Assembly (NCBI GenBank): GCA_964561135.1 | Contig: CAZLOB010000070.1 | Coordinates: forward strand, 3,248 to 67,247 | Direction of reading: 5' to 3' | DNA: 64,000 bases | Origin: an uncultured Elusimicrobia bacterium | GTDB taxonomy: Bacteria > Elusimicrobiota > Endomicrobiia > DTEH01 | Part shown: positions 1-64,000 of the stretch, one piece after another | Numbering within the stretch: position 1 is the first letter of the stretch | Layout: the number at the start of each line of letters is the position of its first letter | The notes under the pieces: generated by a model | Seen by the model: only the letters and a program-made list of their open reading frames with translations | What the model was told of the DNA's origin: nothing | The model's database searches: none | Program-made: the position numbers and the translations under genes

Positions 1-90
1 GTTAAACAAAAACTTTTCGGTAACCTATAGGGAGACATAATGTTGTGATAAAAAATAAAACTATTTAAAATTTTTTGTCTTAGCCAACAA

Positions 91-558
91 TGAAAAATTT
101 TTCTCACAAGTTGAATAATAAACATAAAATTTGATACCATTTTAACAACAAGTTAGTAACATATATTATGAAAATGAAAACTTACTGGAGAGATTGCAAG
201 ATTGCAGTTGAATACATGATAAATATATGAATGCCAACTGAAAAAGAAAAGTTGATGTAATCTTTTATTATCTGTTGTAGAATCTATGTTAAAAGCTAAA
301 CTGTACTTGAAGAACTTATCATTTTCAAAATAGGTATATTGGTTACAAAATTTTATCGTCAGATATAACAGACTATCTGCAAGAATGAGGCCTAACAATA
401 TATCCTTTACAACCAAAAGAAGTTCTTTATGTAGGTGACTGGTCTAAACGAGATATAGTTGTAGCAAAAAAGTTGGACAATCCACAGTGTTTGCACATTG
501 GGGTAAACGTCCTGGCATAAAAGATACAGGAACAAATGCTATTCGTTTAATTGAATAA
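91..558 (+). pseudogene. decayed HAD-superfamily hydrolase paralog (multiple stops and frameshifts)
   Basis: Piecewise + strand translation gives IKFDTILTT, MKMKTYWRDCKIAVEYMINI and the tail PKEVLYVGDWSKRDIVVAKKVGQSTVFAHWGKRPG..IRLIE*. These parallel the intact HAD gene at 37705..38427 (IFDLDNTLMDFMKMKRAAVDAAADAMIDAG; PKETLMIGDWAERDIVGAKQLGIWTVFARYG). No intact + ORF. Confidence 0.45.
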
Positions 559-583
559 GTTTTTGATGTGATAAGAAAAATTA

Positions 584-1003
584 ATGAAGAAGAAAAATAA
601 AAAATTGTTTGTATTAAAACTTCTCTGTTTCTTTTTATGTGCAGTATTATGTTGGCTTGTAGTAAAAAATTTTTTAAAACCAAAATTTTCAATTGTTGAG
701 TATGTTTTAGAAGGTAAAAAATATAAACTTTATTTAGCTGATGAACCGTATAAATGGCAACACGGCCTTATGTTTGTTAAAAAGTTGAAAGATATTGATG
801 GTATGCTATTTGTTTTTCCAGAGAAGAAACATCGTGTGTTTTATAATAAAAACACATATCTTGATTTAGAAGTTTACTGGATAAATGGCAGTAGTGTTGT
901 AGGTAAAAATTTTTTACCGTCAATAAAAAGGTCTAAAAAAATTGTATATCTACCTTCGCCACAAGAAGTTGATAAAGTTGTAGAGATTATAAAATACAAA
1001 TAA
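584..1003 (+). CDS. DUF192-like secreted protein
   Basis: ORF track; N-terminal hydrophobic signal/anchor (KKLFVLKLLCFFLCAVLCWLVV); core ADEPYKWQHGLMFVKKL..GMLFVFPEKK..FYNKNTYLDLEVYWI resembles DUF192. Confidence 0.7.
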   Translation: MKKKNKKLFVLKLLCFFLCAVLCWLVVKNFLKPKFSIVEYVLEGKKYKLYLADEPYKWQHGLMFVKKLKDIDGMLFVFPEKKHRVFYNKNTYLDLEVYWINGSSVVGKNFLPSIKRSKKIVYLPSPQEVDKVVEIIKYK

Positions 1004-1094
1004 TTTTTAAAAGAAGGGAATATGAGGTAAAACATAAAATTTGTTATTTTTCTGACGAAAAAATATTGTTTCATAAAAAATTTTTAAATTTTTG

Positions 1095-1123
1095 TTGACA
1101 TTTTTGAAATAATGTATTATAAA
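1095..1123 (+). promoter_or_regulatory. sigma70-type promoter (TTGACA, 17-nt spacer, TATAAA)
   Basis: TTGACA at 1095-1100, 17-nt spacer, TATAAA at 1118-1123, about 55 nt upstream of the riboswitch P1 helix. Confidence 0.55.
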
Positions 1124-1180
1124 TAGTAATTAGAAGAGGAAAAAAATTTAGAAATTAGTTCTTTGTTAAAGTTTTGTTTC

Positions 1181-1256
1181 GGCCCGTATAATCTGCAAAA
1201 ATATGGTTTGTAGAGTTTCTACGGGACGAACCGTAAACTTGTCTCTGCTACGGGCC
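1181..1256 (+). promoter_or_regulatory. purine riboswitch aptamer, guanine-type (C at the specificity position)
   Basis: P1 ggcccgta(1181-1188)/tacgggcc(1249-1256). J1/2 tataat. P2 ctgcaaa/tttgtag with loop atatgg. J2/3 agtttctac. P3 gggacga/ttgtctc with loop accgtaaa. C1248 lies directly 5' of P1-3'. Near-identical in the conserved joints and loops to the B. subtilis xpt aptamer. Confidence 0.88.
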
Positions 1257-1339
1257 AGCAGGACACATATAACCCTATAGGCAGGTTGAAAGCCTATTTT
1301 TTTTAATTTGTGTCTGCTGGCCCGTAGAGAAGTTTTTTT
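1248..1339 (+). terminator. riboswitch expression-platform hairpin plus U7 (overlaps the P1 3' strand)
   Basis: ctacgggccagcaggacaca (1248-1267) pairs with tgtgtctgctggcccgtag (1309-1327): 19 bp with one bulge. tct/aga extends the stem. ttttttt at 1333-1339. Confidence 0.6.
1277..1304 (+). terminator. small hairpin plus U8 inside the platform loop (pause site or weak terminator)
   Basis: ataggc(1277-1282)/gcctat(1292-1297), 9-nt loop, followed by a T run to 1304. Confidence 0.3.
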
Positions 1340-1348
1340 GTTCTTGAA

Positions 1349-1412
1349 GGACCAGGGAACATACAGGTTCTGCGCATCTTACGAAAATGTTTGTTCCCTG
1401 GTCTTTTTTTTT
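1349..1412 (+). terminator. third leader hairpin plus U9
   Basis: ggaccagggaaca (1349-1361) pairs with tgttccctggtc (1392-1403), then nine T (1404-1412). The loop is large (~30 nt). It overlaps the ORF-track start at 1387. Confidence 0.45.
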
Positions 1413-1470
1413 ATATATATTGGTAATTTTGGCTACGAGAGCAATAAATCTTTTCTTTCTAGTTTATTTT

Positions 1471-4400
1471 ATGAAAATTAAAGTTTTATTAGCTTTTGTT
1501 TTATTCTTTGTATCATCTTCCACTTCTTATACTGCTAACTTATTAAACAACGCAGGATTTGACGAACTTCCTGCATTAACAGGATGGACACGTAGTGGAA
1601 CACTTTCAAGCGGTGTTGTAACTTCACCTGTTACAAATGCTCCGTATGCAGCAAGGATTTCTACATCCGCTTCTACAGGAAATAAAGCTTTATATCAAAA
1701 TGTGAATGTGTATGAAGGTAAAAGATATGTTTTATCAGGTTATGTATACTTAGTTGTTGCGCAAGGAGGTGAATCTGTCGGGTTAGGACTGAAACCCGGA
1801 GGAGGTGGTGTTGCATCAAGCTGGTTTCCAGATGTTTCAAATTCAACATCAGCAACTACTCAAGATAGATGGGTATATTTAACACTAAGTACAAAAGTCC
1901 CTTTTGGTGTGTCAACTTATGGTATTAATGTATATCTTCGTACTTCAGGTGCGCTATCAACATGGGCTACTGGATATTTTGACGATATTTCTTTTGTATT
2001 CATAAGTTCGCCACCAGGAAAAGTCACAAATTTTGTTGCTGAGACAGGAAGAGTTGGTGGAGAGATAAATTTATCATGGGTCTGTGCAACTGCTACTATT
2101 GGATATGAAGATGATTTACCGCCAGGATGTTCTTTTTATATACAATACGCAAGTTGGACAGGGGTGAACTTTTCAACATTGACTCTTCCTAACCCACCAC
2201 CAGGTGTGTATCATATATGGATACCAACAGGTCCTGTGGTTTATGGAACAAATTGTTACTACACAATAGCTGGTCTTCAAGAAGGTGTAACTTATTATTT
2301 TAGAATTTGGGTAATAGATAATTCTGGTAACTGGTCCGAGATTTCTGACAGTGCAACAACACAGGCTCAAATTACACCACAACCACCAAGTAATTTAGAT
2401 GTTTTTTCAATATCTTCATCAACAATAAGGCTTAAATGGACACCTTCAAATGCTGTATGGTACAGAATTGAACATTCATCAGTATCTAATTCTGAAAGTT
2501 GGGTTTTTAGGTCAACTGTAGTAGCAAAAGCAGGTGAGTATATAGATGATAATTTAGTTCCGAGTTGTACTTATTGGTATAGAATGTTTGGTATTAATTC
2601 TGCAGGTATTGTGAATTGGTATCAGCCAAGCAATATAGTAAAAACAATAACTTATCCTGCAGCACCAATAAATTTTACTACACAAACAATCTCAGCAACC
2701 TCAATTGTTTGGATATGGGAACCTATTGGTTATGCTGATGGGTTTATAATCTATCAAGCAACATCACCAAATACAGAAGTAGTAAAAATTCCGTTTGGTA
2801 TTAATACTTACGAAGAAACAGGTCTTTCAACAAACACTGCGTATGGTAGGTATATTCGTGCGTTTAACAGTAGTGGTTTCAGTGAATTATCAGCTAAAAC
2901 TACTGTTTATACATTAGCAGCGACACCTGTAAACCTTTCGTTTATTGCTGTACACTATACAAGTGTAACTTTTAGTTGGTCTGCTAATGGTAATCCTTTA
3001 GGAACAAGATATGAAGTGTCACAATCAATTGATAATTTCCAAACTAATTTTTCTACTCCTATTCCTTACACCTATGAAACCGTTGTGACTATAAGTGACC
3101 TTGTTCCTTCAACTACTTATTATTTTAGAGTTAGAGCGTTTAATAATGATGATGTGCCTACAAGTTTTTCTATAGTTATAAACACGACAACACTATCTCT
3201 ACCACCACCAGATATTTGTATCACAGAAGTTTTAGCAAACGATTCTCATTCTACTGAAGGTCCTGGCGAGTTTGTAGAAGTTTACAACCGTGGCTTGGTA
3301 GAAGTAGATTTAGCAGGTATGTTTTTATGTGGCGAAGGTGATACTAACGATAATATTGTTGATTACACAGGCCATAATGATTTAGGTCAGCCTGGGACTA
3401 TACTTTATCCGGGATGGTACGCTCTTATTGTAGACCCTGACTATGACGGATGGTATAATGATTGTATCCAACAGCATGCCGATTTAAATAAACTGATAAT
3501 GTTAACAATACACCAAGATAGTACTTTAGGTAGTAGTAGATTAGCCAACACTTTTGAGTCAGTATGGATAGTTTCAGGAACTGTTGTTTTAACTTCGTTT
3601 ACTTGGGTTTCAGATGCAGGTAATGGTAAATCTTGGGAAAAGATAGATTATTTGGGTCCAGCAATTGACAGGTCTGATTCATGCAACTGGGCTGTGTCAA
3701 CACATCAGTCAGATAATAATTCTTATTGCACACCTGGATTTTTAAACAGTGTATCAGGAAGCGGTCCACCACCGTTACTACCGTCTCAAGAAGATATAAA
3801 CCCCTCAGATGTTGTTATAAACGAATTTTTATATGATGCTGTTTCCACAGATAATGGTAATGAATGGATTGAGTTATATAACAATCTTTCAACAATGAGT
3901 GTAAATCTTGCTGGTTGGAAGATACAAAAATCTACAGGTCCTACATTAGATGTTGCTGTATGGACAGATTTGTTTGTAATAACTTCTGGCAGTATTTCTC
4001 CTAATGGATACTTTTTATGTGCACAATCAACCGCTGCAGTAAAATATCAAGCAGATTTTACATATTCTGACTCAGCAACAATGAACAATTCCGCTCCGTC
4101 TGCAATACGATTGGTTACACCTTCAGGTAAAGAGATCGACAGGGTAGCGTATGGTGGTGCAAGGTCAGACAATTTAGCAGAAGCTGATAAAGCAACGGTT
4201 GGTGCTTCTGTAGGACAAAGTTTGTCAAGATCTCCTGATGGAAAAGATACTAATAATAACTACAACGACTTTATAATGTTATCAAACCCTACACCTACAA
4301 ATTCATCAGGTCCTGACAAGATACCTCCTGCTTCAATTACTGACCTTGCTGCAGAAACAGGACAAAATCCAGGTGAGATTATTCTTAGTTGGACAGCACC

Positions 4401-7400
4401 TGGTGATGATGGTTTATTGTATAACAACACTAAAGAAGCATATTATATTGTAAAATATGCTACTTACCCTGTAAAAGAGTCTACAACCATATGGTGGCAA
4501 CAAGCAGTAGAATATGTTCAACAATGGAATGTTGCATCACAGGGGCTGAAAGAACAAAAAGTTTTACAAGGGTTCATCCCAGGAACAACTTATTATTTTG
4601 CTATAAAAACAGTTGATGATAGTAGGAATGTATCAGATATTGATATCAATGCACAAGATCTTTCAACACAAGCAAAAGCTTATGCACAAGTTGGTTCCAT
4701 TGGTTCTTTAATACGGATAAATGAAGTTGCACCTGACCAAACTTCTACTGCAGGATATGATTGGATTGAATTCTATAACGCGTCGACACAAGCAATAAAT
4801 GTTTTCGGATGGAAGATATATGAAGTGTATACGAGTTCAACAGAACCAATTGAAATAATAGAAGCAAATTGGTTCTTCCCAGCAAACAGTTATCTTGTGT
4901 TAAGATTTGGTCAACAACAAAGAAATATGACAGTGCCACAACAAATATCGCCAAATTGTTACGAACTTTATACAGATAAACCGGGCCTTGCCGCAACTGA
5001 TAACATTATAGTTTTAGCTGATAAAAATGACAATTGGATAGATGTTGTTTGTTATACAGATAGAAGTGGAAGTATATCAAATGCTACTCGGTTCCGACAA
5101 GCATACAACTATGCTGTTTCTATAAATGAATGGTATGGACCCTATGCAGATGAGACAAACGATGATGAAATAGAATACTGTTGTGCATCAACATTGTTTA
5201 TGTCATCAGACAGGTCTTTAGCACGGGATGAATCTTCAACCGACGGAACAAACCCGTCTGTTAACGAATGGTATTTAACTCTAACACTGACATGTGGTGC
5301 ACCTAATTCAGGTATAGACAAAATACCACCAGCCGCTGTTACAACACTACAAGCAACTGCTGGCCCTAACCGTGGACAAGTGAAACTTTCCTGGATATCA
5401 GTTGGTAATGATGATTATACAGGCACAGCAGCAGGATATATGTTAAGATTTAATACATTTCCTATTACAGAAGAAAACTTCTTTCATTCATCAACAAATG
5501 CTGACAGAATCTCAAAAGATAAAAAAACAGATACTATCTATATGAAACCAAAAATAGCTGGAAAAATTGAAACAACTGTCGGTGTATTACCTGTTGGACA
5601 AACTTATTATTTTGCATTAAAAGTATTAGATGAACGTGTTAACTTTTCAGCAATATCTAATGTAGTGTCTTTTGTCCCACCGAATGTTGTTGGGTCTAAT
5701 ATAAGAATAAACGAATTCGCAGTATTAGAATCAACACATACAGGTGGTGATTGGGTTGAGTTGTATAACGCGTCAGAAGATCCTGTTAACATTAAAGGGT
5801 GGACACTGTGGGGTATAAAAGTAGCAGAAACAACTCCGTCTAAGATAAAAAAGTTTCCTGATATTACCTTAGCTCCAAAAGATTATCTTGTGGTAAACTG
5901 TGTCTTGGGGACGGATGAAACAACTTCAAAAGGTGAAAATGGATATTGGGATGTGTACACAAATTATGATATAAAAGGGTTTGACGGTGTTTTATTTTTA
6001 ACTGATGAAGGTTTTAGTAGTGATTATGATAATATAGTAGATTTTGTAGCATATACATCTGGTGGTGTTTCCTCGTGGAAGGATATATGGAATACAGCAT
6101 GTGATTGTAATCAATGGTCACCATATATAAATACTGATGCTGAAGGTGTAAACTACGCAGTAGATTGGTCTTCAGGGCAAACAGGTTTCTCTTTAGGTCG
6201 GGATAGGTTTTCAACTGATAATGACAATATTCTCCATAATGCAAGAGATGATTGGAAATTATTTCGTGTTCCAACAAAAGGATATCAAAATGATGATATC
6301 CCACCTGCTGCTATTACTTATATTGTTGCAACTTATGGTGAAACAGAAGGTTCGATTAAACTTACATGGATAGTACCTGGTGATGATGAGTTCATTGGGG
6401 TAAATTATGGCAAGTATGAGATAAAATATGCTACATTTACAGTTGAAACTTCATCAACAGTATGGTGGCAACAGATTTCTAAAAGAAGTGAATACAGTGG
6501 GGTTGTTGAAGTTAAAATAGGTGTTGATATTTCAACAACGCAACCATATGAAACTGTAAGTTATACAATTACAAGATTGTTCCCAGGGTTAACTTACTAC
6601 TTTGGAATAAGGACATACGATGATATAGGAAATGTTTCTGAGTTAGATTTGTATTTATCAAACAACGAGCCTGTTTTTGCAGTAGCGTTTGATACAATAC
6701 CTGCAAAAGTTCAAAATCTTAATTTCTTTGTAAAAAACAAAACTATAGAATTTAGCTGGGATAAAAATAAAGAACTTGATTTTGACCGTTATGAGATATA
6801 CTGTGATTCAGGGGTGGGATTATTCTTTGTTAGTGCTACTACAAATACTTGGTTTGAACACAAAGGATTAAAAAATGGGCTAACCTACTATTATGAACTT
6901 TATGCAGTAGATATTAAACAAAACAAAAGTTTACCAACTTTTGGTTACACAATACCAAAAATGTCACCTCCGACAAAACTTTCTGCCGAACATTATGGTT
7001 GGTATGTAAATCTTGAATGGCAACATTCAGTAGATTATACTGCTGATAATTTCTTAATGTATAAAATATATCGTAGTAGTTCTCAACACGGTTCTTATGT
7101 AAGTATATCAACTACTACTAATAATTTTTATAAAGATAACAATATTCAAAAAGGCAGTTGTTATTACTATTATATTGTATGTGTAGATAATGATTACATT
7201 GAAAGCGAACTTTCAAACATTGCAGTAGCTGTACCTGATCTTATTTCGCCAAAATTTGTACATATTTCAAAACTAACTTCTCGTGATTTAGCTAAAGATA
7301 TTGCAAAAATTGACATTAAAGTTGTAGATGACAGGTTTGAAGAAGGAGATAGACAAGGTAAATTAGTTTCTTTAGAAGGAAAATATAAAGTTATTGGTTC

Positions 7401-7848
7401 TCAAGAAAAATATAGTGTAAAATTTGATCCAGATTTTATCGCAGGTTTAAAAGAATATACTGGTCAAGCAGAATTTGACTTCACTTTGATAACAATTGGT
7501 GATAAAGGTATAGAATATCAATTTATTGCAAAAGATGAAGTTAATATATCATCTTTTCCAATAGATGGAAGTTGGTATAAAGTTGAACTGCCTAAAGACC
7601 TACCTCAACAAAAGTTTATAACTGACCAAAACCCAGAGGTTGTTTTTGGTAGCAACGTTGAAGAAGTTATAATTTATGACCAATTTGGTAATAAAGTTTG
7701 GGGGAAAACTAAACAGTTTGAAAATCAACTGATAGTATGGAAAGGGAAAGATAAAAATGATAAAAATGTAGAATCAGGTACGTATATATATCAAATTAAA
7801 ACAAAAGATGGGAAACGTAAGTATGGTGTAGTGATTGTAGTGAAGTGA
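1471..7848 (+). CDS. giant secreted surface protein: CBM-like N-domain, FN3-like repeats, four lamin-tail-domain (LTD) modules, C-terminal FlgD-Ig/T9SS-CTD-like tail
   Basis: Track ORF 1387..7848. Start moved to ATG 1471 (MKIKVLLAFVLFFVSSSTSYTA signal-like). LTD motifs: ITEVLAND..EFVEVYN, INEFLYD..EWIELYN, RINEVAP..DWIEFYNAS, RINEFAV..DWVELYNAS. FN3-like YYFRVRAFN and YYFAIKTVDD. Tail ..GTYIYQIKTKDGKRKYGVVIVVK. Confidence 0.85.
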   Translation: MKIKVLLAFVLFFVSSSTSYTANLLNNAGFDELPALTGWTRSGTLSSGVVTSPVTNAPYAARISTSASTGNKALYQNVNVYEGKRYVLSGYVYLVVAQGGESVGLGLKPGGGGVASSWFPDVSNSTSATTQDRWVYLTLSTKVPFGVSTYGINVYLRTSGALSTWATGYFDDISFVFISSPPGKVTNFVAETGRVGGEINLSWVCATATIGYEDDLPPGCSFYIQYASWTGVNFSTLTLPNPPPGVYHIWIPTGPVVYGTNCYYTIAGLQEGVTYYFRIWVIDNSGNWSEISDSATTQAQITPQPPSNLDVFSISSSTIRLKWTPSNAVWYRIEHSSVSNSESWVFRSTVVAKAGEYIDDNLVPSCTYWYRMFGINSAGIVNWYQPSNIVKTITYPAAPINFTTQTISATSIVWIWEPIGYADGFIIYQATSPNTEVVKIPFGINTYEETGLSTNTAYGRYIRAFNSSGFSELSAKTTVYTLAATPVNLSFIAVHYTSVTFSWSANGNPLGTRYEVSQSIDNFQTNFSTPIPYTYETVVTISDLVPSTTYYFRVRAFNNDDVPTSFSIVINTTTLSLPPPDICITEVLANDSHSTEGPGEFVEVYNRGLVEVDLAGMFLCGEGDTNDNIVDYTGHNDLGQPGTILYPGWYALIVDPDYDGWYNDCIQQHADLNKLIMLTIHQDSTLGSSRLANTFESVWIVSGTVVLTSFTWVSDAGNGKSWEKIDYLGPAIDRSDSCNWAVSTHQSDNNSYCTPGFLNSVSGSGPPPLLPSQEDINPSDVVINEFLYDAVSTDNGNEWIELYNNLSTMSVNLAGWKIQKSTGPTLDVAVWTDLFVITSGSISPNGYFLCAQSTAAVKYQADFTYSDSATMNNSAPSAIRLVTPSGKEIDRVAYGGARSDNLAEADKATVGASVGQSLSRSPDGKDTNNNYNDFIMLSNPTPTNSSGPDKIPPASITDLAAETGQNPGEIILSWTAPGDDGLLYNNTKEAYYIVKYATYPVKESTTIWWQQAVEYVQQWNVASQGLKEQKVLQGFIPGTTYYFAIKTVDDSRNVSDIDINAQDLSTQAKAYAQVGSIGSLIRINEVAPDQTSTAGYDWIEFYNASTQAINVFGWKIYEVYTSSTEPIEIIEANWFFPANSYLVLRFGQQQRNMTVPQQISPNCYELYTDKPGLAATDNIIVLADKNDNWIDVVCYTDRSGSISNATRFRQAYNYAVSINEWYGPYADETNDDEIEYCCASTLFMSSDRSLARDESSTDGTNPSVNEWYLTLTLTCGAPNSGIDKIPPAAVTTLQATAGPNRGQVKLSWISVGNDDYTGTAAGYMLRFNTFPITEENFFHSSTNADRISKDKKTDTIYMKPKIAGKIETTVGVLPVGQTYYFALKVLDERVNFSAISNVVSFVPPNVVGSNIRINEFAVLESTHTGGDWVELYNASEDPVNIKGWTLWGIKVAETTPSKIKKFPDITLAPKDYLVVNCVLGTDETTSKGENGYWDVYTNYDIKGFDGVLFLTDEGFSSDYDNIVDFVAYTSGGVSSWKDIWNTACDCNQWSPYINTDAEGVNYAVDWSSGQTGFSLGRDRFSTDNDNILHNARDDWKLFRVPTKGYQNDDIPPAAITYIVATYGETEGSIKLTWIVPGDDEFIGVNYGKYEIKYATFTVETSSTVWWQQISKRSEYSGVVEVKIGVDISTTQPYETVSYTITRLFPGLTYYFGIRTYDDIGNVSELDLYLSNNEPVFAVAFDTIPAKVQNLNFFVKNKTIEFSWDKNKELDFDRYEIYCDSGVGLFFVSATTNTWFEHKGLKNGLTYYYELYAVDIKQNKSLPTFGYTIPKMSPPTKLSAEHYGWYVNLEWQHSVDYTADNFLMYKIYRSSSQHGSYVSISTTTNNFYKDNNIQKGSCYYYYIVCVDNDYIESELSNIAVAVPDLISPKFVHISKLTSRDLAKDIAKIDIKVVDDRFEEGDRQGKLVSLEGKYKVIGSQEKYSVKFDPDFIAGLKEYTGQAEFDFTLITIGDKGIEYQFIAKDEVNISSFPIDGSWYKVELPKDLPQQKFITDQNPEVVFGSNVEEVIIYDQFGNKVWGKTKQFENQLIVWKGKDKNDKNVESGTYIYQIKTKDGKRKYGVVIVVK

Positions 7849-7858
7849 ACAGGTTTTT

Positions 7859-7908
7859 AGTTCAAAGTTTAAAGTTCAAAGTTAAAATTAAAAGTTTAAA
7901 GTTTAAGT
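7859..7908 (+). repeat. AAGTTNA-type heptad microsatellite array
   Basis: agttcaa agtttaa agttcaa agttaaa attaaaa gtttaaa gtttaag read directly; 7-nt period. Confidence 0.8.
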
Positions 7909-7926
7909 AAGAGAAAAGAAGAAAAA

Positions 7927-8272
7927 TGAACAAAATAAATAATAAAGAATTAAATTTTGAGAATTTAGAAGTGTATCAAAATTACTAAAAATTTTCCTAA
8001 ACAAATACAATTTTCTTTAGCAGACCAATTAAGAAGAGCATCGTTGTCAATTTGTAATAACATTGCAAAAGGATGTGGCAACACACGATAAAAGAAAAGA
8101 ATTGTTTTACAATTACGTTTTAAACTCTGCAAGAGAATATTTCCCTGGTTTAGAAATTACTCTAAAACAAAATTTGATAACTAATAAAATATATTCAGGT
8201 TTAAGGGAGGAATGTTTGATTATTTGTAAAATGTTAAAAAAGTTAATTATCTCATTAGATAAAACTAGAATA
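7927..8272 (+). pseudogene. four-helix-bundle protein (23S rRNA IVS protein / Avd family), frameshifted
   Basis: Three frames together give MNKINNKELNFENLEVYQN / KNFPKQIQFSLADQLRRASLSICNNIAKGCGNT / DKRKELFYNYVLNSAREYFPGLEITLKQNLI..ECLIICKMLKKLIISL. This matches the family pattern LEVWQ..FPK.E.y.L..QLrRAa.SI..NIAEG. At least two frame breaks. Confidence 0.6.
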
Positions 8273-9235
8273 AAAAATTTGTGTTTTTTAATCTTCTTTA
8301 AACTTTTAACTTTTAACTTTCAACTAACAGAGGCAGCTTTTCAAAATACAGCATGGTCTGTTTCTGCAGAGAGTATGGGTGGTGTTGCTGTTGCTTACAG
8401 CAATGAACCGTTTGGCGTTTTTTATAATCCAGTAAATATTGTAAATGTTGAAACTAAAAGTTTACAAATTGCTTATTTAAAACCATATCTTGCTTTAGAA
8501 AATATTGATATAAATTTAAACACCATTGCTTTTGTGTTACCTAAAAAATATGTGTCTTTATCAGCAGCAGTTGGGATGTATAATGTGAACAATTTGTATT
8601 ATGAAACTACAACTATTTTTTCATTTAGTACAATATTGAAAAAATTTTTTGATAACTTACCATATATATCAATTGGGACAAATTTAAAATTTTTAACAAA
8701 AAGATATAAATTTGATGAAGGAATTTTAAACTATCAACCAGAACTAAAAAATAAAAATTCAACAACTGTTTTCTCAACAGATATCGGATTAATTACAAAA
8801 ATGCTAAAAGATAAACTTTCGTTAGGAATAGCAATAAAAGATGTTAACCAACCTAATGTGGCTGTAGTCTCATCTGAAGATATTGTTCCTTTGACAGTAA
8901 GTTTTGGTGGAACATATAATATTGGCGATATAAAAACAATACTATATTTTGAAGATTTTACTGTAGGGTGTGAACTAAGATATAGAAACCAAACATGGGG
9001 AACTACACAATCAAAACTTTTTTATGGGATAGGATTTCAAACTTATTTTAATTTTCATACAATAGCAATTCGTGCAGGAATAAATAAAGAATCTATAAAT
9101 TTTGGTTTTGGATATAATGGTATAAAACTTTCGCAAAAAATTCTTATGAATATTCAATACGGATTCGGTTTGTCAACAGTTGTTTTTGACAATTCTGCTG
9201 GTACACATAGGATCTCTTTTGAGATACAACTCTAA
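8231..9235 (+). CDS. predicted outer-membrane beta-barrel protein (FadL/PorV-like N-terminal motif)
   Basis: Track ORF 8063..9235, whose first ~56 codons are the four-helix-bundle remnant. ATG 8231 gives a signal-like MLKKLIISLDKTRIKNLCFLIFFKLLTFNFQLTEA. AESMGGVAVAYSNEPFGVFYNPVNI motif and alternating beta-strand pattern. Confidence 0.6.
   Translation: MLKKLIISLDKTRIKNLCFLIFFKLLTFNFQLTEAAFQNTAWSVSAESMGGVAVAYSNEPFGVFYNPVNIVNVETKSLQIAYLKPYLALENIDINLNTIAFVLPKKYVSLSAAVGMYNVNNLYYETTTIFSFSTILKKFFDNLPYISIGTNLKFLTKRYKFDEGILNYQPELKNKNSTTVFSTDIGLITKMLKDKLSLGIAIKDVNQPNVAVVSSEDIVPLTVSFGGTYNIGDIKTILYFEDFTVGCELRYRNQTWGTTQSKLFYGIGFQTYFNFHTIAIRAGINKESINFGFGYNGIKLSQKILMNIQYGFGLSTVVFDNSAGTHRISFEIQL
8296..8325 (-). 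repeat. AAGTTNA-type heptad array, inverted relative to 7859..7908
   Basis: ctttaaacttttaacttttaactttcaact is the reverse complement of agttgaaagttaaaagttaaaagtttaaag. Confidence 0.75.
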
Positions 9236-9335
9236 CAGAAGTCGATATTTGAATGTTGGCTTTTGGAGTGTTGTTATTAAACGGCTGCTCAAAAATAAAT
9301 TGTAAAGGCAGAAAATAAAAAATAATAAAGAAAGG

Positions 9336-10736
9336 TTGTATTATGTGATGTATACAATCGTATTTATTGTATTTTTAATACCTTCTTTTTTTTCATCTTT
9401 ACTATTATATTCACAGATAAATGTTTATTTTACTGACCCGTATAACGATGTCCCATCAATAAGTTTTCTTTCAACGGCGAAAAAACCTATTGATTTTGCA
9501 TTAAAAGATTTTATTGATTCTGTATCACCACAAACAACAATGTATGTTTGCATTTATGAAGTGAATAATACTACAATAACTACTGCGATAGATACCGCAG
9601 TGAACCGCAGGGTAAAAATTTATGCTATTTTTGGCAAAGATGTTTCAACATCTGTATTCAAAAGTAGTTTTGAATATAAAAAGATTGGTTTTTCATCACA
9701 AATTATGCATAATAAATTTGTTGTAGTAAAAAGTTCAAAGGTATGGACTGGTTCTTATAACTTCACAGTTTCAGCTACATATGACCAAGATAATTTTGCA
9801 TTAGAAATTTTTTCTAAAGAACTTGCAGAAATTTATGAAAAAGCATTTCTGTATATGTGGGATCATGGTAATGATATAACCATATCCACAAGGATTGCTG
9901 AGTTTAATAATAAATCTGTTGATTTTATTGACGGGACAAAAATTACTGTTTATTTTAATCCGTATTCACAAAATCCACAGTTAAAAAATGTTTTAATAGA
10001 CAACTGGTACGATGTTTTTGAAGAAAAACCAAAAATAAAAAATTTATATTTTACAGTTGCATGGTTTACTTTGGAAGATGTTAGTGATATCATTAAAATG
10101 TTAAGAGATAAAAATGTAGATATTTTTGGTATCATTGATGATGATAGCCAAAATTTTAGTATGTATCAAAAATTAAGAAATTATGGTATATCAATATATT
10201 TTGATGCAAGAAGAACTTTTTATGGTGAAGGGCTTATGCATCACAAGTACTGTGTTGTAGATCCGTTTACAAAAAATGCAAAAGTTATCTGTGGTTCTGC
10301 AAACTGGTCTGATGCAGCATTAACTTCAGAAAGTAATAAAAATTATGAAAACCTTCTTGTGATAGAATCACAAAAAATTGCAGAAGTGTTTTATAAAGAA
10401 TTTTTAAGGTTATACAACAAGACTGTTTCACAACAAGTTTCTACTTCTTTATCCGATGAGATGATTGAAAATATAATTTTTTATCCAAATCCTGTAAAAG
10501 AAAAACTTAATATAAAGTTTAAACCAAACTTCAGTGTTAAAGAAATAAAACTTTTAATAGTTTCGTTATACGGTGTAAAAATTTATGAAAAAAATTTAGA
10601 TTTTGTTTCTGGGATAGAAAACAAAATTGAAGTTGAGTTACCAAAAGATATTTCTTATGGATTATACAATATCATTCTTCGTGTTAAAGGTTTTAATGTT
10701 CAAAAAGATTATGTTAAGAAGATAGTTGTGAAGTGA
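9336..10736 (+). CDS. secreted phospholipase-D-superfamily (two HKD-like motifs, Nuc-like) protein with CTD-like tail
   Basis: MHNKFVVVKSSKVWTGSYNFT and HHKYCVVDP..VICGSANWSDAAL. N-terminal hydrophobic segment. C-terminal IIFYPNPVKEKLNIKF...YVKKIVVK. The start could be ATG 9348. Confidence 0.75.
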   Translation: MYYVMYTIVFIVFLIPSFFSSLLLYSQINVYFTDPYNDVPSISFLSTAKKPIDFALKDFIDSVSPQTTMYVCIYEVNNTTITTAIDTAVNRRVKIYAIFGKDVSTSVFKSSFEYKKIGFSSQIMHNKFVVVKSSKVWTGSYNFTVSATYDQDNFALEIFSKELAEIYEKAFLYMWDHGNDITISTRIAEFNNKSVDFIDGTKITVYFNPYSQNPQLKNVLIDNWYDVFEEKPKIKNLYFTVAWFTLEDVSDIIKMLRDKNVDIFGIIDDDSQNFSMYQKLRNYGISIYFDARRTFYGEGLMHHKYCVVDPFTKNAKVICGSANWSDAALTSESNKNYENLLVIESQKIAEVFYKEFLRLYNKTVSQQVSTSLSDEMIENIIFYPNPVKEKLNIKFKPNFSVKEIKLLIVSLYGVKIYEKNLDFVSGIENKIEVELPKDISYGLYNIILRVKGFNVQKDYVKKIVVK

Positions 10737-11716
10737 GTAGGTATAAAAACAACAGTGGACAGCAGGTTGTGAAAATAAAAAAACAAAAAAATATTTTCGT
10801 TATTCTATTTAAGTATTGTAGAAACTTTTTGTTATTTATTACACACTGTTTTCATTTTGTACTTTTTTCCTACATGCTACTTACTATATACTTTCTTGTT
10901 TTCTTTTCACCTGCTTATGGTTTTCTCTTTGAGCCATACTTCCTTGCATATTCAGCAGAAGAGACAGTTTATATGCAAGCATTAAAAGTTTTGTCTGAAG
11001 GAAAAGAATCAGCTGGGAACAACCCTGCAGGTTGCGCTCTTGAAAATAAAAAATCTGTTTCTTTTGGATTCACAAGTTTGAATTTAAAAGATAATTTATC
11101 AAGTATAAAATTGTTTTTGCCCAAAAAGATTGCTAATTTAGTGATATCTTTGAAACATGCAAACTTTGGTGAGACAGAGTTTGTTTCAGAAAATTTTGAT
11201 GTAAAAAAAGATAGATTGTATTCTTTAATTTTAAATACATCTTTAGGTAAAGAAATGTTTATACCAGGACTGTTTTTAGGGATTGATTTAAATTTTGGTA
11301 ATATGAAACTTGATGAAACAATACAAACATTTGGTACTTTGTGTGGAACAAGATATATGATAAATTTTGGTTCGATAGAACTTCATCTTGGATCAATTTT
11401 TGGTTCATATTTTGCTAAAAATGAGAATCTATTTTTTTATGCATTTGGTATAAAATATTATCTTCCTGAATACAAAAGTTTTTTATCTTTAGCTTATAAC
11501 AAAAATGTTTATGAATTTTTAACTATAACATTTGAAATGGACTTGATAAAAAATTTCTTGTTAATTATTGGATATGAAGCTTTTAGCCGACAATTAAATG
11601 TCAGCTATTCTTTAGGTGGGGAATTTAAGATAAAAAATTTTGAGTTCATTTTATCAACAAGATATAATATAAATTTATATCCTACACTAAGTTTATCAAT
11701 AAGTTATTCATTATGA
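10733..11716 (+). CDS. predicted outer-membrane beta-barrel protein
   Basis: ORF track. Internal ATG 10874 gives MLLTIYFLVFFSPAYG signal-like start. NNPAGCAL motif. Amphipathic strand pattern to the C-terminus (LSLSISYSL). Start uncertain. Confidence 0.5.
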   Translation: MSRYKNNSGQQVVKIKKQKNIFVILFKYCRNFLLFITHCFHFVLFSYMLLTIYFLVFFSPAYGFLFEPYFLAYSAEETVYMQALKVLSEGKESAGNNPAGCALENKKSVSFGFTSLNLKDNLSSIKLFLPKKIANLVISLKHANFGETEFVSENFDVKKDRLYSLILNTSLGKEMFIPGLFLGIDLNFGNMKLDETIQTFGTLCGTRYMINFGSIELHLGSIFGSYFAKNENLFFYAFGIKYYLPEYKSFLSLAYNKNVYEFLTITFEMDLIKNFLLIIGYEAFSRQLNVSYSLGGEFKIKNFEFILSTRYNINLYPTLSLSISYSL

Positions 11717-12735
11717 ATAAAAAATTCTTTTTTATTTTATTTTTTTTAATTTTCCCATTTATCGTTCACTCTTTACCACCATTAATAATAACAGAAGTTG
11801 CACCAGGTGAAGCATCAACAAAAGATTGGATTGAAATTTTTGTTTCTTCTTCAGGTAATTATAACGGATATAAAATCTACAGTGGTTATCCAAAAAGAGT
11901 AATAAAAATCTTACCTTCAAGAGAATATAAAAGAGGTGATATCATAGTAATCATGATGAACACTTCTTTAGAAGATGCGCAAACAAAACAAAATTATTGG
12001 ATATTTTATTCTACTGATACAACAGGGCTTTATGATTCTGAGGGTTTTGTGTATATTACTACTCCTTATGACAACTGGATCGATGCAGTTGGTTGGTCAA
12101 ACAGGGATGGTTCTATAGCAAAAGATGCAATAGACGCTTATAACGAAATGAAACAAAACAATATGTGGAAAGAAGGTCCTCAAGTCGCTGACGGGAATAA
12201 CGATGTTGAAGTACAGAACTCTTTGGTTGACTGGTCATTAGGTGCAAAAACAGATGCTGCGTCTATACAAAGACGGAAAGATTTTTTTGGCTTACCAATG
12301 GATGCTGACTCAATCTATGATTGGTATTATTCAAAAATAGCAACTTTTGGATACGGATATAAAGAAGTTGTTTCAGAAACACAAAAAATAGTTGAAGTTG
12401 ATAAAAACACAAATCCGTTTTGTCCTGAGGATATAAACAATAGTTTTGTGAAAATAAATTTTAATATAGAAGATTTTGATGCAAAAAAAACTATAGTTAT
12501 TTACGATATCACAGGCAAAGAAATTATAAAACTATTAGATAAAGATAGATTACCCAATGGCGACCTTTCAACATATTCTTCAGTGAGGGCAGGAAGTATA
12601 ACTTGGGATGGTAGAGATTCATCCTCTAAACGTGTTCCAACTGGTGTATATATTGTATATTTTGAAGCGTATAATCCTACAAATGGTAAAAGATACATTA
12701 GTAAAGATGTTGTTATTGTAGGGAGGAAGTGGTGA
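11713..12735 (+). CDS. secreted lamin-tail-domain protein with FlgD-Ig/CTD-like tail
   Basis: Signal peptide MNKKFFFILFFLIFPFIVHS. LIITEVAPGEASTKDWIEIFVSS and NWIDAVGWSNRDGS match LTD modules 3 and 4 of the giant protein. Tail TIVIYDITGKEI..GVYIVYFEA..DVVIVGRKW. Confidence 0.75.
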   Translation: MNKKFFFILFFLIFPFIVHSLPPLIITEVAPGEASTKDWIEIFVSSSGNYNGYKIYSGYPKRVIKILPSREYKRGDIIVIMMNTSLEDAQTKQNYWIFYSTDTTGLYDSEGFVYITTPYDNWIDAVGWSNRDGSIAKDAIDAYNEMKQNNMWKEGPQVADGNNDVEVQNSLVDWSLGAKTDAASIQRRKDFFGLPMDADSIYDWYYSKIATFGYGYKEVVSETQKIVEVDKNTNPFCPEDINNSFVKINFNIEDFDAKKTIVIYDITGKEIIKLLDKDRLPNGDLSTYSSVRAGSITWDGRDSSSKRVPTGVYIVYFEAYNPTNGKRYISKDVVIVGRKW

Positions 12736-12743
12736 TAGTGATG

Positions 12744-12770
12744 TTAAAAGTGAAAAAGTTGAAAGTTTTA
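12744..12770 (+). repeat. AAGTTNA-type heptad/octad repeat
   Basis: ttaaaagtgaaaaagttgaaagtttta immediately after the stop codon at 12735. Confidence 0.6.
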
Positions 12771-12781
12771 ACAATAGAAAA

Positions 12782-12905
12782 TGTAAGACAAGGATTTATC
12801 CTTGCAATAATTTAAGTTTTTGTGTCGTAATTAGTATGGATTGAATCGTCAGTTACAAAAAACTTTGCTCTGGTCCTTTATGCAAACTTAAAAGTTTGTC
12901 CTACA
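12782..12905. repeat. TGTAGGGCA-family hairpin element (degenerate copy, inverted termini)
   Basis: tgtaagacaagg-attt-atccttgc (12782-12805) and gcaaac-ttaaaa-gtttgtcctaca (12882-12905). Termini TGTAAGACA / TGTCCTACA are inverted repeats. Confidence 0.6.
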
Positions 12906-12920
12906 TTTTTAGAAGAAAAA

Positions 12921-14375
12921 ATGAACTTTAAACTAATTTATATCTACATATTTATACATTTACTTATTCACACATTTACTACTTATCTTTATCCTTTATT
13001 TGAAGAAAAAGATCTTTTTGCAAACACTGCAGCGTTATGTAATGCGTATACAGCTGCTGATGACAATGTTGTTTGTGTATATTATAACCCAGCAGGTATT
13101 TTCAATATACCAAAAGGTGGTTTCTATTTTTCAAATACAAAATTTTATAGTATTGACGAACTTGCATCAAATACAATATCTGTTTCTTTAGATGTTAAAC
13201 ATTTTGGCAAAGTTGGTTTTTTGTATAATATTTTTGGTTTTGATTTGTATAAAGAAAACTTATTAAAATTTGTTTATGCGAACAGTATTTTAAGAAAGAT
13301 TTCGTTTGGTATAGGAATTAATTCTTTATCTGTGAATATAAAAAACTATGGTTCTAAAAGTTTCCTAAGTATTGATTTAGGTGTTTTAGCAGAAGTTACA
13401 AGAAGTTTTCTTTTAGGATTTTATATAAAAAATTTTGATATACCAAAAGTTGCTGAAGATGAAATTGTTACACATACACTTGTTACAGGAGCGAAAATTG
13501 CTCCTTTAAAAGATGTGTCAACATATATTGATGTTGTAAAAAAAACAGAACAAGATGTTTTTGCAAGAATTGGCGAAGAAATAAAACTTAATATAATAGA
13601 TAGTTTGATAACAATATTTCGTTGTGGTGTTGAAATAGCAACAAAGGTCAAACCTGCAAAATATGCGGTTGGTTTCGGGTTAGGATATAAAATAGGTTCT
13701 TCAGAAATTATAATTGATTATTCTTATTTGTTACACACAATTTTAGGTAGCCAATATCTTGTTTCTTTAAGCATAAGTTTTGGTAAAAAAGAAAAAGAGT
13801 TTTTTGAAGAAATAAAACCTACAGGACAAAAAAGAAAAGCAGCGGTCAAAAAAATAGAACTTCAACCAAAATCTATAAATATTAATACTGCAACTATAGA
13901 AGAACTTGCAGAACTGCCTGGTATTGGTCCATCAACTGCACAAAAAATTGTTGAATATAGACAAAAGATAGGAAAATTTATTTCTGTTGAACAGCTGCTT
14001 GAGGTACCTCGTATCGGTACTCTTACGCTACAAAGAATAAAACCATATATAACTGTTGAAGTAGAAGAAAAACAAATACAAGAAGTAAAACCAGAAGTTG
14101 AAAAGAAACAAAAAGAAGAACAGTTGTTTATTCCACCACTTGATCTACCATCACAAGAAAAAATAGAAGTAAAAGAAGAAAAACAAAAGTTTAATTTGAA
14201 TACTATAACAGAGGAAGAGTTAATTAATTTAGGTTTCTCTTCAACTGCTGCAAAAAATGTTATAAGATATAGAATAAAAGTTGGTAAATTTAAATCAGTT
14301 GATGAACTATATAAAATACCATTTGTTGAGAAATCGTTGGTTGATAAACTTAAAGAAAAGTTTTATGTTGAATAA
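12921..14375 (+). CDS. outer-membrane beta-barrel (FadL/PorV-like motif) fused to two ComEA-type helix-hairpin-helix DNA-binding modules
   Basis: N-terminal half: NAYTAADDNVVCVYYNPAGIFNI plus strand pattern. C-terminal half: NINTATIEELAELPGIGPSTAQKIVEYRQKIGKFISVEQLLEVPRIG and LNTITEEELINLGFSSTAAKNVIRYRIKVGKFKSVDELYKIP, separated by K/E-rich linkers. Confidence 0.75.
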   Translation: MNFKLIYIYIFIHLLIHTFTTYLYPLFEEKDLFANTAALCNAYTAADDNVVCVYYNPAGIFNIPKGGFYFSNTKFYSIDELASNTISVSLDVKHFGKVGFLYNIFGFDLYKENLLKFVYANSILRKISFGIGINSLSVNIKNYGSKSFLSIDLGVLAEVTRSFLLGFYIKNFDIPKVAEDEIVTHTLVTGAKIAPLKDVSTYIDVVKKTEQDVFARIGEEIKLNIIDSLITIFRCGVEIATKVKPAKYAVGFGLGYKIGSSEIIIDYSYLLHTILGSQYLVSLSISFGKKEKEFFEEIKPTGQKRKAAVKKIELQPKSININTATIEELAELPGIGPSTAQKIVEYRQKIGKFISVEQLLEVPRIGTLTLQRIKPYITVEVEEKQIQEVKPEVEKKQKEEQLFIPPLDLPSQEKIEVKEEKQKFNLNTITEEELINLGFSSTAAKNVIRYRIKVGKFKSVDELYKIPFVEKSLVDKLKEKFYVE

Positions 14376-14378
14376 ATA

Positions 14379-16598
14379 ATGGTTGTAATATTATTCTTAA
14401 TTTCAATTTTTTGTTTTCAAAACTTATTCTGTGTAGAATTCAAACTTAATTCTTCAACACATACAACAGAAAAATTTTTGTCTGAAGAAGAACAAACATT
14501 AGAAGAATTATATGAAGAAATTGATAAAATAGAAGAAGAAACAGTTAGTGTTTATTTTCAAGAAGAGATACATTTATATCAAGAAGATGAAGGTTTTTTA
14601 GAATCATTACAGCAAAACCCGTTGGATTTGAACACTGCAACTTATCTTCAACTTAAATCTCTTCCTGGTATAACTGATGAGTTAGCACGGAAAATTGTCC
14701 GTTATAGAAGGTTAAATCCGTTTAAATCAAAATCTGAACTTAAAAAAATTGTTGATGCAGAGGTTTATAATAAAATATCACCTTTTGTTATTGTAGATAA
14801 AGTAAAAAAAGCAGCACAACTTAACGGACAAGTAAGAATAAGATTTTATCCTGAAGAAAAGACAGAAATTAAAACATATTATCAACCTAAAGAAAAGTTT
14901 GAACAACCATATTATTTTTACAATAGGACACAACTTTCTTATGGTGATAAACTTTCGTTAGGATATGTTTTTTTACATAAACCTAATGAAAACGTCCCTT
15001 CTTTAGAAAGTTTCAGTTATCTACTTCGTAAATGGTGGGTAAGGTTAAACTCAATAGGTCTGTTCGATAAAATAATTTTTGGTAATTACAAAGCAGGGTT
15101 TGGTTATGGTATGGTGTTTCACGAGAACGCTGCTGTATCAAATTTAGTAGGTTCTGTTAAACCGAAGATGCGTGGGTTAAGAGAAGATAAAAGTACTGCG
15201 GATAATGCATATCTTTATGGTTTGGGTTTTGAAAGTAATATAGGTAATCTTGAATATTCCATTTTTTATTCGCAGAAAGATTTGATCACAAAAACAACTG
15301 TGTTTACAGAAGTTGTTCAAACAGATGAAGAAGAGCAAACAATTGTTTCTTCCTATACAATTGACGATTTAATTGACATTCGTAACGACTATGTTGAATA
15401 TGATAAATATTTGTTAGATTATGATGTAAACATAGAAACATCAACAATTAACAAACTGCCAAAAAGAAAAGTTCAAGAACAACTTGTAGGAATAAATTTT
15501 TTGTTCCCAATAGATGTATTTAAAATAGGTTTTTGTGGGTATTATGCAAGATATGACAACCCTTTTGATCCTGATAAAACAAAAGTTTCTGGCTATGATC
15601 TTGTAGACAAGTATTCAGAACGATGGAGGTATGTTTATCGCGGGGATAACTTAGTAGTAGGAAGTTTATATTTTGAGTTTCCTTTAGATAAACTTATATT
15701 TTTTAGTGAATTAGCACAAAGTAAAGCATATTTTTCACAACAGTCAACTTCTACATTTTCTTCACAACTTGGTAGTGGAGTAAACCTGGGTATTCTTTTA
15801 TTTTTAAGTCGAACAAAGTTTTATTTGTTATACACATATCTTGAACCAACTTTTTATTCACCATTAGGTATACCAATAAAAATTTATGATTATCCTAACA
15901 GTCAACGAGGTATAAAAATTGGTAATAGTTATAAATTCAAAAATGGTGAGATAAACTTTTCATATGGTACAGCTGAATTATTTAAAGGTATCTGGAGTGG
16001 ACATTGGAGTTCTGAACAACCACGGTTCCCATCAAGATATAACGAAATTTTTTTTGAAACAAAATATAAAGTTTTTAAAGATATTGAACTTTATTTCAGA
16101 ACAATAGATGATTTAAGAGAAAGATACATAGACTTAAAAACTTATGGTCTTTCATTAGAACAGCAACTTGTTCAAACACAACAGTTAAGGATAAAAAATA
16201 GGTATCAAGTGTCAACAAGTATATTAAAAGACACAATATTAAAGATAAGATATGACCATCAATGGCAAAAGTTTATAGATTACGGAAAATCATATTATGG
16301 TGAACAACTTTGTGCTGAACTAAAATATAAATTTTGGGGTTTTACAATAAACAGCAGATTCTGTATTTTTAATTCTGATGAACAAGTATATTTAAGTTAT
16401 CTTGAGCCAAAATGGTATAACTTGTATATGTTAGAAACTGAAGAAAATGCTGGGGGAGATAAATTTTATTTTACTTTTTCATACAAAATTTCAAAAAATA
16501 AAATTTTGTGGCTCAGGTATAGATATAAGTTTTATACAACAAAAGTTGTTGATCCGACAGATACTGAATTTAGAATACAAATAGATTATGGGTTTTGA
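14379..16598 (+). CDS. ComEA-type HhH module fused to a large predicted outer-membrane beta-barrel
   Basis: Signal-like N-terminus, acidic stretch, LDLNTATYLQLKSLPGITDELARKIVRYRRLNPFKSKSELKKIV, then ~600 aa of Y/G/F-rich alternating sequence ending ..EFRIQIDYGF (terminal aromatic residue). Confidence 0.7.
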   Translation: MVVILFLISIFCFQNLFCVEFKLNSSTHTTEKFLSEEEQTLEELYEEIDKIEEETVSVYFQEEIHLYQEDEGFLESLQQNPLDLNTATYLQLKSLPGITDELARKIVRYRRLNPFKSKSELKKIVDAEVYNKISPFVIVDKVKKAAQLNGQVRIRFYPEEKTEIKTYYQPKEKFEQPYYFYNRTQLSYGDKLSLGYVFLHKPNENVPSLESFSYLLRKWWVRLNSIGLFDKIIFGNYKAGFGYGMVFHENAAVSNLVGSVKPKMRGLREDKSTADNAYLYGLGFESNIGNLEYSIFYSQKDLITKTTVFTEVVQTDEEEQTIVSSYTIDDLIDIRNDYVEYDKYLLDYDVNIETSTINKLPKRKVQEQLVGINFLFPIDVFKIGFCGYYARYDNPFDPDKTKVSGYDLVDKYSERWRYVYRGDNLVVGSLYFEFPLDKLIFFSELAQSKAYFSQQSTSTFSSQLGSGVNLGILLFLSRTKFYLLYTYLEPTFYSPLGIPIKIYDYPNSQRGIKIGNSYKFKNGEINFSYGTAELFKGIWSGHWSSEQPRFPSRYNEIFFETKYKVFKDIELYFRTIDDLRERYIDLKTYGLSLEQQLVQTQQLRIKNRYQVSTSILKDTILKIRYDHQWQKFIDYGKSYYGEQLCAELKYKFWGFTINSRFCIFNSDEQVYLSYLEPKWYNLYMLETEENAGGDKFYFTFSYKISKNKILWLRYRYKFYTTKVVDPTDTEFRIQIDYGF

Positions 16599-16746
16599 TT
16601 TTCTTGTTTTTTTAAAGCTGCGGAGGGGGTGTGCCCAATATAGTAATAATAAGTTGTGTTTAAACACTTATACTTTATTTTATATTCGGAAAATTGTTTG
16701 TAAAATGTCAGAATAAAAATTTTTTAAAAATTTTTTAAAAATTTTG

Positions 16747-16775
16747 TTGACAAAACACAAAATTTTGTTCTATAT
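16747..16775 (+). promoter_or_regulatory. sigma70-type promoter for the pilin gene with a palindromic spacer
   Basis: TTGACA 16747-16752, 17-nt spacer containing the palindrome acaaaattttgt (16757-16768), ctatat 16770-16775. Phased A/T tracts upstream (16716-16746). Confidence 0.45.
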
Positions 16776-16844
16776 ATATTATTAGGGCAGGGGTGGTTAT
16801 TTATACATTCCCCAAAACTATGCCCTGAAAGGAGGTGAATAAAA

Positions 16845-17339
16845 ATGATAAAAAAATCTAAAGGTTTTACTTTGATAGAATTAATGGTAGTAGTTGTTAT
16901 ACTTGGTATACTTGCGGTAGTTGTTGCGCCGAGAATCCCTGACCTTGTCAAAAAAGCAAAAGAAGGTGCTACAAAAGGTTCTCTCTCTACACTCAGGTCT
17001 ACTTTGAACATATATTATAGTGATACTGAAGGATTTTATCCAGCAACTCATTGGAGTAAGGATGATGCTGCGGATGGATATAAAGATGTTAGTAATGTTC
17101 TTCACGAATCTTTAGTGCCAAAATATATAAAAGCAATACCTATGGTTAAATTACCTACTGCTCATAAGGACGATTCTGATAGAGTAATTGTATACAAAAA
17201 TCTTCCTTCAACTCTTACAGATGAAGATTTGGGCTATGGTTGGGGATATGGTTCCGTATATGGGACTGAGACATATGGAAATATAATTGTTAACTGTATA
17301 CATACAGATACTAGTGAGAAATATTGGTATGAATATTGA
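16845..17339 (+). CDS. type IV pilin / pseudopilin with prepilin N-terminal methylation motif
   Basis: MIKKSKGFTLIELMVVVVILGILAVVVAP. Strong SD aggagg 16830-16835. Confidence 0.9.
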   Translation: MIKKSKGFTLIELMVVVVILGILAVVVAPRIPDLVKKAKEGATKGSLSTLRSTLNIYYSDTEGFYPATHWSKDDAADGYKDVSNVLHESLVPKYIKAIPMVKLPTAHKDDSDRVIVYKNLPSTLTDEDLGYGWGYGSVYGTETYGNIIVNCIHTDTSEKYWYEY

Positions 17340-17349
17340 TCATTTAAGA

Positions 17350-17391
17350 TAGGCAGCTTGGTGGTTAGCCAGGCTCCCTATTCTCGTTTTT
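17350..17391 (+). terminator. rho-independent terminator after the pilin gene
   Basis: taggcagcttgg / ccaggctcccta stem (one mismatch, one G-U), loop tggttag, T-rich tail ttctcgttttt. Confidence 0.5.
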
Positions 17392-17408
17392 ATTAATAAA
17401 AAAAATAA

Positions 17409-18170
17409 ATGTTTTTATTCTTAGTATTTATATTAGGTCTTATCTTTGGTAGTTTTGCAAATGTTTTAATTTATAGGATACCGCGCAAAATTTCTATCCT
17501 TTATCCAAATTCGTTTTGTCCACATTGTGGCTCATCTATAGTTTGGTATGATAATATACCACTATTAAGCTATATTTTTCTTTCTGGTAGATGTAGGATT
17601 TGTAATAAAAAAATTTCTTTACAATATCCCATTGTTGAACTTTTATGTGCAATTTTATCTGTGTTTGCATATTTGAAATTTGGTATTGATAAAATGTGGA
17701 TTTTTTTTAATTTATTTTTTATTCTTTTGGTTATAAGTGTTATTGATATTCAAACTACAGAGATACCTAATGTATTATCTTTTTATCTAATAATTTCTGG
17801 AATATTTTTTTCAATTTTTAATCCAGCCTTAGGTAAAAAAGTTTTGATAGGAGATACTATGTATATAAGATTAGTAAACTCGTTGATAGGTGGAATCTTT
17901 GGATTTGTAATTTTTTTCTCAATACAACTTTTAGGAGACAAAATTTTTAAGAGACCTATTTTAGGTGGTGGCGATGTAAAACTTTTAAGTGGTATTGGTA
18001 CATATTTAGGTGTTCAATCGTTGTTGAAAATTATATTTTTTTCATCGTTAGTAGGGACAATTTATGTGTTTATTTTAAGCATTGTAAAGAAAAGAAAACT
18101 TTTTGGCGAGTACATCCAGTTTGCACCGTTTATTTCTATTGGTTGTCTAATATATGTATTCTTACTTTAA
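17409..18170 (+). CDS. pilD: prepilin peptidase (A24 family)
   Basis: Cys-rich N-terminal CPHCGS..CRICNK, multiple TM segments, GGGDVKLL motif. Confidence 0.88.
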   Translation: MFLFLVFILGLIFGSFANVLIYRIPRKISILYPNSFCPHCGSSIVWYDNIPLLSYIFLSGRCRICNKKISLQYPIVELLCAILSVFAYLKFGIDKMWIFFNLFFILLVISVIDIQTTEIPNVLSFYLIISGIFFSIFNPALGKKVLIGDTMYIRLVNSLIGGIFGFVIFFSIQLLGDKIFKRPILGGGDVKLLSGIGTYLGVQSLLKIIFFSSLVGTIYVFILSIVKKRKLFGEYIQFAPFISIGCLIYVFLL

Positions 18171-18720
18171 ATTTTTGTTTTAAAGGTTTTAAAAATTTGT
18201 AATGTAGAGGAGTAAGACCGTCTAGAAACAAACTTTCTTCCAATGGTAAAAGGTCACAACCAACACATTTGTTTGTAGTATAACTTCTTTCTAAAACAAA
18301 GTTGTCATATATTGGTGACCCCCAAAAAATTGTTTGATAAGAATTAAAATTTTTTATTTTTAAAACTTTATCTAAACTTACCCATTCAGTCCCAGTATAA
18401 ATTTCTATTTTTAATTTTGGAGAAAATTTCTTTGTATAAATTTTATCCCATAATTGCCAATCTATCATTGCAAATGCTGTCTGTAGTTCTCTAAGCGAAG
18501 ATGAAGTTGTGAACACACAAAAATCTTTTAGCCATGGGTAACCATTAAAATAAAATAGAAAATATTTTTCTTTCAACGAAAAGTTTGGCATTGCATCAAA
18601 TATAATAAATCTGTTTTCTTTTGAGACATAAATTGTTGGGAAGATATTTTTTTGTTTTTGTTTACAGTTTGAAAGAAAAACACAAGGTAAGCTTAAAAAA
18701 ATAATTATTAGTTTTTTCAT
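18136..18720 (-). CDS. hypothetical lipoprotein
   Basis: MKKLIIIFLSLPCVFLSNC lipobox-like signal. The only convincing minus-strand CDS. Its 3' end overlaps pilD by 35 nt. Confidence 0.55.
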   Translation of the reverse strand: MKKLIIIFLSLPCVFLSNCKQKQKNIFPTIYVSKENRFIIFDAMPNFSLKEKYFLFYFNGYPWLKDFCVFTTSSSLRELQTAFAMIDWQLWDKIYTKKFSPKLKIEIYTGTEWVSLDKVLKIKNFNSYQTIFWGSPIYDNFVLERSYTTNKCVGCDLLPLEESLFLDGLTPLHYKFLKPLKQKFKVRIHILDNQ

Positions 18721-18788
18721 TTTTGATAAATATAATTTTGTCTTTAACAGTTGTTTTTAGATACAAAATTTTATTATTAAGTTCAACT

Positions 18789-20633
18789 ATGGTGAGTGAA
18801 ACGTATCAAAAGATTTTTGTATGTTTACTTTGTATTTTTTTTGTTTTAGTTCCTTTATTGCCAGATGTACAAATTTCTCGTCCAAAGTTGTTGTGTATAG
18901 AATTGATAAGTTTTCTTTCATTGTGTATGTACTTTATTTTTGTGATATTTGAGAATAAGGTTTTATATCCTAAAAACAAGGTTTTTGTTTTAGCTTTTGT
19001 ATTTTTGGTATATATTTTGTTAAGATATTTCTTTTTTTCAGATAGAACTGTTGCATATAACGAAATAAAAAGGTGGGTATTAAGCTTTTGGTTGTTATAT
19101 TTGATAAGCGTTATTGGGGAAAGAAATTACAAAATTTTGATAACTTTTTATATTATTGGAAGTTTTTTATCAGTGTTATATGGTTTGTTGCAACATACAG
19201 GCGGAGTATATAGGATACAAGTACCAAAGTTTGACCGTGTGATGAGCATGTTTGGCAATCCAATATTTTTTGCAGTACATATAATAAATTTTTTACCAAT
19301 AGTTTTTGGTAGAATATTGGTAGAAAAAAATTTTTTTATCAAAACGACATACTTTATAATTTTTGTTATTTCACTAATAACTCTTTATTATACAAAAACA
19401 CGTGCTGCGTTTATTGGTTTGTTTGTTTCTATCGCGATGTTTATTTACTTAATGTTAACACGAAAACAGAAAGTTAAGTATTTACTTTCTTTGTTTTTTT
19501 TATTTTTTATATTTGTTTTTGTAACAAAAAATATTTGGTTAAGACAACAAGCACACATTTTAATCTGGCGTGATAGTATAAAGATGTGGTTGTCAGAACC
19601 ATTTTTTGGTGTAGGTCTTGGTAAGTTTCATATAGAATTTGTTAATTTTGCGTCAGAAGAATTAAGAAAAATATGGCCTCAGAGACAATGTATCATTAAC
19701 GATGCACATAATGAATATATCCAACTACTTGTTGAGAATGGTGTTTTTGGATTTATAATTTTTTTGTTGTTTTTATTTTATTTTTTTAAATTTGTGGTTA
19801 AATTTGTTAAAGAAACAACTAATTTTGAACTTAAGATAATAACTTGTTCTTTGTTATGTGGAGCAGTAGCTGTTTTGGTACAAAACTTTTTTAGTGTTGA
19901 TTTACGCTTTATTATTTCTAATGTATATCTGTTTATAACATTGGGATTTATTTTTGGTTATACTTCTGAAGTTAAACAGAAAGAATTAATATTTAATTCT
20001 TTAGTGTTGAAAACTTTTAGTTTAATAATATCTCTTTTTGTTTTAGGCATTATTTCGTTTTCGTTAAAACAGAAGACATTAAGTTTTTTAAGTTTGTTAC
20101 ATTTTACCAAAAACGGAATCAAATTTAGAATTGATGATACAGGAGGAGGATTGTTACAACAAATTTTACGACCATATCTTGCTTATTATAAGTTGAAACA
20201 AGAAAAAGATTTTTTTGATGAAAAAATATTAGATGCTTTAAACACTATAAAAGAACTTGAAGAACTTAAACAAAAATATCCTAATAAATCCATAATTTAT
20301 GAAAAGTTAGCTTGGGTTTATGCTAAAGAAAGAAATTTTCAAAAAGCAGTAGAGAATTACTTAATAGCAATAAAACTTAATCCTAATTCGTATTCAGCAT
20401 ATAACAACCTTGGTAACATAATGTTCCTTACAGGAAATAGACAAAAAGCAGTTGAGTTTTATAAAAAATCTATTGAAATTAACCCAAACCAAATTGATTC
20501 AAGGTTAAACTTAGGAATTCTATATTATTATGAAGGAGAATTAAATCTTGCTGCTGAACAGTTTAAAAAGGTTTTAGAGCTTGATCCAAATAATGAAAAA
20601 GCTATAGTTTATCTTAAGAAAATGAGAGAATAA
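18789..20633 (+). CDS. O-antigen ligase (Wzy_C)-like polytopic membrane protein with C-terminal TPR repeats
   Basis: Track ORF 18723..20633; first ATG at 18789. AHNEYIQLLVENGVFGFIIFL motif. C-terminal TPR-like AWVYAKERNFQKAVENYLIAIKLNPNS, AYNNLGNIMF..AVEFYKKSIEINPN. Confidence 0.75.
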   Translation: MVSETYQKIFVCLLCIFFVLVPLLPDVQISRPKLLCIELISFLSLCMYFIFVIFENKVLYPKNKVFVLAFVFLVYILLRYFFFSDRTVAYNEIKRWVLSFWLLYLISVIGERNYKILITFYIIGSFLSVLYGLLQHTGGVYRIQVPKFDRVMSMFGNPIFFAVHIINFLPIVFGRILVEKNFFIKTTYFIIFVISLITLYYTKTRAAFIGLFVSIAMFIYLMLTRKQKVKYLLSLFFLFFIFVFVTKNIWLRQQAHILIWRDSIKMWLSEPFFGVGLGKFHIEFVNFASEELRKIWPQRQCIINDAHNEYIQLLVENGVFGFIIFLLFLFYFFKFVVKFVKETTNFELKIITCSLLCGAVAVLVQNFFSVDLRFIISNVYLFITLGFIFGYTSEVKQKELIFNSLVLKTFSLIISLFVLGIISFSLKQKTLSFLSLLHFTKNGIKFRIDDTGGGLLQQILRPYLAYYKLKQEKDFFDEKILDALNTIKELEELKQKYPNKSIIYEKLAWVYAKERNFQKAVENYLIAIKLNPNSYSAYNNLGNIMFLTGNRQKAVEFYKKSIEINPNQIDSRLNLGILYYYEGELNLAAEQFKKVLELDPNNEKAIVYLKKMRE

Positions 20634-20670
20634 CAATTTTGAATGTATTAAATATAACCAAAATTTGCAT

Positions 20671-21852
20671 ATGAAACAAGAAAGTTTATGTCAACATTTT
20701 GGTATCTGTGGAGGATGTCAATCACAAGATATAGATTATAATCTACAGGTTTTCCAAAAACAAAAATTTATAGAAGAAAAATTTAAAGATTTTGAAATTG
20801 TTGAACTTTGTCAAATAATTCCTTCACCACAAATATGGTATTATAGAAACAAAATGGAATTTGTTGTTGGTAAAGAAAAAACAGGTAAGATTGTTTGCGG
20901 ATTACGAGAGAAAGGAAAGTTCTATAAAATTGTTGACCTTGCTGAATGTAAAATAAGTTTTGAAAAAACATCACAGATACTTAACATTTTTAAAAATTGG
21001 GTCAAAGAGTGTTCATTTGAACCATATAATCTTATAACTCACAAAGGTAAAGTAAGGTACCTTGTTGTAAAAGAAGCAAAAACAAATAACAAAATTTTGT
21101 TAAATCTTATAGTTACAGGAACAAAATATCAAATTGAACATAATGAATACAACTTTTATACATCTTTTGTTGAAGAATTTAAAAAAATACCAAATGTTGC
21201 TTCAATATATTTGTCAATAAACAACAAGTTGTCTGACAATGCCGTTGCTGAAGAAATTTTACATTTATACGGTGAAAAATACATAGTTGAAGAGATAAAT
21301 GGAGTTTTATATAAAGTATATCCACAAACTTTTTTACAAACAAATACGAAATGTTGTGAGTTGTTATACAAAGTTGTTTTAGACGAAGTTGAAGAAGGTA
21401 ATGTTTTAGACATTTATTGTGGGAGTGGGGGGCTTGCTTTACAAATTGTTAAACATAAATCATATGTAGATAAAATAATAGGAGTAGATTCCTCTAAAGA
21501 AAACATTGATACTGCAAATGAAAACTGCAAAATAAATAACTGTACTGACAATATAGAGTTTGTATGTTCAACTGCAGAAGAATTTATACAAAAATTGTGG
21601 AAGTCAAAATTTTTGACAAACCTTTCAACTGTTATTGTAGACCCGCCAAGACCAGGTTTGAGTAAAAGAGTAAAATCAATACTTTTAGATTTGTCTGTGA
21701 ACAAAATAATTTATGTTTCTTGTAATCCTAATACACTTTATGAAGATTTGAAAATTCTTCTTAAATTTTATAAAATAAAAAGATTAGTACCTATTGATAT
21801 GTTCCCTCATACACCACATGTGGAATTAATTTGTGTATTAGAACACAGATAG
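20671..21852 (+). CDS. RumA/TrmA-family RNA (uracil-5-)-methyltransferase
   Basis: CQHFGICGGCQSQ cluster, SAM motif VLDIYCGSGGLAL, VDPPRPG, catalytic region YVSCNP. Confidence 0.8.
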   Translation: MKQESLCQHFGICGGCQSQDIDYNLQVFQKQKFIEEKFKDFEIVELCQIIPSPQIWYYRNKMEFVVGKEKTGKIVCGLREKGKFYKIVDLAECKISFEKTSQILNIFKNWVKECSFEPYNLITHKGKVRYLVVKEAKTNNKILLNLIVTGTKYQIEHNEYNFYTSFVEEFKKIPNVASIYLSINNKLSDNAVAEEILHLYGEKYIVEEINGVLYKVYPQTFLQTNTKCCELLYKVVLDEVEEGNVLDIYCGSGGLALQIVKHKSYVDKIIGVDSSKENIDTANENCKINNCTDNIEFVCSTAEEFIQKLWKSKFLTNLSTVIVDPPRPGLSKRVKSILLDLSVNKIIYVSCNPNTLYEDLKILLKFYKIKRLVPIDMFPHTPHVELICVLEHR

Positions 21853-21863
21853 TAGAAAAAATG

Positions 21864-21907
21864 TGAAAAAGTAAGAAAGTTAAAAGTTGAAAGTTGAAGG
21901 TTGAAAA
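21864..21907 (+). repeat. AAGTTNA-type heptad/octad array abutting the pcrA start codon
   Basis: gtgaaaaa gtaagaaa gttaaaa gttgaaa gttgaag gttgaaaa followed by ATG 21908. Confidence 0.75.
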
Positions 21908-24145
21908 ATGAAAGAATTATTGTTACAACTTAATGAACAACAACGTGCCGCAGTAGAATATATTTATGGTCCTATGGTAGTATTTGCTGGTGTAGGGACA
22001 GGTAAAACACGAGTGATTACATATCGTATTGCATATTTGTTAAGTTTAGGTGTTGATCCGTATAACATATTAGCTGTTACTTTTACGAATAAAGCTGCTT
22101 GTGAAATGAAAGAAAGATTATCCTCTCTTTTCCCATATAAAGCCGAAAAAGTGTGGATCTCAACTTTTCATTCTTTATGTGCAAAAATACTGTATACTGA
22201 AGCAGAAAATTTTGGTATAAAAAGGAATTTTGTAATCTATGACGAAGAGGATTCTGTAAAGCTTATTAAAGAATGTATTAAAGAAATGTCAATACAGCAT
22301 ATTGGACTTTCAGTATATGATATATACGACACAATTTGTAGAGCAAAGGATAATTTAATTGATCCTGATTCATATAGAATTAACACCATTGTTTTTCAAC
22401 AATATCCAAGAGAAATAATCGCTGAAATATACTTAAGGTATCAAACAAAGCTACAACAAAATAATGCGTTAGACTTTAGTGATCTTATAATGAAGACAGT
22501 TCAGTTTTTAAAAGATGAAAAATTTACTGAGATAAGAAATAAATATGCAGAGAGGTTTAAATATATACATGTTGATGAATTTCAAGATGTTAACCATGCA
22601 CAGGTTGTATTGCTAAAAATTTTGTCTTCTGTCCATCATAACATATGTGTAGTAGGTGATGATGATCAAAACATATATTCTTGGCGTGGTAGCGATGTGA
22701 AATATTTGTTAAACTTTAAAAAAGAATTTTCTACACAAGATCTTCAGGTTAAAGAATTTAAAATTACTCAAAATTATAGATCAAAAAAAACTATTTTAGA
22801 AGTTTCAAACAAACTTATAAGTCATAATAAATTTAGAGTAAAAAAAGAACTTTTTAGTAATATTGAAGGAGATTTTAAAAATGATATAAAAATAAAACAA
22901 TGTCAAAACGAATATGATGAAGCAGAATTTGTAGCAAAAGAAATACTTAAACTGCAACAAATACCAGAGTTTAAAAACGCATCAGTTGCTGTTTTGTACA
23001 GGACAAACTCACAATCTCGTATTTTTGAAGAAGTGTTTAGTGAATATAAGATACCATACAAAATTGTTGGTTCGGTTGCATTTTTTGAAAGGAAAGAAAT
23101 AAAAGATATAATAGCATACTTACGTGTATTAGTTAACCCTGAAGATAGTATTTCTTTAAAACGTATTATAAATACTCCACATAGAGGTATAGGTGAGACA
23201 ACTATTCTTTATCTTGAAACTTTGGCTAAGGAAAATAAAACTTCTTTATGGGAACAAATTGTTAAGATTGATGATACGGAACTTTCGTTAAAAGTAAAAA
23301 ATGCTGTATGGAAGTTTTTATCTTTGTATGATATGTTGAAAAAATACAAAGATACGATGTATCCGTCTGAATTTATAAAATTTTTAATTGAGAAAACTAA
23401 ATACATTGATATGATAGGAGATAAAAATGAACGTATTGCAAATATTGAACAATTGGTAGATATTGCAAAAAGATTAGAAGTACAAAATAATATTTCTACA
23501 GTAGAAGATTTTTTAAATAATATCTCACTTTTTACATTAGCAGATACAGAAGAAAAAATTGAGTTTAAAAACCAAAGTTTTAATTTGAAAGAAGTTGTTT
23601 TGATGACATTGCATGTAGCAAAAGGGCTTGAGTTTGATGTGGTTTTTATAGTAGGTTTAGTTGAAGGTATTTTACCTATTTGGTGGGTTAAAGAAGAAAA
23701 TATTGGATATAAAAGTCCAATTTATCTGTTTAATAAAAATACAGATCTTTTAGGTATAGAAGAAGAACGAAGGTTATGTTATGTTGGTATTACACGAGCA
23801 AAAAAAATGTTGTATTTAACATATTATTTAAAACGTTCATTGTGGGCTGAAGAACAACCTTCTGTTCCGTCAAGATTTTTAGAAGAGATTTTAAAAGAAT
23901 CTGGGAAATTTAAGTTTACACAATTTAATGTTGTTCCTGAAACTGAAGAAATAGAAAAAGTTGATTTTTTAACAACCGGAGAATATGTTGTACATGATAG
24001 GTTTGGTATAGGAAAAATAGTAGATATTTTAAAAGAACCACCATATGATAAAGTTGTTGTGGTGTTCCAAAACGGGCAAAAGAAAAAATTAAGTTTAAAA
24101 CATACAAAACTTAGAAAACTTAAAGGGTATAACATTAATCAATGA
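21908..24145 (+). CDS. pcrA: ATP-dependent DNA helicase, UvrD/PcrA/Rep family
   Basis: AGVGTGKT Walker A, HVDEFQDVN, QNYRS, TLHVAKGLEFDVVFIVG, C-terminal VVHDRFGIGKIVDI. Confidence 0.9.
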   Translation: MKELLLQLNEQQRAAVEYIYGPMVVFAGVGTGKTRVITYRIAYLLSLGVDPYNILAVTFTNKAACEMKERLSSLFPYKAEKVWISTFHSLCAKILYTEAENFGIKRNFVIYDEEDSVKLIKECIKEMSIQHIGLSVYDIYDTICRAKDNLIDPDSYRINTIVFQQYPREIIAEIYLRYQTKLQQNNALDFSDLIMKTVQFLKDEKFTEIRNKYAERFKYIHVDEFQDVNHAQVVLLKILSSVHHNICVVGDDDQNIYSWRGSDVKYLLNFKKEFSTQDLQVKEFKITQNYRSKKTILEVSNKLISHNKFRVKKELFSNIEGDFKNDIKIKQCQNEYDEAEFVAKEILKLQQIPEFKNASVAVLYRTNSQSRIFEEVFSEYKIPYKIVGSVAFFERKEIKDIIAYLRVLVNPEDSISLKRIINTPHRGIGETTILYLETLAKENKTSLWEQIVKIDDTELSLKVKNAVWKFLSLYDMLKKYKDTMYPSEFIKFLIEKTKYIDMIGDKNERIANIEQLVDIAKRLEVQNNISTVEDFLNNISLFTLADTEEKIEFKNQSFNLKEVVLMTLHVAKGLEFDVVFIVGLVEGILPIWWVKEENIGYKSPIYLFNKNTDLLGIEEERRLCYVGITRAKKMLYLTYYLKRSLWAEEQPSVPSRFLEEILKESGKFKFTQFNVVPETEEIEKVDFLTTGEYVVHDRFGIGKIVDILKEPPYDKVVVVFQNGQKKKLSLKHTKLRKLKGYNINQ

Positions 24146-24450
24146 AAAAAATCTCTAAAGAAGAAGTACAACATATTGCATATCTATCACGGCTAGCATT
24201 AACTGATGAAGAACTTGAACTATATTCAAAACAGCTAGAAGTTATATTAGAATACATGGACAAACTAAATAATATTGATACAACAAATGTTGAACCTGTC
24301 TCAAGTATCGTTATGTTATATAAAAACATAGAAAAAAAACCTTATTATAGAGAAGATGTGCCAAAAGAAAGTAACTGTAAAAAAGAAATACTACAAAATG
24401 CTCCACAAAGAGTTCAAAATTATTTCAAAGTAGAAAAAGTGATTGAATGA
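24142..24450 (+). CDS. gatC: Asp/Glu-tRNA amidotransferase subunit C
   Basis: EEVQHIAYLSRLALTDEELELYSKQLEVILEYMDKLNNIDTTNVEP. Confidence 0.85.
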   Translation: MKKISKEEVQHIAYLSRLALTDEELELYSKQLEVILEYMDKLNNIDTTNVEPVSSIVMLYKNIEKKPYYREDVPKESNCKKEILQNAPQRVQNYFKVEKVIE

Positions 24451-24472
24451 TTTTATTTTTTAGGAGGAAATT

Positions 24473-24667
24473 ATGGCAAGAAGATGTTTATTATGTAATA
24501 AAGGTCCAAAAGCAGGCAAAAATGTTGCCCATTCTAAAAAGACAACCCCAAGAAGGTTCCTGCCTAATGTCCAAAAAAAAGTTTTTAGGTTTAAAGGAAA
24601 AGTTTATAAAGGATATATTTGTACAAGATGTATGAGGACTTATAAGTCAGAAATAGTATATCTCTAG
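24473..24667 (+). CDS. rpmB: 50S ribosomal protein L28
   Basis: [36 protein letters not shown]; SD taggagg upstream. Confidence 0.9.
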
Positions 24668-24669
24668 TA

Positions 24670-25473
24670 ATGAATAATAAGAATGTTCTAAAGATTAAAG
24701 ATACTGAAATAGAGATTTTATTTTTAAATGTTTATAAAAAAACCGTAGCGGATAATGTTTGTAAAATTGATGATTTAAAATTAGAAAACATAAAAGAAGT
24801 TCTTAAAAATTTTTTTAAAAAATTAAATAGACATGTAAACTCTGTCACAATATTTGTTAGCACTAAAAATAAGATAGATAAAACTGTTTTAGTTTCGGCT
24901 ACAAAAGTTATTGTCGAAGAAATAACAAAGTTCGTTCTTGAAAACAGAGATTTTTTTATAAAGAAAATATCAATAATTTTAAACGATAAAAAAATTTATA
25001 AAATTTTTTCTAAAATTGCTTCTGACCATATCGGATATATTAATAGGAAAATAGGTCTTTATCCAATACCTACCGTTGATATAATAATTGAAGTAAAGAC
25101 CAAAAATAAAAAAGGTGTTGTTTTAATAGAGAGAAAAAATCCGCCGTATGGATGGGCGATACCAGGCGGTTTTGTTGAATATAACGAATCGTTAGAATTT
25201 GCTGCAATAAGAGAAGCAAAAGAAGAAACAGGACTCAAGATAAAAAATTTAAGACAGTTCCATACTTATTCAGAACCAGGTCGTGACCCAAGATTTCATA
25301 CAATATCAACTGTGTTTATAGCAGAAGCAAATTCTTTACCTAAAGCAGCTTCAGATGCAAAAAATGTTGTTGTTGCAACAAAAAAAGAAATTTTGTCAGG
25401 TAAATACAATCTCGTTTTTGACCACAAAAAAATTTTAGAAGATTATTTTAAAACAAAAAGGACAAAAATATGA
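24670..25473 (+). CDS. NUDIX hydrolase with an uncharacterised N-terminal domain
   Basis: Nudix box [24 protein letters not shown] in the C-terminal half. Confidence 0.75.
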
Positions 25474-26477
25474 AGGTTTTAGTTACTGGCGCAGCAGGGT
25501 TTATAGGATTTCATTTGGCTAAAAGGTTGTTAGAAGAAAATTATGATGTTATAGGTGTAGACAACTTGTGTCCATACTATGATGTTAAATTAAAAATTGA
25601 TAGAATAAAACAAATAGAAAACTATAAAAATTTTAAATTTATAAAATCAGATTTGAAAGACAAAGAAGAAGTGTTTAATTTGTTTAAAGAGACAGGTTTT
25701 GATTATATTTTACATATGGCAGCTCAAGCAGGTGTAAGATATTCATTAAAAAATCCTTATCAATATATAGATAGCAACATTCTTTCAACTGTAAATCTTT
25801 TTGAAGCGACAAAACTTTATCCAACAAAACATTTTGTTTTAGCATCAACAAGTTCTGTATATGGAGCAAACAAAAGTATACCTTTTTCTGTACACCATAA
25901 TGTTAATCATCCAATATCGCTATATGCAGCAACAAAAAAATCTGCTGAACTTATAGCTCATACTTACTCTGCTTTGTTCAATATCCCAACTACTGTGTTA
26001 AGATTTTTTACAGTATATGGACCATGGGGAAGACCTGATATGGCCTTGTTTGTTTTCACAAAAAATATTATTGAAGATAAACCAATTGATGTATATAATT
26101 ATGGCAAAATGAAAAGAGATTTTACATACATTGATGATGTTGTGGAGAGTGTGGTTCGTATTATGAAAAAGATACCGCAGCCGGATCCTAACTGGGATGC
26201 GACAAATCCTGATCCTGCAACATCGTTTGCACCATATAAAATTTACAATGTTGGGAACAACCAGCCAGTTGAATTGATAAGATTTATAGAAATTATAGAA
26301 GAATGTTTAGGGAAAAAAGCTAAAAAAAATTTTCTTCCATTACAGCCTGGCGATGTTGTGGAAACATATGCAGATATTGATGAGTTGGTAAAAGATATAG
26401 GATATAAACCGCAAACACCAGTTGAAGTTGGAATTAAAAGATTTGTTGAATGGTATAAAGATTACTATAAAATTTAA
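25470..26477 (+). CDS. NAD-dependent sugar-nucleotide epimerase (UDP-glucuronate 4-epimerase-like)
   Basis: [36 protein letters not shown]. Confidence 0.85.
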
Positions 26478-26481
26478 AATA

Positions 26482-27591
26482 ATGAAAGTTTTGTTTATTT
26501 TTGGCACTCGACCAGAAGCAATAAAACTTGCTCCGTTGATCATAGAGTTTAAAAAATATAAAAATTTTATAACAAAAGTTTGTGTCACTTCTCAGCATAA
26601 AGAGATGTTACAACAAGTAATCAAGTTTTTTGATATATCTACAGATTATGATCTTTCAATCATGGAACATAATCAAACTTTGTTCCAAATTACATCGAAG
26701 ATTATTCAAAGAATAGAGTCAGTCCTTGACGATTTTAAACCTGATATAATTTTTATTCAAGGTGATGCTTCTTCAGCTTTTTTAAGTGCATTAGCTGGGT
26801 TTTATAAAAAAATAAAAATTGCACATGTTGAGGCTGGGTTGAGATCTTATAACAAATACGCTCCTTTTCCTGAAGAAATAAATCGTGTTTTAATTTCGCG
26901 TATAGCAGATTACCATTTTGCACCCACTGTTTTAGCAAAAAAAAATTTGGAAAAAGAAGGAATTAGAAAAAATGTTTGGGTAGTAGGTAATACTGTTATA
27001 GATGCATTATTGTTAGCATTAAAGATTGTTAAAAATTCTGATGACAAATATAAAAATTATTTTAAATTTTTAGATTTTAACAAAAAGATAATTCTTGTGA
27101 CCGGTCATAGAAGAGAAAGTTTTGGTGAACCATTTAGACAAATATGTTTAGCGATAAAAGAGATAGCACAAAAGTTTAAAGATGTAGAAATTGTATATCC
27201 TGTTCATCTTAATCCAAATGTTAGGAAACCTGTTTTTGAGATATTGGCTGGATTAAAAAATGTTCATTTGATAGAACCACTATCTTATCCACATTTTGTT
27301 TGGTTATTAGAAAAATCTTATTTAGTACTTACTGATTCTGGTGGGATACAAGAAGAAGCGCCTTCGTTAGGAAAACCTGTGTTAGTTATGCGGGAGGTGA
27401 CTGAAAGAATTGAAGGAATAAAAGCAGGTACAGCGAAACTTGTTGGTGTAAAAAAAGATAGTATTGTAGAAAATACTGTTGAACTTTTAACAAATAAGAA
27501 TTTGTATGAAGGAATGGCAAAGAAGAAAAATCCTTATGGTGATGGAAAGTCTGCTAAAAGAATTGTAAAGATAATAAGTAAAATTTTGTAA
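26482..27591 (+). CDS. wecB: UDP-N-acetylglucosamine 2-epimerase (non-hydrolysing)
   Basis: [54 protein letters not shown]. Start placed at ATG 26482. Confidence 0.88.
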
Positions 27592-27602
27592 ACAATGGAG
27601 GA

Positions 27603-28484
27603 ATGAAAAAAAGCATGAAGGTATATATTAATGGGAAATTTTATGAAAAAGAAGAAGCAAAAATTTCTGTGTTTGATCATGGATTATTATATGGTGATGG
27701 TGTATTCGAAGGTATTAGAAGTTATAATCGTCGTGTTTTTAAATTAAGAGAACATGTTGAGCGTCTTTATAATTCTGCAAAAGCTATTATGTTGGAGATA
27801 CCGATTAGTAAAGAAGAAATGGAAAAAGCAATTATTGAAACTTTAAAAATTAACAATCTTTCAGATGCGTATATAAGAGTGATTGTTACTCGTGGTATTG
27901 GCGATTTAGGTCTTGATCCTAGGAAATGTTCTTCACCGTCAATAATTATTATAACAGACAAAATTGTTCTATATCCACAAGAGTTGTATGAAAAAGGTTT
28001 AGAAATAATTACCGTCTCTACAAGAAGAAATATTCCGACTGCATTAAATCCTGCTATAAAATCGTTGAATTATCTAAACAATATTTTTGCAAAAATAGAA
28101 GCGATACGTGCTGGTTGCGAAGAAGCTATAATGCTTAATTTTGAAGGATATGTTGCAGAATGTACCGGAGATAATATTTTTATTGTAAAAAATAATGTAC
28201 TTATTACTCCACCGATATATGTTGGCGCACTACCTGGTATTACACGAGAAACTGTCATGGATATCGCAAAAACAAAACTTAAACTCTTAGTTAAAGAAGA
28301 ACCATTTACTATATACCATGTATATGTTGCAGATGAATGTTTTCTTACAGGTACTGCTGCTGAAGTTATTCCTGTGGTAAAAGTGGATAATAGAATAATA
28401 AAAGATGGCAAGCCTGGAGAGATTACTAAACAAATTATTAGAGAATTTCACGAATTAACTCGTACCACAGGTGTGCAATATTAA
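27603..28484 (+). CDS. ilvE: branched-chain amino acid aminotransferase (class IV)
   Basis: [41 protein letters not shown]. Confidence 0.85.
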
Positions 28485-28519
28485 AATTATAGGTCCAAAT
28501 CTTTTCTCTCCATTAAAAC

Positions 28520-29065
28520 ATGTGTGTTAAAGAGATAAAAATAACAAAAATTTTGCCCTGTTTAGTAAACGAAAACAGAATTAGGTTCCATGCAGAACTT
28601 GATACAGATATTTCAGACTTTATGCCATATTTAAATAGAGTTATTAACGGGGCAATTTATAACCATCAAGCACATACTTTAACAATAAAAAAAGAAGGCC
28701 TTGTTACTTTGTATCCGAAAGAAATTGTTGCAGGACAAGTTAAGGATGTACAAACGGCATATAAAATTTGTGATTGGATAAAACAACAGATAAATTTTGT
28801 GTATGAGAACAAAGATAAAATAGAACCATTGTATGAACGTAGAGGACAAATTTCACCAGTTGAAATCTACAAGTTTCTTCCACAAAAGAATTGTAAGGAA
28901 TGTGGTGAACAAACTTGTATAGCTTTTGCATGTAAAGTTTTGTCTGAAGAAAAAAGTATATTATTATGTAAACCACTTTTTGAGTTAGAATATGAAGAAA
29001 AAAGGAAAATGTTGTTTAAAATTTTAAAAGATTGTAAATATAAAATACCTGAAGTTTTCGTATGA
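28520..29065 (+). CDS. Fe-S cluster domain protein (CdhE/RnfB-type N-terminal Fe-S motif)
   Basis: LPQKNCKECGEQTCIAFACKVL cysteine motif; the rest is unassigned. Confidence 0.5.
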   Translation: MCVKEIKITKILPCLVNENRIRFHAELDTDISDFMPYLNRVINGAIYNHQAHTLTIKKEGLVTLYPKEIVAGQVKDVQTAYKICDWIKQQINFVYENKDKIEPLYERRGQISPVEIYKFLPQKNCKECGEQTCIAFACKVLSEEKSILLCKPLFELEYEEKRKMLFKILKDCKYKIPEVFV

Positions 29066-32000
29066 ACGAGTTTGTCCATTTACATCTGCATACAGAATAT
29101 TCTTTATTAGACGGTGCATGTAGAATATTTGATAATAAAGAACAGCCTGCAGATATTTTTCTTCTTGCACAAAAATATGGTATGTCTTCTTTAGCAATAA
29201 CTGATCATGGAAACATTTTCGGAGTAATAGAGTTTTATAAAGCAGCAACATCTTCCGGAATAAAGCCTATTATAGGATGTGAGATATATATTGATCCACA
29301 AGATATTGTTGCTGACCAAAGGAAAAGTTTTCATCTTACCGTACTTGTGAAGAATAATGATGGGTATAAAAACTTACTGAAGTTGTTAAGCAAAGGATAT
29401 GTTGAAAATTTAGTTGCGTCAAAAGGTAAAATAAAAAAAGAGTGGTTTGAAGAATACAAAGAAGGATTAATTATTCTTTCTGGGTGTTTAGAAGGAGAAA
29501 TACCTTATCTTTTGTTAAACAATAGACCTGAAGAAGAAATTAAAAAAGTTGTAGGTTTTTATATTGATGTTTTTGGAAGAGAAAATTTTTATATCGAACT
29601 TATGGATAACAATTTAGAGGAACAAAAGAAAGTTTTGCCCAAACTTTATGAAATAGCAAAAAAGTTTGATTTAAAAGTTGTTGCTACAAACGATGTTCAT
29701 TATGTAAGAAAAGAAGATGCGAAACTACATGAGATTTTATTATGTATAGGTACAAGGACAACTTTAAACGATCCTAACAGGTTAAGATTTGAAACAGAAG
29801 AGTTTTATTTTAAATCTCCACAACAAATGATACAAATTTTTAAAGATTGTCCTGAAGCAATAAAGAACACTGTTGAAATTGCTCATCAATGTAATGTGTT
29901 GTTGGAATTTAATAAATTGTATTTACCAAAATTTGATTTACCTGAAGGAGAAACAGCTGACAGTATGTTAGAAAAACTTTGTTATGAAGGACTTAAAAGA
30001 AGGTTTGAACATATTAGTATAGAGTATACACAACGTTTACAGCATGAACTTGAAATAATTAAACAAAAAGGTTTCTCTGCATATTTTTTGATAGTACAAG
30101 ATTTTGTTAACTATGCACGACAAAATAATATTATGGTGGGGCCGGGTCGTGGGTCAGGAGTGGGGTCTCTTGTAAGTTATTGTTTAAATATAACAGATGT
30201 TGATCCTGTTAAATACGGGCTATTATTTGAACGTTTCTTAAACCTTGCAAGAAAAGAATTGCCTGATTTAGATATTGATTTTGTAGATTATGGTAGAGAC
30301 AAAATAATAGAATATGCAAAAAATAAATATGGAGAAAAAAATGTTGTACAAATTATTACTTTTAGTACAATGAAGATAAAAAATACTGTACGTGATGTAG
30401 CACGTGTATTAGGTTTACCTGTGAGTTTAGCTGATAAGATATCAAAGCTTATTCCCTCGCCTGATATGAGTGTAGAAGAAGCTATATCACAAGTTGAAGA
30501 AATCAAAGAACTTTATGAAAAGGATGAGAATGTAAAAAAAATTTTAGATTATGCAAAAGATATTGTTGGTAGGCCAAGACATACCGGTATACATGCATCT
30601 GGTGTGATAATTTCAAGTGGAGATATTACTGAACATACTGCATTGTTTAGAAGATCAAAAGAAGATCCCGTTACAACTCAATATTATGATGAGATACTTT
30701 TGGAATTAGGTTTGCTTAAAGTTGATTTTTTAGGGTTGAAAACACTTTCTGTTATTGAAGAAACAGTTAAGTTAATTGAACAATATCATGGTGTTAAAAT
30801 TAATATAAACGAAATTCCTTTAGATGATAAAAAAACATTTAAACTTTTACAAGAAGGAGAAACAACAGGTGTTTTTCAGTTAGAATCCTTAGGGATGCAA
30901 GATTTGTTAAGAAAACTAAAGCCAACGGTTTTTGAAGATATTATAGCATGTATAGCGTTATACAGGCCAGGGCCTATACGTAGCGGTATGGTAAACGAGT
31001 TTGTAGAACGAAAACATAAAAAGAAAGAAATTGTTTATGATCATCCACTATTAGAGGATATTTTGAAAGAAACATATGGGGTAATTGTATACCAAGAACA
31101 AGTGATGAAAATAGCGCAGGTTCTTGCTGGTTTTACACCTGAAGAAGCAGATGAACTACGTTCGGCAGTTGCAAAAAAAGTTGTTGAAAAAATTGAGAAA
31201 ATGGAAGAAAAGTTTATGTCCGGTGCTAAGAAAAACGGTGTGAGTTCGTCTGTTGCAAAGAAAATTTTTAAACAAATACTGAATTTTGGTGAATATGGGT
31301 TTAACAAATCACATGCTGCTGCTTACGCTGTAACTTCATACAGATGTGCATACCTAAAAGCACATTATCCAGCTGAATATATGGTTTCTTTGTTAAACGC
31401 AGAGATACGTTCAGGAGCAAGAATCAAATCACAAAGTAAAGATGAAACAGATTTTAGAAGATTTTTATTGGAAGTAGAAAAGATGAATTTTAAACTTTTG
31501 CCACCAGATGTAAATTATTCAGATGTATATTTTACAAAAGAAACTGATAAAAGTATACGTTATGGGTTGTTAGGAATAAAAAATATTGGTGAAGCAGCAG
31601 CTGAGTTTATCGTTGGGTTGAGAAAAAGAATAGGAACAATAAAATCTTTTGAAGATTTTATTCGTTTTATTGACAACAAAGAAGTTAACAAACGTGTCTT
31701 AGAAGCACTTATTTTATCAGGTGCGATGGATTCTTTATATAAAGATAGATTGACACTTGAAGAAAAATGTAAAGTAAGAAAAATGTTTTTAAATATGATA
31801 GAACAGAAAAAAACTAAGGGAGTACATCAACAAATGTTGTTTTCAACTTCTGAAGAACAAGGGTTTTCAGATAAATTTACTGAACAAGAGATACTTTTTT
31901 ATGAGCACCAACTTACTGAGATATATTGGTCAGGGCATCCTTTAGAAAAACATTTAAACGAAATAAAAGGTATTGCTACCGGTACAATAATTGAGCTGCC

Positions 32001-32514
32001 TAACCAGTTGGAAAAAGTAAAAGTTGTGGGTATGATTTCTTCAATAAAAAAGTTTTTAAGTCATAACAAACAACCGTTTGTAAGGTTTGTTTTAGAAGAC
32101 TTAACCGGAGAAATAGAAGTTATTGTATTTAGTAAGTTATACGAAGAAGTTAAATCAGTAATACATAAAGGGAGTGTAGTATATGTTGAAGGAAAACTTG
32201 ATATCCAAGAAGAAGAAAGAAAATATATAATTGCTGAAAAGATAGACCTGTTTGAAAAAATAAAAGAACAGATATATAAAAACAAGTCAAAAATTTATAT
32301 AACAATTTCAAATGTTGGTGTAGATGATGAGTATATTAACAAGTTGAAAAAAATTATAGAAAAATATCCTGGTAATACGAAAGTTTATTTTAGAGTCATA
32401 ACACAAAATTTTGACGAAGTGACGATTGAAACGGAATATAAAATTCTTCCTTCAAGCAAGGTTTTGTCAGAATTAAAACATCTGATTGGTGAAAATTGTT
32501 ACCAGTTGGAATAA
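29062..32514 (+). CDS. dnaE: DNA polymerase III alpha subunit
   Basis: PHP motif FVHLHLHTEYSLLDG, GPGRGSGVGSLVSYCL, FNKSHAAAYA, C-terminal OB-fold region. Confidence 0.95.
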   Translation: MNEFVHLHLHTEYSLLDGACRIFDNKEQPADIFLLAQKYGMSSLAITDHGNIFGVIEFYKAATSSGIKPIIGCEIYIDPQDIVADQRKSFHLTVLVKNNDGYKNLLKLLSKGYVENLVASKGKIKKEWFEEYKEGLIILSGCLEGEIPYLLLNNRPEEEIKKVVGFYIDVFGRENFYIELMDNNLEEQKKVLPKLYEIAKKFDLKVVATNDVHYVRKEDAKLHEILLCIGTRTTLNDPNRLRFETEEFYFKSPQQMIQIFKDCPEAIKNTVEIAHQCNVLLEFNKLYLPKFDLPEGETADSMLEKLCYEGLKRRFEHISIEYTQRLQHELEIIKQKGFSAYFLIVQDFVNYARQNNIMVGPGRGSGVGSLVSYCLNITDVDPVKYGLLFERFLNLARKELPDLDIDFVDYGRDKIIEYAKNKYGEKNVVQIITFSTMKIKNTVRDVARVLGLPVSLADKISKLIPSPDMSVEEAISQVEEIKELYEKDENVKKILDYAKDIVGRPRHTGIHASGVIISSGDITEHTALFRRSKEDPVTTQYYDEILLELGLLKVDFLGLKTLSVIEETVKLIEQYHGVKININEIPLDDKKTFKLLQEGETTGVFQLESLGMQDLLRKLKPTVFEDIIACIALYRPGPIRSGMVNEFVERKHKKKEIVYDHPLLEDILKETYGVIVYQEQVMKIAQVLAGFTPEEADELRSAVAKKVVEKIEKMEEKFMSGAKKNGVSSSVAKKIFKQILNFGEYGFNKSHAAAYAVTSYRCAYLKAHYPAEYMVSLLNAEIRSGARIKSQSKDETDFRRFLLEVEKMNFKLLPPDVNYSDVYFTKETDKSIRYGLLGIKNIGEAAAEFIVGLRKRIGTIKSFEDFIRFIDNKEVNKRVLEALILSGAMDSLYKDRLTLEEKCKVRKMFLNMIEQKKTKGVHQQMLFSTSEEQGFSDKFTEQEILFYEHQLTEIYWSGHPLEKHLNEIKGIATGTIIELPNQLEKVKVVGMISSIKKFLSHNKQPFVRFVLEDLTGEIEVIVFSKLYEEVKSVIHKGSVVYVEGKLDIQEEERKYIIAEKIDLFEKIKEQIYKNKSKIYITISNVGVDDEYINKLKKIIEKYPGNTKVYFRVITQNFDEVTIETEYKILPSSKVLSELKHLIGENCYQLE

Positions 32515-34666
32515 AATTTTTTCTTTTCTATTATATTATTTGGTTTACTTCATTTTTCTTATCTATTTTTGCTTCATAATAATTTACCATATCATATTTT
32601 TTTCATTTTGTAGATACACATCGCAAGATAAAATAAAAGAAATATACGGAAAAATATTCTGGAAACAACAAACTAAAGCTAACAGTTATATAATTCTTAC
32701 ATCTGGTAAAGACAAATTTTTCTTTTTTATTCCCAACGATATTTATGAGGAATTAAAAATTGGAGATTTTGTCCTTCTGAAGACAGTTCTAAAAGACATA
32801 TCGTTTAGAAACAAACAAGAGTTTTATTTATATAGTTCCTTTAACGTTAGCAAGTACGGATATGTAGAAGAAGTTTTGAGAATAGATAAGAACAAAAGTT
32901 TTGTATACAAACTTATTAATTGGCTGTTATTTACAATAAATAGTTTGAAAGAAAAACTTGTTGAATTAGTAAATACAAATTTGAATCAACCTTATAGTGG
33001 TATTATTTTAAGGTTGACTTTAGGGTATAAAGATGTTGAATTAGATGAAATTCTTAAATACTTTCAAGATGCTGGAGTTGCTCATGTTTTGGTAGTAAGT
33101 GGTCTTCATGTAGGTCTTATTTATACTTTTTGGTATTTTATTTTAAAATTTTTTATTTTTGACAAAAGGATAAGAATAATTTTTGTTTCTTTGTTAATTT
33201 TATTTTTTATGTTTCTTACAGGATGTTCACCGCCAGTTGTAAGGTCAACAATGATTATTTTATCATTTTGTATAGCAGAACTACTGCATAGAAAACAACA
33301 GCCTATCCGGTCATTAATTATTGCTGCATTTGTAATTTTGTTGGTAAATCCAACAAATTTATTTAGTGTTTCATTTCAATTGTCGTTTATTGCATGCTTT
33401 GGTATTATATATTTTTATCCTTCATTTTATTCTTCTTTAAAAAATTTCATTGAAAAAACTCATCCTATTTTGAGTTTTATAGTTAAACTTTTTTTAGTTA
33501 CAACTTCGGCACAAATTGTAACACTTCCAGTTGTTGCGTATTATTTTAATAAATTTTCAATAATTAGTTTTTTAAGCAACATTTTTGTTATACCTATAAC
33601 GACTATTTTATTATGGTTGTGCATGTTTGGTTATATAACGAGTTTTTTAACAAAGTTGAATATTATTTTATGGGAAACGATAGAATTGATAACTTTTATT
33701 TATATAAGTTTAGTGAAATTTTTTTCACAAATACCGTATTGTGTAATAAATGTCGCTAAACCTTTTATGTTGAGTATAGTTATTTATTTCTTTGTAATTA
33801 CTATCTTTGTTCCTATTTTACTGAAGAAAGGTAAATATAAAAGTTTTGTATTTATTGTGATAGTGGCTATATGTGTTCTTTTTATTAATTTTCGTTTTAA
33901 AAAAAGATTAAAAATAACATTTTTAGATGTTGGTTTAGGTGATTGTGTTTTGGTTCAAACAGCAAATAAAAACATTTTGATTGATACAGGTGATTCAACT
34001 AAAACTGCAATGTATAAAATATCACCTTATTTGAGAGAAAAGGGTATTTTTACAATACATTACTTATTAATTACACATCCACATTATCCACATTATGGAG
34101 GGACGGAATTTTTAATTAATAATTTTAAAATTGAAAATATTTTTTTAAACGAAATTATCCATCCTCACAATCTTGAATATCAGAAATTGGTTGATAAAAT
34201 TAGACAAAAGAATATCAAATTATGTTTCATAGATAAAGTAAAAACATTGAAGTTTTCTGACACAGAAATTGTTTTTGAACCAAACATAGTAGATTTTTCC
34301 TATGATGAAGAAACTTTTTATGATGATAATTCAGTTTTTGTGAAAATAAAATATAAAGATTCCGTAATATTTCTTACCAATGATATTCCTTTAAAATACT
34401 TAGTAAGAAAAATGTGTAAAAACACACTATTTTTTCAATTTCCAAGACATGGAAAGTATAAAGAAGATCTGTTAGAAGTAAAGGAGGGACTATCTTTTAA
34501 ACCAAAATTTTTGGTTGTCTCTACTGATAAATACCTTACTGAGATAAAAAAAATTGGAATTCCTGTATATACAACTGTTGAACATGGAAATGTATCGATA
34601 ATTGTTAGAAACTTGAAGTTGAAAAATATAAAGAAAACTTTGCACGGAACTGTTATCTATATGTAA
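32486..34666 (+). CDS. comEC: DNA internalisation competence protein ComEC/Rec2
   Basis: Competence domain GVAHVLVVSGLHVG, polytopic TM region, C-terminal MBL domain ITFLDVGLGDCVLV..THPHYPHYGG. Start codon uncertain. Confidence 0.85.
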   Translation: MVKIVTSWNKIFSFLLYYLVYFIFLIYFCFIIIYHIIFFSFCRYTSQDKIKEIYGKIFWKQQTKANSYIILTSGKDKFFFFIPNDIYEELKIGDFVLLKTVLKDISFRNKQEFYLYSSFNVSKYGYVEEVLRIDKNKSFVYKLINWLLFTINSLKEKLVELVNTNLNQPYSGIILRLTLGYKDVELDEILKYFQDAGVAHVLVVSGLHVGLIYTFWYFILKFFIFDKRIRIIFVSLLILFFMFLTGCSPPVVRSTMIILSFCIAELLHRKQQPIRSLIIAAFVILLVNPTNLFSVSFQLSFIACFGIIYFYPSFYSSLKNFIEKTHPILSFIVKLFLVTTSAQIVTLPVVAYYFNKFSIISFLSNIFVIPITTILLWLCMFGYITSFLTKLNIILWETIELITFIYISLVKFFSQIPYCVINVAKPFMLSIVIYFFVITIFVPILLKKGKYKSFVFIVIVAICVLFINFRFKKRLKITFLDVGLGDCVLVQTANKNILIDTGDSTKTAMYKISPYLREKGIFTIHYLLITHPHYPHYGGTEFLINNFKIENIFLNEIIHPHNLEYQKLVDKIRQKNIKLCFIDKVKTLKFSDTEIVFEPNIVDFSYDEETFYDDNSVFVKIKYKDSVIFLTNDIPLKYLVRKMCKNTLFFQFPRHGKYKEDLLEVKEGLSFKPKFLVVSTDKYLTEIKKIGIPVYTTVEHGNVSIIVRNLKLKNIKKTLHGTVIYM

Positions 34667-34717
34667 ATTGTAATTTACAACTATAGATTTTTGTCTTGTT
34701 TTTTTGTATCTAAAATT

Positions 34718-35467
34718 ATGAAATTATTAATAAAACTTAGTGGTAAAGTTATTGACAATGAAAAACAACTTGATGATTTCGTTAAATTTATAAAAGAAAG
34801 ATATAATAAAGATAAGATTTTAATTGTTCATGGTGGTGGTAAACAGATTTCTTTGTGGATGCAGAAACTTTCAATACAGCCAACTTTTGTTAATGGTTTA
34901 AGATATACTGATGAACAAACTTTAGAAATTGTTGTAAGTGTTCTTTGTGGTTTAATAAACAAGTTTCTGGTTTGGAAGTTTATTGAGCAGGGTATTATAA
35001 AAACAGTTGGATTGTCTTGTGTTGATAATAAATTACTTGTTACACAAATTGACAAAAATTTGGGTTTTGTTGGAAGAGAAGCAAAACAGATAAATTTCGC
35101 AGTGTTAGATTTGTTGTTAAAAAATGGATATATTGTTTTGTTATCTTCAATTGGTTTAGCAAAGGATAAAAAAAAATTAGTTGTTGTAAACATAAATGCT
35201 GACGATGTTGTTTCTTTAATAGCGGTTAAGTTTAAACCTGACAAAATTGTATTTTTGTCAGATGTAGAGGGTGTTTTTGATTGTAAAAATAAAGTTATAA
35301 AATATCTTAGTGTTAAAGAAATTGATAAATTAATAGAACAAAAAACTGTTTCAGAGGGTATGATACCAAAATTACAGTCAATCAAGACACTTTTTTTATC
35401 AGCAAAAGTAAAAGAAGTTTTTATCACAAACAATATTAGAAAAGAAGGGACAAAAATAGTAAAATAA
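34718..35467 (+). CDS. argB: acetylglutamate kinase
   Basis: MKLLIKLSGKVI, IVHGGGKQIS, NGLRYTD, NINADD. Start at ATG 34718. Confidence 0.85.
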   Translation: MKLLIKLSGKVIDNEKQLDDFVKFIKERYNKDKILIVHGGGKQISLWMQKLSIQPTFVNGLRYTDEQTLEIVVSVLCGLINKFLVWKFIEQGIIKTVGLSCVDNKLLVTQIDKNLGFVGREAKQINFAVLDLLLKNGYIVLLSSIGLAKDKKKLVVVNINADDVVSLIAVKFKPDKIVFLSDVEGVFDCKNKVIKYLSVKEIDKLIEQKTVSEGMIPKLQSIKTLFLSAKVKEVFITNNIRKEGTKIVK

Positions 35468-35469
35468 AA

Positions 35470-35790
35470 ATGACTCATATAGATAAAAAACTTTTGTTTT
35501 TTTTAGGGAAACAAAATTTTTTAAAAGTTAAAAATTATCCTTTATTTTATAAAAAAGTGTGGTTAGAAGTTTTAAAAATACCAAAAGGAGAAGTAAGAAC
35601 ATATAAATGGGTTGCAGAAAAAATTGGTTATCCAAAAGCATACCGTGCTGTTGGTAAAGCATTAAAAGAGAATCCTTTGCCTGTCTTAATACCTTGCCAT
35701 AGAGTTATAAAATCTTCAGGTGAAATAGGTGGGTATTCACAAGGAATAAACAAAAAAATTAAGCTTCTAATGAAAGAGATGCGCCCGTAG
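35470..35790 (+). CDS. ogt: methylated-DNA-protein-cysteine methyltransferase (C-terminal domain only)
   Basis: YKWVAEKIGYPKAYRAVGKAL..NPLPVLIPCHRVI active-site motif. The last 10 nt overlap tRNA-Arg. Confidence 0.85.
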   Translation: MTHIDKKLLFFLGKQNFLKVKNYPLFYKKVWLEVLKIPKGEVRTYKWVAEKIGYPKAYRAVGKALKENPLPVLIPCHRVIKSSGEIGGYSQGINKKIKLLMKEMRP

Positions 35791-35854
35791 CTCAATTGGA
35801 TAGAGCGTCTGGCTACGAACCAGCAGGTTGCGCGTTCGAGTCGCGCCGGGCGCA
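35781..35854 (+). tRNA. tRNA-Arg (anticodon ACG)
   Basis: Manual cloverleaf: acceptor GCGCCCG/CGGGCGC, D stem GCTC/GAGC, anticodon loop CTACGAA, T arm GCGCG-TTCGAGT-CGCGC. CCA not encoded. Confidence 0.9.
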
Positions 35855-35994
35855 AAATAAAACTTTTTAAAAAACCTATCAATATAAGTATTTTATCTTA
35901 TCTTTTGAGAAAAGTTGGTTTTTAAAAGAAATGAGATAAAAATTATGACTTTTTAAAATTGGGTTTGGTAAGGAAAAGGAAGAGCAGAAAGAAG

Positions 35995-36080
35995 TGCCGA
36001 AGGAGGGAGTCGAACCCTCACGGCCGTCAAAGGCCACTGGTTTTTGAGACCAGCGTGTCTGCCAATTCCACCACTTCGGC
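35995..36080 (-). tRNA. tRNA-Leu (anticodon CAA), long variable arm
   Basis: Reverse complement reads GCCGAAG TG GTGGAATTGGCAGACACG CTGGT CTCAAAA ACCAG, variable arm, GAGGG TTCGACT CCCTC CTTCGGC A. Confidence 0.9.
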
Positions 36081-36169
36081 TTTAAGTTTTTAATAATACA
36101 AAAATTATTCTTTATTGTCAAGTGCGTTTATTGAATTTAGCCTTAAAAATTTATATTCATAAAAGAATT

Positions 36170-36856
36170 ATGACACTTGATGTTAATCGAATACAAAAAA
36201 ATTTTGAGAAACTTAAACAAGAGGTTGAAAAATTTTCAAAAGATGTTAAAATTGTAGTTGTTACGAAATATATTAAAGATATTGAAGTTATAAAAAAGCT
36301 AGCTGAGATTGGTGTCACAGATATCGCTGAAAACTATGCACAAGATTTGGTTTATAAATATCACTATTTAGAGAAAGATGGGGTTAACAAAAATTTTAAC
36401 TGGCATTTTATAGGTCATCTACAAAAAAATAAAGTTAAAAAAGTTGTCCCTATATGTGAGTTAATACAATCTGTTGATTCTATAGAACTTGCTAAGAAGA
36501 TTGATTTTGAAGCAAAAAAAATAAATAAATCTCAAAATTGTTTAATTGAGCTTAAAGTTTCTGAAGAAGAGACAAAGTTTGGTATACCAAAAGAAGAGAT
36601 ATTTAAGTTTGTAGAAGAACTGAATTCTTTAAATTTGACAAATATTAAACTTGTAGGATTAATGACAATGGCTCCATATTTTGATGATCCAGCTAAAACA
36701 AGACCTTATTTTAAACAGGCGTATGAAGTGTTTAAATTTTTGCAACAAAAAATTACTGGTTTTAACATTTTGTCAATGGGTATGAGTAATGATTATAAAA
36801 TAGCGTTGGAGGAAGGATCAAATATGTTAAGAATTGGGAGTTTGTTATTTAGTTAA
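36170..36856 (+). CDS. yggS: YggS-family pyridoxal-phosphate homeostasis protein
   Basis: VVTKYI, ENYAQDL, WHFIGHLQKNKVKKV, SVDS..LA, LSMGMSNDY. First ATG at 36170. Confidence 0.85.
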   Translation: MTLDVNRIQKNFEKLKQEVEKFSKDVKIVVVTKYIKDIEVIKKLAEIGVTDIAENYAQDLVYKYHYLEKDGVNKNFNWHFIGHLQKNKVKKVVPICELIQSVDSIELAKKIDFEAKKINKSQNCLIELKVSEEETKFGIPKEEIFKFVEELNSLNLTNIKLVGLMTMAPYFDDPAKTRPYFKQAYEVFKFLQQKITGFNILSMGMSNDYKIALEEGSNMLRIGSLLFS

Positions 36857-36870
36857 ATGGGGTAGCCAAG

Positions 36871-37680
36871 ATGAAATATAAAGTTGGAATAATAGGATGT
36901 GGGAACATGGGTAAAATTTTGGTTGACGCAGTTGTATCAACAGTTTGTAAAGAAAATGTTTTTTGTTTTGATATTGATTTAAAAAAGTTGGCTGAGATTA
37001 AAAAGTTGTATAAGGTAAACATATGTTCTTCTAACAAAGATGTTGTTTTAAATTCTGACATAATAATTTTTGCAGTGAAACCACAACAGATGAAACAAGT
37101 TGTTGAAGAAATAAAAGATTTTATAGATAATACAAAAATTGTAGTATCTATTGCTGCTGGCGTGAAACTTGAGTTTTTTAACAAAAATTTAAAAAATGTT
37201 GCTGTTATAAGAGTTATGCCAAATTTGCCAATAAAAGTTTCCTGTGGTGTTTCTGCGATATGTAAAAACAAGTTCTGTAGTAAAGAAAAATATGAATTTG
37301 TGAAAAAAATTTTTTCTAAAAAAGGAGTTGTTGTTGAAGTTAAAGAAGAATTTATGGATTTAATTACGGCTCTTTCAGGGTCAGGGCCAGCATATATTTT
37401 CTATATTTCAGAGATAATACAAAAAATTGCTTTAAAATTAGGATTGAATAAAAAAATTGTACCTGAATTAGTTAACTTTACAATATTAGGTGCAGCAAAA
37501 ATGTTAACTGAAGAAAAACTTTCTGCTGAAGAGTTAAGAGTTGCTGTTACTTCAAAAAAAGGTACTACTGAACAAGCAATAAAAACTTTTAAATTTTACA
37601 ACCTAGAAAAAATATTTTATAATGCAATAAAAAAAGCAGTATCTCGTGCAAAAGAAATCTCTAAAGAAGTCAGTTCATAA
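36871..37680 (+). CDS. proC: pyrroline-5-carboxylate reductase
   Basis: VGIIGCGNMG, VMPNLP, SGSGPAY, VTSKKGTTE. Confidence 0.88.
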   Translation: MKYKVGIIGCGNMGKILVDAVVSTVCKENVFCFDIDLKKLAEIKKLYKVNICSSNKDVVLNSDIIIFAVKPQQMKQVVEEIKDFIDNTKIVVSIAAGVKLEFFNKNLKNVAVIRVMPNLPIKVSCGVSAICKNKFCSKEKYEFVKKIFSKKGVVVEVKEEFMDLITALSGSGPAYIFYISEIIQKIALKLGLNKKIVPELVNFTILGAAKMLTEEKLSAEELRVAVTSKKGTTEQAIKTFKFYNLEKIFYNAIKKAVSRAKEISKEVSS

Positions 37681-37704
37681 ACTTTTCTACTAGGAGGTTG
37701 TATT

Positions 37705-38427
37705 ATGATAAAAGCGGTGATATTTGATTTAGATAACACACTTATGGATTTTATGAAGATGAAACGCGCTGCAGTTGACGCTGCAGCTGACGCAATGATT
37801 GATGCTGGTTTACAGATGCCTAAACAAGAGTTGATTGATAAAATTTATAGCACCTATTGGAAAGAGGGGATTGAAGACCAACAAATTTTTGATAAAGTTT
37901 TGTTACAAGAGTTTGGTTATATTGATTATCGTATACTTGCTGCTGGGATTATTGGCTATCGCAGAGCAAAAGAAGCAAATTTATGTACTTATCCACATGT
38001 TCATCTTACATTGACAGAACTTATGAAACGTGGTATAAAAATGTGTATTGTTTCTGATGCACCAAAACTCCCAGTATGGATGAGGATAGTTTCATTAAAT
38101 TTACAACATTATTTTGAATTTGTCCTCACATTTGAAGATACAGGTGAACGAAAACCTTCTCCTAAACCATTTATGATGGCGCTTGAACGGTTAGGAACAC
38201 AGCCTAAGGAAACACTTATGATTGGTGATTGGGCTGAACGCGATATTGTTGGTGCAAAACAGTTAGGTATTTGGACAGTTTTTGCACGATACGGAGATGA
38301 GTTTAACACACAAAACTCAGGTGCTGATTTTGAAATCACAGATATAATACAACTTTTAGATGTAATTGAGAGAATAAAAGAAAAAGATCAGTTGTTATTG
38401 TTTGGTGAAGAAGGTAATAAAAAATGA
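37705..38427 (+). CDS. HAD-superfamily hydrolase
   Basis: IFDLDNTL motif I, VSDAP, GERKPSPKPF, IGDWAERDI. Confidence 0.8.
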   Translation: MIKAVIFDLDNTLMDFMKMKRAAVDAAADAMIDAGLQMPKQELIDKIYSTYWKEGIEDQQIFDKVLLQEFGYIDYRILAAGIIGYRRAKEANLCTYPHVHLTLTELMKRGIKMCIVSDAPKLPVWMRIVSLNLQHYFEFVLTFEDTGERKPSPKPFMMALERLGTQPKETLMIGDWAERDIVGAKQLGIWTVFARYGDEFNTQNSGADFEITDIIQLLDVIERIKEKDQLLLFGEEGNKK

Positions 38428-38648
38428 AGGTTTACGGAGTAATTGACAGAATCGAAGATGGAAAAATTGTAGTTGTAAATTTAGTTGATAGAGACGGTAT
38501 TATGTATTTACCAAAAGAAATGTTTAATTTTAAAATATATGAAGGGTTATGGTTAATAATAGAAATTAATCCTGATGAAGAGGAAACAAATAAGATGAAG
38601 TTAAAAATAAAAAAGTTGCAAGAAAAACTATTAAAAAGAAAGAAATGA
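38424..38648 (+). CDS. DUF3006-like small protein
   Basis: MKVYGVIDRIEDGKIVVVNLVDRDGIMYLPKEMF..EGLWLIIEINPD pattern. Confidence 0.6.
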   Translation: MKVYGVIDRIEDGKIVVVNLVDRDGIMYLPKEMFNFKIYEGLWLIIEINPDEEETNKMKLKIKKLQEKLLKRKK

Positions 38649-38649
38649 A

Positions 38650-39513
38650 ATGTCAAAAATTATAAAGTTTGTCTTATTTATTCTTCTCTTTTTTCTTACC
38701 TTTTGTTTTTCTTCTCTATTAAAGGTATATTTTATTGATGTTGGTCAAGGTGATGCTGCTTTTATAATAACACCGAATAACTATACAATGCTTGTTGACG
38801 CAGGCGACCGAGATGAGTTTCATGATTATGGTAAAGATGTATGTTCTTTTATTAAAGATCAACTAAAAATTAATAAAATAAATGTTGCATTAATATCGCA
38901 TCCACATAAAGACCATATCGGTGGGATGATATACATTTTGTCAAATATGAAAGTAGAAAAATTTTATGATCCTGGTTTTCCTTATCCTTCATTAGTATAT
39001 TTTGAACTTCTTGAAATTGTTAACAAAAAAAAGATAAAGTATTATTTAGCACGAGGTGAAACTTATATAAATCTTGATCCACAAGTAGAGATAAAAATTC
39101 TTTATCCACCGAAAAATTTTGTTTTTGACACACCAAACGATAATTCTGTTGTTTTAAGGATTAGGTATAAAAAAATATCTGTTTTGTTTACTGGGGATAT
39201 AGAAGCAAATGCAGAGAAAGTTATTGTTAAAAAATATAAAAACAGGCGAAAAGAAATAAGTTCAAACATACTTAAAGTGCCACATCATGGATCCGCAACT
39301 TCTTCAACATACGAGTTTATAAAACTTGTAAAACCAGAAGTAGCAATAATTTCTTGTGGGAGAAATAACAGGTTCGGACATCCTCATTATAGAATACTAA
39401 GACGTTACGAAGATTATGGTGTAAAAATTTTTCGTACTGATATAGACGGGCCAATAGAGGTTATTATTGATGGAAAGGATTACAAAATTAAAAGGTTTAA
39501 ATATAGTAATTAA
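38650..39513 (+). CDS. secreted/anchored metallo-beta-lactamase-fold hydrolase (ComEC C-terminal-domain-like)
   Basis: Signal/anchor, VYFIDVGQGDAAFI, canonical SHPHKDHIGG, KVPHHGS. Confidence 0.8.
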   Translation: MSKIIKFVLFILLFFLTFCFSSLLKVYFIDVGQGDAAFIITPNNYTMLVDAGDRDEFHDYGKDVCSFIKDQLKINKINVALISHPHKDHIGGMIYILSNMKVEKFYDPGFPYPSLVYFELLEIVNKKKIKYYLARGETYINLDPQVEIKILYPPKNFVFDTPNDNSVVLRIRYKKISVLFTGDIEANAEKVIVKKYKNRRKEISSNILKVPHHGSATSSTYEFIKLVKPEVAIISCGRNNRFGHPHYRILRRYEDYGVKIFRTDIDGPIEVIIDGKDYKIKRFKYSN

Positions 39514-39534
39514 AAATTAGGTGGAGGTGAAACA

Positions 39535-40038
39535 ATGGAGGGACTTAAAATGATTAAAACAAGAAGAAGTATCAGACAATACATAAAAAAAGAAATACCA
39601 GACGAAATTATCACTGAGATAATTGATTGTGCAAGGTTAGCTCCAACGGCAAATAATAAACAACCATGGTTATTTGTGGTTATAAAAAATGAAGAGTTGA
39701 AAAAACAGATTGCTGAAATTACAGATTACGGTAAGTTTATAAAAGATGCTGATTGTTGTGTAGCAGTTTTTTGTGAAGATACAAAATATTATCTTGAGGA
39801 CGGTTGTGCTGCTACTGAAAACATTTTGCTTGCCGCATGGTATTTTGGTATAGGTAGCTGTTGGGTTGCCGGAGATAAAAAGTTTTATGCTGAAAAAATT
39901 AAAGATCTGTTAGGTGTTAAAAAAGAATATAAATTAGTAAGTCTAATTTCTTTAGGTTATCCTGATGAAACAGAATTAAAAAATGTACAAAAAGTAAAAA
40001 AGAAAAGTTTAAAAGAAGTTATGATTGTAAAAAAATAG
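39535..40038 (+). CDS. nitroreductase family protein
   Basis: IKTRRSIRQY, ARLAPTANNKQPW; SD ggtggaggtga upstream. Confidence 0.8.
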   Translation: MEGLKMIKTRRSIRQYIKKEIPDEIITEIIDCARLAPTANNKQPWLFVVIKNEELKKQIAEITDYGKFIKDADCCVAVFCEDTKYYLEDGCAATENILLAAWYFGIGSCWVAGDKKFYAEKIKDLLGVKKEYKLVSLISLGYPDETELKNVQKVKKKSLKEVMIVKK

Positions 40039-40042
40039 TTTT

Positions 40043-40459
40043 ATGAAAAACAATGTAAAATTTGAATATTCAGCAGGCGGTATTGTTGTTAACGATAATA
40101 AAGAAGTTTTGTTGATAAAAACAAAAAATTTAAAGAATGAAACAGTTATCACTTTCCCAAAAGGACATATTGAAAAAAATGAATCTGCTTTAGAAGCGGC
40201 TATACGGGAAGTAAAAGAAGAAACAGGTGTTGAAGCATTTGTAATAAAAAAAATTAAAGATGTTGAATATTGGTTTGTTCATCAAGGGCAAAAAGTTCAT
40301 AAAAAAGTTTTTTGGTTTTTGATGAAACCTGTTAAGATTGGCGAATCAAAAAATGTTGAAGTTGATGAAGTTTTTTGGTATGATATAAATAAAGTAGACC
40401 AAATTCTTTCGTACAAATCAGATAAAGAATTAATTGCTGAAGTAAAAAATTTAATTTAA
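40043..40459 (+). CDS. NUDIX hydrolase
   Basis: Nudix box GHIEKNESALEAAIREVKEETG. Confidence 0.8.
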   Translation: MKNNVKFEYSAGGIVVNDNKEVLLIKTKNLKNETVITFPKGHIEKNESALEAAIREVKEETGVEAFVIKKIKDVEYWFVHQGQKVHKKVFWFLMKPVKIGESKNVEVDEVFWYDINKVDQILSYKSDKELIAEVKNLI

Positions 40460-40473
40460 GAGGTAAAAAAACT

Positions 40474-40791
40474 ATGCAGAAACAAGAAAAACAAAAATAT
40501 ACTTTTGAACAAGCTTTACAACGACTTGAAGAAATTGTTAACAAACTTGAATTAGGTAATGTTCCACTTGAAGAAACAATTAGTTTGTTCCAAGAAGGGA
40601 TGGAGTTGATAAATTTTTGTAACCAAAAACTTGAAGAAGTGAAACATAAAGTTGAAATCGTGATAAGGACAAAAGAAGGTTTTACTTTACAACCTTTTGA
40701 TGTAAAAACAGGGTATAAAAATCAGTTAGAGGGAAAAGAAGAAATTGAAGAGATTGAAAAAGACGAGGAAGAAGATGAAGGATTGTTCTGA
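40474..40791 (+). CDS. xseB: exodeoxyribonuclease VII small subunit
   Basis: FEQALQRLEEIVNKLELGNVPLEETISLFQEGMEL; conserved xseB-ispA-dxs order. Confidence 0.85.
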   Translation: MQKQEKQKYTFEQALQRLEEIVNKLELGNVPLEETISLFQEGMELINFCNQKLEEVKHKVEIVIRTKEGFTLQPFDVKTGYKNQLEGKEEIEEIEKDEEEDEGLF

Positions 40792-41662
40792 ATTGTTAGA
40801 AAAAGATACAAAATGGTTTTCAGACAAGTTTAAAATTTTGGTAGAAAACTATCTACAAGAGTTACAACAAAGATATAAAAAAATTGTTTTTTATTCATTA
40901 TTCCCCGGTGGGAAACGAATTCGACCTTTGTTAATGTTTGCTTGTGGGAAAATGTTAGGAGTAAAAAAAACTTGTCTTTTTTATCCAGCAGCTGCTGTTG
41001 AGCTTATCCATAACTACTCTCTTATACATGATGACCTTCCTTGTATGGACAATTCTGATTACCGAAGAAACAAGTTAACTGTTCATAGAAAATTTGGTGA
41101 AGCATCTGCAGTTCTTGTAGGTGATGCTTTGCTAACATTAGCATTTGAAGTTTTATCTAACTGGGATGAAGAACCTGAGATTAAAGTTAAAGTGATAAAT
41201 TTGTTGTCAAAAATAAGTGGGTTTGGCGGGTTAGTTAAAGGACAATTGATGGATATTGAAAGTTGGGATATGCCAGCTAAGTCTTCTTTAAATTTGAAGA
41301 GATTTTTAGAAGAACTTGTAATAAACAAGACTTCAAAATTAATCCAGGTATGTTTTATTATTCCAGCAATTGTTTGTAGGTTAAATAAAGGCAAAATTAA
41401 TAAATTGTCAAAGATAGGTTTAAACTTTGGTTTATTGTTTCAAATTACTGATGATATAATTGATTATTCTGCTGGAGAAGATAAACAAAATCTTACATTT
41501 CCAAAATTGTATGATGTTGAAAATTTAAAAAAAATTGTCAAAGATATAGAAAATGAAACTTTGTTTTTTTTAGATAAACACTTTGGCCCACAATCTTTTT
41601 ACCTAAAATTTTTGTTAGAAAGAATTGTTAACAGAGTAACATGGAACTCCTTAACAAAATAA
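40775..41662 (+). CDS. ispA: polyprenyl (farnesyl/geranylgeranyl) diphosphate synthase
   Basis: LIHDDLPCMDNSDYRR and ITDDIID aspartate-rich motifs. ATG 40775 chosen over the TTG at 40745. Confidence 0.85.
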   Translation: MKDCSELLEKDTKWFSDKFKILVENYLQELQQRYKKIVFYSLFPGGKRIRPLLMFACGKMLGVKKTCLFYPAAAVELIHNYSLIHDDLPCMDNSDYRRNKLTVHRKFGEASAVLVGDALLTLAFEVLSNWDEEPEIKVKVINLLSKISGFGGLVKGQLMDIESWDMPAKSSLNLKRFLEELVINKTSKLIQVCFIIPAIVCRLNKGKINKLSKIGLNFGLLFQITDDIIDYSAGEDKQNLTFPKLYDVENLKKIVKDIENETLFFLDKHFGPQSFYLKFLLERIVNRVTWNSLTK

Positions 41663-43530
41663 ATTCACCACAGGATTTAAGAAAACTTAGTTTAGAAGAA
41701 TTAGAACAACTTGCAGAAGAAATAAGAAGTTTTATAATTGAAACTATTTCAAAAACAGGCGGCCATTTAGCAGCAAGTCTTGGTACTGTTGAACTTACTA
41801 TTGCATTACATTATGTTTTTAATACTCCATTAGACAAAATTGTATGGGATGTTGGTCATCAGACTTATGCACATAAAATTTTAACTGGTAGAAAAGAATT
41901 TTTTCACAAGTTAAGACAATATGGTGGTATAAGTGGTTTCCCAAGAAGAGAAGAGTCTGAGTATGATGTGTTTAATGTAGGTCATGCATCAACCGCAGTA
42001 TCAGCAGCGTTAGGTATAGTAGTTGCTCGTGAGTTAAATAAAGAAGATTATAAAGTTATTGCAGTAATAGGGGATGGTTCTTTAAGTGGTGGTCTTGCTT
42101 ATGAAGGGCTTAACCATGCGGGACATCTTGGTTATGATTTTATTGTTGTACTAAATGATAATACAATGTTTATTTCAAAAAGTGTTGGTGCTGTTGCAAA
42201 AATGTTGGTAAGATTGTTGACTTTGGGGTTGCTTAAAAAAATTGAACAAAAAATAGATAAGTTCTTACGAAGGTTAAAATATATAGGTAATGTTATTCTT
42301 CGTGTAGCAAAACGGTTTAAACTTTTACTTTTTCCGGGTATGTTATTTGAAGAAATGGGTTTTGCGTATGTAGGTCCTGTAGATGGACATGATTTAAAGT
42401 CGCTTTGCGAAGTGTTTAGAAGTATAAAAAATTTTAAAGGACCGGTTGTGGTCCATGTCTTGACAAAAAAAGGCAAAGGGTACAAGCCTGCTGAAGAAAA
42501 ACCTGAAAAGTTTCACAGTGTAGCTAAATTTAATGTGTTAACTGGAGAAATTGAGAAGAAAAACGATAGGTTAACATTTACTGAGGTTTTTAGTAAAACA
42601 ATAGTTTCTTTAGCGGAAAAAGATAGACGTATTGTTGGGATTACAGCAGCGATGACTGAAGGTTGTGGCCTTGAAGAATTTTCAAAACTTTTTCCAGAAA
42701 GATTTTTTGATGTAGGTATTGCAGAAGAACATGCAGTAACTTTTGCTGCAGGGTTGGCAACAAAGAATTATATTCCAATATGTGCTATATATTCAACTTT
42801 TTTACAACGTGCGTTTGACCAAATTATACACGATGTTTCTTTACAAAACTTACATGTTGTTTTTGTTTTAGACCGTGCTGGTATTGTGGGTGAAGATGGG
42901 CCAACACACCATGGCTGTTTTGACCTTTCTTATTTGAGGTTAATTCCTAATATGACAATAATGGTACCAAAAGATGGTAATGAACTTAAAGATATGTTGT
43001 ATACCGCAATATACCATATTGATGGACCAGTTGCTATAAGATATCCTAAAGATTTTGTTGTTGAAAAAAACATTGATGTTGATAAATTTGGAAAAATAGA
43101 TGTACCAAAGGCACAAATAATATATGATGATAAAGAAAGCAAAATGTGTTTTTTAGTACTTGGACCAAAAATTTATATCCTTAAAGAAATACTTGAGACA
43201 ACAGATTATAGATTTTCTGTTGTTAACATGCGTTTTTTAAAACCTATGGATGAAGAAATATTGAAAAAAGTTTGTAATTCTCATAATATATTAATTACTG
43301 TTGAAGAAAATACTATTGTTGGGGGGTTATTTTCTGCAGTTAGTGAGTTTGTAGCTAGGAATCATTATCAAGTAAAAATTTATCCTTTTGCTTTCCCTGA
43401 CAGATTTATTACTTTTGGTAAAAAAGAAATTTTGGAAGAAGAGGTTGGTCTTTCAATTAAAAATTTTTTAGCATTTGTTAAAAGTTTAAATAAAGGGAGG
43501 GACATCGATGAAGGTTCTAATGTTAGGTAA
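41641..43530 (+). CDS. dxs: 1-deoxy-D-xylulose-5-phosphate synthase
   Basis: GGHLAASLGTVELTIALHYVF, WDVGHQTYAHKILTGR, GDGSLSGG, GEDGPTHHG. Confidence 0.95.
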   Translation: MELLNKINSPQDLRKLSLEELEQLAEEIRSFIIETISKTGGHLAASLGTVELTIALHYVFNTPLDKIVWDVGHQTYAHKILTGRKEFFHKLRQYGGISGFPRREESEYDVFNVGHASTAVSAALGIVVARELNKEDYKVIAVIGDGSLSGGLAYEGLNHAGHLGYDFIVVLNDNTMFISKSVGAVAKMLVRLLTLGLLKKIEQKIDKFLRRLKYIGNVILRVAKRFKLLLFPGMLFEEMGFAYVGPVDGHDLKSLCEVFRSIKNFKGPVVVHVLTKKGKGYKPAEEKPEKFHSVAKFNVLTGEIEKKNDRLTFTEVFSKTIVSLAEKDRRIVGITAAMTEGCGLEEFSKLFPERFFDVGIAEEHAVTFAAGLATKNYIPICAIYSTFLQRAFDQIIHDVSLQNLHVVFVLDRAGIVGEDGPTHHGCFDLSYLRLIPNMTIMVPKDGNELKDMLYTAIYHIDGPVAIRYPKDFVVEKNIDVDKFGKIDVPKAQIIYDDKESKMCFLVLGPKIYILKEILETTDYRFSVVNMRFLKPMDEEILKKVCNSHNILITVEENTIVGGLFSAVSEFVARNHYQVKIYPFAFPDRFITFGKKEILEEEVGLSIKNFLAFVKSLNKGRDIDEGSNVR

Positions 43531-43783
43531 ATATTCAACAGATGCAATAAAAAGTATATCAAAAGAACGGACAAAAAAAGTTGTCAAATTAGTTGAAAAA
43601 CTGAATGGTAAAATTTATGCTATGTATGCTTTAGTAGGTGAGTATGATTTAGCATTCCTAGTTGAATTGAACTCTATTGAAGATATTGTAAAACTTTCTA
43701 TAGAACTTGCAAAATTGACAGGTATATCTTTTATGTCACTTCCAGCAATTGATGTTGAAAAATTTGATGAACTTGTTGGATAA
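43508..43783 (+). CDS. GYD-domain protein
   Basis: MKVLMLGKYS..AMYALVGEYDLAFLVE pattern; SD agggaggg upstream. Confidence 0.65.
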   Translation: MKVLMLGKYSTDAIKSISKERTKKVVKLVEKLNGKIYAMYALVGEYDLAFLVELNSIEDIVKLSIELAKLTGISFMSLPAIDVEKFDELVG

Positions 43784-43792
43784 ATACATTTG

Positions 43793-44251
43793 ATGAGTAA
43801 GAAAAATAAATGTATTGTAGAAATTATACCTAAAGTTGTTTCTTCATATACATCTTTACTGCAAGAAATCCATTCTTTAGGGTTTGATAAAATTGATAAT
43901 GTTGAGATAAAAAAGATATATTCTTTGGAAGGAGATATAAATAAAAAAGAAGCAGTTTTTATCACAAAATCGTTACTTGCCGATCCTATATCAGACTCGT
44001 TTAAAGTGTATCTTTTCTTTAAAAAAATACCAAATGTTGTTGTAGTAAACATTTGGTACAGACCCCAAGTTTTAGATGTTGAAGCGATATATGTCGAAAA
44101 AGCTATAAAATATCTTGGGTTTGAAAAAAAAGTTGTGGTGCATTCTGGAAAACAAGTATGTTTTAGTCCGCAAATTGACAAAAAAAGTGTAGAGTATATT
44201 ATTGAAAAAATCTTTATGAATCCATTAATTCAATATTATGAAGTTATATAA
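43793..44251 (+). CDS. purS: tandem (duplicated) PurS-like FGAM synthase subunit
   Basis: Two PurS-like halves (VEIIPKVV..LQEIHSLGFDKIDNVEIKKIYSLEG..LLADPISDSFKV and VVVNIWYRPQVLD..AIKYLGFEKK..IFMNPLIQYYEV), directly upstream of purL. Confidence 0.6.
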   Translation: MSKKNKCIVEIIPKVVSSYTSLLQEIHSLGFDKIDNVEIKKIYSLEGDINKKEAVFITKSLLADPISDSFKVYLFFKKIPNVVVVNIWYRPQVLDVEAIYVEKAIKYLGFEKKVVVHSGKQVCFSPQIDKKSVEYIIEKIFMNPLIQYYEVI

Positions 44252-46622
44252 TATCATCAATATTTTAGATGCAACTGATAAGGAACTAATTGAGATAAGT
44301 AAAAAAGGGTTGTTAGCTTTATCTTTGGAAGAAATGCGTGCTATTAAAAAATATTTTTCGTCAAAAAAAAGAAACCCAACCGATTGTGAACTTGAAACTA
44401 TTGCTCAAACTTGGTCGGAACATTGTAAACATAAAACATTAACTGCTGAAGTTGAGCTTAAGTTTAAAAAAAATGGGAAAGTCGTAAAAGTAAAAAAATA
44501 TAAAAATGTTTTAAAAGAAACTATTTTTGAGGTAACAAAAAATATAAACCATCCTGATTGTTTATCTGTTTTTGTAGACAATGCTGGTATTGTAAAGTTT
44601 GACAGAAATTATGGCGTTGCTTTTAAGGTTGAAACACACAATCATCCGTCTGCTTTAGAACCGTATGGCGGTGCAGCAACTGGTATCGGAGGGGTGATAA
44701 GAGATATAATTGGCTGTGGTCTTTCAGCGAAACCTGTTGCTAATACTGATGTATTCTGTTTCGGTAATCTTGATTATGATAAAGAACTTCCTAAAGGTGT
44801 GTTTCATCCAAAAAGAATTTTTAGAGGTGTTGTATCTGGGGTAAGGGATTATGGGAATCGTATGGGTATACCTACAGTGAACGGCGCAATAATTTTTGAT
44901 GATGGTTTCGTATATAATCCGTTAGTATATTGTGGTTGTGTGGGAATAATTCCTATTGAAAAGATAAACAAAAGAGTTTACCCAGGACAAGTTATAATTC
45001 TTGTTGGTGGAAGGACAGGACGTGATGGTATCCATGGGGCAACTTTTTCATCAGATGCGTTACATGATAAGCTGCCAACTTCTGTTGTACAAATCGGTGA
45101 TCCTATAGTAGAAAAAATGATGTTGGATGTGATTTTGAAAGCAAGGGATTTAGATTTGTTTACAGCGATAACAGATTGTGGTGCTGGAGGGTTATCTTCT
45201 GCTTGTGGTGAACTTACAAAAGAATGTGGTTGTAGGGTATATCTTGAAAAAGTACCTTTGAAGTATAAAGGTTTGTTACCATGGGAAATATGGCTTTCTG
45301 AGTCACAGGAACGTATGGTCCTTATAGCTGATAAAGATAAAGCAGAAAGATTTTTAAAGCTTTGTCAAAATGAAGATGTGGAAGCAACAATTATCGGAGA
45401 AGTGACCGACACAAAAAAACTTGAGGTGTTTTATAACAATGAAAAAGTTTGTGAGTTAGACATGGATTTTTTACACAACGGTTTGCCAAAAAGAAAGTTT
45501 AGTTTGACTTATAATCTAACACCTAAGAATTTAGAAAAACAGTCAGTTGTGATAAAACAACCCTTAGAAGAAATATTTTATAAGATTATTTCTCATCCGA
45601 ACGTAGCTTCAAAAGAATGGGTTATAAGACAGTATGATCACGAAGTACAAGCAAATACAGTACTGAAACCTCTGTGTGGAGACCAACAGTCAGATTTTTA
45701 CTCACCACAAGATGCTTCAGTAATATATCCGTTTAATATCAAAGGATTGCAACATACTAAAAAAGCTGTTGCTATAAGCTGTGGAATAAAACCTTCTTTA
45801 GGTAAAATAAGCATAGAAAGGATGACAGAGTATGTTATTGATGAAGCGATAAGAAATTTAATTTGTGTTGGGGCAAAATTAAATAAGATTTTTTTGTTAG
45901 ATAATTTTTGCTGGGGTGAACTTAACAAAAAAAATTTAGCTGAACTTTTTGTAACATGTGAGGTAGCAAAAAATGTTGCATATAAGTTTAAGATACCTTT
46001 TATTTCAGGAAAAGATAGTTTAAACAACTATTATCTGCTTGGAGAAAAAAAAGTTTCAATACCATCAACTTTGTTAATTTCAGGTTTAGGAGTTATAGAA
46101 GATATAGATGGTATTAAAACTTCGTATTTTAAATCTTCAGGGAATCATATTTTACTTATTGGGAAATTTAAAGTTTATTTAGCAGGGAGTGTTTTTTGCG
46201 AATGTATTAAAAAGTCGTATTCTTGTTATGCTTTAGATGTTGAAACAGCAAAAAGAATATATAGTTTTGTTAACGACTACAATGATTATTTTTTAGCTTT
46301 ACATGATGTTTCTGATGGTGGGTTGATAACTACTGTTGTAGAAAGTTGTTTTGCAAATAGGTGTGGAGCTGAGTTAGAAATAAAAAATAAAAATATTGTT
46401 GAATTTTTATTTTCAGAGCCAACATCATGTATAATTGCAGAAGTTGAAGAGAATAAATTTAATGAGTTGGTCAATCTTATGCAGCAAAAACATATACCTT
46501 ATATCTATTTAGGTAAAACTAAAAATGAACCATATGTAGTTGTTAAACAAAAAGATAAAGAAGTTTTAAAAATTTCAGTTGAACAAGCATATAAGTTATG
46601 GTCAAAAAAAATAAGTTTGTAA
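44238..46622 (+). CDS. purL: phosphoribosylformylglycinamidine synthase subunit PurL
   Basis: ETIAQTWSEHCKHK, ETHNHPSALEPYGGAATGIGG, SESQERM. Confidence 0.95.
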   Translation: MKLYNIINILDATDKELIEISKKGLLALSLEEMRAIKKYFSSKKRNPTDCELETIAQTWSEHCKHKTLTAEVELKFKKNGKVVKVKKYKNVLKETIFEVTKNINHPDCLSVFVDNAGIVKFDRNYGVAFKVETHNHPSALEPYGGAATGIGGVIRDIIGCGLSAKPVANTDVFCFGNLDYDKELPKGVFHPKRIFRGVVSGVRDYGNRMGIPTVNGAIIFDDGFVYNPLVYCGCVGIIPIEKINKRVYPGQVIILVGGRTGRDGIHGATFSSDALHDKLPTSVVQIGDPIVEKMMLDVILKARDLDLFTAITDCGAGGLSSACGELTKECGCRVYLEKVPLKYKGLLPWEIWLSESQERMVLIADKDKAERFLKLCQNEDVEATIIGEVTDTKKLEVFYNNEKVCELDMDFLHNGLPKRKFSLTYNLTPKNLEKQSVVIKQPLEEIFYKIISHPNVASKEWVIRQYDHEVQANTVLKPLCGDQQSDFYSPQDASVIYPFNIKGLQHTKKAVAISCGIKPSLGKISIERMTEYVIDEAIRNLICVGAKLNKIFLLDNFCWGELNKKNLAELFVTCEVAKNVAYKFKIPFISGKDSLNNYYLLGEKKVSIPSTLLISGLGVIEDIDGIKTSYFKSSGNHILLIGKFKVYLAGSVFCECIKKSYSCYALDVETAKRIYSFVNDYNDYFLALHDVSDGGLITTVVESCFANRCGAELEIKNKNIVEFLFSEPTSCIIAEVEENKFNELVNLMQQKHIPYIYLGKTKNEPYVVVKQKDKEVLKISVEQAYKLWSKKISL

Positions 46623-47383
46623 AACCAAAAGCAATTGTTATACGTGTAGGTGGGACAAATTGTGATTTGGAGACAGTAAATGTTTTGAATTTAGTAGGTT
46701 TTGATACTGATTTGGTGCATATAAACGAGCTTATAAGAAATGAAAAAAGTTTGCTTGATTATAATTTACTTGTTATCCCTGGGGGATTTTCTTTCGGCGA
46801 TTATATCTCTGCAGGGAAAATTTTTGCAATAGAAATGTATTATAGATTGTGTCCTCAGATTGAAAGGTTTATAAGTAATAAAAACAATTTTGTTGTTGGT
46901 ATTTGTAATGGTTTTCAAGTTTTAGTAAAACTCGGCCTTTTACCATATAGAGATTTTTTACAAAAAGCAACACTAACTTATAATGATTCTGGCAAGTTTG
47001 AATGTAGATGGGTTTATTTGAAAGTTAACAAAAACAATCCTTCACCATTAAAAGAACTTCCAGAAATTATACAACTTCCAGTTGCTCATGCTGAAGGAAA
47101 ATTTTTTGCTGACAAAGATGTTATTGAAGATATAAAAAACAACAATCAGATTTTGTTTCAATATTGTGATAAAGACGGAAATACAAATGTAGATTATCCA
47201 TTAAATCCAAATGGTTCTGTTTTAAATATAGCTGGAATTACAGATAAAACAGGTAGAATCATTGGTCTTATGCCTCATCCTGAAAGGTTTGTGCTTCCCA
47301 TTCATCATCCTTTGAGTTACAAAAATGAAACCCCAGCTTTTGGTAAAAAATTTTTTGAACTTTTGAAACTTGCTATTCAATGA
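46598..47383 (+). CDS. purQ: phosphoribosylformylglycinamidine synthase glutaminase subunit PurQ
   Basis: PGGFSFGDY, GICNGFQ, MPHPER. Confidence 0.9.
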   Translation: MVKKNKFVKPKAIVIRVGGTNCDLETVNVLNLVGFDTDLVHINELIRNEKSLLDYNLLVIPGGFSFGDYISAGKIFAIEMYYRLCPQIERFISNKNNFVVGICNGFQVLVKLGLLPYRDFLQKATLTYNDSGKFECRWVYLKVNKNNPSPLKELPEIIQLPVAHAEGKFFADKDVIEDIKNNNQILFQYCDKDGNTNVDYPLNPNGSVLNIAGITDKTGRIIGLMPHPERFVLPIHHPLSYKNETPAFGKKFFELLKLAIQ

Positions 47384-48120
47384 AAGAAAGAATTGATAAA
47401 CTTTTGGTAGAAAGAGGATTTGTTGAATCTCGCACAAAAGCACAAAAAATTATTTCTGAATTTGGAGTAAAAGTTGATGAACAAATTGTTAAAGATTCTT
47501 CAAAAATGGTGGATAAAAGTAGCAAAATAGAAATAATCCAGCAGTATGAATATGTTAGTGCTGGTGGATATAAACTTGAGGGCTTGTTAAAAACAGGGTT
47601 TGTCGATGTAAAAGATAAAGTATGTTTCGATGTAGGGTCATCAACAGGAGGTTTTGTAGAATGTCTTTTAAGATTTGGTGCAAAGAAGGTTTATTGTTGT
47701 GATGTTGGTAAAGGTCTTCTACATCCAAAGCTTCGTTCTGACAAAAGGGTGGTTTTGTTTGAAGGTGTAAATTTTAGATATTTTGTTGAGTTAGGATATA
47801 AAGAAAAAATAGAAGACAAAATAGATGTTTTTACAATAGATGTTTCATTTATATCTTTAACAAAAATACTTCCTGTAGTAAAAAAAATAGAAAAGACGCC
47901 ACATGTCGTTATAGCTTTGATTAAACCTCAGTTTGAGTGTGAACCAAAGTGTGTAAAAAAAGGTGTTGTAAGAGAAGAAAAATATAGGTTAGAAGCAGTA
48001 CAAAAAATTGTTTCTTTTGCAGAAAGCTTGGGATATAAAAAAATTGTTACTGAAGAATCAAAGATAAAAGGTAAAGAAGGTAATATTGAATATTTTGCTG
48101 TATTTGGTTTAAACCAATAA
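47380..48120 (+). CDS. tlyA: TlyA-family rRNA 2'-O-methyltransferase
   Basis: RIDKLLVERGFVESRTKAQKII (S4 domain), DVGSSTGGF, DVSFISL. Confidence 0.88.
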   Translation: MKERIDKLLVERGFVESRTKAQKIISEFGVKVDEQIVKDSSKMVDKSSKIEIIQQYEYVSAGGYKLEGLLKTGFVDVKDKVCFDVGSSTGGFVECLLRFGAKKVYCCDVGKGLLHPKLRSDKRVVLFEGVNFRYFVELGYKEKIEDKIDVFTIDVSFISLTKILPVVKKIEKTPHVVIALIKPQFECEPKCVKKGVVREEKYRLEAVQKIVSFAESLGYKKIVTEESKIKGKEGNIEYFAVFGLNQ

Positions 48121-48121
48121 A

Positions 48122-48224
48122 TGTAGGGCAAACCTTCTGGTTTGCAATATATTACGCAAGGCTAAAGCCTTGCCCTACAAGTAAAAAAATGATATACAAA
48201 TGTAGGGTAAACTTTTAAGTTTGT
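48122..48224. repeat. TGTAGGGCA-family hairpin elements (three units)
   Basis: tgtagggcaaacc-ttct-ggtttgc (48122-48145), gcaaggc-taaa-gccttgccctaca (48156-48179), tgtagggtaaac-ttttaa-gtttgt (48201-48224). Confidence 0.8.
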
Positions 48225-48232
48225 TTAATAAC

Positions 48233-49648
48233 ATGCAAAATTTATACAGAAAAATTTTTTTTACAACAACAAAATATGTTTTTTTAAGAAACTTTTTTAT
48301 GTGTATTACTGGGCTTCTCAACATTTTTATTGTCCGTTTACTTGGTCCTTCTGAGTATGGAAAATATTCGTTAGTATGGCAACTTATTGCTACAATAGGA
48401 CCAATTCTTTCTTTAGGATGGCAATCAACACTTGCAAGATTTATACCTGAAAAAAATGATGTAGAAAAAAAAGTTTTGTTCACACAGAGTTTTTTAAGTG
48501 TTTTAGTAGTGTCTTTTATATTTTTTCTTTTTGGATTTTTTATTATTCAATTTTTTCCAAAAATTATACCTATAGAAATTAAAAATTTAAAATTTATTTT
48601 TTTAACATTTATAATCTTGGTAGCATTTTTTAATGTTTTTGAAGGTTTTTGGCGTGGATTAGGAAAGTTTAACGATTGGACAATTATTGATGGTATCCGT
48701 TCAAACTTGTCTTATGTTTTAGCAGTACTTTTATTAATTTTGGGTTCTAAATATTATCAAACGATATTGTATAGTAGTTTTGTATTTGCATTATTTTTTG
48801 CAGTTTTAATAATTTTTTGGTTAAAGAATTATTTTTATTTGGATACTAAATTTTTTCAAATAGAAAAAGAAGTTATAAAATTTGCTTTTTTTATGTTTGT
48901 TGGTCAGATAAGTTATCTTTTTATTTCAACTATAGATTTGGTTTTACTTCGTGCTATGTTGAAAGATTCTACTGAAGTTGGCATTTATAGCGCAGGTATA
49001 AGAATACCAAAGATGATTGAAACAATGTTTATAGGTGTTTTGCCAACACCATTTCTTTATTATTTTACATCACAAGAAACCAAACATTTGAAAGGAAAAA
49101 TTTTAGAGTTTGGAAGTAGATTTCTTGCTGTAATTTTTGGTTTTGTTTCAACAGTTTTATTTTCTTTCTCAAGAGAGATAATTTTAATCCTTTTTGGTCA
49201 ACAATATGCTAATAGTGTCTTTGTTCTTCAAATATTTTGTTTTACCTTGTTTATTTTAGCATTTCTTATTTTGTTTTCTTCATATTTTTATTCAATTAAT
49301 AAACCTCAAATTCTTTTGGTCCTAGGAATACTTCACTTTGTTTTGATTAGTTTGTTTAGTTTTTTGTTAATACCAAAATATAAATCACAAGCACCTGCTA
49401 TAAGTTATATTTTTAGCTTGTTAGTTTACACTATTGTGGTTTTGTTTATTGTTAAAGACTTTAAATTTTTTAAAAATTTTGTTTCTATCGTTTTAGTAAT
49501 TTTAATTTCATATTTTTTGAGTAAAAATTTTTTAATTTATTTAATGCCAATTATTTATTTTGTTTTAATATTTTTATTCAAAATAATTAAATTTTTTGAA
49601 GTTGGAAAGTTTATAGGGTTTTTAAAAGATAGATATGAAATTACATGA
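48233..49648 (+). CDS. polysaccharide flippase (Wzx/MOP superfamily)
   Basis: ~12-14 TM segments and a typical N-terminal region ..NIFIVRLLGPSEYGKYSLVWQL. First ATG at 48233. Confidence 0.75.
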   Translation: MQNLYRKIFFTTTKYVFLRNFFMCITGLLNIFIVRLLGPSEYGKYSLVWQLIATIGPILSLGWQSTLARFIPEKNDVEKKVLFTQSFLSVLVVSFIFFLFGFFIIQFFPKIIPIEIKNLKFIFLTFIILVAFFNVFEGFWRGLGKFNDWTIIDGIRSNLSYVLAVLLLILGSKYYQTILYSSFVFALFFAVLIIFWLKNYFYLDTKFFQIEKEVIKFAFFMFVGQISYLFISTIDLVLLRAMLKDSTEVGIYSAGIRIPKMIETMFIGVLPTPFLYYFTSQETKHLKGKILEFGSRFLAVIFGFVSTVLFSFSREIILILFGQQYANSVFVLQIFCFTLFILAFLILFSSYFYSINKPQILLVLGILHFVLISLFSFLLIPKYKSQAPAISYIFSLLVYTIVVLFIVKDFKFFKNFVSIVLVILISYFLSKNFLIYLMPIIYFVLIFLFKIIKFFEVGKFIGFLKDRYEIT

Positions 49649-50363
49649 AGTTATTTGGACAAAACAAAAAATCAAAGATTTGTGGCAAATTTATGAGAAT
49701 GTTTTTGAATTAGAACAAGATAGATTTTTGGATGAAAACTTTTACATTAATCTTTTAAACTATGTGAAAAAATTTGTTAGACAAAAAGGAAAAGTATTAG
49801 ACATTGGTTGTGGTGTAGGGACATTAATTAATATGCTCTATAATAGAGGATACGATTGTTATGCAACAACTTTAAACGAAGAAAGTTTAAATATGTTAAA
49901 ACAAAAGTTTTCAAATAAAAAAATTAATTTTTATGTAGCTGACATCACTGAGTTACCTTTTAAAAATGACTTTTTTGATTACATTTTTGCAACTGAAGTT
50001 TTGGAACATTTGTTAGACAAAGATTTAATTTTGGGATTAAAAGAAGTAAAAAGAGTTTTAAAACCGCAAGGAAAATTTATAATTACTGTTCCATATAAAG
50101 AAAAATTGCAGAAAGTAGTGTGTCCTGATTGTGGGGCTGTTTTTGTAGCATCACAACATATGAGAGTTTTTAATGAAGAGGTAATGTTCAATATATTACA
50201 TACAGTTGGATTTGATATAAAATATTGTAAACTTGTAGCTAAAATTCCTATTTCAGGTAATTTTTTAAAGGATAGTTTTAAAAAACTTTTAGCTCTTATA
50301 GATAAAAGAATAATTTCTTTTATGTACGGAAGTGCTTTTATTACAGTGGCAATAAAAATGTAG
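49635..50363 (+). CDS. class I SAM-dependent methyltransferase
   Basis: VLDIGCGVGTL, FDYIFATEVLEHL, LKPQGKFII. Confidence 0.8.
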   Translation: MKLHEVIWTKQKIKDLWQIYENVFELEQDRFLDENFYINLLNYVKKFVRQKGKVLDIGCGVGTLINMLYNRGYDCYATTLNEESLNMLKQKFSNKKINFYVADITELPFKNDFFDYIFATEVLEHLLDKDLILGLKEVKRVLKPQGKFIITVPYKEKLQKVVCPDCGAVFVASQHMRVFNEEVMFNILHTVGFDIKYCKLVAKIPISGNFLKDSFKKLLALIDKRIISFMYGSAFITVAIKM

Positions 50364-50366
50364 ACT

Positions 50367-51326
50367 TTGGTTGAAATTATAAAGAAAATGAACATTCTTT
50401 TAGTTTATCTTAGACGTAAATGGTCTGTTGTTGAATATTTTGAGAAAGCATTAAGGAAGATCGCTGATGTTGAAGTTTTTGATTTTGCTAACACGCCGTA
50501 TTGGGGTGATTTTAGGTTTAAACTGCCATTTTATATACCTAAAGGAATACCAGTATCTGTAAAAAATGTTTTGAAAAAATTCAATAAGAAATTTGATTTA
50601 ATAATAGAGGTGACCTCAGCAGGACAATATCATCTGGTTGGATATAAGAAAGTAGATATTCCTAAGATTTTATGGGCTACTGATGTTTATCGATTTGATC
50701 AAAGAAAGTTCATGTTATGGATGAAAGATGATTTTGACTACATTTTTTCTTCACAAAAAAATTTTTTAGAAATATTTAAGCCAAAAAAGGTCTTTTGGTT
50801 ACCATATGCAGCTGATCCTGAAATTTATAAAAAGTTTAATTTACCAAAAGTTTATGACATTGTTTTTGTGGGGAATATTAATCCATCAGTATATTCTGAG
50901 AGAGTAAGATTATTAAAACTAATTGGTGAAAGGTTTAACTTAAAAGTTTTTACTAATATTTATGGTGAAGATGTGGCAAAAATTTATTCTCAAGCAAAAA
51001 TTGTTTTTAATAAATCTTTAGCTGGTAAGTTAAACATGCGTGTATTTGAAGCTCTTGCAACAGGAAGTTTTCTTTTAACTGATAGATTAAAACCTGAGGT
51101 AGGACTTGAAGAACTTTTTGAAGATAAAAAACACCTTGTATTATATGAAAACGAAAAAGACTTGTTAGAAAAAATTGATTACTATTTAAGACATGTATCA
51201 GAACGCGAAGAGATTGCTTTTAATGGTTACAACGAAGTTTTACAAAAACATACATATGACTTGCGTGCTAAACAAATGTTAAAAATGGTTTATAATAGTT
51301 ATGAAATACCATCGCCAAAATTATGA
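50367..51326 (+). CDS. CgeB-family glycosyltransferase-like protein
   Basis: IVFVGNINPSVYSERVRLLK, NMRVFEALATGSFLLTD. Start may be ATG 50388. Confidence 0.65.
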   Translation: MVEIIKKMNILLVYLRRKWSVVEYFEKALRKIADVEVFDFANTPYWGDFRFKLPFYIPKGIPVSVKNVLKKFNKKFDLIIEVTSAGQYHLVGYKKVDIPKILWATDVYRFDQRKFMLWMKDDFDYIFSSQKNFLEIFKPKKVFWLPYAADPEIYKKFNLPKVYDIVFVGNINPSVYSERVRLLKLIGERFNLKVFTNIYGEDVAKIYSQAKIVFNKSLAGKLNMRVFEALATGSFLLTDRLKPEVGLEELFEDKKHLVLYENEKDLLEKIDYYLRHVSEREEIAFNGYNEVLQKHTYDLRAKQMLKMVYNSYEIPSPKL

Positions 51327-52011
51327 TATAGACAAAATTTGTCCGCTTTGGGCAGATTATCAAGTAGTACAATTGATTACACCTGGTTCAACAATTTTAG
51401 AAATAGGTTGTGCAACAGGATATATTGGAAAGTTTTTAAAGGAAAAAAGGAATTGTAAAATGTATGCTGTAGAAATTGATAAAGAAGCAGCAGAACTTGC
51501 AAGACCATATTATGAAGAAATTATTGTTGGTGATGTTGAAGACGAAGAAATTTTAAAACAACTGCCAACAAAATTTTTTGATTACATATTATGTATGAAC
51601 GTTTTAGAACATCTAAAATGGCCACAAAAGGTTTTGGTAAATTTAAAAAAATTTCTTAAAGATGATGGTTGTTTGATCGCTTGTATTCCTAATGTTGCTC
51701 ATTGGTCAATACGACTTAAACTTTTATTTGGCAACTTTGATTATGAAAAAGGACTGTTTGGGAGTGATCATGGTATAGCTTTATTAGATAAGACGCATTT
51801 GCGATTTTTCACTTTAAAGACGATGAAGAAAATGTTTTTAGAAACTGGTTTCAAAATTGAATTTATTTCTTTTGATCCTGATAAAGGTATTCCTAAACTT
51901 CATGGTTTTTTTTTACGAATACCTACTGGGTGGAAAATTCTGAAATTTTTTTACTCTTTATGGCCAACATTATTTGCAGGACAGTTTGTTTTTAAATTGA
52001 AACTTAAATAA
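51301..52011 (+). CDS. class I SAM-dependent methyltransferase
   Basis: ILEIGCATGYIG, FDYILCMNVLEHL, LKDDGCLI. Confidence 0.78.
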   Translation: MKYHRQNYDIDKICPLWADYQVVQLITPGSTILEIGCATGYIGKFLKEKRNCKMYAVEIDKEAAELARPYYEEIIVGDVEDEEILKQLPTKFFDYILCMNVLEHLKWPQKVLVNLKKFLKDDGCLIACIPNVAHWSIRLKLLFGNFDYEKGLFGSDHGIALLDKTHLRFFTLKTMKKMFLETGFKIEFISFDPDKGIPKLHGFFLRIPTGWKILKFFYSLWPTLFAGQFVFKLKLK

Positions 52012-52026
52012 AGAAAATTTTAAGAA

Positions 52027-53157
52027 ATGAAAATAGATATAGTTATTCCATTTTTTTATCCAATAATAGGTGGAGCAGAAATGTATGCTTTTGAATTATC
52101 TAAAAGACTGGTTAAAAGAGGATATCATATTAAAGCTCATACCTCTATTTTTAGTTTGTCAAATGATAAATTTACCGAGTACGATGAAGTTGAAGGGATA
52201 AAGATATTTAGGTATAGACCATTTTTTAGAAAGTATTATTATTTTTGGTTTTGGATGCCAAAAATAATAGATACTGACATACTTCATGTTATGGGATACG
52301 GACATATGTGTTTTAGTTTGACAATTTATAAATACCATAAAAAATTCCCAATCATTAACACTCCAATAGGTGTTTCAGCTCTTATTGAAGGTCCTAAATC
52401 GAAATGGTTAAGAAGACAATACGATAAATTTATAGGAGTAAAACAACTTAAAATATGCAAAAAAATAATAGTTTTGGCAGACGAAGAAAAAGAATGGTGT
52501 ATAAAAAGAGGAATAAGTGAAGAAAAAATAAAAAAAATTCCCGTGGGAATACCTGAGGAAAGTTTTATTGCTTATAATTCAGAGAAAATAAGAAAAAAAT
52601 ATAATCTCAAAAAATATATTTTATACTTAGGTAGGATACATATACAAAAGGGAATTGCTGATCTTTTGAAAGCGTATGAATTGGTTGCTAGAAAGTTTAA
52701 TGATGTTGAGTTAGTTATTGTTGGTCCTGACGGAGGTTATTTAAACGATGCTAAAAAGTTAGTAAACGATTTTAATTTAGGAAATAGAGTAAAGTTTATT
52801 GGTTTTGTTCCAAATGAAGAGAAATATGAAATTGTTGCAGGATGTGAGTTTATGGTTTTACCAAGCAAATATGAATTACAAGGGATAGTGTTGTTAGAAG
52901 CAATGACACAAGGTAAACCTGTAATTGCTACAAACGTGGGTGGAATACCCGATTTTGTTAAAGACGGGATAAATGGGTTTTTAATAAACTATGGTGATAT
53001 AGAAGCTTTAGCTGATCGTATGTTAGTTTTGCTTACAAATGAAGAATTAAGAAAGAGGATGGGAGAAAATGCAAAAATTACTGCTAAAGGGTATCATTGG
53101 GATAAAATTATAGATGAATATGAAAAATTATATAAAGAAGTGTTAATGAATAAATGA
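52027..53157 (+). CDS. glycosyltransferase, GT4-like (GT-B fold)
   Basis: GGAEMYAFELSKRL, LPSKYELQGIVLLEAMTQGKPVIATNVGGIPDFV. Confidence 0.85.
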   Translation: MKIDIVIPFFYPIIGGAEMYAFELSKRLVKRGYHIKAHTSIFSLSNDKFTEYDEVEGIKIFRYRPFFRKYYYFWFWMPKIIDTDILHVMGYGHMCFSLTIYKYHKKFPIINTPIGVSALIEGPKSKWLRRQYDKFIGVKQLKICKKIIVLADEEKEWCIKRGISEEKIKKIPVGIPEESFIAYNSEKIRKKYNLKKYILYLGRIHIQKGIADLLKAYELVARKFNDVELVIVGPDGGYLNDAKKLVNDFNLGNRVKFIGFVPNEEKYEIVAGCEFMVLPSKYELQGIVLLEAMTQGKPVIATNVGGIPDFVKDGINGFLINYGDIEALADRMLVLLTNEELRKRMGENAKITAKGYHWDKIIDEYEKLYKEVLMNK

Positions 53158-54347
53158 AAATAGCGTTTAATGCAATACGTGTTTCAAATAAAGCAGGCTC
53201 AGGGTTTGATACTTTTATTATAAACTTTGTTAACGAATTCGCAAAATATGTATATTCGAATAAGTTAGATATTGATTTTGATGTTTATACTTTATATCCA
53301 AAACATTTTCCTGAAGTAAAAAAAGAAAATATAAAACAAGTAAAAATACCATTTATAAAACAAGATAAAAAAGTATATAAACCAAATCAAACAAAACATA
53401 AAAATCTTTCTCACCTTTTCACTTTCTCACTTTCTCACTTTCTTCCTCGTTTACTCAAACACTTCCTTGCTGACTATTTCCGTATGTTTTGGACACAGTT
53501 TGTTTTTCCATTTTATGCGAGAAAATACGATTTAACAGTTGCATTGACAGAATATGATGCTTGTTTGTTTTTAAACAAACAAATTGTTATTATACATAAT
53601 ACAGTACCGTTTTTGTTTCCAATGTTTCCTGCTAAATATAAGTTTTATACTTATAAACTGTTACCAAAAATTCTGAAAAGATGTCAAAAAATAATTGCTG
53701 TTTCTAATACCTTAAAAGATGAATTAATTAAAATGTTTTCACTTGAAGCACAAAAAATTTTTGTTGTTTATGAAGGTGTTGACACAAGAATTTTTCATCC
53801 TGCAGAAGAAGATGAAATTTTATCGATTAAAAAACAGTATGGAATTAAAACTGATTTCATTTTGATTGTAGGGCACAGTCATCCAGTAAAAAATTTTACT
53901 GGTGTTATTGAAGCGTTAAAAATAGTATTAAAGAAACATAAAGTAAAATTAGTTGTTGCAGGGTTATTTGAAAAGAAATTCACAATAAACGATAACATAA
54001 TTTACATTGGTCATGTACAAAATTCACAGCTTTATATTCTTTACTCAGCAGCAAAATGTTTTGTCTTTGCTACTTTACATGAAGGATTTGGTTTACCACC
54101 GCTTGAAGCGATGGCTTGTGGTTGTTCTGTAGTTGTTTCGGATAAAGGTTCGTTACCTGAAGTGTGTGGTGATGCTGCTATATATGTTGACCCGTATGAT
54201 CCACAAAGTATTGCTGATGGTATAATTAAAGTTTTATCTGATGAAAATTTGCGACAAAAATTAATACAAAAAGGGTTTGAACAGGTTAAAAAATTTTCTT
54301 GGGAACAATCAGTTGAGAAATTTTTAAAAGTGTTGACTTCTTCTTAG
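53154..54347 (+). CDS. glycosyltransferase, GT4-like (GT-B fold)
   Basis: ATLHEGFGLPPLEAMACGCSVVVSDKGSLPEV. Contains an in-frame CACTTTCT repeat insert. Confidence 0.85.
   Translation: MKIAFNAIRVSNKAGSGFDTFIINFVNEFAKYVYSNKLDIDFDVYTLYPKHFPEVKKENIKQVKIPFIKQDKKVYKPNQTKHKNLSHLFTFSLSHFLPRLLKHFLADYFRMFWTQFVFPFYARKYDLTVALTEYDACLFLNKQIVIIHNTVPFLFPMFPAKYKFYTYKLLPKILKRCQKIIAVSNTLKDELIKMFSLEAQKIFVVYEGVDTRIFHPAEEDEILSIKKQYGIKTDFILIVGHSHPVKNFTGVIEALKIVLKKHKVKLVVAGLFEKKFTINDNIIYIGHVQNSQLYILYSAAKCFVFATLHEGFGLPPLEAMACGCSVVVSDKGSLPEVCGDAAIYVDPYDPQSIADGIIKVLSDENLRQKLIQKGFEQVKKFSWEQSVEKFLKVLTSS
53406..53446 (-). repeat. octad repeat (reverse complement GAGAAAGT-type) inside a glycosyltransferase CDS
   Basis: ctttctcaccttttcactttctcactttctcactttcttcc, encoding NLSHLFTFSLSHFLP. 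Confidence 0.7.
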
Positions 54348-54400
54348 TATTTATTGTATTTTTAAATTACGAAGTTTAAAACAAGAAGCAAAAGTCTACG

Positions 54401-54694
54401 TCACTTACATTAGAAGAAAGGGTTTCATATTTAGAAGGATGTGTTGTATGAATAGAAGATGCGGTTAAAAGAATTGAGTATAGTATATAGTCTTTCTCAA
54501 CATATTGATCGTTTAGAAGAAACAATGGAAAGATGATTTGAACTTTTAGAAGCAAGAATAGTAGGTGTTGAAGGACGTTTTGAAGCGATTGATAGAGGTC
54601 TTGAGATGATTGATAAAAAGTTTAATTGGGTAATAGGTATTATGTTTTCTCTTGGCTTACATTATTTATAGCTATTTTGCTAAGAGTAAAATAA
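54401..54694 (+). pseudogene. decayed copy of the coiled-coil/C-terminal-TM small protein gene at 54731..55018
   Basis: Fragments SLTLEERVSYLEGCVV*IEDAVKRIEYSI*, LSQHIDRLEETMER*FELLEARIVGVEGRFEAIDRGLEMIDKKFNWVIGIMFSLGL, ..FIAILLRVK* require at least 3 stops and at least 2 frameshifts. Collinear with the downstream copy. Confidence 0.6.
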
Positions 54695-54820
54695 AGCGGT
54701 ATAAAATTTTATCTCTTAAAGAAAAAAAGTATGCCCCAGATATTAGAAGAAAGAGTTTTGTATTTATAGGGTAAAGTTGAGGGTGGGGAGGGGCCTATTA
54801 AGAAGATTAGTACAGATATT

Positions 54821-55018
54821 TTGATACTTTCAGAATGTATTGACCATCTTGAAGTAACAATTGATAACAGGTTTGATGTGTTAGAAGAAGGAATTGATAG
54901 AAGGTTTGAATCAATAGATAGGCGATTCGAATTAATTGATAAGAAATTCAACTGGGTTATTGGACTTATATTTTCTTCCTGGATAACACTTTTTTTAGCT
55001 ATTGTGTTGAAGCGATAA
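54821..55018 (+). CDS. small coiled-coil protein with C-terminal TM anchor (RFExID repeats); possibly truncated
   Basis: Track ORF (TTG start): IDNRFDVLEEGIDRRFESIDRRFELIDKKFNWVIGLIFSSWITLFLAIVLKR. The frame extends upstream to ATG 54731 but is broken by TAG 54767-54769. Confidence 0.45.
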   Translation: MILSECIDHLEVTIDNRFDVLEEGIDRRFESIDRRFELIDKKFNWVIGLIFSSWITLFLAIVLKR

Positions 55019-55060
55019 TTAGCAAAGTTGAAAAATTACAAAGAGGAGGGCAAAAATTTT

Positions 55061-56092
55061 ATGTCAAGAGAAGAAAAATTAAAGGCACTTAATCTTGCAA
55101 TTTCACAAATTGAGAAAGAATTTGGTAAAGAAGCTATAATAAAATTAGGTGAGAAAAAAACTCTTGCTGTTGAAGTTATACCAACAGGTGTGCTAACTTT
55201 AGATTTAGCGATAGGTGTCGGAGGTGTACCAAGAGGAAGAGTAATAGAAATCTTTGGTCCAGAGGCATCTGGTAAAACAACATTGGCATTAACAATAGCA
55301 GCTGAGGCTCAAAAACAAGGTGGTATTGCTGCAATGATTGATGCTGAACATGCTTTTGATCCAAGGTTCGCAAAAATTCTTGGGGTAGATGTTGAAAATC
55401 TTTATGTTTCACAACCAGATTATGGCGAGCAAGCACTTGAAATTGCTGAAACGCTTGTCCGAAGTAACAGTGTTGATGTAGTGATTGTAGATTCGGTAGC
55501 AGCCTTAGTGCCAAAAGCTGAACTTGAGGGAGAAATGGGTGAAACACAAATTGGGCTACAAGCACGTCTTATGTCGCAAGCGTTAAGAAAACTTGCCGCT
55601 GCTGTAAATAAATCAAAGTCAATCATAATTTTTATAAATCAAATAAGACAAAAAATAGGTGTTGTATACGGTTCACCTGAAACAACAACAGGTGGCCTAG
55701 CATTAAAATTTTATGCTTCGTTACGACTTGAAGTGAGAAGAGGCGATTCTATAAAATCTGGTGATGAGACAATAGGTTATTGGGTAAAAGTGAAGGTTGC
55801 AAAAAATAAAGTTGCGCCACCGTTTAAAGAAACAACTTATGAATTTTATTTCCAGAAAGGTATTGATAGAATAGGTGCTGTATTAGACGCTGCTGTTGAA
55901 GAAGGATTAATAGAGAAAGCTGGTTCTTGGTATACATATAAAAACGAAAAATTAGGGCAGGGAAGAGAACAAGTTAAAAATTTTCTTATAAACAATCCTG
56001 AAGTTGTAAAAGAAATTGAGACAACAATAAGAAAAAAATATTTTGCTCAAGAGGAACAAAAGGGACAGGAAGAAAAACAATCAAAAAAATAA
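55061..56092 (+). CDS. recA: recombinase A
   Basis: [51 protein letters not shown] agaggaggg 55042-55050 supports ATG 55061. Confidence 0.95.
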
Positions 56093-56126
56093 TTTGTGCT
56101 TACCAATAAAAAAATAAATGTAGAAC

Positions 56127-56158
56127 ATCTTGTCTTATGACAATACAAGATTTTTTTT
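56127..56158 (+). terminator. rho-independent terminator after recA
   Basis: atcttgt (56127-56133) / acaagat (56145-56151), followed by T8. Confidence 0.65.
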
Positions 56159-56400
56159 CTTTCGGTATAAATTGGAGAAATTATGTTAAGAATGTTGTAA
56201 ACGAGTATGTAATAGAACAAGCAAAGAAAAGTTTGTTAAAATACCTGCCTCAAGAGAGGTTTGAGAACAAAATATTTATAGATGTAAGCTGTGGTAGCGA
56301 TAGTTTTTCTTTAGCTAAAAAGTTATAAGTTTTGATTAGGCGATAAAAGATTTACAAAAAATATATTTAACATCTTAAGAGCTAGCTGCAAATACTGGTT
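56137..56400 (+). pseudogene. remnant of a class I SAM methyltransferase
   Basis: Track ORF ends ..KIFIDVSCGSDSFSLAKKL*. The next frame continues KVISFD*AIKDL (GxGxG-like motif then a GAKKVIxxD-like strand). The 5' end lies inside the recA terminator. Confidence 0.4.
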
Positions 56401-56411
56401 GTAACGAGTTT

Positions 56412-58349
56412 GTGTTCAAAAAAACAAATATGAAGTTATTATTTATCTCATCAACTTTTCCTTATCCACCAAACGAAGGTATTAAACTTCCAACATTTTA
56501 TCTTATAAAAGAATTTTCTAAACGATATCAGTTGCATCTTTTGAGTTTTTGTTCCCCTCCAGAAAAAAAATTTCTTAACAAAATTAAAGAATATTGTGCT
56601 GAAGTGTTTTTGATAGAATTTGTCCCTTCAAAGAGTTTTATAAAAAGAGTTTTTTATACTTTTTTTTCAAAACAGCCGTACAATGTGAAACAATTTTTTT
56701 CTATTAATATGAAAAACAAAATATTAGAGCTTGTTGAAAAAGAAAAATTTGATATTTTATTTTTTGATTTTTTCCCAATGGGTTATTATAGCAAATTTGT
56801 TGTTTCACCTATACCTAAGGTTTTTCATTATCATGATTCTATGAGTATGAATTTTTATAGAAATTTTTTAGTTGAAAAAAATTTTTTAAGGCGAGTTTAT
56901 TGGGGCAAACAATCTAAGAAAGTTTTAAATTTTGAGATGAGATTGCCTTTATGGTTTGACAAAATAACTGTTGTTGCAAAAAAAGATAAAGATTGGCTTA
57001 TTAAAAATGCAAAGATAGATGAAGATAAAATTGAAGTTGTACCCAATGGTGTTGATTTAAAACATTTCAAGTTTTATACTGAAGAAGAAAAATTTGAGAT
57101 TAAAAAGAAACTTAATATTAAAGGACCATCAATTATTTTTAGAGGGATAATGAGTTTTAAACCTAATATTGATGGATGTTTATGGTTTTTAAAAAATGTT
57201 TTCCCTTTGTTAAAAACAGAAATAAAAAATTTAAAATTTTTTATTGTGGGTCCTAATCCACCAAAAGAAGTTTTAAAATATAAAAATAATAATGATGTTA
57301 TAATTACAGGATATGTAGAAGATATAAGAGAATATATAGTTGGATGTGATGTCAATATTTCTTCATTAGTTTCTGGTTCAGGGATAAAAAACAAGATTTT
57401 AGAAGCGTCAGCGTTAGGTATACCAACTGTTGCAACATCAATTGCAGCTGAGGGTATTCCTGAACTCAAAGATAATGAAAATATTTTAATTGCTGATGAT
57501 CCACAAGAGTTTGCTAAAAAAGTTATAAGTTTGTTAAATAATAAAGAACTATACAAAACAATTTCAAATAATGCAAGAAAACTTGTCGAAGAAAATTATA
57601 CTTGGGAAAAACAAGCAAAAAAGTTTTTTGAGATTTTTGATAAATTAATAGAAGAGTATAAAACAAAAAAAGTTTCTATTATAGTTCCTGCATATAATGA
57701 AGAAAAAACAATTGGTAATGTGTTAGAAAAATTAAATTCGCTTGACTTTGGTTTAGAAAAAGAAATAATAGTTGTAGATGATGGTTCAACAGACACTACA
57801 CGGTTTGTTGTTGAAAAATTTAAAAATGATAGTTTAAAAATTATTTCTCATAGAATGAATCAAGGTAAAGGTGCAGCAATAAAAACTGGTATACAAAATT
57901 CAACAGGTGATATAATAGCAATTCAAGATGCGGACTTGGAGTATGATCCACATGAGTTAAAAACTCTTATGCAACCAATAATTGATAAAAAAACTTTTGT
58001 TGTTTACGGTTCACGGTTTTTAAAAAAGAATCCTTGTATTTACAAAAGTTATTACTTAGGTAATAAATTTTTAAGTTTTTTGGTTTCGTTTTTGTTTGGT
58101 CAAAAAATTACTGATTCATATACATGTTATAAATTGTTTCATAAAAAAGTTTTTGAAAGAATAGATATAGAAAGCCAAAGGTTTGAGTTTGAAGCAGAAA
58201 TTACTTGTAAAATTTTAAAAAACGGATTTAAAATTTTAGAGTTGCCAATTTCATATAATCCGCGTTCAATACAACAAGGTAAAAAAATTAAGTTTAAAGA
58301 TGCTATAATTGGAGTGTTAACAATATTAAAAATTAAATTTTGGAGTTAA
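56412..58349 (+). CDS. bifunctional glycosyltransferase: N-terminal GT4-like (GT-B) fused to C-terminal GT2 (GT-A)
   Basis: N-terminal half: SGSGIKNKILEASALGIPTVATSIAAEGI. C-terminal half: VSIIVPAYNEEKTIG, VVDDGSTD, QDADLEYDP. Start may be ATG 56430. Confidence 0.85.
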   Translation: MFKKTNMKLLFISSTFPYPPNEGIKLPTFYLIKEFSKRYQLHLLSFCSPPEKKFLNKIKEYCAEVFLIEFVPSKSFIKRVFYTFFSKQPYNVKQFFSINMKNKILELVEKEKFDILFFDFFPMGYYSKFVVSPIPKVFHYHDSMSMNFYRNFLVEKNFLRRVYWGKQSKKVLNFEMRLPLWFDKITVVAKKDKDWLIKNAKIDEDKIEVVPNGVDLKHFKFYTEEEKFEIKKKLNIKGPSIIFRGIMSFKPNIDGCLWFLKNVFPLLKTEIKNLKFFIVGPNPPKEVLKYKNNNDVIITGYVEDIREYIVGCDVNISSLVSGSGIKNKILEASALGIPTVATSIAAEGIPELKDNENILIADDPQEFAKKVISLLNNKELYKTISNNARKLVEENYTWEKQAKKFFEIFDKLIEEYKTKKVSIIVPAYNEEKTIGNVLEKLNSLDFGLEKEIIVVDDGSTDTTRFVVEKFKNDSLKIISHRMNQGKGAAIKTGIQNSTGDIIAIQDADLEYDPHELKTLMQPIIDKKTFVVYGSRFLKKNPCIYKSYYLGNKFLSFLVSFLFGQKITDSYTCYKLFHKKVFERIDIESQRFEFEAEITCKILKNGFKILELPISYNPRSIQQGKKIKFKDAIIGVLTILKIKFWS

Positions 58350-58351
58350 AT

Positions 58352-60298
58352 ATGTGTGGGATAGTTGGTGTTTATAACTTTGGTAGTAAAAAAGAAGTAA
58401 GTAAAGACATACTTAAAAAAATGTGTGATGTTATTATTCATCGTGGCCCTGATGAAGAAGGATATTATGTTGCTTCAAAGTTTAAAGTTCAAAGTTTAAA
58501 GTTAGAAAATGAAACTGTTGGTGATATTGGGTTAGGCATAAGAAGATTGGCAATTATTGATTTACAGACAGGTAGCCAGCCTATACATAATGAAGATAAT
58601 ACATTATGGATAGTTTGCAACGGTGAGATTTATAATTTTTTAGAGTTAAAAGAAGACTTACTTAAAAAAGGACATAAATTTTATACAAAAACAGATGTTG
58701 AAACAGTTGTTCATCTTTATGAAGATTTTGATATTGATTGTTTGAAACATCTTCGTGGAATGTATGCCTTTGCTTTATGGGATCAGAAAAAACAAAGATT
58801 ATTTTTAACAAGAGACAGAGTTGGTAAAAAACCACTTTATTATACAATACATAACGGAAGTTTAATTTTTGCATCAGAAATAAAAGCCATCCTTCAATAT
58901 CTAAATTTTACGCCAGAGATAAATTTTGAAGCGATAAATTATTTTTTAACTTATCAGTATATCCCTCAACCAATAACAATATTTAAAGGTATTTTTAAAT
59001 TGCCACCGGCATCGTATATGCTATGTGATAAAAATGGTAATATAAAAATAGAAAGATATTGGAAGTTAGATTTTAGAAAAAAACAAAATATCACTTTTAA
59101 TGAAGCAAAACAAAAAATAAAAGAAATTTTAACTGAAGCAACAAAGTTGCGTCTTATAAGTGATGTTCCGATAGGTGCGTTTTTGTCAGGCGGGCACGAT
59201 TCAAGTATTATTGTTGGACTTATGACCCAAAATTCTACACAAAAAGTAAAAACTTTTTCTGTTGGATTTAAAGAACAAGATTTTTCAGAATTAAAATATG
59301 CAAAAATTGTCGCTAAACATTTTGGTACAGAACATACTGAAATTATAGTTGAGCCAAAAATGGCCGAAGTTTTACCAAAACTTGTTTGGTTTTATGACCA
59401 ACCTTTTGCTGATACATCTATGGTACCATCATACTATGTGGCTAATGTTACAAGAAATTATGTTAAAGTAGCTTTAAATGGTGATGGTGGAGACGAAAAT
59501 TTTTGTGGATATTTAAGATATCCTGCAATAAAACTTGCTTCGTTGTTTCCGTTTGAACTTTTAGGGAACAATTTTTATACTGAAGTTGGTAAAGTTATAC
59601 CTTTAATTGAAACAACATCTGCGAAAAATAAACTTAAATATTTTAAACGATTTTTCACTGCTTTAGGTAATCCAACACCGGTAAGACAAGTTCTTTGGCA
59701 TTGTTTTTTTACTAATGAACAAAAAGATTTTATTTATTCTGATTTTATGAAGTCAGTTGTAAATCAAAATGTATACCATTATTTGATAGATACTTATCAT
59801 ACAGCAAAAGCTTATGATATAATTGATAAAATATCTTACACAGATATAAATACTTACTTGCCAGAATGTTTGCTTGTCAAGATGGATATTGCATCAATGG
59901 CAAACTCGCTTGAAGTACGTTCACCGTTTTTAGATCATAAGCTTTTAGAATTTACAGCAACAATTCCTTCAAGTTGGAAGTTAGGATATGGATTTATAAC
60001 AAAGTATATTTTGAAAGAAACTTTTAAAGATTTTTTACCTAAAGATATAATAAAAAGACATAAACAAGGTTTCGGTTTACCAATTGGGAAATGGTTGAGA
60101 TATGAACTTAAAGATTTTGTTAAAGAAATACTTTGTTCTGAAAAGTTTATCTTTCGTGGTTTGTTTAATTATAAAAACATAAAAGTTTTGCTTGAAAAAC
60201 ATTTTTCTGGTAAAGAAGATCATGGATACAGAATTTTTGCTTTGGTAAATTTAGAATTGTGGTTTAGGATTTTTGTAGATAAAGAAAATGTTTTATAA
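58352..60298 (+). CDS. asnB: asparagine synthase (glutamine-hydrolysing) family amidotransferase
   Basis: MCGIVG N-terminal nucleophile requires ATG 58352. HRGPDEEG, SGGHDSS. In-frame heptad-repeat insert at 58476-58506. Confidence 0.88.
   Translation: MCGIVGVYNFGSKKEVSKDILKKMCDVIIHRGPDEEGYYVASKFKVQSLKLENETVGDIGLGIRRLAIIDLQTGSQPIHNEDNTLWIVCNGEIYNFLELKEDLLKKGHKFYTKTDVETVVHLYEDFDIDCLKHLRGMYAFALWDQKKQRLFLTRDRVGKKPLYYTIHNGSLIFASEIKAILQYLNFTPEINFEAINYFLTYQYIPQPITIFKGIFKLPPASYMLCDKNGNIKIERYWKLDFRKKQNITFNEAKQKIKEILTEATKLRLISDVPIGAFLSGGHDSSIIVGLMTQNSTQKVKTFSVGFKEQDFSELKYAKIVAKHFGTEHTEIIVEPKMAEVLPKLVWFYDQPFADTSMVPSYYVANVTRNYVKVALNGDGGDENFCGYLRYPAIKLASLFPFELLGNNFYTEVGKVIPLIETTSAKNKLKYFKRFFTALGNPTPVRQVLWHCFFTNEQKDFIYSDFMKSVVNQNVYHYLIDTYHTAKAYDIIDKISYTDINTYLPECLLVKMDIASMANSLEVRSPFLDHKLLEFTATIPSSWKLGYGFITKYILKETFKDFLPKDIIKRHKQGFGLPIGKWLRYELKDFVKEILCSEKFIFRGLFNYKNIKVLLEKHFSGKEDHGYRIFALVNLELWFRIFVDKENVL
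58476..58506 (+). repeat. AAGTTNA heptad repeat inside the asnB coding sequence
   Basis: caaagtttaaagttcaaagtttaaagttaga, encoding SKFKVQSLKLE. Confidence 0.75.
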
Positions 60299-61305
60299 TG
60301 AAAGGAATACTAATAGATAGATTTGGCCGCAACATAAATTATTTACGTGTATCAATTACTGATAGATGCAACCTAAGATGTATTTATTGTAATCCTGAAG
60401 CAAATATTATATATAAAAATCAACAGCAGATACTTACATATGAAGAAATTTTAAAAATTGTTAAAGTATGTGTTGATTTAGGTATAACCAAAATACGACT
60501 TACCGGCGGCGAACCTTTGGTAAGAAAAGATGTAGTTTATTTTGTTAGTTTATTATCGAAAATAAAAGGTATTGAAGATCTTTCTTTGACCACGAACGGA
60601 GTTTTTTTGGAAGCATATGCTAAAGACTTAAAAAAAGCAGGGTTGAAAAGAATAAATATTAGTCTGGATACACTTGATAGAGAAAAATACAAATTTATAA
60701 CAAAATTTGACGGATTACACAAAGTTTTAAATGGTATAAATAAATCTTTAGAAATTGGTTTTTATCCTATAAAAATTAATGTAGTTGTGATGAAGAATAT
60801 AAACGAAGATGAAATTATAGAGTTTGCAAAATTGACATTAAAAGAACCACTACATATAAGATTTATAGAATATATGCCGATAGGATGTACTAAAGATGAA
60901 TGGAAAGAAAAGTTTGTTCCGTATAACAAAATAAAAAATTACTGCCAAAGTTTAGGTGTCTTGAAAGAGATAAAAATTTTTGATAATAATACTGCTATAA
61001 CAAGTTACCAATTTGAAAATGCTAAAGGGACGATATCTTTTATTAGTCCTGTAAGTAAACCTTTTTGTGAAAGATGTAGTAGACTACGACTAACTTCTGA
61101 CGGTAATTTAAGATCATGTTTGTTTTCCTCACAAAAGGTTGATCTTAAAAAAATTCTTCGGAATAATAATGTAAACAATCAAGTTGTTTATAATGCATTA
61201 AAACAGAGTATAATCCATGCTGTAAAAATTAAACCTAAAGAATCTCAGATTCTTTGTAACAATTATATTTATAAAGAATTAACAATGTGTCAAATTGGTG
61301 GTTAA
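60298..61305 (+). CDS. moaA: GTP 3',8-cyclase (molybdenum cofactor biosynthesis protein A)
   Basis: YLRVSITDRCNLRCIYC radical-SAM motif, RLTGGEPL, C-terminal CxxC..RLTSDG. Confidence 0.9.
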   Translation: MKGILIDRFGRNINYLRVSITDRCNLRCIYCNPEANIIYKNQQQILTYEEILKIVKVCVDLGITKIRLTGGEPLVRKDVVYFVSLLSKIKGIEDLSLTTNGVFLEAYAKDLKKAGLKRINISLDTLDREKYKFITKFDGLHKVLNGINKSLEIGFYPIKINVVVMKNINEDEIIEFAKLTLKEPLHIRFIEYMPIGCTKDEWKEKFVPYNKIKNYCQSLGVLKEIKIFDNNTAITSYQFENAKGTISFISPVSKPFCERCSRLRLTSDGNLRSCLFSSQKVDLKKILRNNNVNNQVVYNALKQSIIHAVKIKPKESQILCNNYIYKELTMCQIGG

Positions 61306-61348
61306 AGTGTATAAAGTTAACAAGATTGCTTTAAAAGGGGGACAAAAA

Positions 61349-62254
61349 ATGAACTTTTTGTTAAATTTTGTTCATCATTTGAAACATTATGTATTAGATA
61401 TTAGTGTTGTATTACTTATAGGATTTTTATTAAGTGGTATATTTTATGAATTTGTACCACAAAGTATAGTTAAAAAATATCTTGTTAAAAAAAATTTTTT
61501 TACATTGTTAACTATAATTCTTATAGGTATGATTTTGCCGATATGTTGTATAGGTAGTTTACCAATGGCGATCGGGTTCAGACAAAAAGGTGTAAAACTT
61601 GGAAATGTCTTAGCATTTTTAGTTGCAACACCTGCTACTTCTGTAACATCGGTTTTGTTAACATTAAAATTTTTTGGACCATCGTTTACAATATATCTTT
61701 GTATAAGTGTTTTAATTTTAGGGTTTGTTATAGGTATTTTAGGTAATATTCTTGATAAAAAATTATCTTTTGATAAGACAGAAAATGTTTTTCATGCAAT
61801 AGATTTTTTTTCACAGTTTTTACCTAAAAAAACTTTTTTAGAAAAAATAAAATCAGCATTAAATTATGCGTTTGTTTATTTACCAAAAGAAATTGGTTTA
61901 GAAATTTTAATAGGGTTGCTACTTGCAAGTTTTATCAGTAGTTTAAACATAGTAAAAATTTTTGTTGAGAATTTTTTAGTTGGTATCTATGGATATTTAT
62001 TTTCAGTAATTTTTGGTGTTTTAATGTATATATGTTCAACAGCATCAGTGCCATTGGTTTACGCATTGCATCACCAAGGATTATCAATAGGGCCATCTTT
62101 AGTTTTGTTAATTTTAGGACCGCTTACAAGTTATGCAACATTGCTTGTTGTAAGAAAAGAGTTTGGATATAAAATTTTAATTTTTTATTTGACAACAATT
62201 ATCATTTTTTCTTTAATAAGCGGGTATATATTTGATGTGTTAAAAAATTTATAA
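61349..62254 (+). CDS. DUF318/ArsP-type permease
   Basis: LPICCIGSLPMAIG and MYICSTASVPLV motifs, about 8 TM segments. SD aaggggga before ATG 61349. Confidence 0.7.
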   Translation: MNFLLNFVHHLKHYVLDISVVLLIGFLLSGIFYEFVPQSIVKKYLVKKNFFTLLTIILIGMILPICCIGSLPMAIGFRQKGVKLGNVLAFLVATPATSVTSVLLTLKFFGPSFTIYLCISVLILGFVIGILGNILDKKLSFDKTENVFHAIDFFSQFLPKKTFLEKIKSALNYAFVYLPKEIGLEILIGLLLASFISSLNIVKIFVENFLVGIYGYLFSVIFGVLMYICSTASVPLVYALHHQGLSIGPSLVLLILGPLTSYATLLVVRKEFGYKILIFYLTTIIIFSLISGYIFDVLKNL

Positions 62255-62258
62255 ATAT

Positions 62259-62380
62259 GCAAACCTAAAGGTTTGCCCTACATTTTTTGTTGTTATATAT
62301 AGGGTTATACATTGATTTGTTTTTATATGTAGGTTATATTATTTTGTTATTATATATGTAGGGCAAGGCTTTAGCCTTGC
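62259..62380. repeat. TGTAGGGCA-family hairpin elements (outward-facing pair plus degenerate half sites)
   Basis: gcaaacc-taaa-ggtttgccctaca (62259-62282), tgtagggcaaggc-ttta-gccttgc (62357-62380). Degenerate tatagggttata and tatgtaggttata lie between them. Confidence 0.8.
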
Positions 62381-62401
62381 GACAAAAAACACATTAATAC
62401 T

Positions 62402-63316
62402 ATGAACGAAACGGTAGAAAAAATAAATCAGCTTAAGAAACAAAAGAACGCTGTTATTCTTGCTCATAACTACCAACTTCCAGAAGTACAGGATATTGCT
62501 GACTATTTAGGCGATTCTTTAGATTTGTCAATGAGGGCAAAAAATACTGATGCTGATATAATAGTTTTTTGTGGTGTACATTTTATGGCTGAAACTGCAT
62601 ATATATTGTCAAAAAAAACTGTGCTTTTACCTGATATAACTTCAGGATGCCCCTTAGCTGATATGATAACAAAAAATGATGTTTTAGAACTTAAGAAAAA
62701 ATATCCAGGTGTCCCTATTGTCGGATATATTAATACATCAGCAGAAGTTAAGTCAGAGATAGATTATTGTTGTACATCAGCAAACGCAGTTGAGATTGTA
62801 TCAAAAATACCTTCAGATAAAGTTATATTTGTTCCTGACAAATACTTAGGAAGTTTTGTGAAAAGAAAAGTTAAAGATAAAGAAATAATTTTGTGGGATG
62901 GATATTGCCCTACACATTTAAAAATTTTAGATGAGGATATAAAAAAATTAAAGAAAAAATATCCTTTAGCAAAAGTTGTTGTTCATCCTGAATGTAATTT
63001 AGCAGTACAAGAACTTGCAGACGAAGTATGTGGTACTTCTGGGATGATAAAGTATGTTAAAAATAACCCACAAGTTAAAACATTTATAATTGGTACAGAA
63101 GTTGGTATGTGTTATAGGTTAAAAAAATTGTTTCCAGAACAAGAATTTATTCCGGCGTCAGAACTCGCAGTGTGCCCTAATATGAAAAAAAATACTTTGG
63201 AAAAGATTTTGTTTAGTTTAGAAGAAGAACAACCACAAGTTGTTGTAGATGAAGAAATATTAAAAAAAGCTTATAACTGTATAGAAAGAATGTATACTTT
63301 GATGGGAATTCAGTAA
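62402..63316 (+). CDS. nadA: quinolinate synthase
   Basis: ILAHNYQLPEVQDIADYLGDSLDLS, CGVHFMAET, VVVHPEC. Confidence 0.9.
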   Translation: MNETVEKINQLKKQKNAVILAHNYQLPEVQDIADYLGDSLDLSMRAKNTDADIIVFCGVHFMAETAYILSKKTVLLPDITSGCPLADMITKNDVLELKKKYPGVPIVGYINTSAEVKSEIDYCCTSANAVEIVSKIPSDKVIFVPDKYLGSFVKRKVKDKEIILWDGYCPTHLKILDEDIKKLKKKYPLAKVVVHPECNLAVQELADEVCGTSGMIKYVKNNPQVKTFIIGTEVGMCYRLKKLFPEQEFIPASELAVCPNMKKNTLEKILFSLEEEQPQVVVDEEILKKAYNCIERMYTLMGIQ

Positions 63317-63323
63317 AAATAAA

Positions 63324-64000
63324 ATGAAAGTATATTTAGATAACCATTCAGCAACAAAACTTGATGAACGTGTGTTTGAAGCAATGTTACCATACTTAAA
63401 AGACTATTATGGTAATCCACAAAGTATGCATGATTTGGGTTCACAGACAAAACAAGCAATCGATCTTGCAAGAGAACAAGTTGCAAGTTTAATAAATGTA
63501 AATGCAAACGAGATTTATTTTACTTCTTGTGGTTCTGAATCAAATAATCTTGCGATAAAGGGAGTAGCTTTAGCATACAAGGATAAAAAAAAGCATATAA
63601 TAGTGTCACAAATTGAACATTTTTCTGTTTTAAATTCAGCGAGACGGTTGCAAAATTTAGGTTTTGAAGTTTCATATCTTCCTGTTGACAAAGAGGGCTT
63701 TATTTTATTAGACGAACTTGAGAAATCAATTAAAGAGGATACTATTTTGGTTTCAATTCAACATTCAAATCCTGAAATTGGAACAATACAAGATATAAAA
63801 AAAGTTGTTGAAATATGCCATAAAAGGGGTGTTTTAGTACATACAGATGCAGTAAGCAGTTGTGGTGTTGTACCAATTGATGTGAAAGAACTTGGTGTGG
63901 ATTTACTTTCTTTATCAGCAAACCAGTTTCACGGACCTAAAGGTATAGCTGCGTTGTATATAAAAAAAGGTGTAAAAGTAGTTCCTTTAATCGATGGTGG
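63324..64000 (+). CDS. cysteine desulfurase (NifS/IscS, class V aminotransferase), 3' end beyond the window
   Basis: Own translation from ATG 63324: MKVYLDNHSATKLDERVFEAMLPYLKDYYGNPQSMHDLG..EIYFTSCGSESNNLAIKG..VHTDAVSS..LSANQFHGPKG. Open to the window edge, so absent from the ORF track. Confidence 0.85.
   Translation, partial: MKVYLDNHSATKLDERVFEAMLPYLKDYYGNPQSMHDLGSQTKQAIDLAREQVASLINVNANEIYFTSCGSESNNLAIKGVALAYKDKKKHIIVSQIEHFSVLNSARRLQNLGFEVSYLPVDKEGFILLDELEKSIKEDTILVSIQHSNPEIGTIQDIKKVVEICHKRGVLVHTDAVSSCGVVPIDVKELGVDLLSLSANQFHGPKGIAALYIKKGVKVVPLIDG

What the first reader, a model, noticed from the sequence alone, without database searches (positions are those of the whole stretch)
1095..18170. 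Candidate riboswitch-headed surface locus for extracellular DNA/nucleotide capture: tail-bearing cargo genes alternate with barrel genes, then ComEA-barrel fusions and a pilin module
Seen in sequence: the gene order is promoter, guanine aptamer, giant LTD/FN3 protein, barrel (8231), PLD-family two-HKD enzyme, barrel (10733), small LTD protein, barrel fused to 2x ComEA-HhH, ComEA-HhH fused to a large barrel, pilin, and prepilin peptidase. The three secreted proteins share a C-terminal beta-sandwich-like tail (..GVVIVVK, ..KKIVVK, ..DVVIVGRKW). Each is immediately followed by a barrel gene, with overlapping or closely abutting stop/start codons at 10733-10736 and 11713-11716. Established knowledge: ComEA HhH modules bind dsDNA during uptake. 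The PLD superfamily includes Nuc-type nucleases. Bacterial LTDs recur in extracellular nucleases of the ExeM/NucH type. In T9SS, PorV-like barrels carry CTD cargo. Inference: this is a cell-surface machine that tethers cargo to cognate barrels and binds, cuts and hands over extracellular DNA, under purine control. I know of no described system with this combination.
Basis: partly seen in the sequence, partly recalled or inferred. Interest (0 to 1): 0.9.

Follow-up and report, generated by a model that had tools for sequence, protein, structure and literature searches.

The report
Outer-membrane DNA capture and uptake locus
An uncultured Endomicrobia bacterium carries a conserved gene array, here headed by a purine riboswitch, that pairs secreted proteins (including a DNA-cutting-type enzyme) with outer-membrane barrels, two of which are fused to the DNA-binding module ComEA, making it a candidate answer to how these bacteria get DNA across their outer membrane.

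Summary
A bona fide purine riboswitch (54.1 bits, gathering score 37) precedes the array. The array is: a giant CBM/FN3/LTD protein; a PorV-like barrel; a two-HKD Nuc/NucT-type PLD; a second PorV-like barrel; an LTD protein; a PorV-like 14-strand barrel fused to two ComEA modules; one ComEA module fused to a roughly 26-28-strand barrel of no known family; a pilin; and a prepilin peptidase. All three secreted proteins end in T9SS-type sorting domains.

The organism is an Endomicrobiia (Elusimicrobiota) bacterium. The array is syntenic across many Endomicrobiia species. Its core also recurs in two distant lineages, one Caldisericota-like: giant protein plus barrel, then LTD protein, PorV-ComEA, ComEA-large barrel.

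- Cargo-barrel pairing is a known T9SS principle (type B CTD with PorP/SprF).
- The ComEA modules are almost certainly periplasmic, not on the surface.
- The riboswitch is confined to one subclade and is deleted in close relatives. It looks like a pbuE-style ON switch and is followed by an unexplained second terminator.
- The pilin has its own promoter.
- The PLD, the pilin pair and the riboswitch are lineage-specific accessories.

Best reading: an outer-membrane system for capturing, cutting and taking up DNA. The ComEA-barrel fusions appear undescribed. No function has been tested experimentally.

The parts
1095..1123 (+). Sigma-70-like promoter: TTGACA, 17-nt spacer, TATAAA
   Evidence: Read from the sequence. 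The TTGACA is also present in L001, L090 and L091.
1164..1270 (+). Purine riboswitch aptamer. P1 pairs 1181-1188 with 1249-1256. It has U22, U51 and C74 (c1248), and an atypical J3/1 of UGC.
   Evidence: Rfam RF00167, 54.1 bits against a gathering score of 37. Intact orthologous aptamers occur in L090 (57.0 bits) and L091 (54.8 bits).
1247..1339 (+). Long hairpin H1 followed by U7. Its 5' strand includes the P1 3' strand, and its apex is ACCC..GGCAGGUUGAAAGCC. It is the predicted aptamer-exclusive terminator.
   Evidence: Folding gives -66.8 kcal/mol with z -7.2. With the aptamer constrained the energy is -50.7 kcal/mol. The hairpin is conserved with compensatory changes, even in loci that lack the aptamer.
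1346..1413 (+). Second hairpin T2 (16-bp stem) followed by U9. It forms whether or not the aptamer is folded, and its role is unexplained.
   Evidence: Folding gives -31 kcal/mol with z -5.1. It forms in both states. The stem is conserved in L001, L004, L013, L090 and L091.
1471..7848 (+). Giant secreted protein: signal peptide, CBM_4_9, FN3 repeats, four Pfam LTDs plus further LTD-like modules, and a CHU_C/T9SS-type C-terminal sorting domain
   Evidence: Orthologues are found in L001, L002, L004, L007, L013-L015, L018, L092 and L093.
8231..9235 (+). Barrel 1: a PorV/PorQ/PorP-like outer-membrane barrel that follows the giant cargo gene
   Evidence: NF033709 E 5e-8. Of six orthologues, five hit PorV_fam and two hit PorP/SprF (E 9e-13). 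hhalign to the 484-aa family gives 99.3% probability. The same position is conserved in L092 and L093.
9336..10736 (+). Secreted two-HKD PLD-family enzyme of the nuclease branch, with a Por_Secre_tail-type sorting domain
   Evidence: PLDc_2 107.8 bits and Por_Secre_tail 26.2 bits. NucT E 1.3e-12. Zucchini/MitoPLD and Nuc are the nearest PDB sequences. The HxK and GSxN residues of both motifs are invariant.
10733..11716 (+). Barrel 2: a PorV/PorQ-like outer-membrane barrel that follows the PLD. The true start is probably near 10901.
   Evidence: hhalign gives 98.1% probability to the 484-aa family. Orthologues hit PorV_fam with E down to 7e-43. The L018 counterpart scores 149.4 bits against a cutoff of 90.
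11713..12735 (+). Small secreted protein: an LTD-like module plus a T9SS-type/FlgD-Ig sorting domain
   Evidence: BLASTP to the giant protein's LTD-like modules gives E 5e-11. The tail hits the C-termini of PorZ and PorU. In L004, L013, L014 and L015 it is fused to the PLD.
12921..14375 (+). PorV-like 14-strand barrel fused at its C-terminus to two ComEA HhH modules
   Evidence: AF2 model with pLDDT 77.5. Foldseek hits FadL and PorV, with 8gl6_F at rmsd 4.0 A. TIGR00426 scores 95 bits against a cutoff of 53.1. Orthologues are found in L092 and L093.
14379..16598 (+). One ComEA HhH module (residues 80-137) fused to a large barrel of about 26-28 strands that belongs to no named family
   Evidence: AF2 model with pLDDT 77. 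Only generic large-barrel fold matches were found. There are no PDB or Pfam sequence hits. All 10 distant homologues sampled, found with a barrel-only profile, carry HHH_3.
16745..16774 (+). Promoter-like site for the pilin gene (TTGACA, 18-nt spacer, TATATA), followed by a strong RBS, GGAGGTG
   Evidence: Read from the sequence.
16845..17339 (+). Type IV pilin / GspG-like pseudopilin
   Evidence: N_methyl 38.1 bits, TIGR02532 33.4 bits, and GspG E 2e-13.
17409..18170 (+). Prepilin peptidase (PilD type)
   Evidence: A24_N_bact 116.8 bits and Peptidase_A24 66.9 bits.
32486..34666 (+). ComEC, the inner-membrane DNA channel. It lies outside the finding but is the expected downstream partner.
   Evidence: Competence 198.4 bits plus Lactamase_B.

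Best explanation
This is a conserved outer-membrane system of Endomicrobiia and some other uncultured diderm lineages. It displays secreted proteins on dedicated barrels and couples them to periplasmic DNA receptors.

Shown here:
- Three Sec-exported proteins carry T9SS-type C-terminal sorting domains: the giant CBM/FN3/LTD protein, a Nuc/NucT-type PLD, and a small LTD protein.
- Each of these genes is followed by a paralogous PorV/PorQ/PorP-like barrel gene.
- The barrel that follows the small LTD protein carries two ComEA HhH modules at its C-terminus.
- The next gene fuses a ComEA module to a very large barrel of an uncharacterised family, and that family nearly always carries ComEA modules.

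Inferred:
- The cargos sit on the cell surface, bound non-covalently to their barrels, as type B CTD proteins bind PorP/SprF.
- The LTD proteins and the nuclease engage and cut extracellular DNA.
- DNA or fragments cross the outer membrane, possibly through the large barrel or with help from the adjacent pilin.
- The outer-membrane-tethered ComEA modules catch the DNA in the periplasm and pass it to ComEC, either for transformation or for nucleotide salvage.

In this subclade the first transcription unit is headed by a guanine-type riboswitch. The 3' half of its aptamer is also the 5' strand of a terminator-like hairpin. Purine binding should therefore allow read-through, which would make it a pbuE-style ON switch.
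For: Domains.

Barrels:
- hhalign probabilities between the three small barrels are 94-99%.
- Orthologues hit PorV_fam, PorQ and PorP.
- The AF2 model shows a 14-strand barrel whose closest folds are FadL and PorV.

Nuclease identity. PMC5714352 describes NucT as implicated in purine salvage and natural transformation.

Functional linkage:
- PLD and the LTD protein are fused in L004, L013, L014 and L015.
- ComEC-type MBL genes follow PLD-barrel in L003, L005 and L018.
- L005 carries adenosine and cytidine deaminases, a uridine-kinase-like gene, a dGTPase-like HD protein, a Na/Pi transporter and a HIT protein next to its PLD-barrel pair.
- L093 has a CTD-tagged MBL-fold protein and no PLD.

Conservation:
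- The full array is present in L001, L002, L006 and L009, and as far as the contig extends in L007.
- The core is conserved in L018, L092 and L093.

Large barrel: the family is rare, with 247 of 1.84 billion representatives. All 10 distant members sampled carry HHH_3, although the search profile contained no HhH.

Other DNA-uptake genes in the window: ComEC and RecA.

Riboswitch.
Against: - No experiment or transcript data exist for any part of the system.
- No T9SS translocon (SprA/Sov), PorU sortase or secretin lies in the 64-kb window. How the cargo, or DNA, crosses the outer membrane is therefore unknown.
- The window's own barrels score below NCBIfam cutoffs (32.8, no hit, and 29.5 bits against a cutoff of 90).
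- LTD binding to DNA is assumed, not established.
- L014 and L015 keep the CTD on the giant protein but have no barrel 1 after it.
- PLD, the pilin pair and the riboswitch are missing from distant versions. A nuclease is therefore not a fixed component.
- A strong hairpin followed by U9 (T2) comes after the riboswitch and forms in both aptamer states. The predicted ON logic alone therefore does not explain expression.
- The aptamer is deleted in the L001 lineage without loss of the operon.
Confidence: 0.55

Rival explanations
1. This is a surface adhesin and exoenzyme locus of a T9SS-like sorting system with no special relation to DNA. On this reading the giant CBM/FN3/LTD protein is an adhesin or glycan binder, the PLD is a phospholipase or general phosphodiesterase, and the ComEA-like HhH modules serve as generic periplasmic anchors.
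For: - The N-terminal CBM_4_9 and the many FN3 repeats are typical of glycan-binding surface proteins.
- L092 has an S8 peptidase followed by a PorP_SprF-like barrel in the same array. The barrels can therefore serve non-DNA cargo.
- The nuclease is not a fixed part of the core.
- HHH_3-like folds also occur in GspK and PsbU.
Against: - TIGR00426, the ComEA HhH repeat model, scores 95 bits, above its curated cutoff. The best PDB sequence hits are ComEA proteins.
- The large barrel family is almost always fused to ComEA modules.
- The PLD's nearest relatives are nucleases.
- ComEC-type MBL genes and nucleotide-salvage genes are neighbours in related loci.
- PLD is fused to the LTD protein in some lineages, and LTDs accompany extracellular nucleases such as ExeM (PMC6085458).
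Confidence: 0.15
2. The large HhH-barrel is the export translocon for the CTD cargos, a minimal functional counterpart of SprA/Sov, rather than a route for DNA import. On this reading the locus is a self-contained mini secretion-and-anchoring system, and its ComEA modules only position it.
For: - No SprA-like gene is present in the window.
- The large barrel is always next to CTD cargo and PorV-like genes.
- A lumen of about 26-28 strands could pass folded domains.
Against: - There is no detectable similarity to SprA or to any known translocon.
- The near-obligate fusion to a DNA-binding module has no rationale in protein export.
- T9SS core genes were not searched for genome-wide, so a conventional translocon may exist elsewhere.
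Confidence: 0.12
3. The riboswitch regulates only the giant gene, or only a short leader RNA, and has no functional link to the rest of the array. It would then be a recent, dispensable acquisition fused to a pre-existing leader hairpin.
For: - The aptamer is absent from L002, L004 and L013-L015 and is truncated in L001, L088 and L089, while the operon persists.
- H1 and T2 predate the aptamer or are independent of it.
- T2 forms regardless of aptamer state.
- Promoter-like sites lie before the pilin gene and inside barrel 1.
- There are gaps of 100-380 nt between several genes.
Against: - Three independent lineages keep an intact aptamer with compensatory changes.
- P1 is precisely interlocked with the H1 stem.
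- Purine-family riboswitches upstream of PLD, ComEC and endonuclease genes have a precedent (PMC8872408).
- The genes from the PLD to the small LTD protein overlap by 4 nt, which suggests co-translation within at least that block.
Confidence: 0.35

Closest known systems
T9SS type B CTD cargo with adjacent PorP/SprF-like barrel (SprB-SprF in Flavobacterium johnsoniae; PG1035-PorP in Porphyromonas gingivalis; PMC9143113)
   Same: Secreted proteins with a C-terminal beta-sandwich sorting domain are each encoded next to a PorV/PorP-superfamily outer-membrane barrel. The known function is non-covalent anchorage of the cargo on the cell surface.
   Different: - The phylum is Elusimicrobiota, for which I found no description of a T9SS.
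- No SprA/Sov, PorU or PorKLMN genes are in the window.
- One barrel carries ComEA modules, which no PorP or PorV is reported to do.
- The window's barrels score below the curated family cutoffs.
ComEA, the periplasmic DNA receptor of natural transformation (Vibrio cholerae, Neisseria, Bacillus, Thermus; PMC3879209, PMC13168374)
   Same: HhH repeat modules score above the TIGR00426 cutoff. The best PDB sequence hits are ComEA proteins (8dss, 8dfk, 2duy). ComEC is present in the same genome.
   Different: Known ComEA proteins are soluble in the periplasm or anchored in the inner membrane. Here the modules are covalently fused to outer-membrane barrels. One is at the C-terminus of a PorV-like barrel and one is at the N-terminus of a very large barrel.
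NucT of Helicobacter pylori and Nuc of Salmonella (PLD-family nucleases; PMC5714352)
   Same: It is an HKD-motif enzyme of the small nuclease branch. NucT is described as implicated in purine salvage and natural transformation, which matches the purine-riboswitch and ComEA context here.
   Different: The enzyme here has two HKD units in one chain, whereas the solved relatives Nuc and Zucchini/MitoPLD are 155-204-residue chains matched by one half of this protein. It also carries a T9SS-type sorting tail and a dedicated barrel partner. Its activity is untested.
[quoted passage not shown]
   Same: - It has the purine-family three-way-junction aptamer.
[quoted passage not shown]
- A terminator that overlaps the aptamer's 3' half, like the one here, is characteristic of the pbuE adenine ON switch (from my own knowledge).
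   Different: - The aptamer here keeps U51 and an A-U top pair in P1, which are nucleobase-type features, together with C74, which marks the guanine class. It is therefore neither 2'-dG-II nor an adenine sensor.
- J3/1 is UGC instead of AC.
- A second terminator, independent of the aptamer, follows.
ExeM/NucH-type extracellular nucleases with a lamin tail domain (PMC6085458; LTD-containing DNA-degradation loci in PMC8289736)
   Same: LTD modules are associated with secreted nucleases and with foraging on extracellular DNA. In L004-type loci, PLD and LTD are in one polypeptide.
   Different: The catalytic domain is PLD-type, not the endonuclease/exonuclease/phosphatase type. In the window the LTD modules are on separate proteins.

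Membership tests
Purine riboswitch (Rfam RF00167) | Three-way junction (P1, P2, P3) with conserved J1/2, J2/3 and J3/1 and L2-L3 loops, scoring at or above the gathering score | tested here: met
   54.1 bits against 37. Orthologues score 57.0 and 54.8 bits.
Purine riboswitch (Rfam RF00167) | Guanine class: C at position 74, together with U22, U47 and U51 | tested here: met
   C74 is c1248, and UAUAAUC and GUUUCUAC are intact. J3/1 is UGC instead of AC, so ligand specificity is not certain.
Purine riboswitch (Rfam RF00167) | Ligand binding and ligand-dependent control of transcription | not testable with these tools
   Only folding could be done. The terminator-like state has -66.8 kcal/mol and the aptamer state -50.7 kcal/mol, and the two are mutually exclusive.
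2'-dG-II riboswitch | C at position 51, a G-C junction-proximal pair in P1, and a 2-nt insertion in J3/1 (PMC8872408) | tested here: not met
   The aptamer has U51, an A-U top pair and a 1-nt insertion.
T9SS cargo (C-terminal sorting domain) | N-terminal signal peptide plus a C-terminal domain matching PF18962/TIGR04183 (type A) or PF13585/TIGR04131 (type B) at the curated cutoff | tested here: inconclusive
   - Giant protein: PF13585 27.8 bits (cutoff 27) is met, but TIGR04131 17.2 bits (cutoff 35) is not.
- PLD: PF18962 26.2 bits (cutoff 27) falls just short. Nearly all orthologues carry a precomputed PF18962 hit.
- Small protein: only FlgD_ig at 18 bits, plus hits to the C-termini of PorZ and PorU.
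- The three tails share a common motif.
T9SS (the system) | SprA/Sov translocon, PorK/L/M/N motor and ring, and PorU sortase present in the genome | not tested
   None is in the 64-kb window. No paper describing a T9SS in Elusimicrobia was found.
PorV/PorQ family (NF033709) | Score at or above the curated cutoff of 90 bits | tested here: not met
   The window barrels score 32.8 bits, no hit, and 29.5 bits. The positional counterpart in L018 scores 149.4 bits, and other orthologues reach E 7e-43. The window barrels are therefore divergent members of the superfamily rather than members by score.
PorV/PorQ family (NF033709) | 14-strand FadL-like barrel fold | tested here: met
   The AF2 model has 14 strands. 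Foldseek gives FadL at E 2e-8 and PorV 8gl6_F at E 5.9e-8, rmsd 4.0 A, TM 0.58. This was tested only for the 484-aa protein. For the other two barrels it rests on hhalign probabilities of 98-99%.
PLD-superfamily nuclease (Nuc/NucT/Zucchini branch) | HxK(x)4D(x)6GSxN motif(s), with nearest relatives among the nucleases | tested here: met
   There are two motifs: H125-x-K127...G139-S140-x-N142 and H302-x-K304...G320-S321-x-N323. All these residues are invariant in 16 homologues. The first motif has K in place of D. NucT scores E 1.3e-12, and the nearest PDB sequences are 4ggj and 1byr.
PLD-superfamily nuclease (Nuc/NucT/Zucchini branch) | Nuclease rather than phospholipase activity | not testable with these tools
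   Only context supports it: the fusion to LTD, ComEC-type MBL neighbours and salvage-gene neighbours.
ComEA | HhH repeat region (TIGR00426 / PF12836) at the curated cutoff | tested here: met
   The 484-aa protein scores TIGR00426 95 bits (cutoff 53.1) and HHH_3 125 bits. The 739-aa protein scores HHH_3 46.2 bits (cutoff 27).
ComEA | Full-length ComEA architecture (TIGR01259, cutoff 152) | tested here: not met
   The scores are 101.1 and 24.2 bits. The architecture differs because the modules are fused to outer-membrane barrels.
Type IV pilin and prepilin peptidase | Class III signal with a GFxxxE methylation motif; A24 peptidase with its N-terminal domain | tested here: met
   N_methyl 38.1 bits (cutoff 21.2) and TIGR02532 33.4 bits (cutoff 16.3), with the sequence KGFTLIELMVV. 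A24_N_bact scores 116.8 bits and Peptidase_A24 66.9 bits.
Lamin tail domain (PF00932) | Pfam match at the gathering score | tested here: met
   The giant protein scores 142.5 bits over four stretches. The small protein is not matched by Pfam but is homologous to the giant's LTD-like modules. Its orthologues in L092 and L093 hit PF00932.

The most novel reading that the evidence does not exclude
The ComEA-large-barrel protein is a previously unrecognised outer-membrane DNA conduit. It would work with the PorV-like barrel-ComEA protein and its surface LTD partner as a trans-envelope relay. This relay would import extracellular DNA without a PilQ secretin or a complete type IV pilus. That would explain how Endomicrobium, and other uncultured diderms carrying the same core, take up DNA.
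Probability: 0.25. Interest if true: 0.9.

Novelty: new variant of a known kind. Interest (0 to 1): 0.74.

Why it matters
DNA uptake across the outer membrane is understood only for the secretin and type IV pilus route. Stephens et al. (PMC8809381) state that Endomicrobium express comEC, dprA and recA. [quoted passage not shown]

This locus places ComEA modules on outer-membrane barrels, directly beside that same pilin-pilD pair and a surface nuclease. That gives concrete genes to test.

It also shows T9SS-style pairs of sorting domain and PorV-like barrel operating in phyla where no T9SS has been described. It defines a rare, unnamed large-barrel family that is almost always fused to a DNA-binding module.

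If the system turns out to be a DNA importer or forager, it would be relevant to horizontal gene transfer in insect-gut symbionts and to extracellular DNA turnover by uncultured bacteria.

Tried and rejected
1. Rfam at gathering score found no purine-family riboswitch in 19 related loci (L001-L009, L012-L018 and L088-L089) or in 10 PLD loci of Bacteroidota-type organisms. The idea that the riboswitch is a general feature of the system is therefore rejected.
2. An Rfam E-value scan of the leader found no known family for hairpins H1 or T2.
3. I considered whether H1 and T2 are copies of a dispersed repeat. The stem sequence occurs only in the leader, so this is rejected.
4. I looked by hand for an antiterminator pairing between the H1 3' strand and the T2 5' strand. 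At most about 6 bp with a bulge can form, and constrained folding keeps T2 intact. T2 therefore remains unexplained.
5. I asked whether the aptamer is 2'-dG-II. It is not, because it has U51 and an A-U top pair in P1.
6. Foldseek and hmmsearch of the large barrel against the PDB gave only generic matches to TonB-dependent receptors, ushers and MtrB (TM 0.3-0.48). There were no sequence hits, so no family can be assigned.
7. I tested strict one-cargo-one-barrel co-variation. It is supported by the contrast between PLD-LTD fusion loci and split loci. It is contradicted by L014 and L015, whose giant proteins keep the CTD without a barrel 1 after them.
8. Literature searches for a T9SS in Elusimicrobia found nothing relevant.
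9. Weinberg et al. 2017, the primary source for 2'-dG-II, is not held in the library. Its gene associations are cited second-hand from PMC8872408.

Full report
**1. What is in the sequence**

The window has about 29% G+C. Named homologues place it in the Endomicrobiia, phylum Elusimicrobiota.

The stated gene order is correct. Rfam finds a purine riboswitch at 1164-1270, scoring 54.1 bits against a gathering score of 37. A TTGACA-17-TATAAA promoter-like site at 1095-1123 precedes it.

The database matches for each gene come:

| Gene | Matches |
|---|---|
| Giant protein | CBM_4_9, FN3 repeats, four LTDs (142.5 bits), CHU_C tail (27.8 bits, cutoff 27) |
| 9336-10736 | Two PLDc_2 units plus Por_Secre_tail (26.2 bits, cutoff 27) |
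| 11713-12735 | LTD-like module homologous to the giant's (E 5e-11); tail matches the C-termini of PorZ and PorU |
| 12921-14375 | Two ComEA HhH modules (TIGR00426 95 bits, cutoff 53.1) |
| 14379-16598 | One HhH module |
| 16845-17339 | Pilin |
| 17409-18170 | Prepilin peptidase |

The three tails align with the T9SS-CTD/FlgD-Ig signature.

There are two corrections to the coordinates. The ATG at 1387 lies inside a hairpin, so the real start of the giant protein is probably 1471. The GTG at 10733 is probably upstream of the true start of barrel 2.

**2. The barrels**

- **Homology.** Orthologue alignments of barrel 1 and barrel 2, and the N-terminal half of the 484-aa protein, are homologous to one another. 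The hhalign probabilities are 94%, 98% and 99%.
- **Family scores.** The window copies score below NCBIfam cutoffs. Their orthologues reach PorV_fam E 7e-43, PorQ E 2.6e-23 and PorP/SprF E 9e-13. The L018 counterpart of barrel 2 scores 149.4 bits against a cutoff of 90.
- **Fold of the 484-aa protein.** An AF2 model (pLDDT 77.5) shows 14 strands followed by two HhH modules on disordered linkers. Its closest folds are FadL and T9SS PorV. Among the top hits, 8gl6_F has the lowest rmsd, 4.0 A.
- **Fold of the 739-aa protein.** The model (pLDDT 77) has one HhH module and a barrel of about 26-28 strands. That barrel matches only generic large barrels. It has no sequence match in the PDB or Pfam.

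Outer-membrane barrels have both termini in the periplasm (established knowledge). The ComEA modules of both proteins should therefore be periplasmic, not exposed on the surface. This is an inference.

**3. Conservation**

Using the PLD as anchor, the full array is found in L001 (76% identity), L002 (65%), L006 (85%) and L009. It is also found in L007 as far as that contig extends.

In L004, L013, L014 and L015 the PLD and the LTD protein are a single polypeptide of about 655 aa, and barrel 2 is missing. L004 and L013 therefore have two cargos and two PorV-like barrels, against three and three in the window. L014 and L015 break this pattern. Their giant proteins keep the CTD, but no barrel 1 follows.

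L003, L005 and L018 keep PLD-barrel followed by standalone homologues of the ComEC C-terminal MBL domain (E about 1e-41 to 1e-47). L005 is embedded among nucleoside and nucleotide salvage genes.

A barrel-only profile of the 739-aa protein finds only 247 relatives among 1.84 billion cluster representatives. All ten distant members sampled carry ComEA HhH modules, although the profile contained none.

Two of these distant members were examined in context: L092, and L093, whose protein cluster includes a Caldisericota MAG. Both have the same core. The giant protein is followed by a barrel 1 orthologue. Further on, the small LTD/CTD protein is followed by PorV-barrel-ComEA and then by the ComEA-large barrel. 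They have no PLD and no pilin pair. L093 has a CTD-tagged MBL-fold protein instead.

The core is therefore the LTD proteins, the barrels and the ComEA modules. The nuclease type, the pilin pair and the riboswitch are accessories.

**4. The leader**

The aptamer has U22, U51, C74 and an A-U top pair in P1. It is thus guanine-type and not 2'-dG-II, but its J3/1 is UGC (PMC8872408).

Its P1 3' strand is also the 5' strand of a long hairpin, H1 (1247-1329), which is followed by U7. The H1 state has -66.8 kcal/mol and the aptamer-constrained state -50.7 kcal/mol. In the aptamer state the U-run is no longer preceded by a stem. This is the pbuE-type ON design. The prediction is unverified.

A second hairpin with U9, T2 (1346-1413), forms in both states and is unexplained.

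Intact aptamers occur in the window (L087 is the same strain), in L090 and in L091. L001, L088 and L089 carry a 41-nt deletion that removes the P1 5' strand and most of P2. L004 and L013 have no aptamer, and their promoter directly abuts H1.

H1 has an invariant apical motif and shows compensatory changes at 6 pairs. It is a conserved leader RNA of unknown function, and the aptamer is attached to it in one subclade.

The pilin gene has its own promoter-like site and a strong RBS. Purine control probably does not reach it.

**5. Interpretation**

The best-supported model has four steps. All of them are inferred; only the parts and their conservation are shown.

1. The CTD cargos are displayed on their PorV/PorP-like barrels, as shown for type B CTD proteins and PorP/SprF (PMC9143113).
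2. The LTD proteins and a NucT-like nuclease act on extracellular DNA. NucT is described as implicated in purine salvage and natural transformation (PMC5714352).
3. DNA crosses the outer membrane by an unknown route, with the large barrel as a candidate.
4. The outer-membrane-tethered ComEA modules catch it and hand it to ComEC, which is encoded at 32486-34666.

A notable detail is that the barrel paired with the small LTD protein is the one carrying ComEA. That would link a surface protein and a periplasmic DNA receptor through a single membrane protein.

**6. Comparison with what is known, and novelty**

Cargo-barrel pairing is a known T9SS principle. Purine-family riboswitches upstream of PLD, ComEC and endonuclease genes have a precedent (PMC8872408).

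In the literature I could search, I found no description of any of the following:
- ComEA fused to outer-membrane barrels;
- this large-barrel family;
- a T9SS-style sorting pair in Elusimicrobiota.

Stephens et al. [quoted passage not shown] This locus supplies candidates for both.

I rate it a new variant of known kinds, with a real chance of about 0.25 that it is a new route for DNA across the outer membrane.

**7. Limits**

- There are no expression or biochemical data.
- T9SS core genes and secretins were not searched for genome-wide.
- Structure predictions rest on 18-20-sequence alignments.
- The strand count of the large barrel is approximate.
- The ON logic is derived from folding alone.
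- Statements about the pbuE design come from my own knowledge.

Noticed in passing
window 1257-1319 (apex of hairpin H1); also L001 ~1132, L004 ~3645, L013 ~3670, L090, L091: The motif ACCCnnnnGGC(G/A)GGUUGAAAGCC at the apex of the leader hairpin is nearly invariant, with a single G-to-A change in the window. It is conserved even in loci that have no purine aptamer. ACCC could pair with GGGU to form a pseudoknot. No Rfam family matches it. It may be an undescribed cis-regulatory RNA or a protein-binding site.
   Followed up: partly
window 1346-1413: A strong 16-bp hairpin followed by U9 sits between the riboswitch platform and the giant gene. It overlaps the ORF's nominal ATG at 1387 and forms in both aptamer states. 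How transcription gets past it is unexplained. In L001 the same ATG opens only a 25-codon ORF.
   Followed up: partly
L091 7623-7729 compared with L001 ~1040-1110 (also L088, L089): L091 has a short duplication (TATAATCTGCTAAA) upstream of its intact aptamer. L001, L088 and L089 look like a 41-nt deletion between the two copies. The deletion removes the P1 5' strand and most of P2. [quoted passage not shown]
   Followed up: yes
window 7927-8230: A decayed gene for a four-helix-bundle protein (23S rRNA intervening-sequence / bAvd-like type, TIGR02436) lies between the giant gene and barrel 1. In L002 it is intact and in frame with barrel 1. A fragment is also present in L006.
   Followed up: partly
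window 18136-18720 (- strand): A 194-aa ORF with a lipoprotein-like signal (…FLSNC) converges on the prepilin peptidase gene and overlaps its 3' end by 35 nt. It is conserved in this position in L001, L002, L004, L006, L009 and L013. It has no family match.
   Followed up: partly
window 32486-34666 and 38650-39513: ComEC lies directly after DnaE. A separate standalone homologue of the ComEC C-terminal MBL domain (E 1.4e-46) lies 4 kb further on. In L003, L005 and L018 such standalone MBL genes sit right after the PLD-barrel pair.
   Followed up: partly
window 8891-8920: A perfect 12/12 sigma-70 consensus (TTGACA, 18-nt spacer, TATAAT) lies inside the barrel 1 gene, 416 nt upstream of the PLD start. 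It may be an internal promoter.
   Followed up: no
L018 3580-4692; L092 4115-4780; L093 4931-6106: Proteins with a SpoVG domain recur inside the distant versions of the array but are absent from the window's version.
   Followed up: no
window 584-1003: A DUF192 gene lies immediately upstream of the leader. It is syntenic in L001, L004 and L013-L015. Its relation to the system is unknown.
   Followed up: no
L028 3341-4675 (Flavobacteriaceae MAG): A 444-aa protein with a weak ComEA HhH match lies about 700 nt downstream of a PLD+CTD homologue in a Bacteroidota genome. This hints that the PLD-ComEA association extends to phyla with a classical T9SS.
   Followed up: no
L002 2300-3200; L093 4236-4929 and 7109-7796: In L093, Pfam-annotated nucleotidyltransferase/HEPN-type gene pairs (toxin-antitoxin-like) are inserted within the array. 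In L002, small ORFs without Pfam hits lie between the leader hairpins and the giant gene.
   Followed up: no
window 35781-35854 (+) and 35995-36080 (-): Two convergent tRNA genes lie here. The second has a long variable arm.
   Followed up: no

Follow-up and report, generated by a model that had tools for sequence, protein, structure and literature searches.

What a purine riboswitch aptamer is doing directly ahead of a gene for a giant secreted protein, and how binding of a purine base could reach that gene, is the question raised by this locus. It lies in the window, the 64,000-nt stretch of DNA that was analysed, which has 29% G+C and whose closest named DnaE homologues (69–71% identity) come from MAGs labelled Endomicrobia, Endomicrobiia or Elusimicrobiota. 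The reading we favour, with a probability of roughly 0.55, is that the aptamer belongs to a guanine/hypoxanthine-class transcriptional ON switch that acts on the giant gene and perhaps also on the genes for DNA handling that follow it.

We regard it as practically certain that the aptamer is real. An Rfam scan of the whole 64 kb window placed an RF00167 (Purine) match at 1164–1270 on the forward strand, the strand of all leader elements described below, scoring 54.1 bits where the gathering score is 37 (E = 1.9e-06 over 64 kb and 4227 families; E = 1.1e-08 for the leader alone). Three gathering-level matches were obtained in the window, two tRNAs and this one purine aptamer; the scan returned no second purine aptamer in the 64 kb. 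Over 1090–1480, a permissive Rfam scan brought up no further known RNA family; its hairpin matches, to the terminator hairpin termed D below, were at chance level. The P1–P2–P3 three-way junction (1181–1256) can be read directly from the sequence as P1 (1181–1188 and 1249–1256), J1/2 (UAA, 1189–1191), P2 (1192–1199 and 1207–1214), L2 (AAUAUGG, 1200–1206), J2/3 (GUUUCUAC, 1215–1222), P3 (1223–1230 and 1238–1245), L3 (CCGUAAA, 1231–1237) and the ligand-pairing base C1248, equivalent to C74. The L2/L3 kissing loops (AUAUGG and CCGUAAA) match the consensus exactly, and P2 and P3 each have one pair more than the Rfam consensus. A sequence-only reading of this DNA had named these elements and proposed the comparison with RF00167; the elements are where it put them, and the Rfam score confirms the family.

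The same reading had typed the aptamer as guanine-specific, and the binding pocket agrees. When compared with the guanine-I pocket definitions of PMC6847200, PMC9295807 and PMC10556655, the first-shell bases U22 (U1189), U47, U51 and C74 are all present, and the top pair of P1 is A21–U75 (A1188–U1249). J3/1 (1246–1248) is UGC against a consensus of AC, with an extra U and a G replacing A73, and is aligned by Rfam as GC plus a bulged C in P3; the two-base J3/1 of guanine-I (A73 and C74) is therefore not what this RNA has. Since in xpt the A73C change lowers affinity only about 2-fold (PMC6847200), G at position 73 is probably tolerated. Adenine riboswitches carry U74, and 2'-dG-II riboswitches carry C51, a G–C pair topping P1 and two extra bases in J3/1 (PMC6847200). 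Position 74 is C in the window and in the related leaders L011, L016 and L022, and the window RNA has U51, an A–U top pair of P1 and a one-base J3/1 insertion. Xanthine-II RNAs are marked by U51G, and both they and the 'guanine-II' variants by insertions in J2/3 as well as J3/1 (PMC9295807); here J2/3 has its canonical 8 nt and position 51 is U, which sets the RNA apart from xanthine-II and from the three-stem-junction 'guanine-II' variant. Deletion of U47 characterizes 8-oxoguanine riboswitches (PMC10556655), and in the window U47 is present in a full-length J2/3. From these pocket bases we infer guanine/hypoxanthine as the probable ligand class.

Upstream of the aptamer is a DUF192 gene (584–1003), and downstream, at 1471–7848 on the forward strand, is the giant gene. 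Its 2125-aa product has a signal peptide, and by Pfam it combines LTD (four matched stretches) and fn3 repeats with a CHU_C type IX secretion signal; this upholds the earlier description of the next ORF as an LTD/FN3 protein of ~2100 aa. Its start, 1471, lines up with those of the orthologues. An in-frame ATG at 1387 was rejected as the start; it lies in the 3' arm of hairpin D, is ATA in L012 and is not conserved. Leader ORFs of 25, 24 and 57 aa were likewise rejected as coding. The purine biosynthesis genes had been said to carry no such leader; purL (44238–46622) and purQ (46598–47383) are confirmed by Pfam, and the window holds no aptamer for them.

The leader would start from a promoter-like TTGACA-17-TATAAA (1095–1100 and 1118–1123) that was read from the sequence, the pattern scan having missed it on account of an A at position 6 of the -10 hexamer. 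Its GTTGACA is invariant in 10 of 10 distinct leaders. Strand A (1244–1267) runs from the end of P3 through J3/1 and the P1 3' strand and extends 11 bases beyond. It can pair either with the 5' strand of P1 or with strand C (1309–1330), which is the partner chosen in minimum free energy (MFE) folds. Strand C, defined by folding and alignment, contains a copy of the P1 5' strand (GGCCCGUAG) and is complementary not only to strand A but to the whole 5' arm of hairpin D. The A:C helix has 22 bp and −45.5 kcal/mol. Two nucleotides past it is a U7 tract (1333–1339), and a U-rich tract starts at this same distance in all lineages (GUUUUUCU and GGUUUGUUUG in relatives). Helix and tract together make up a predicted terminator, T1, which is formable only with P1 open.

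The second terminator, hairpin D with its T9 (1346–1412; arms 1346–1365 and 1388–1403, T9 1404–1412), emerged from a hairpin and T-run scan as a strong intrinsic terminator of −26 to −29 kcal/mol, the strongest combination of hairpin and T-run in the 64 kb. A simple terminator scan, restricted to loops of 3–8 nt, was empty over 1–2000; the broader one found D as well as hairpin B with its T8, which sits at the tip of A:C. The rank of D among the hairpins of the window suggests a dedicated attenuator role. Canonical intrinsic terminators are almost absent from gene ends across the 64 kb, D being by far the strongest, and the host genome may rarely use them outside regulatory leaders. The D loop varies: L022 and L014 share an insertion of ~45 nt (GGGTAAGAAAAGTTGCAG...), and L020 has another long loop, the stem being kept throughout.

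Both helices are confirmed by comparative evidence. In a nine-sequence alignment, 92.9% of cells are paired in A:C, with changes on both sides in 2 pairs, and 99.3% in the 16 pairs of D, with both-side changes in 3. Pooled over A:C, B and D, 96% of cells are paired with five both-side-changed pairs (2 in A:C, 3 in D), against 34–49% in slid controls. A:C and D are therefore real, selected helices.

These elements can be arranged into a switch. Without ligand, strand A would pair with strand C, and the A:C helix followed by its U-run would stop transcription at ~1340 (T1); any read-through of T1 would be halted by D at ~1412. With ligand, P1 would retain strand A such that T1 could not form, and the freed strand C, together with a hairpin E, would make an antiterminator by pairing with the 5' arm of D, allowing RNA polymerase to proceed into the giant gene. 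P1, A:C, C with the D 5' arm, and D would thus form a chain of four mutually exclusive helices. The first half of this scheme has the architecture of a pbuE-type switch, in that the P1 3' strand lies within the terminator stem (A:C) and U7 follows at 1333–1339. Given control in cis, ON polarity is likely.

The antiterminator is the more tentative element. In folds of the nascent transcript with strand A withheld or the aptamer enforced, every lineage has the pairing of C, E and the D 5' arm as the MFE structure of its C-to-D5' segment, with energies of −15 to −25 kcal/mol. The window gives −16.4 kcal/mol (z −1.6) against −26 for D, and L016, L011 and L022 give −20.7 to −25.1 kcal/mol (z −3.0 to −4.5). 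Hairpin E (GAGAA and UUCUU, 1327–1345), the apical part of the predicted antiterminator, appears in the nascent-transcript folds of all lineages; one of its pairs, compared by eye, is A–U in the window and G–C in L016, and its columns in the MAFFT alignment are inconsistent. Of the antiterminator cells, 82% are paired against 15–48% in slid controls. Between 10 and 12 of its 12 pairs can form in four aptamer-bearing lineages, compared with 6–9 of 12 in three strains that have lost part of the aptamer through a 41-nt deletion, where the D stem has become more perfect by loss of an internal mismatch. Covariation within the antiterminator was sought twice, and no compensatory change was seen in any pair.

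Thermodynamics alone would favour termination. When the aptamer is forced in the full transcript, D still forms and wins over the antiterminator. The leader has a free energy of −97.7 kcal/mol when free and −79.3 kcal/mol with the aptamer forced, energies here being computed mainly at 37 °C, which may not be the growth temperature of the host. Because of this gap, control must be kinetic and co-transcriptional. The two tRNA genes of the window (35781–35854, forward; 35995–36080, reverse) have 65% and 59% G+C in a region of 29% G+C. Such GC-rich tRNAs may hint at growth at a raised temperature, which would weaken the predicted antiterminator. D bears also on a caveat of the sequence-only reading, which would have been undermined by a transcript ending before 1471. 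To the letter this caveat applies, since terminator D (1346–1412) intervenes, but a regulated terminator is what is expected of a transcriptional riboswitch, and a candidate antiterminator exists.

Related leaders tell how strongly the aptamer is held. Identical DUF192 proteins were found on 13 metagenome contigs, whose leaders are near-identical to that of the window and so uninformative; leaders L001–L009, of the same species, differ only by a C/T polymorphism within the loop of D and, in L009, a single substitution. Orthologues of the giant protein and a search for the hairpin B pattern yielded nine further distinct leaders, each located between DUF192 and a giant gene wherever flanks are available. 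The aptamer is intact in L011 (and L023), L016 and L022, with RF00167 scores of 54.8 (L011), 58.1 (L016) and 57.0 bits (L022) at the same position. It is 95% identical to that of the window in L011 and L022, at an evolutionary distance where pyrG 4-fold sites are 43–56% identical (window lineage against L012 or L014). The aptamer is therefore under purifying selection where present, and in the window lineage it is very probably a working sensor. The segment from A to C is 84–88% identical in lineages outside the window's own clade.

Elsewhere the aptamer has been lost. L012, L018, L019 and L021 share the 41-nt deletion, which removes the P1 5' strand and P2 and adjoins a direct repeat, TATAATCTGC, that L011 has upstream of and inside the aptamer. 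The DUF192 proteins of L011 and L012 are 97% identical, and the deletion is recent, since these are near-identical strains. They differ by the 41 nt at L011 6990–7060 and L012 9735–9770, and the deleted form occurs in several metagenomes. The remnant left by the deletion shows 3 changes in 36 nt between L012 and L011. In L014 and L020 the aptamer is wholly absent. Rfam detected no purine riboswitch in the more distant orthologous clusters (L015, L104–L106), and the exact hairpin B pattern had no match in species-representative genomes. A pyrG scan of that collection returned only relatives of at most 64% identity, leaving the lineage unrepresented there, and those 80 loci were excluded. Retention of the aptamer by orthologous giant genes, put forward earlier as a check, hence holds for three lineages (L011, L016 and L022) and fails for the L012 type, L014, L020 and the distant clusters.

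On balance we favour control of the giant gene by the riboswitch in cis. It would not be the only route to expression. In lineages without a complete aptamer (those with the 41-nt deletion, L014 and L020), A:C, B and D are kept and the giant gene is intact with dN/dS of 0.28–0.45; as it is under purifying selection there, the riboswitch is not the sole means of expressing it. The distance from D to the ATG ranges from about 45 to >200 nt across lineages. The giant gene itself behaves as a freely recombining, swappable cassette, judging from sequence comparison: the window and L016 are 98% identical in pyrG and only 37% in their giant proteins, with similarity breaking off directly after D and post-D sequence 43% identical. 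The regions compared were 1413–7848 of the window and 9798–20971 of L016. L012 and L014 show the reverse pattern, with diverged housekeeping genes and giant proteins that are 96% identical.

The genes behind the giant gene form a same-strand cluster (8063–17339, forward; Pfam and NCBIfam). It begins with a PorV-like barrel in the ORF at 8063. Next come a two-domain PLD nuclease that is NucT-like and has a type IX secretion tail (9336–10736), a further barrel protein, and a protein of 340 aa (11713–12735) whose end resembles a type IX secretion C-terminal domain and whose N terminus shows, by eye, an LTD-like motif. Two DNA-binding proteins of ComEA type with helix-hairpin-helix repeats (12921–16598) and a pilin or pseudopilin (16845–17339) follow, all of these genes being on the forward strand. 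The first ~65 residues of the 8063 ORF match a TIGR02436-type family, and so the true start of the PorV-like gene is probably further downstream. The stretch 7848–8300 is repetitive and AAAGTT-rich and includes this short four-helix-bundle-like (TIGR02436-type) fragment. No terminator-like site was seen on the forward strand between the stop of the giant gene (7848) and the PorV-like gene. Beside the pilin gene is one for a prepilin peptidase (16845–18170 for the two), and ComEC, with Competence and Lactamase_B domains, is encoded at 32486–34666; the presence of pilin, prepilin peptidase and ComEC in one window fits a theme of DNA uptake around the cluster led by the riboswitch.

The closest NCBIfam model to the PLD protein is the nuclease NucT, and its best PDB matches are chains named mitochondrial cardiolipin hydrolase (4GGJ and 9LKX), which we take to be the MitoPLD/Zucchini nuclease. 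In L016, and not in the window, the giant protein itself carries a fused PLD domain, and in distant Elusimicrobia clusters the giant LTD protein has a further LTD protein and proteins of ComEA type as neighbours. Extracellular nucleases, ExeM for example, can contain LTD domains, whose role there is unsettled (PMC6085458, PMC8289736). Because of the NucT-like PLD, ComEA and pilin genes, the L016 fusion and the LTD context, the unit looks like a surface apparatus that would bind, cut and take up extracellular DNA rather than a plain adhesin. Purine bases freed from degraded nucleic acid could then induce capture, cutting and uptake of extracellular DNA, and the purine link plausibly concerns nucleic-acid scavenging or uptake rather than adhesion as such. 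The earlier proposal that free purine base is linked to expression of a surface structure survives in modified form: the aptamer is directly upstream of the giant gene and is kept there in three other lineages, but the gene product is not just an adhesin, and control of it would follow from the leader model.

The main competitor of a switch on the giant gene is that ligand acts on a leader RNA alone. Transcription from ~1095–1123 would always end at T1 or D, ligand would set the length or conformation of an RNA of ~210–280 nt, perhaps trans-acting or binding a factor through B, and the giant gene would have its own promoter past D. We consider this unlikely, though it accommodates several observations. 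D is very strong and thermodynamically beats the antiterminator; the block from promoter through D is discrete and conserved, in contrast to the 43% identity between window and L016 that follows; A:C, B and D persist in aptamer-less lineages with the giant gene still under purifying selection; and the near-invariance of B is as expected of a functional RNA surface. A promoter-like motif is moreover conserved after D in L011, L012, L014 and L022 (for example TTGAAC-18-TATATA in L011), yet in the window neither pattern scan nor reading made a sigma-70-like promoter evident between D and the ATG (1413–1470). Nor does a plain terminator need its entire 5' arm to have a complement in strand C, as that of D has in all lineages, and this complementarity decays after deletion of the aptamer. 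No target or partner of such an RNA is known, and the module always has a giant LTD gene immediately downstream of it, in the same orientation.

Two further alternatives leave less room. Ligand binding might lower expression of the giant gene, as an OFF switch or through an action other than termination. Lowered expression under plentiful guanine is common among guanine-I riboswitches (PMC9295807), shutting off scavenging when purines are replete would be physiologically sensible, and aptamer-less lineages, which are locked in A:C yet need the gene, would fit if A:C were permissive. A:C leaves both arms of D free and has its own U-run, however, such that the ligand-free fold would contain two terminators, and reading of the sequence upstream of the giant-gene ATG revealed no Shine–Dalgarno that could be masked; we hold this alternative to be very improbable. 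The least probable is a relic, an aptamer that regulates nothing today, the purine gene it once controlled having been lost or displaced by the recombining giant-gene cassette. Independent deletions of the aptamer in sister lineages, the giant gene as a recombination hot spot and a gap between T1 and D of only ~6 nt, as though an intervening gene had been excised, would all suit it. Against it stand the 95% identity of the aptamer where neutral sites are at ~50%, the intactness of pocket bases and both kissing loops, and aptamer substitutions that preserve base pairs; real decay is what the remnant of the 41-nt deletion displays, with its 3 changes in 36 nt.

The ON switch that we prefer leaves one conserved element, hairpin B, unexplained. 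Hairpin B (AUAGGC and GCCUAU with a 9-nt loop; 1277–1297, or 1277–1304 with its T8) has a 22-nt core that is the same in all lineages bar one A/G position, with 6 of 6 pairs invariant. It is near-invariant even in L020, where E is replaced and D has compensatory changes. No Rfam family matches it, and the window contains one copy only. The UAACCCU preceding it is near-invariant too (region 1268–1308, core 1275–1296), aptamer-less lineages included; near-invariance of the region extends across L011, L012, L014, L016 and L018–L023, with neutral sites ~50% identical. Its AACCC could pair with GGGUU of the B loop as a pseudoknot, CCUAUAGG in the B region is palindromic, and a T-loop was considered as an alternative reading of the hairpin. 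B may act as a pause site or provide a binding site.

A two-input attenuator would give B a place. Seated within A:C, it would be a second sensor, a site for a small molecule or for a protein that works as an anti-antiterminator, with or without the guanine aptamer, and the two inputs would jointly gate the LTD surface protein, which is hypervariable, recombining and type IX-secreted, and the cluster for capture and uptake of extracellular DNA. This would explain why B is intact in aptamer-deleted lineages; we consider it doubtful, and decidedly so. Attenuators of comparable logic are the PyrR-controlled pyr leaders, built of anti-antiterminator, antiterminator and terminator with a conserved loop at the anti-antiterminator tip. 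The window leader resembles them in its chain of mutually exclusive helices, the first deciding the last, and differs in that its identified input is an RNA aptamer, not a protein. Hairpin B is presumably unlike the PyrR binding loop.

The guanine-responsive ON switch proposed here can be compared with characterized riboswitches. With guanine-I (Bacillus subtilis xpt-pbuX, RF00167) the window RNA has in common the junction, the L2–L3 loop sequences, J1/2, J2/3, the first-shell bases and the A–U top of P1; it differs in its longer P2 and P3 (one pair more in each), its UGC J3/1 and its predicted ON polarity. Guanine-I riboswitches commonly turn genes off when guanine is plentiful, and their targets are purine biosynthesis, salvage and uptake (PMC9295807), unlike the giant secreted LTD/FN3 protein encoded here. 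The pbuE (ydhL) adenine riboswitch is described as switching ON through disruption of a terminator (Mandal and Breaker 2004, as cited in PMC9295807). As in pbuE, the P1 3' strand doubles as the 5' arm of a terminator, and ligand-stabilized P1 is predicted to block termination. Unlike pbuE, the window RNA has C74 rather than U74, its terminator stem encloses hairpin B, and the leader adds a second strong terminator, D, that requires an antiterminator step.

The nearest parallel in gene context is 2'-dG-II, with phospholipase D and ComEC as well as endonuclease I among the downstream genes given in PMC8872408, citing Weinberg et al. 2017. The two share a structural family, a J3/1 insertion and a context of DNA-handling genes. 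They are told apart by U51 in the window instead of C51, an A–U instead of a G–C top pair and UGC (one inserted base) instead of UCAC (two), and 2'-dG-II is reported from Bacteroidetes (PMC8872408), whereas the window lineage is related to Endomicrobiia. The regulon membership claimed as unusual from sequence alone is indeed so for guanine-I; in the purine family at large it has a precedent in 2'-dG-II, as far as the downstream genes listed in PMC8872408 go. Outside that family, the c-di-GMP riboswitch Bc2 RNA controls the collagen adhesion protein of B. thuringiensis (PMC4933901) and likewise occupies the 5' leader of a large surface-protein gene. c-di-GMP riboswitches have another aptamer fold, and their ligand is a lifestyle second messenger, not a metabolite base.

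The leaders with an intact, a 41-nt-deleted or an absent aptamer, in each case with the rest of the leader kept, constitute a set of natural variants that can serve as ready-made mutants for gain and loss of an expression platform. If the proposed switch is correct, the guanine-I regulon would extend from purine metabolism and transport to a surface or secreted apparatus for extracellular DNA, with ON polarity and in a poorly known phylum. It would be the second independent purine-family riboswitch coupled to genes for DNA scavenging or uptake, after 2'-dG-II, and would strengthen the idea that breakdown products of nucleic acids serve as inducers of DNA harvesting.

Follow-up and report, generated by a model that had tools for sequence, protein, structure and literature searches.

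Introduction

Guanine-class aptamers are textbook OFF switches of purine metabolism, and to our knowledge riboswitches have barely been studied in the Elusimicrobiota. Riboswitches of the guanine-I class (xpt, purE, yxjA/nupG; RF00167) normally lower the expression of genes for purine synthesis, salvage and transport (PMC9295807), and the first-shell nucleotides of the guanine class are U22, U51 and C74 (PMC6847200, PMC9295807). Guanine-II, xanthine-II and 2′-dG-III riboswitches are predicted genetic ON switches whose terminator overlaps the aptamer (PMC9295807); they are found in Firmicutes (Paenibacillus and others), upstream of salvage or degradation enzymes. In the pbuE (ydhL) adenine ON switch of Bacillus subtilis, a ligand-locked P1 blocks strand invasion through P1, and the terminator loop holds a ligand-independent nucleator hairpin (P4/L4) and a hexa-U pause (PMC7707468). 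The Bc1 c-di-GMP-I riboswitch of the Bacillus cereus group carries dual rho-independent terminators; its aptamer acts on the upstream terminator only, and the downstream one stays folded and masks the response (PMC11218506). In attenuators of the trp-leader type, segments pair with either neighbour (1:2, 2:3 or 3:4) and the last pairing is the terminator.

Here we describe a leader in a 64-kb stretch of Endomicrobiia DNA (the window, that is, the whole stretch analysed) that appears to combine known kinds of element, a pbuE-like ON platform and a guanine aptamer, and that is unusual in the gene it precedes and in its modular origin. As in pbuE, the aptamer is a purine three-way junction, the 5′ arm of the putative terminator (hairpin A) is made of the P1 3′ strand and part of P3, the U-tract (U7, 2 nt away) follows directly after the terminator stem, and the terminator loop contains a hairpin that forms independently of the ligand and is followed by a U-run, pausing at this run being predicted in our case. 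Unlike pbuE, the locus has C74 instead of U74, a P1 rich in G-C pairs (6 of 8), a longer terminator stem, a loop with a conserved pseudoknot-like motif and a second strong hairpin followed by U9 (hairpin B); it belongs to the Elusimicrobiota (Endomicrobiia) and precedes the gene of a giant surface protein, not of a purine efflux pump. With guanine-I it shares the aptamer fold, U22/U51/C74, the J2/3 segment and the L2/L3 motifs (PMC6847200), and it differs in its ON reading, its LTD/fn3 gene, G73, an extra J3/1 nucleotide and a P2 and P3 that are one pair longer. A purine-family aptamer, an ON reading and terminator overlap are common to it and to guanine-II, xanthine-II and 2′-dG-III; those classes have J2/3 insertions or a changed position 51, whereas J2/3 is standard here, and the gene context is different. 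Bc1 resembles it in having a long platform with two terminators a few tens of nt apart, but belongs to another aptamer class with another ligand; here a conserved alternative helix could connect the second terminator with the switch, and this terminator apparently predates the aptamer fusion. The resemblance to trp-leader-type attenuators lies in the alternating pairings; unlike them, the locus has no leader peptide, its first decision would be made by a ligand-binding aptamer and its 2:3 helix is short.

A first-pass annotation of the sequence had regarded three stacked terminator-like elements as a non-standard architecture. Comparison with described systems does not bear this out: the loop hairpin with its U-tract has a counterpart in P4/L4 of pbuE (PMC7707468), and tandem terminators occur in Bc1 (PMC11218506). 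The same annotation had called ON logic rare for guanine aptamers, and such logic is indeed uncommon, but the predicted ON class guanine-II provides a precedent (PMC9295807).

Results

Table 1. Leader elements and neighbouring features, in window coordinates.
Feature	Position	Strand	Details
Palindrome-like motif	1047..1063	+	TTTTTCTGACGAAAAAA; ~30 nt upstream of the -35 box; in all lineages, by eye
Likely sigma-70-type promoter	1095..1123	+	TTGACA 1095-1100, 17 nt, TATAAA 1118-1123
Purine-riboswitch aptamer, guanine-type pocket	1181..1256	+	Rfam RF00167 match
P1	1181-1188/1249-1256	+	5′ strand GGCCCGTA at 1181-1188
P2	1192-1199/1207-1214	+	
J2/3	1215-1222	+	GUUUCUAC; standard 8 nt
P3	1223-1229/1239-1245	+	
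J3/1	1246-1248	+	UGC; C1248 = C74
Hairpin A	1244..1339	+	Long helix, predicted riboswitch-controlled terminator (T2)
Hairpin A 5′ arm	1244-1267	+	Last 3 nt of P3, C74, P1 3′ strand
Hairpin A 3′ arm	1309-1330	+	P1 mimic GGCCCGUAG at 1319-1327; followed by U7 at 1333-1339
Mini hairpin in hairpin A loop	1271..1304	+	AUAGGC 1277-1282/GCCUAU 1292-1297; conserved loop AGGUUGAAA
U8 run	1297-1304	+	3′ side of mini hairpin
Alternative "ON-state" hairpin	1319..1353	+	Freed mimic GGCC (1319-1322) with base of hairpin B 5′ arm (1349-1353)
H2b, small hairpin inside alternative helix	1327-1331/1341-1345	+	GAGAA/UUCUU; loop = U7 tract
Hairpin B (T3)	1347..1412	+	Strong stem-loop with the form of an intrinsic terminator/attenuator; -29.3 kcal/mol
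Hairpin B arms	1349-1361/1392-1403	+	GGACCAGGGAACA/TGTTCCCTGGTC; U9 at 1404-1412
Giant secreted protein gene	1471..7848	+	2125 aa; Pfam

The aptamer matched the purine riboswitch family RF00167 with 54.1 bits (cut-off 37) over the complete model (1-102), and its counterparts in five related lineages scored 54.8-58.5 bits, with covariation in P1, P2 and P3. Alignment to the Rfam consensus placed U22, U47, U51 and C74 (UAUAAU, GUUUCUAC and the C at 1248), and loops L2 (AAUAUGG, 1200-1206) and L3 (ACCGUAAAC, 1230-1238) match the family motifs AUAUGG and CCGUAAA, whose loop-loop contact is predicted. P1 ends at the junction in an A-U pair (GUA/UAC), and P2 and P3 each exceed the Rfam consensus by one pair. 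Judged by its sequence, the element is a bona fide purine riboswitch with a guanine-type pocket, and its ligand is presumably guanine. Ligand specificity is not certain, because position 73 is G instead of A and J3/1 is one nt longer than the two-nucleotide J3/1 of guanine-I (A73, C74); in relatives, J3/1 reads U-A-C (L122) or C-G-C (L134 and L137), and in xpt the A73C change lowers affinity only about two-fold (PMC6847200).

Other classes of purine aptamer were discarded. An adenine riboswitch was ruled out by the C in place of U at position 74 (1248), which is C in all relatives, and guanine-II, with its single-nucleotide J2/3 insertion and xanthine-II-like core changes (PMC9295807), was ruled out by a standard J2/3 with no insertion. 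A 2′-dG-II riboswitch had been suspected from the J3/1 insertion and the nuclease-like gene context; this class has C51, a two-nucleotide J3/1 insertion and a P1 that meets the junction with a G-C pair (PMC6847200), with which U51, a one-nt insertion and an A-U junction pair do not fit. Elsewhere in the window, the Rfam search placed no purine aptamer at purS, purL and purQ (43790-47383). A pattern scan for the aptamer returned 98 stretches in genomes, of which two looked real (L104 and an unrelated Priestia locus), and 13 in metagenomes, two of them relevant (L109, from the same species, and L117). An extension of P1, pairing GUUUUGUU (1171-1178) with AGCAGGAC (1257-1264), was seen in nascent folds and was rejected: by eye it is not conserved in L104 and L117, and it is displaced by the distal part of hairpin A.

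P1 and hairpin A are mutually exclusive, because both draw on the P1 3′ strand and compete for positions 1248-1256. The P1 5′ strand recurs downstream as an exact direct repeat (1319-1326), and CTACGGGCCAGCAGGACACA (1248-1267) pairs with TGTGTCTGCTGGCCCGTAG (1309-1327) through 14 perfect pairs, one bulged G and 5 further pairs. In the minimum-energy fold (-45.5 kcal/mol), three added pairs (1244-1246 with 1328-1330) complete a 22-bp stem that ends 2 nt before U7. All helix and U-run coordinates of the first-pass annotation, the repeat among them, proved correct, and its 19-bp helix ending 2-5 nt before U7 corresponds to the 14 plus 5 pairs above. The 262-nt leader folds at -101.8 kcal/mol, compared with -61.6 +/- 4.5 kcal/mol for shuffled sequences (z = -8.85; none of 200 as good), and in a scan of the window for hairpins beside T-runs, hairpins A (-44.5 kcal/mol) and B (-26.1 kcal/mol) were by far the two strongest, the next best reaching about -22 kcal/mol. 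A simple terminator scan returned none in the leader with a loop limit of 3-8 nt, which excludes all three elements.

Folded freely, positions 1130-1339 reached -72.6 kcal/mol and contained the full hairpin A. With the aptamer forced, the same segment reached -51.7 kcal/mol, hairpin A was reduced to its distal 10 bp and the mini hairpin, and 14 nt (1319-1332) were left unpaired ahead of U7, so that no terminator remained there. This comparison, with and without P1, had been proposed in the annotation, and its outcome agrees with the claim made there that P1 and the terminator exclude each other with ON logic; the competition is conserved in six lineages. On these folding models, ON logic is the best reading of the platform, and no antiterminator restoring OFF logic, which the annotation had allowed it might have missed, was found in the leader. 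The aptamer state lies ~21 kcal/mol above hairpin A in energy, and the switch is therefore only workable if it is kinetic. Variants of pbuE with a G-C-rich P1 are constitutively terminated (PMC7707468), and given these the six G-C pairs of P1 at this locus are a point against pbuE-type switching. Pairing of the A-rich 5′ leader (1134-1149) with the U7 region was also considered and rejected, because relatives do not conserve it.

The mini hairpin in the loop of hairpin A is present in both switch states, and AACCC (1271-1275) could form a pseudoknot with AGGUU (1283-1287). The loop motif recurs in 8 lineages, where the mini hairpin and the pseudoknot each show one compensatory column. Its fold is weak (about -5.9 to -6.3 kcal/mol) and the uninterrupted U8 is found in this species only, being absent in all relatives, which sets it apart from the other two hairpins, with which the annotation had grouped it as a terminator-like element; the three are not equivalent terminators. 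By analogy with pbuE, we propose that it might act as a nucleator or toehold and as a pause site.

The competing helices covary among relatives. The aptamer-bearing set comprised six lineages from Endomicrobiia metagenomes, five of which were counted and the sixth (L137) read by eye. P1 and hairpin A keep 8 of 8 pairs each in the five counted lineages, and the three strands of the sixth are those of L134; in these two, the shared strand has changed from G to A and both competing strands from C to U, a three-strand covariation. Both-side changes occur in 8 of the 18 pair columns of hairpin A, with 91% of cells paired vs 26-42% when partners were slid. A U-rich tail follows hairpin A in all six aptamer-bearing lineages (UUUUUUU, UUUGUUUUU, UUUUUCU, UUUAGUUUG and UUGUUUUGUU), interrupted in L134, and is absent in three aptamer-less leaders that keep hairpin A.

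The same leader occurs in three forms: two hairpins with the aptamer, two hairpins without it, and hairpin B alone (L131). From this distribution of sequences, hairpins A and B appear to be the older leader, shared by aptamer-less relatives, to which the aptamer was joined. The aptamer-bearing lineages may be one clade, in which case the link between aptamer and U-tail reflects few independent events. A neighbour-joining tree of DUF192 was too weak to tell a single gain of the aptamer from several losses. When Rfam was searched for a known family that might include hairpins A and B, with 1050-1480 at E up to 10 and with five relatives at E up to 1, the only hits were chance ones to hairpin-shaped models such as miRNAs. 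We dropped an SRP-RNA-like reading of the apical GCCAGGAAGGC hairpin of some relatives, which had no Rfam support and concerns a hairpin absent in the window.

Hairpin B, followed by U5-U9, is present in all 10 lineages, L131 included, where it is the sole leader element; across 8 aligned lineages, 5 of 16 pair columns show both-side changes and 93% of cells are paired. No further copies of hairpin B or of the loop motif were found in the window. Hairpin B folds fully in both switch states and, by analogy, could mask the switch, as the second terminator does in Bc1 (PMC11218506). The annotation had described it as an independent hairpin just before the start codon. It does have its own stem with U9 and lies upstream of the gene, but it forms a conserved leader together with the long helix in aptamer-less relatives, and translation probably starts 59 nt 3′ of U9, at ATG 1471 (MKIK... 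signal peptide). Another ATG (1387) lies inside hairpin B, but the in-frame extension that it would add is not preserved in the relative L117.

RNAalifold predicted the alternative fold as part of the consensus of 5 lineages, with four compensatory pairs in H2b and an outer helix that is conserved without covariation. For the nascent RNA it is the fold of lowest energy in all 5 lineages (-8.5 to -17.7 kcal/mol); once the 3′ arm is present, full hairpin B is the more stable of the two, by 7.5 kcal/mol here and by 3.3-8.1 kcal/mol across lineages. The U7 tract may have another role, because it is also the conserved H2b loop in every aptamer-bearing lineage. We infer that the conserved alternative helix could couple hairpin B to the aptamer.

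Upstream, the regular expression TTGACA-N15-19-TATA[TA]A placed the promoter at the same site in 8 of 9 lineages; it missed L129, whose TTGACA was placed by hand. Transcription would start near 1130, judging from the promoter sequence. The palindrome-like motif farther upstream may bind a transcription factor or act as an UP-like element. Promoters between U9 and the start codon, or overlapping the 3′ arm of hairpin B, were rejected, the TTGTTC-N-TATATA-like matches being inconsistent across lineages by eye.

Discussion

The leader is probably a pbuE-type transcriptional ON riboswitch that works under kinetic control and has an aptamer of the guanine class. The sequences show the structures, their mutual exclusion and their conservation with covariation; the ligand, kinetics, termination, the relief of hairpin B and the physiology are what we infer from them. 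After a start near 1130, the aptamer would be the first element to fold, followed by positions 1257-1318, which would give the distal half of hairpin A and the mini hairpin in either state and act as nucleator. Polymerase may pause at the U-rich run (1297-1304), giving the ligand time to bind. In the absence of ligand, the emerging mimic would displace the P1 5′ strand and zip hairpin A up to 1330, and the 22-bp stem 2 nt before U7 would stop transcription. With guanine (or hypoxanthine/xanthine) bound, P1 and C74 would be locked, the mimic would stay single-stranded and polymerase would run past U7. Hairpin B with its U9 would then act as a second gate, because it is an older attenuator shared with aptamer-less relatives; its relief would be aptamer-independent, most likely through a trans factor, and pairing of the freed mimic with its base may assist.

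A rival reading, which we regard as possible but doubtful, is that one aptamer controls both terminators through alternating helices: P1 (0:1), hairpin A (1:2, T2), the freed mimic with the hairpin B base, nucleated by H2b (2:3), and hairpin B (3:4, T3). With ligand, 0:1 and 2:3 would form and both terminators would be weakened; without it, 1:2 and 3:4 would form and T3 would catch transcripts escaping T2. In agreement with such an arrangement, RNAalifold returned the alternative fold unprompted in 5 lineages, joining the mimic GGYCC to the hairpin B base GRRCC around H2b with its four compensatory pairs, and this fold is the nascent energy minimum in all five. Moreover, hairpins A and B have similar 5′ arms, which allows 2:3 pairing; this pairing reaches significance in L126 (-18.9 kcal/mol, 0 of 300 shuffles) and in L134 (p about 0.04), and forcing the 2:3 helix leaves hairpin B without its bottom 5 bp beside the U-tract. 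However, the outer 2:3 helix has only 4-6 bp and no covariation, the more stable full hairpin B can displace it by branch migration, and whole-arm 2:3 pairing in the window is no better than in shuffles (p about 0.19). No clear 2:3 pairing is seen in the aptamer-less L127 and L129, and hairpin B must therefore also have another relief route.

It seems improbable to us that the leader is instead a stand-alone gene for a riboswitch-controlled small RNA ending at hairpin B, in which guanine picks a short (~1339) or a long (~1412) form and the giant gene has its own promoter. Such a gene would account for the resemblance of hairpin B and its U-run to an efficient terminator, universal in the family, for the variable spacing of hairpin B and the giant gene (59 to about 390 nt) and for the two small ORFs, one with a DUF2204 domain, that lie between them in L137; in L131 the transcript would be little beyond hairpin B. 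Both loci with no giant surface-protein gene after DUF192 (L130 and L133) also have no leader, so that the leader is tied to the giant gene; in addition, the start codon in the window follows U9 at a distance of only 59 nt, no conserved promoter was seen there by eye, and a single copy was found in the 64 kb. We give even less credence to a net OFF switch, in which hairpin A and its pseudoknot-like loop motif would be a sensor or antitermination RNA needed to pass hairpin B, and guanine-stabilised P1 would break hairpin A and lower expression. The conservation of hairpin A and the loop motif (ACCC...GGC-RGGUUGAAA-GCC) in leaders with neither aptamer nor U-tract speaks for it, and hairpin A must therefore have some function other than termination. 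Against it, the distal helix and loop motif persist when the aptamer is forced, hairpin B occurs without hairpin A in L131, and the U-rich tail, which the OFF model does not need, is found exactly where the aptamer is present.

Returning to the ON riboswitch of the pbuE type, the same guanine pocket that elsewhere lowers expression would here be wired as an ON switch, and the relatives, in which the U-tract follows hairpin A only together with the aptamer, offer a rare view of riboswitch assembly. We tentatively suggest, with some reservation, that hairpins A and B make up a so far undescribed cis-regulatory leader RNA found at the giant surface-protein genes of Endomicrobiia. It would be an attenuator with a small pseudoknot-like sensor motif in its first hairpin, and in one set of lineages a guanine aptamer would have been fused to the 5′ arm of that hairpin. 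The result would be a two-input, two-terminator relay (P1, hairpin A, mimic with hairpin B base, hairpin B) coupling DNA-scavenging surface machinery to purine availability. If the leader-RNA reading is true, the locus shows how, in nature, an expression platform that already existed can acquire an aptamer or lose it (L126); if the alternating helices do operate, they are a compact natural design with one sensor and two terminators, relevant to co-transcriptional folding and to synthetic riboswitch design.

The output of the ON switch would be the giant LTD/fn3 surface protein and probably also the DNA-binding, nuclease and pilus genes that follow, a free purine base serving as a signal of nucleic acid availability. 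Relatives share the order DUF192, leader, giant fn3/LTD/Kelch protein, and this context of an LTD/fn3 surface protein is not the purine synthesis, salvage or transport usual for guanine-I. Besides a signal peptide, the giant protein has 4 lamin-tail domains and fibronectin type III repeats, and it carries a C-terminal sorting domain of the CHU_C type (Pfam). Together with a secreted PLD-type nuclease domain and ComEA-like and pilus parts, the LTD/fn3 protein suggests that the purine base is a cue for extracellular nucleic acid. The downstream genes encode a NucT-like PLD domain with a secretion tail, two ComEA-type HHH_3 proteins, a pilin and a prepilin peptidase, and ComEC lies farther along.

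The leader carries two strong hairpins next to a purine aptamer

The leader contains GGCCCGTA twice, at 1181-1188, where it belongs to the 5′ strand of the aptamer helix P1, and at 1319-1326, within a second copy of that strand (the mimic, 1319-1327) that pairs into a long helix, hairpin A, the candidate riboswitch-controlled terminator. A mini hairpin lies in the loop of hairpin A, and a third hairpin, hairpin B, follows. The coordinates that the first-pass annotation gave for the P1 repeat, the long helix, the mini hairpin, the third hairpin and the U-runs all match the sequence; its observation is confirmed and its interpretation is supported in part, as detailed below. The folding energy of the 262-nt leader was -101.8 kcal/mol compared with -61.6 ± 4.5 kcal/mol for shuffled sequences (z = -8.85), and a window-wide scan found hairpins A (-44.5) and B (-26.1) to be the strongest two hairpins abutting T-runs, the rest not going beyond about -22. 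A simple terminator scan with a loop limit of 3-8 nt called no terminator in the leader because all three loops are longer.

Nearly all ORFs of at least 120 aa in the window are on the + strand, and apart from the two strong hairpins of this leader the hairpin-plus-T-run scan found no strong canonical terminator at gene ends. Near-identical copies of the locus were present in ten metagenome contigs. Variant C1375T, which falls in hairpin B's inner loop, occurs in four near-identical metagenome contigs. C1222G occurs in one short contig only (L009); it alters J2/3 at C53 and is possibly a sequencing error.

Features of the leader and its surroundings (window positions)
Feature	Position	Strand	Description
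Promoter TTGACA-17-TATAAA	1095-1123	+	58 nt upstream of P1; conserved among relatives
Aptamer P1			GGCCCGUA/UACGGGCC
Aptamer J2/3			GUUUCUAC; standard form
Hairpin A	1248-1267 x 1309-1327		14 perfect pairs, one bulged G, 5 further pairs; 3 extra pairs (1244-1246 x 1328-1330) in the minimum-energy fold; U7 (1333-1339) 2 nt past the stem
Mini hairpin	1277-1282/1292-1297	+	then eight T, 1297-1304
Hairpin B stem	1349-1361/1392-1403	+	then nine T, 1404-1412
Downstream (giant) gene product	from 1471 (most likely start)	+	2125 aa, secreted; four lamin-tail domains, fibronectin type III repeats, CHU_C sorting domain
Genes after the giant gene	8063-18170	+	PorV-like protein (weak match); PLD-type domain with secretion tail (resembles nuclease NucT, below NCBIfam cut-off); two ComEA-type helix-hairpin-helix (HHH_3) proteins; pilin; prepilin peptidase
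ComEC	32486-34666		

The aptamer is expected to be of guanine type

The Rfam Purine family (RF00167) matched 1164-1270 with 54.1 bits (cut-off 37). The first shell consists of U22, U51 and C74 (C1248), the signature of guanine aptamers (PMC6847200; PMC9295807). The aptamer is unusual in that position 73 is G rather than A, J3/1 has one additional nt, and P2 and P3 each exceed the consensus by one pair. Since the A73C change in xpt reduces affinity only about two-fold (PMC6847200), we expect by analogy a specificity of guanine type despite G73. Members of the group differ at position 73, which may be A or G, as shown by J3/1 reading UAC for UGC in L122 (3075-3181; 58.1 bits), a close relative of L117 that also has CCAUAAA for CCGUAAA in L3. 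The variation extends beyond the Endomicrobiia group, as J3/1 UGCUAC, with G at 73, is also present in an unrelated Bacillales purine aptamer of Priestia taiwanensis (L025, ~4486-4545).

The adenine class was ruled out by C at position 74, guanine-II by a J2/3 without the insertion that characterizes it (PMC9295807), and 2′-dG-II by the absence of C51 and of the junction-end P1 G-C pair, with J3/1 just one nt longer. The aptamer (1181-1256) is the sole purine aptamer found in the 64-kb window, and purS, purL and purQ of de novo purine synthesis (43790-47383) are without one.

The two-hairpin leader exists with and without the aptamer

Distant relatives were reached by a genome-wide pattern scan, which yielded L104 (an uncultured Elusimicrobia MAG), by a metagenome scan, which yielded L117, and through orthologues of DUF192, the gene upstream, of which NCBI names some as Endomicrobia/Endomicrobiia. 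They share the gene order HAD hydrolase, DUF192, promoter, leader and giant fn3/LTD/Kelch protein, and their leaders are of four kinds, with aptamers of 54.8-58.5 bits where present. Because some leaders have both hairpins and no aptamer, hairpins A and B constitute a conserved leader able to exist without it, and the switch platform can be shown to reuse this older leader RNA. No Rfam family was found for the two hairpins; together they may represent a cis-regulatory RNA that acts on giant surface-protein genes and has so far gone undescribed.

Leaders of the window and its relatives, with the sequence directly after hairpin A (tail) and the stem of H2b, a small hairpin past the mimic
Locus	Leader	Tail	H2b stem
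Window	aptamer, hairpins A and B	UUUUUUU	GAGAA/UUCUU
L104	aptamer, hairpins A and B	UUUGUUUUU	GAGAGU/ACUCUC
L117	aptamer, hairpins A and B	UUUUUCU	GAGAGU/ACUCUC
L122	aptamer, hairpins A and B	UUUUUCU	
L134	aptamer, hairpins A and B	UUUAGUUUG	GGAGA/UUUCC
L137	aptamer, hairpins A and B	UUGUUUUGUU	GUAAGU/ACUUAC
L126 (2926-3600)	hairpins A and B, no aptamer	AUAAUCUAUAG	
L127 (2893-3450)	hairpins A and B, no aptamer	AAAGAUAAUUA	
L129 (2893-3460)	hairpins A and B, no aptamer	UCGGAAAAAUU	
L131 (1244-1620)	hairpin B only, immediately past the promoter		
L130, L133	no RNA; radical-SAM gene, not the giant gene, after DUF192		

In the L137 genome the leader and the giant fn3 gene are not directly adjacent; two small ORFs lie between them (3433-4051), one of them DUF2204/DUF6036 nucleotidyltransferase-like. 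At L130 (1-1642), a neighbouring locus in a related genome, one gene has a called product of 16,324 residues and continues past the locus boundary.

P1 and hairpin A are mutually exclusive, in support of an ON switch

Free folding of 1130-1339 gave the full hairpin A (-72.6 kcal/mol). When the aptamer was forced (-51.7 kcal/mol), hairpin A kept its distal 10 bp, the mini hairpin persisted, and the mimic and following residues (1319-1332) became single-stranded ahead of U7, so that no terminator was left. The mutual exclusion of P1 and the long helix, claimed from the sequence, was thus borne out by folding, and also by covariation of the three strands. Given the gap of 21 kcal/mol between the two states, the switch can work only kinetically; we infer that it would proceed by strand invasion, as established for pbuE (PMC7707468), ligand response and termination both being predicted from the folds.

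Changes on both sides were found in 8 of the 18 pair columns of hairpin A, with 91% of cells paired compared with 26-42% when partners were slid, and in 5 of the 16 columns of hairpin B (93% of cells paired), whose T-run is invariant. Across the five lineages counted, the strand shared by P1 and hairpin A kept 8/8 pairs in both helices. In L134 and L137 this strand is UACGGACC in place of UACGGGCC, and the P1 5′ strand and the mimic are both GGUCCGUA; one substitution in the contested strand matched in both competitors is what functional competition would predict. The conservation excludes a chance origin of these structures.

We also compared the tails of nine loci, six with and three without the aptamer. 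A U-tail follows hairpin A only alongside the aptamer, a pattern that favours ON logic, in lineages that may be non-independent. An alternative pairing giving an OFF switch was looked for and none was found.

The mini hairpin resembles a toehold and pause element

The first-pass annotation had counted the mini hairpin and its U8 among the terminator-like elements. The hairpin is weak (about -6 kcal/mol) and present in the folds of both switch states, and the uninterrupted U8 is restricted to this species, relatives having AU-rich linkers. In position and form it is like the P4/L4 nucleator of pbuE, where a 3′ hexa-U tract provides a pause and enhances switching (PMC7707468). For these reasons, and by analogy, a putative role as toehold and pause site suits it better than that of a terminator. 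The region belongs to a conserved motif inside hairpin A (1268-1300), ACCC-N4-GGC-(A/G)GGUUGAAA-GCC, whose loop (A/G)GGUUGAAA and preceding ACCC are kept in 8/8 leaders having hairpin A. The two could form a compact H-type pseudoknot (AACCC/GGGUU), in the window between AACCC (1271-1275) and AGGUU (1283-1287), to which a single compensatory change (C-G to U-A in L134) lends thin evidence.

Hairpin B and alternative readings of the leader

Hairpin B formed fully with or without the aptamer forced and was strong in all lineages (-30 to -43 kcal/mol; about -29 for 1347-1412 of the window), always followed by at least five U. Judged by these folds, it resembles a terminator that would act constitutively on transcripts passing from the promoter into the gene, and therefore something must relieve it; we assume that some aptamer-independent factor would mainly do so. 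Its description as independent falls short, since with hairpin A it makes up a conserved leader. The Bc1 c-di-GMP riboswitch serves as a warning here: its first terminator responds to the ligand, but a second one that remains folded hides this response (PMC11218506).

Alternatively, one aptamer might control both terminators through alternating helices (P1, hairpin A, mimic with hairpin B base, hairpin B). H2b, with the U-tract as its loop, is present in all aptamer-bearing lineages, and around it the mimic start, GGYCC, is able to pair with the base of the hairpin B 5′ arm, GRRCC. RNAalifold gave this fold unprompted, with four compensatory H2b pairs and no covariation in the outer helix of the alignment, and in 5/5 lineages the nascent RNA had it as its minimum-energy structure. 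Forcing it costs hairpin B its bottom 5 bp beside the U-tract; however, once the 3′ arm is made, full hairpin B is 3.3-8.1 kcal/mol more stable, and the aptamer-less L127 and L129 lack a clear equivalent. We regard such a link as a live but tentative proposal of fairly low probability. A separate small RNA under riboswitch control, with its end at hairpin B, would explain why the distance to the giant gene varies and why L137 has ORFs inserted there, but fits poorly with the lack of the RNA wherever the giant gene is missing. A net OFF switch, with P1 disrupting a functional hairpin A, is difficult to reconcile with a loop motif that persists in the aptamer-forced fold and a U-tail found only together with the aptamer.

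Comparison with known purine riboswitches

The ON-switch reading places the platform close to pbuE, likewise an ON switch of the purine family and predicted to work alike, although C74 sets the present aptamer outside the adenine class. With guanine-I it shares the RF00167 family and the guanine pocket, and differs in position 73, predicted regulatory direction and gene context. The claim that ON logic is rare for C-type aptamers stands as far as it is uncommon; since guanine-II, xanthine-II and 2′-dG-III are predicted ON switches as well (PMC9295807), it is not new. What is new is the combination of a guanine pocket with a pbuE-like platform in Elusimicrobiota, its place before the gene for a giant LTD/fn3 surface protein and a cluster of DNA-binding, nuclease and pilus genes, the reuse of an older leader, and a second conserved terminator that may be tied to the switch.

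Downstream gene and upstream motif

The start codon of the downstream gene is most likely ATG 1471, which is accompanied by a signal peptide. ATG 1387, within the 3′ arm of hairpin B, is picked by gene callers in several metagenomes (2153 aa), and its in-frame extension (1387-1470) is not conserved in L117. The domain content of the PLD/NucT-like, ComEA-type and pilus genes, together with ComEC, suggests that extracellular DNA is bound, taken up or degraded. The palindrome-like TTTTTCTGACGAAAAAA (1047-1063) precedes the -35 box by about 30 nt; every lineage seen keeps it in the form TTTYCYGACGRNAAAA, and a transcription factor may bind there.
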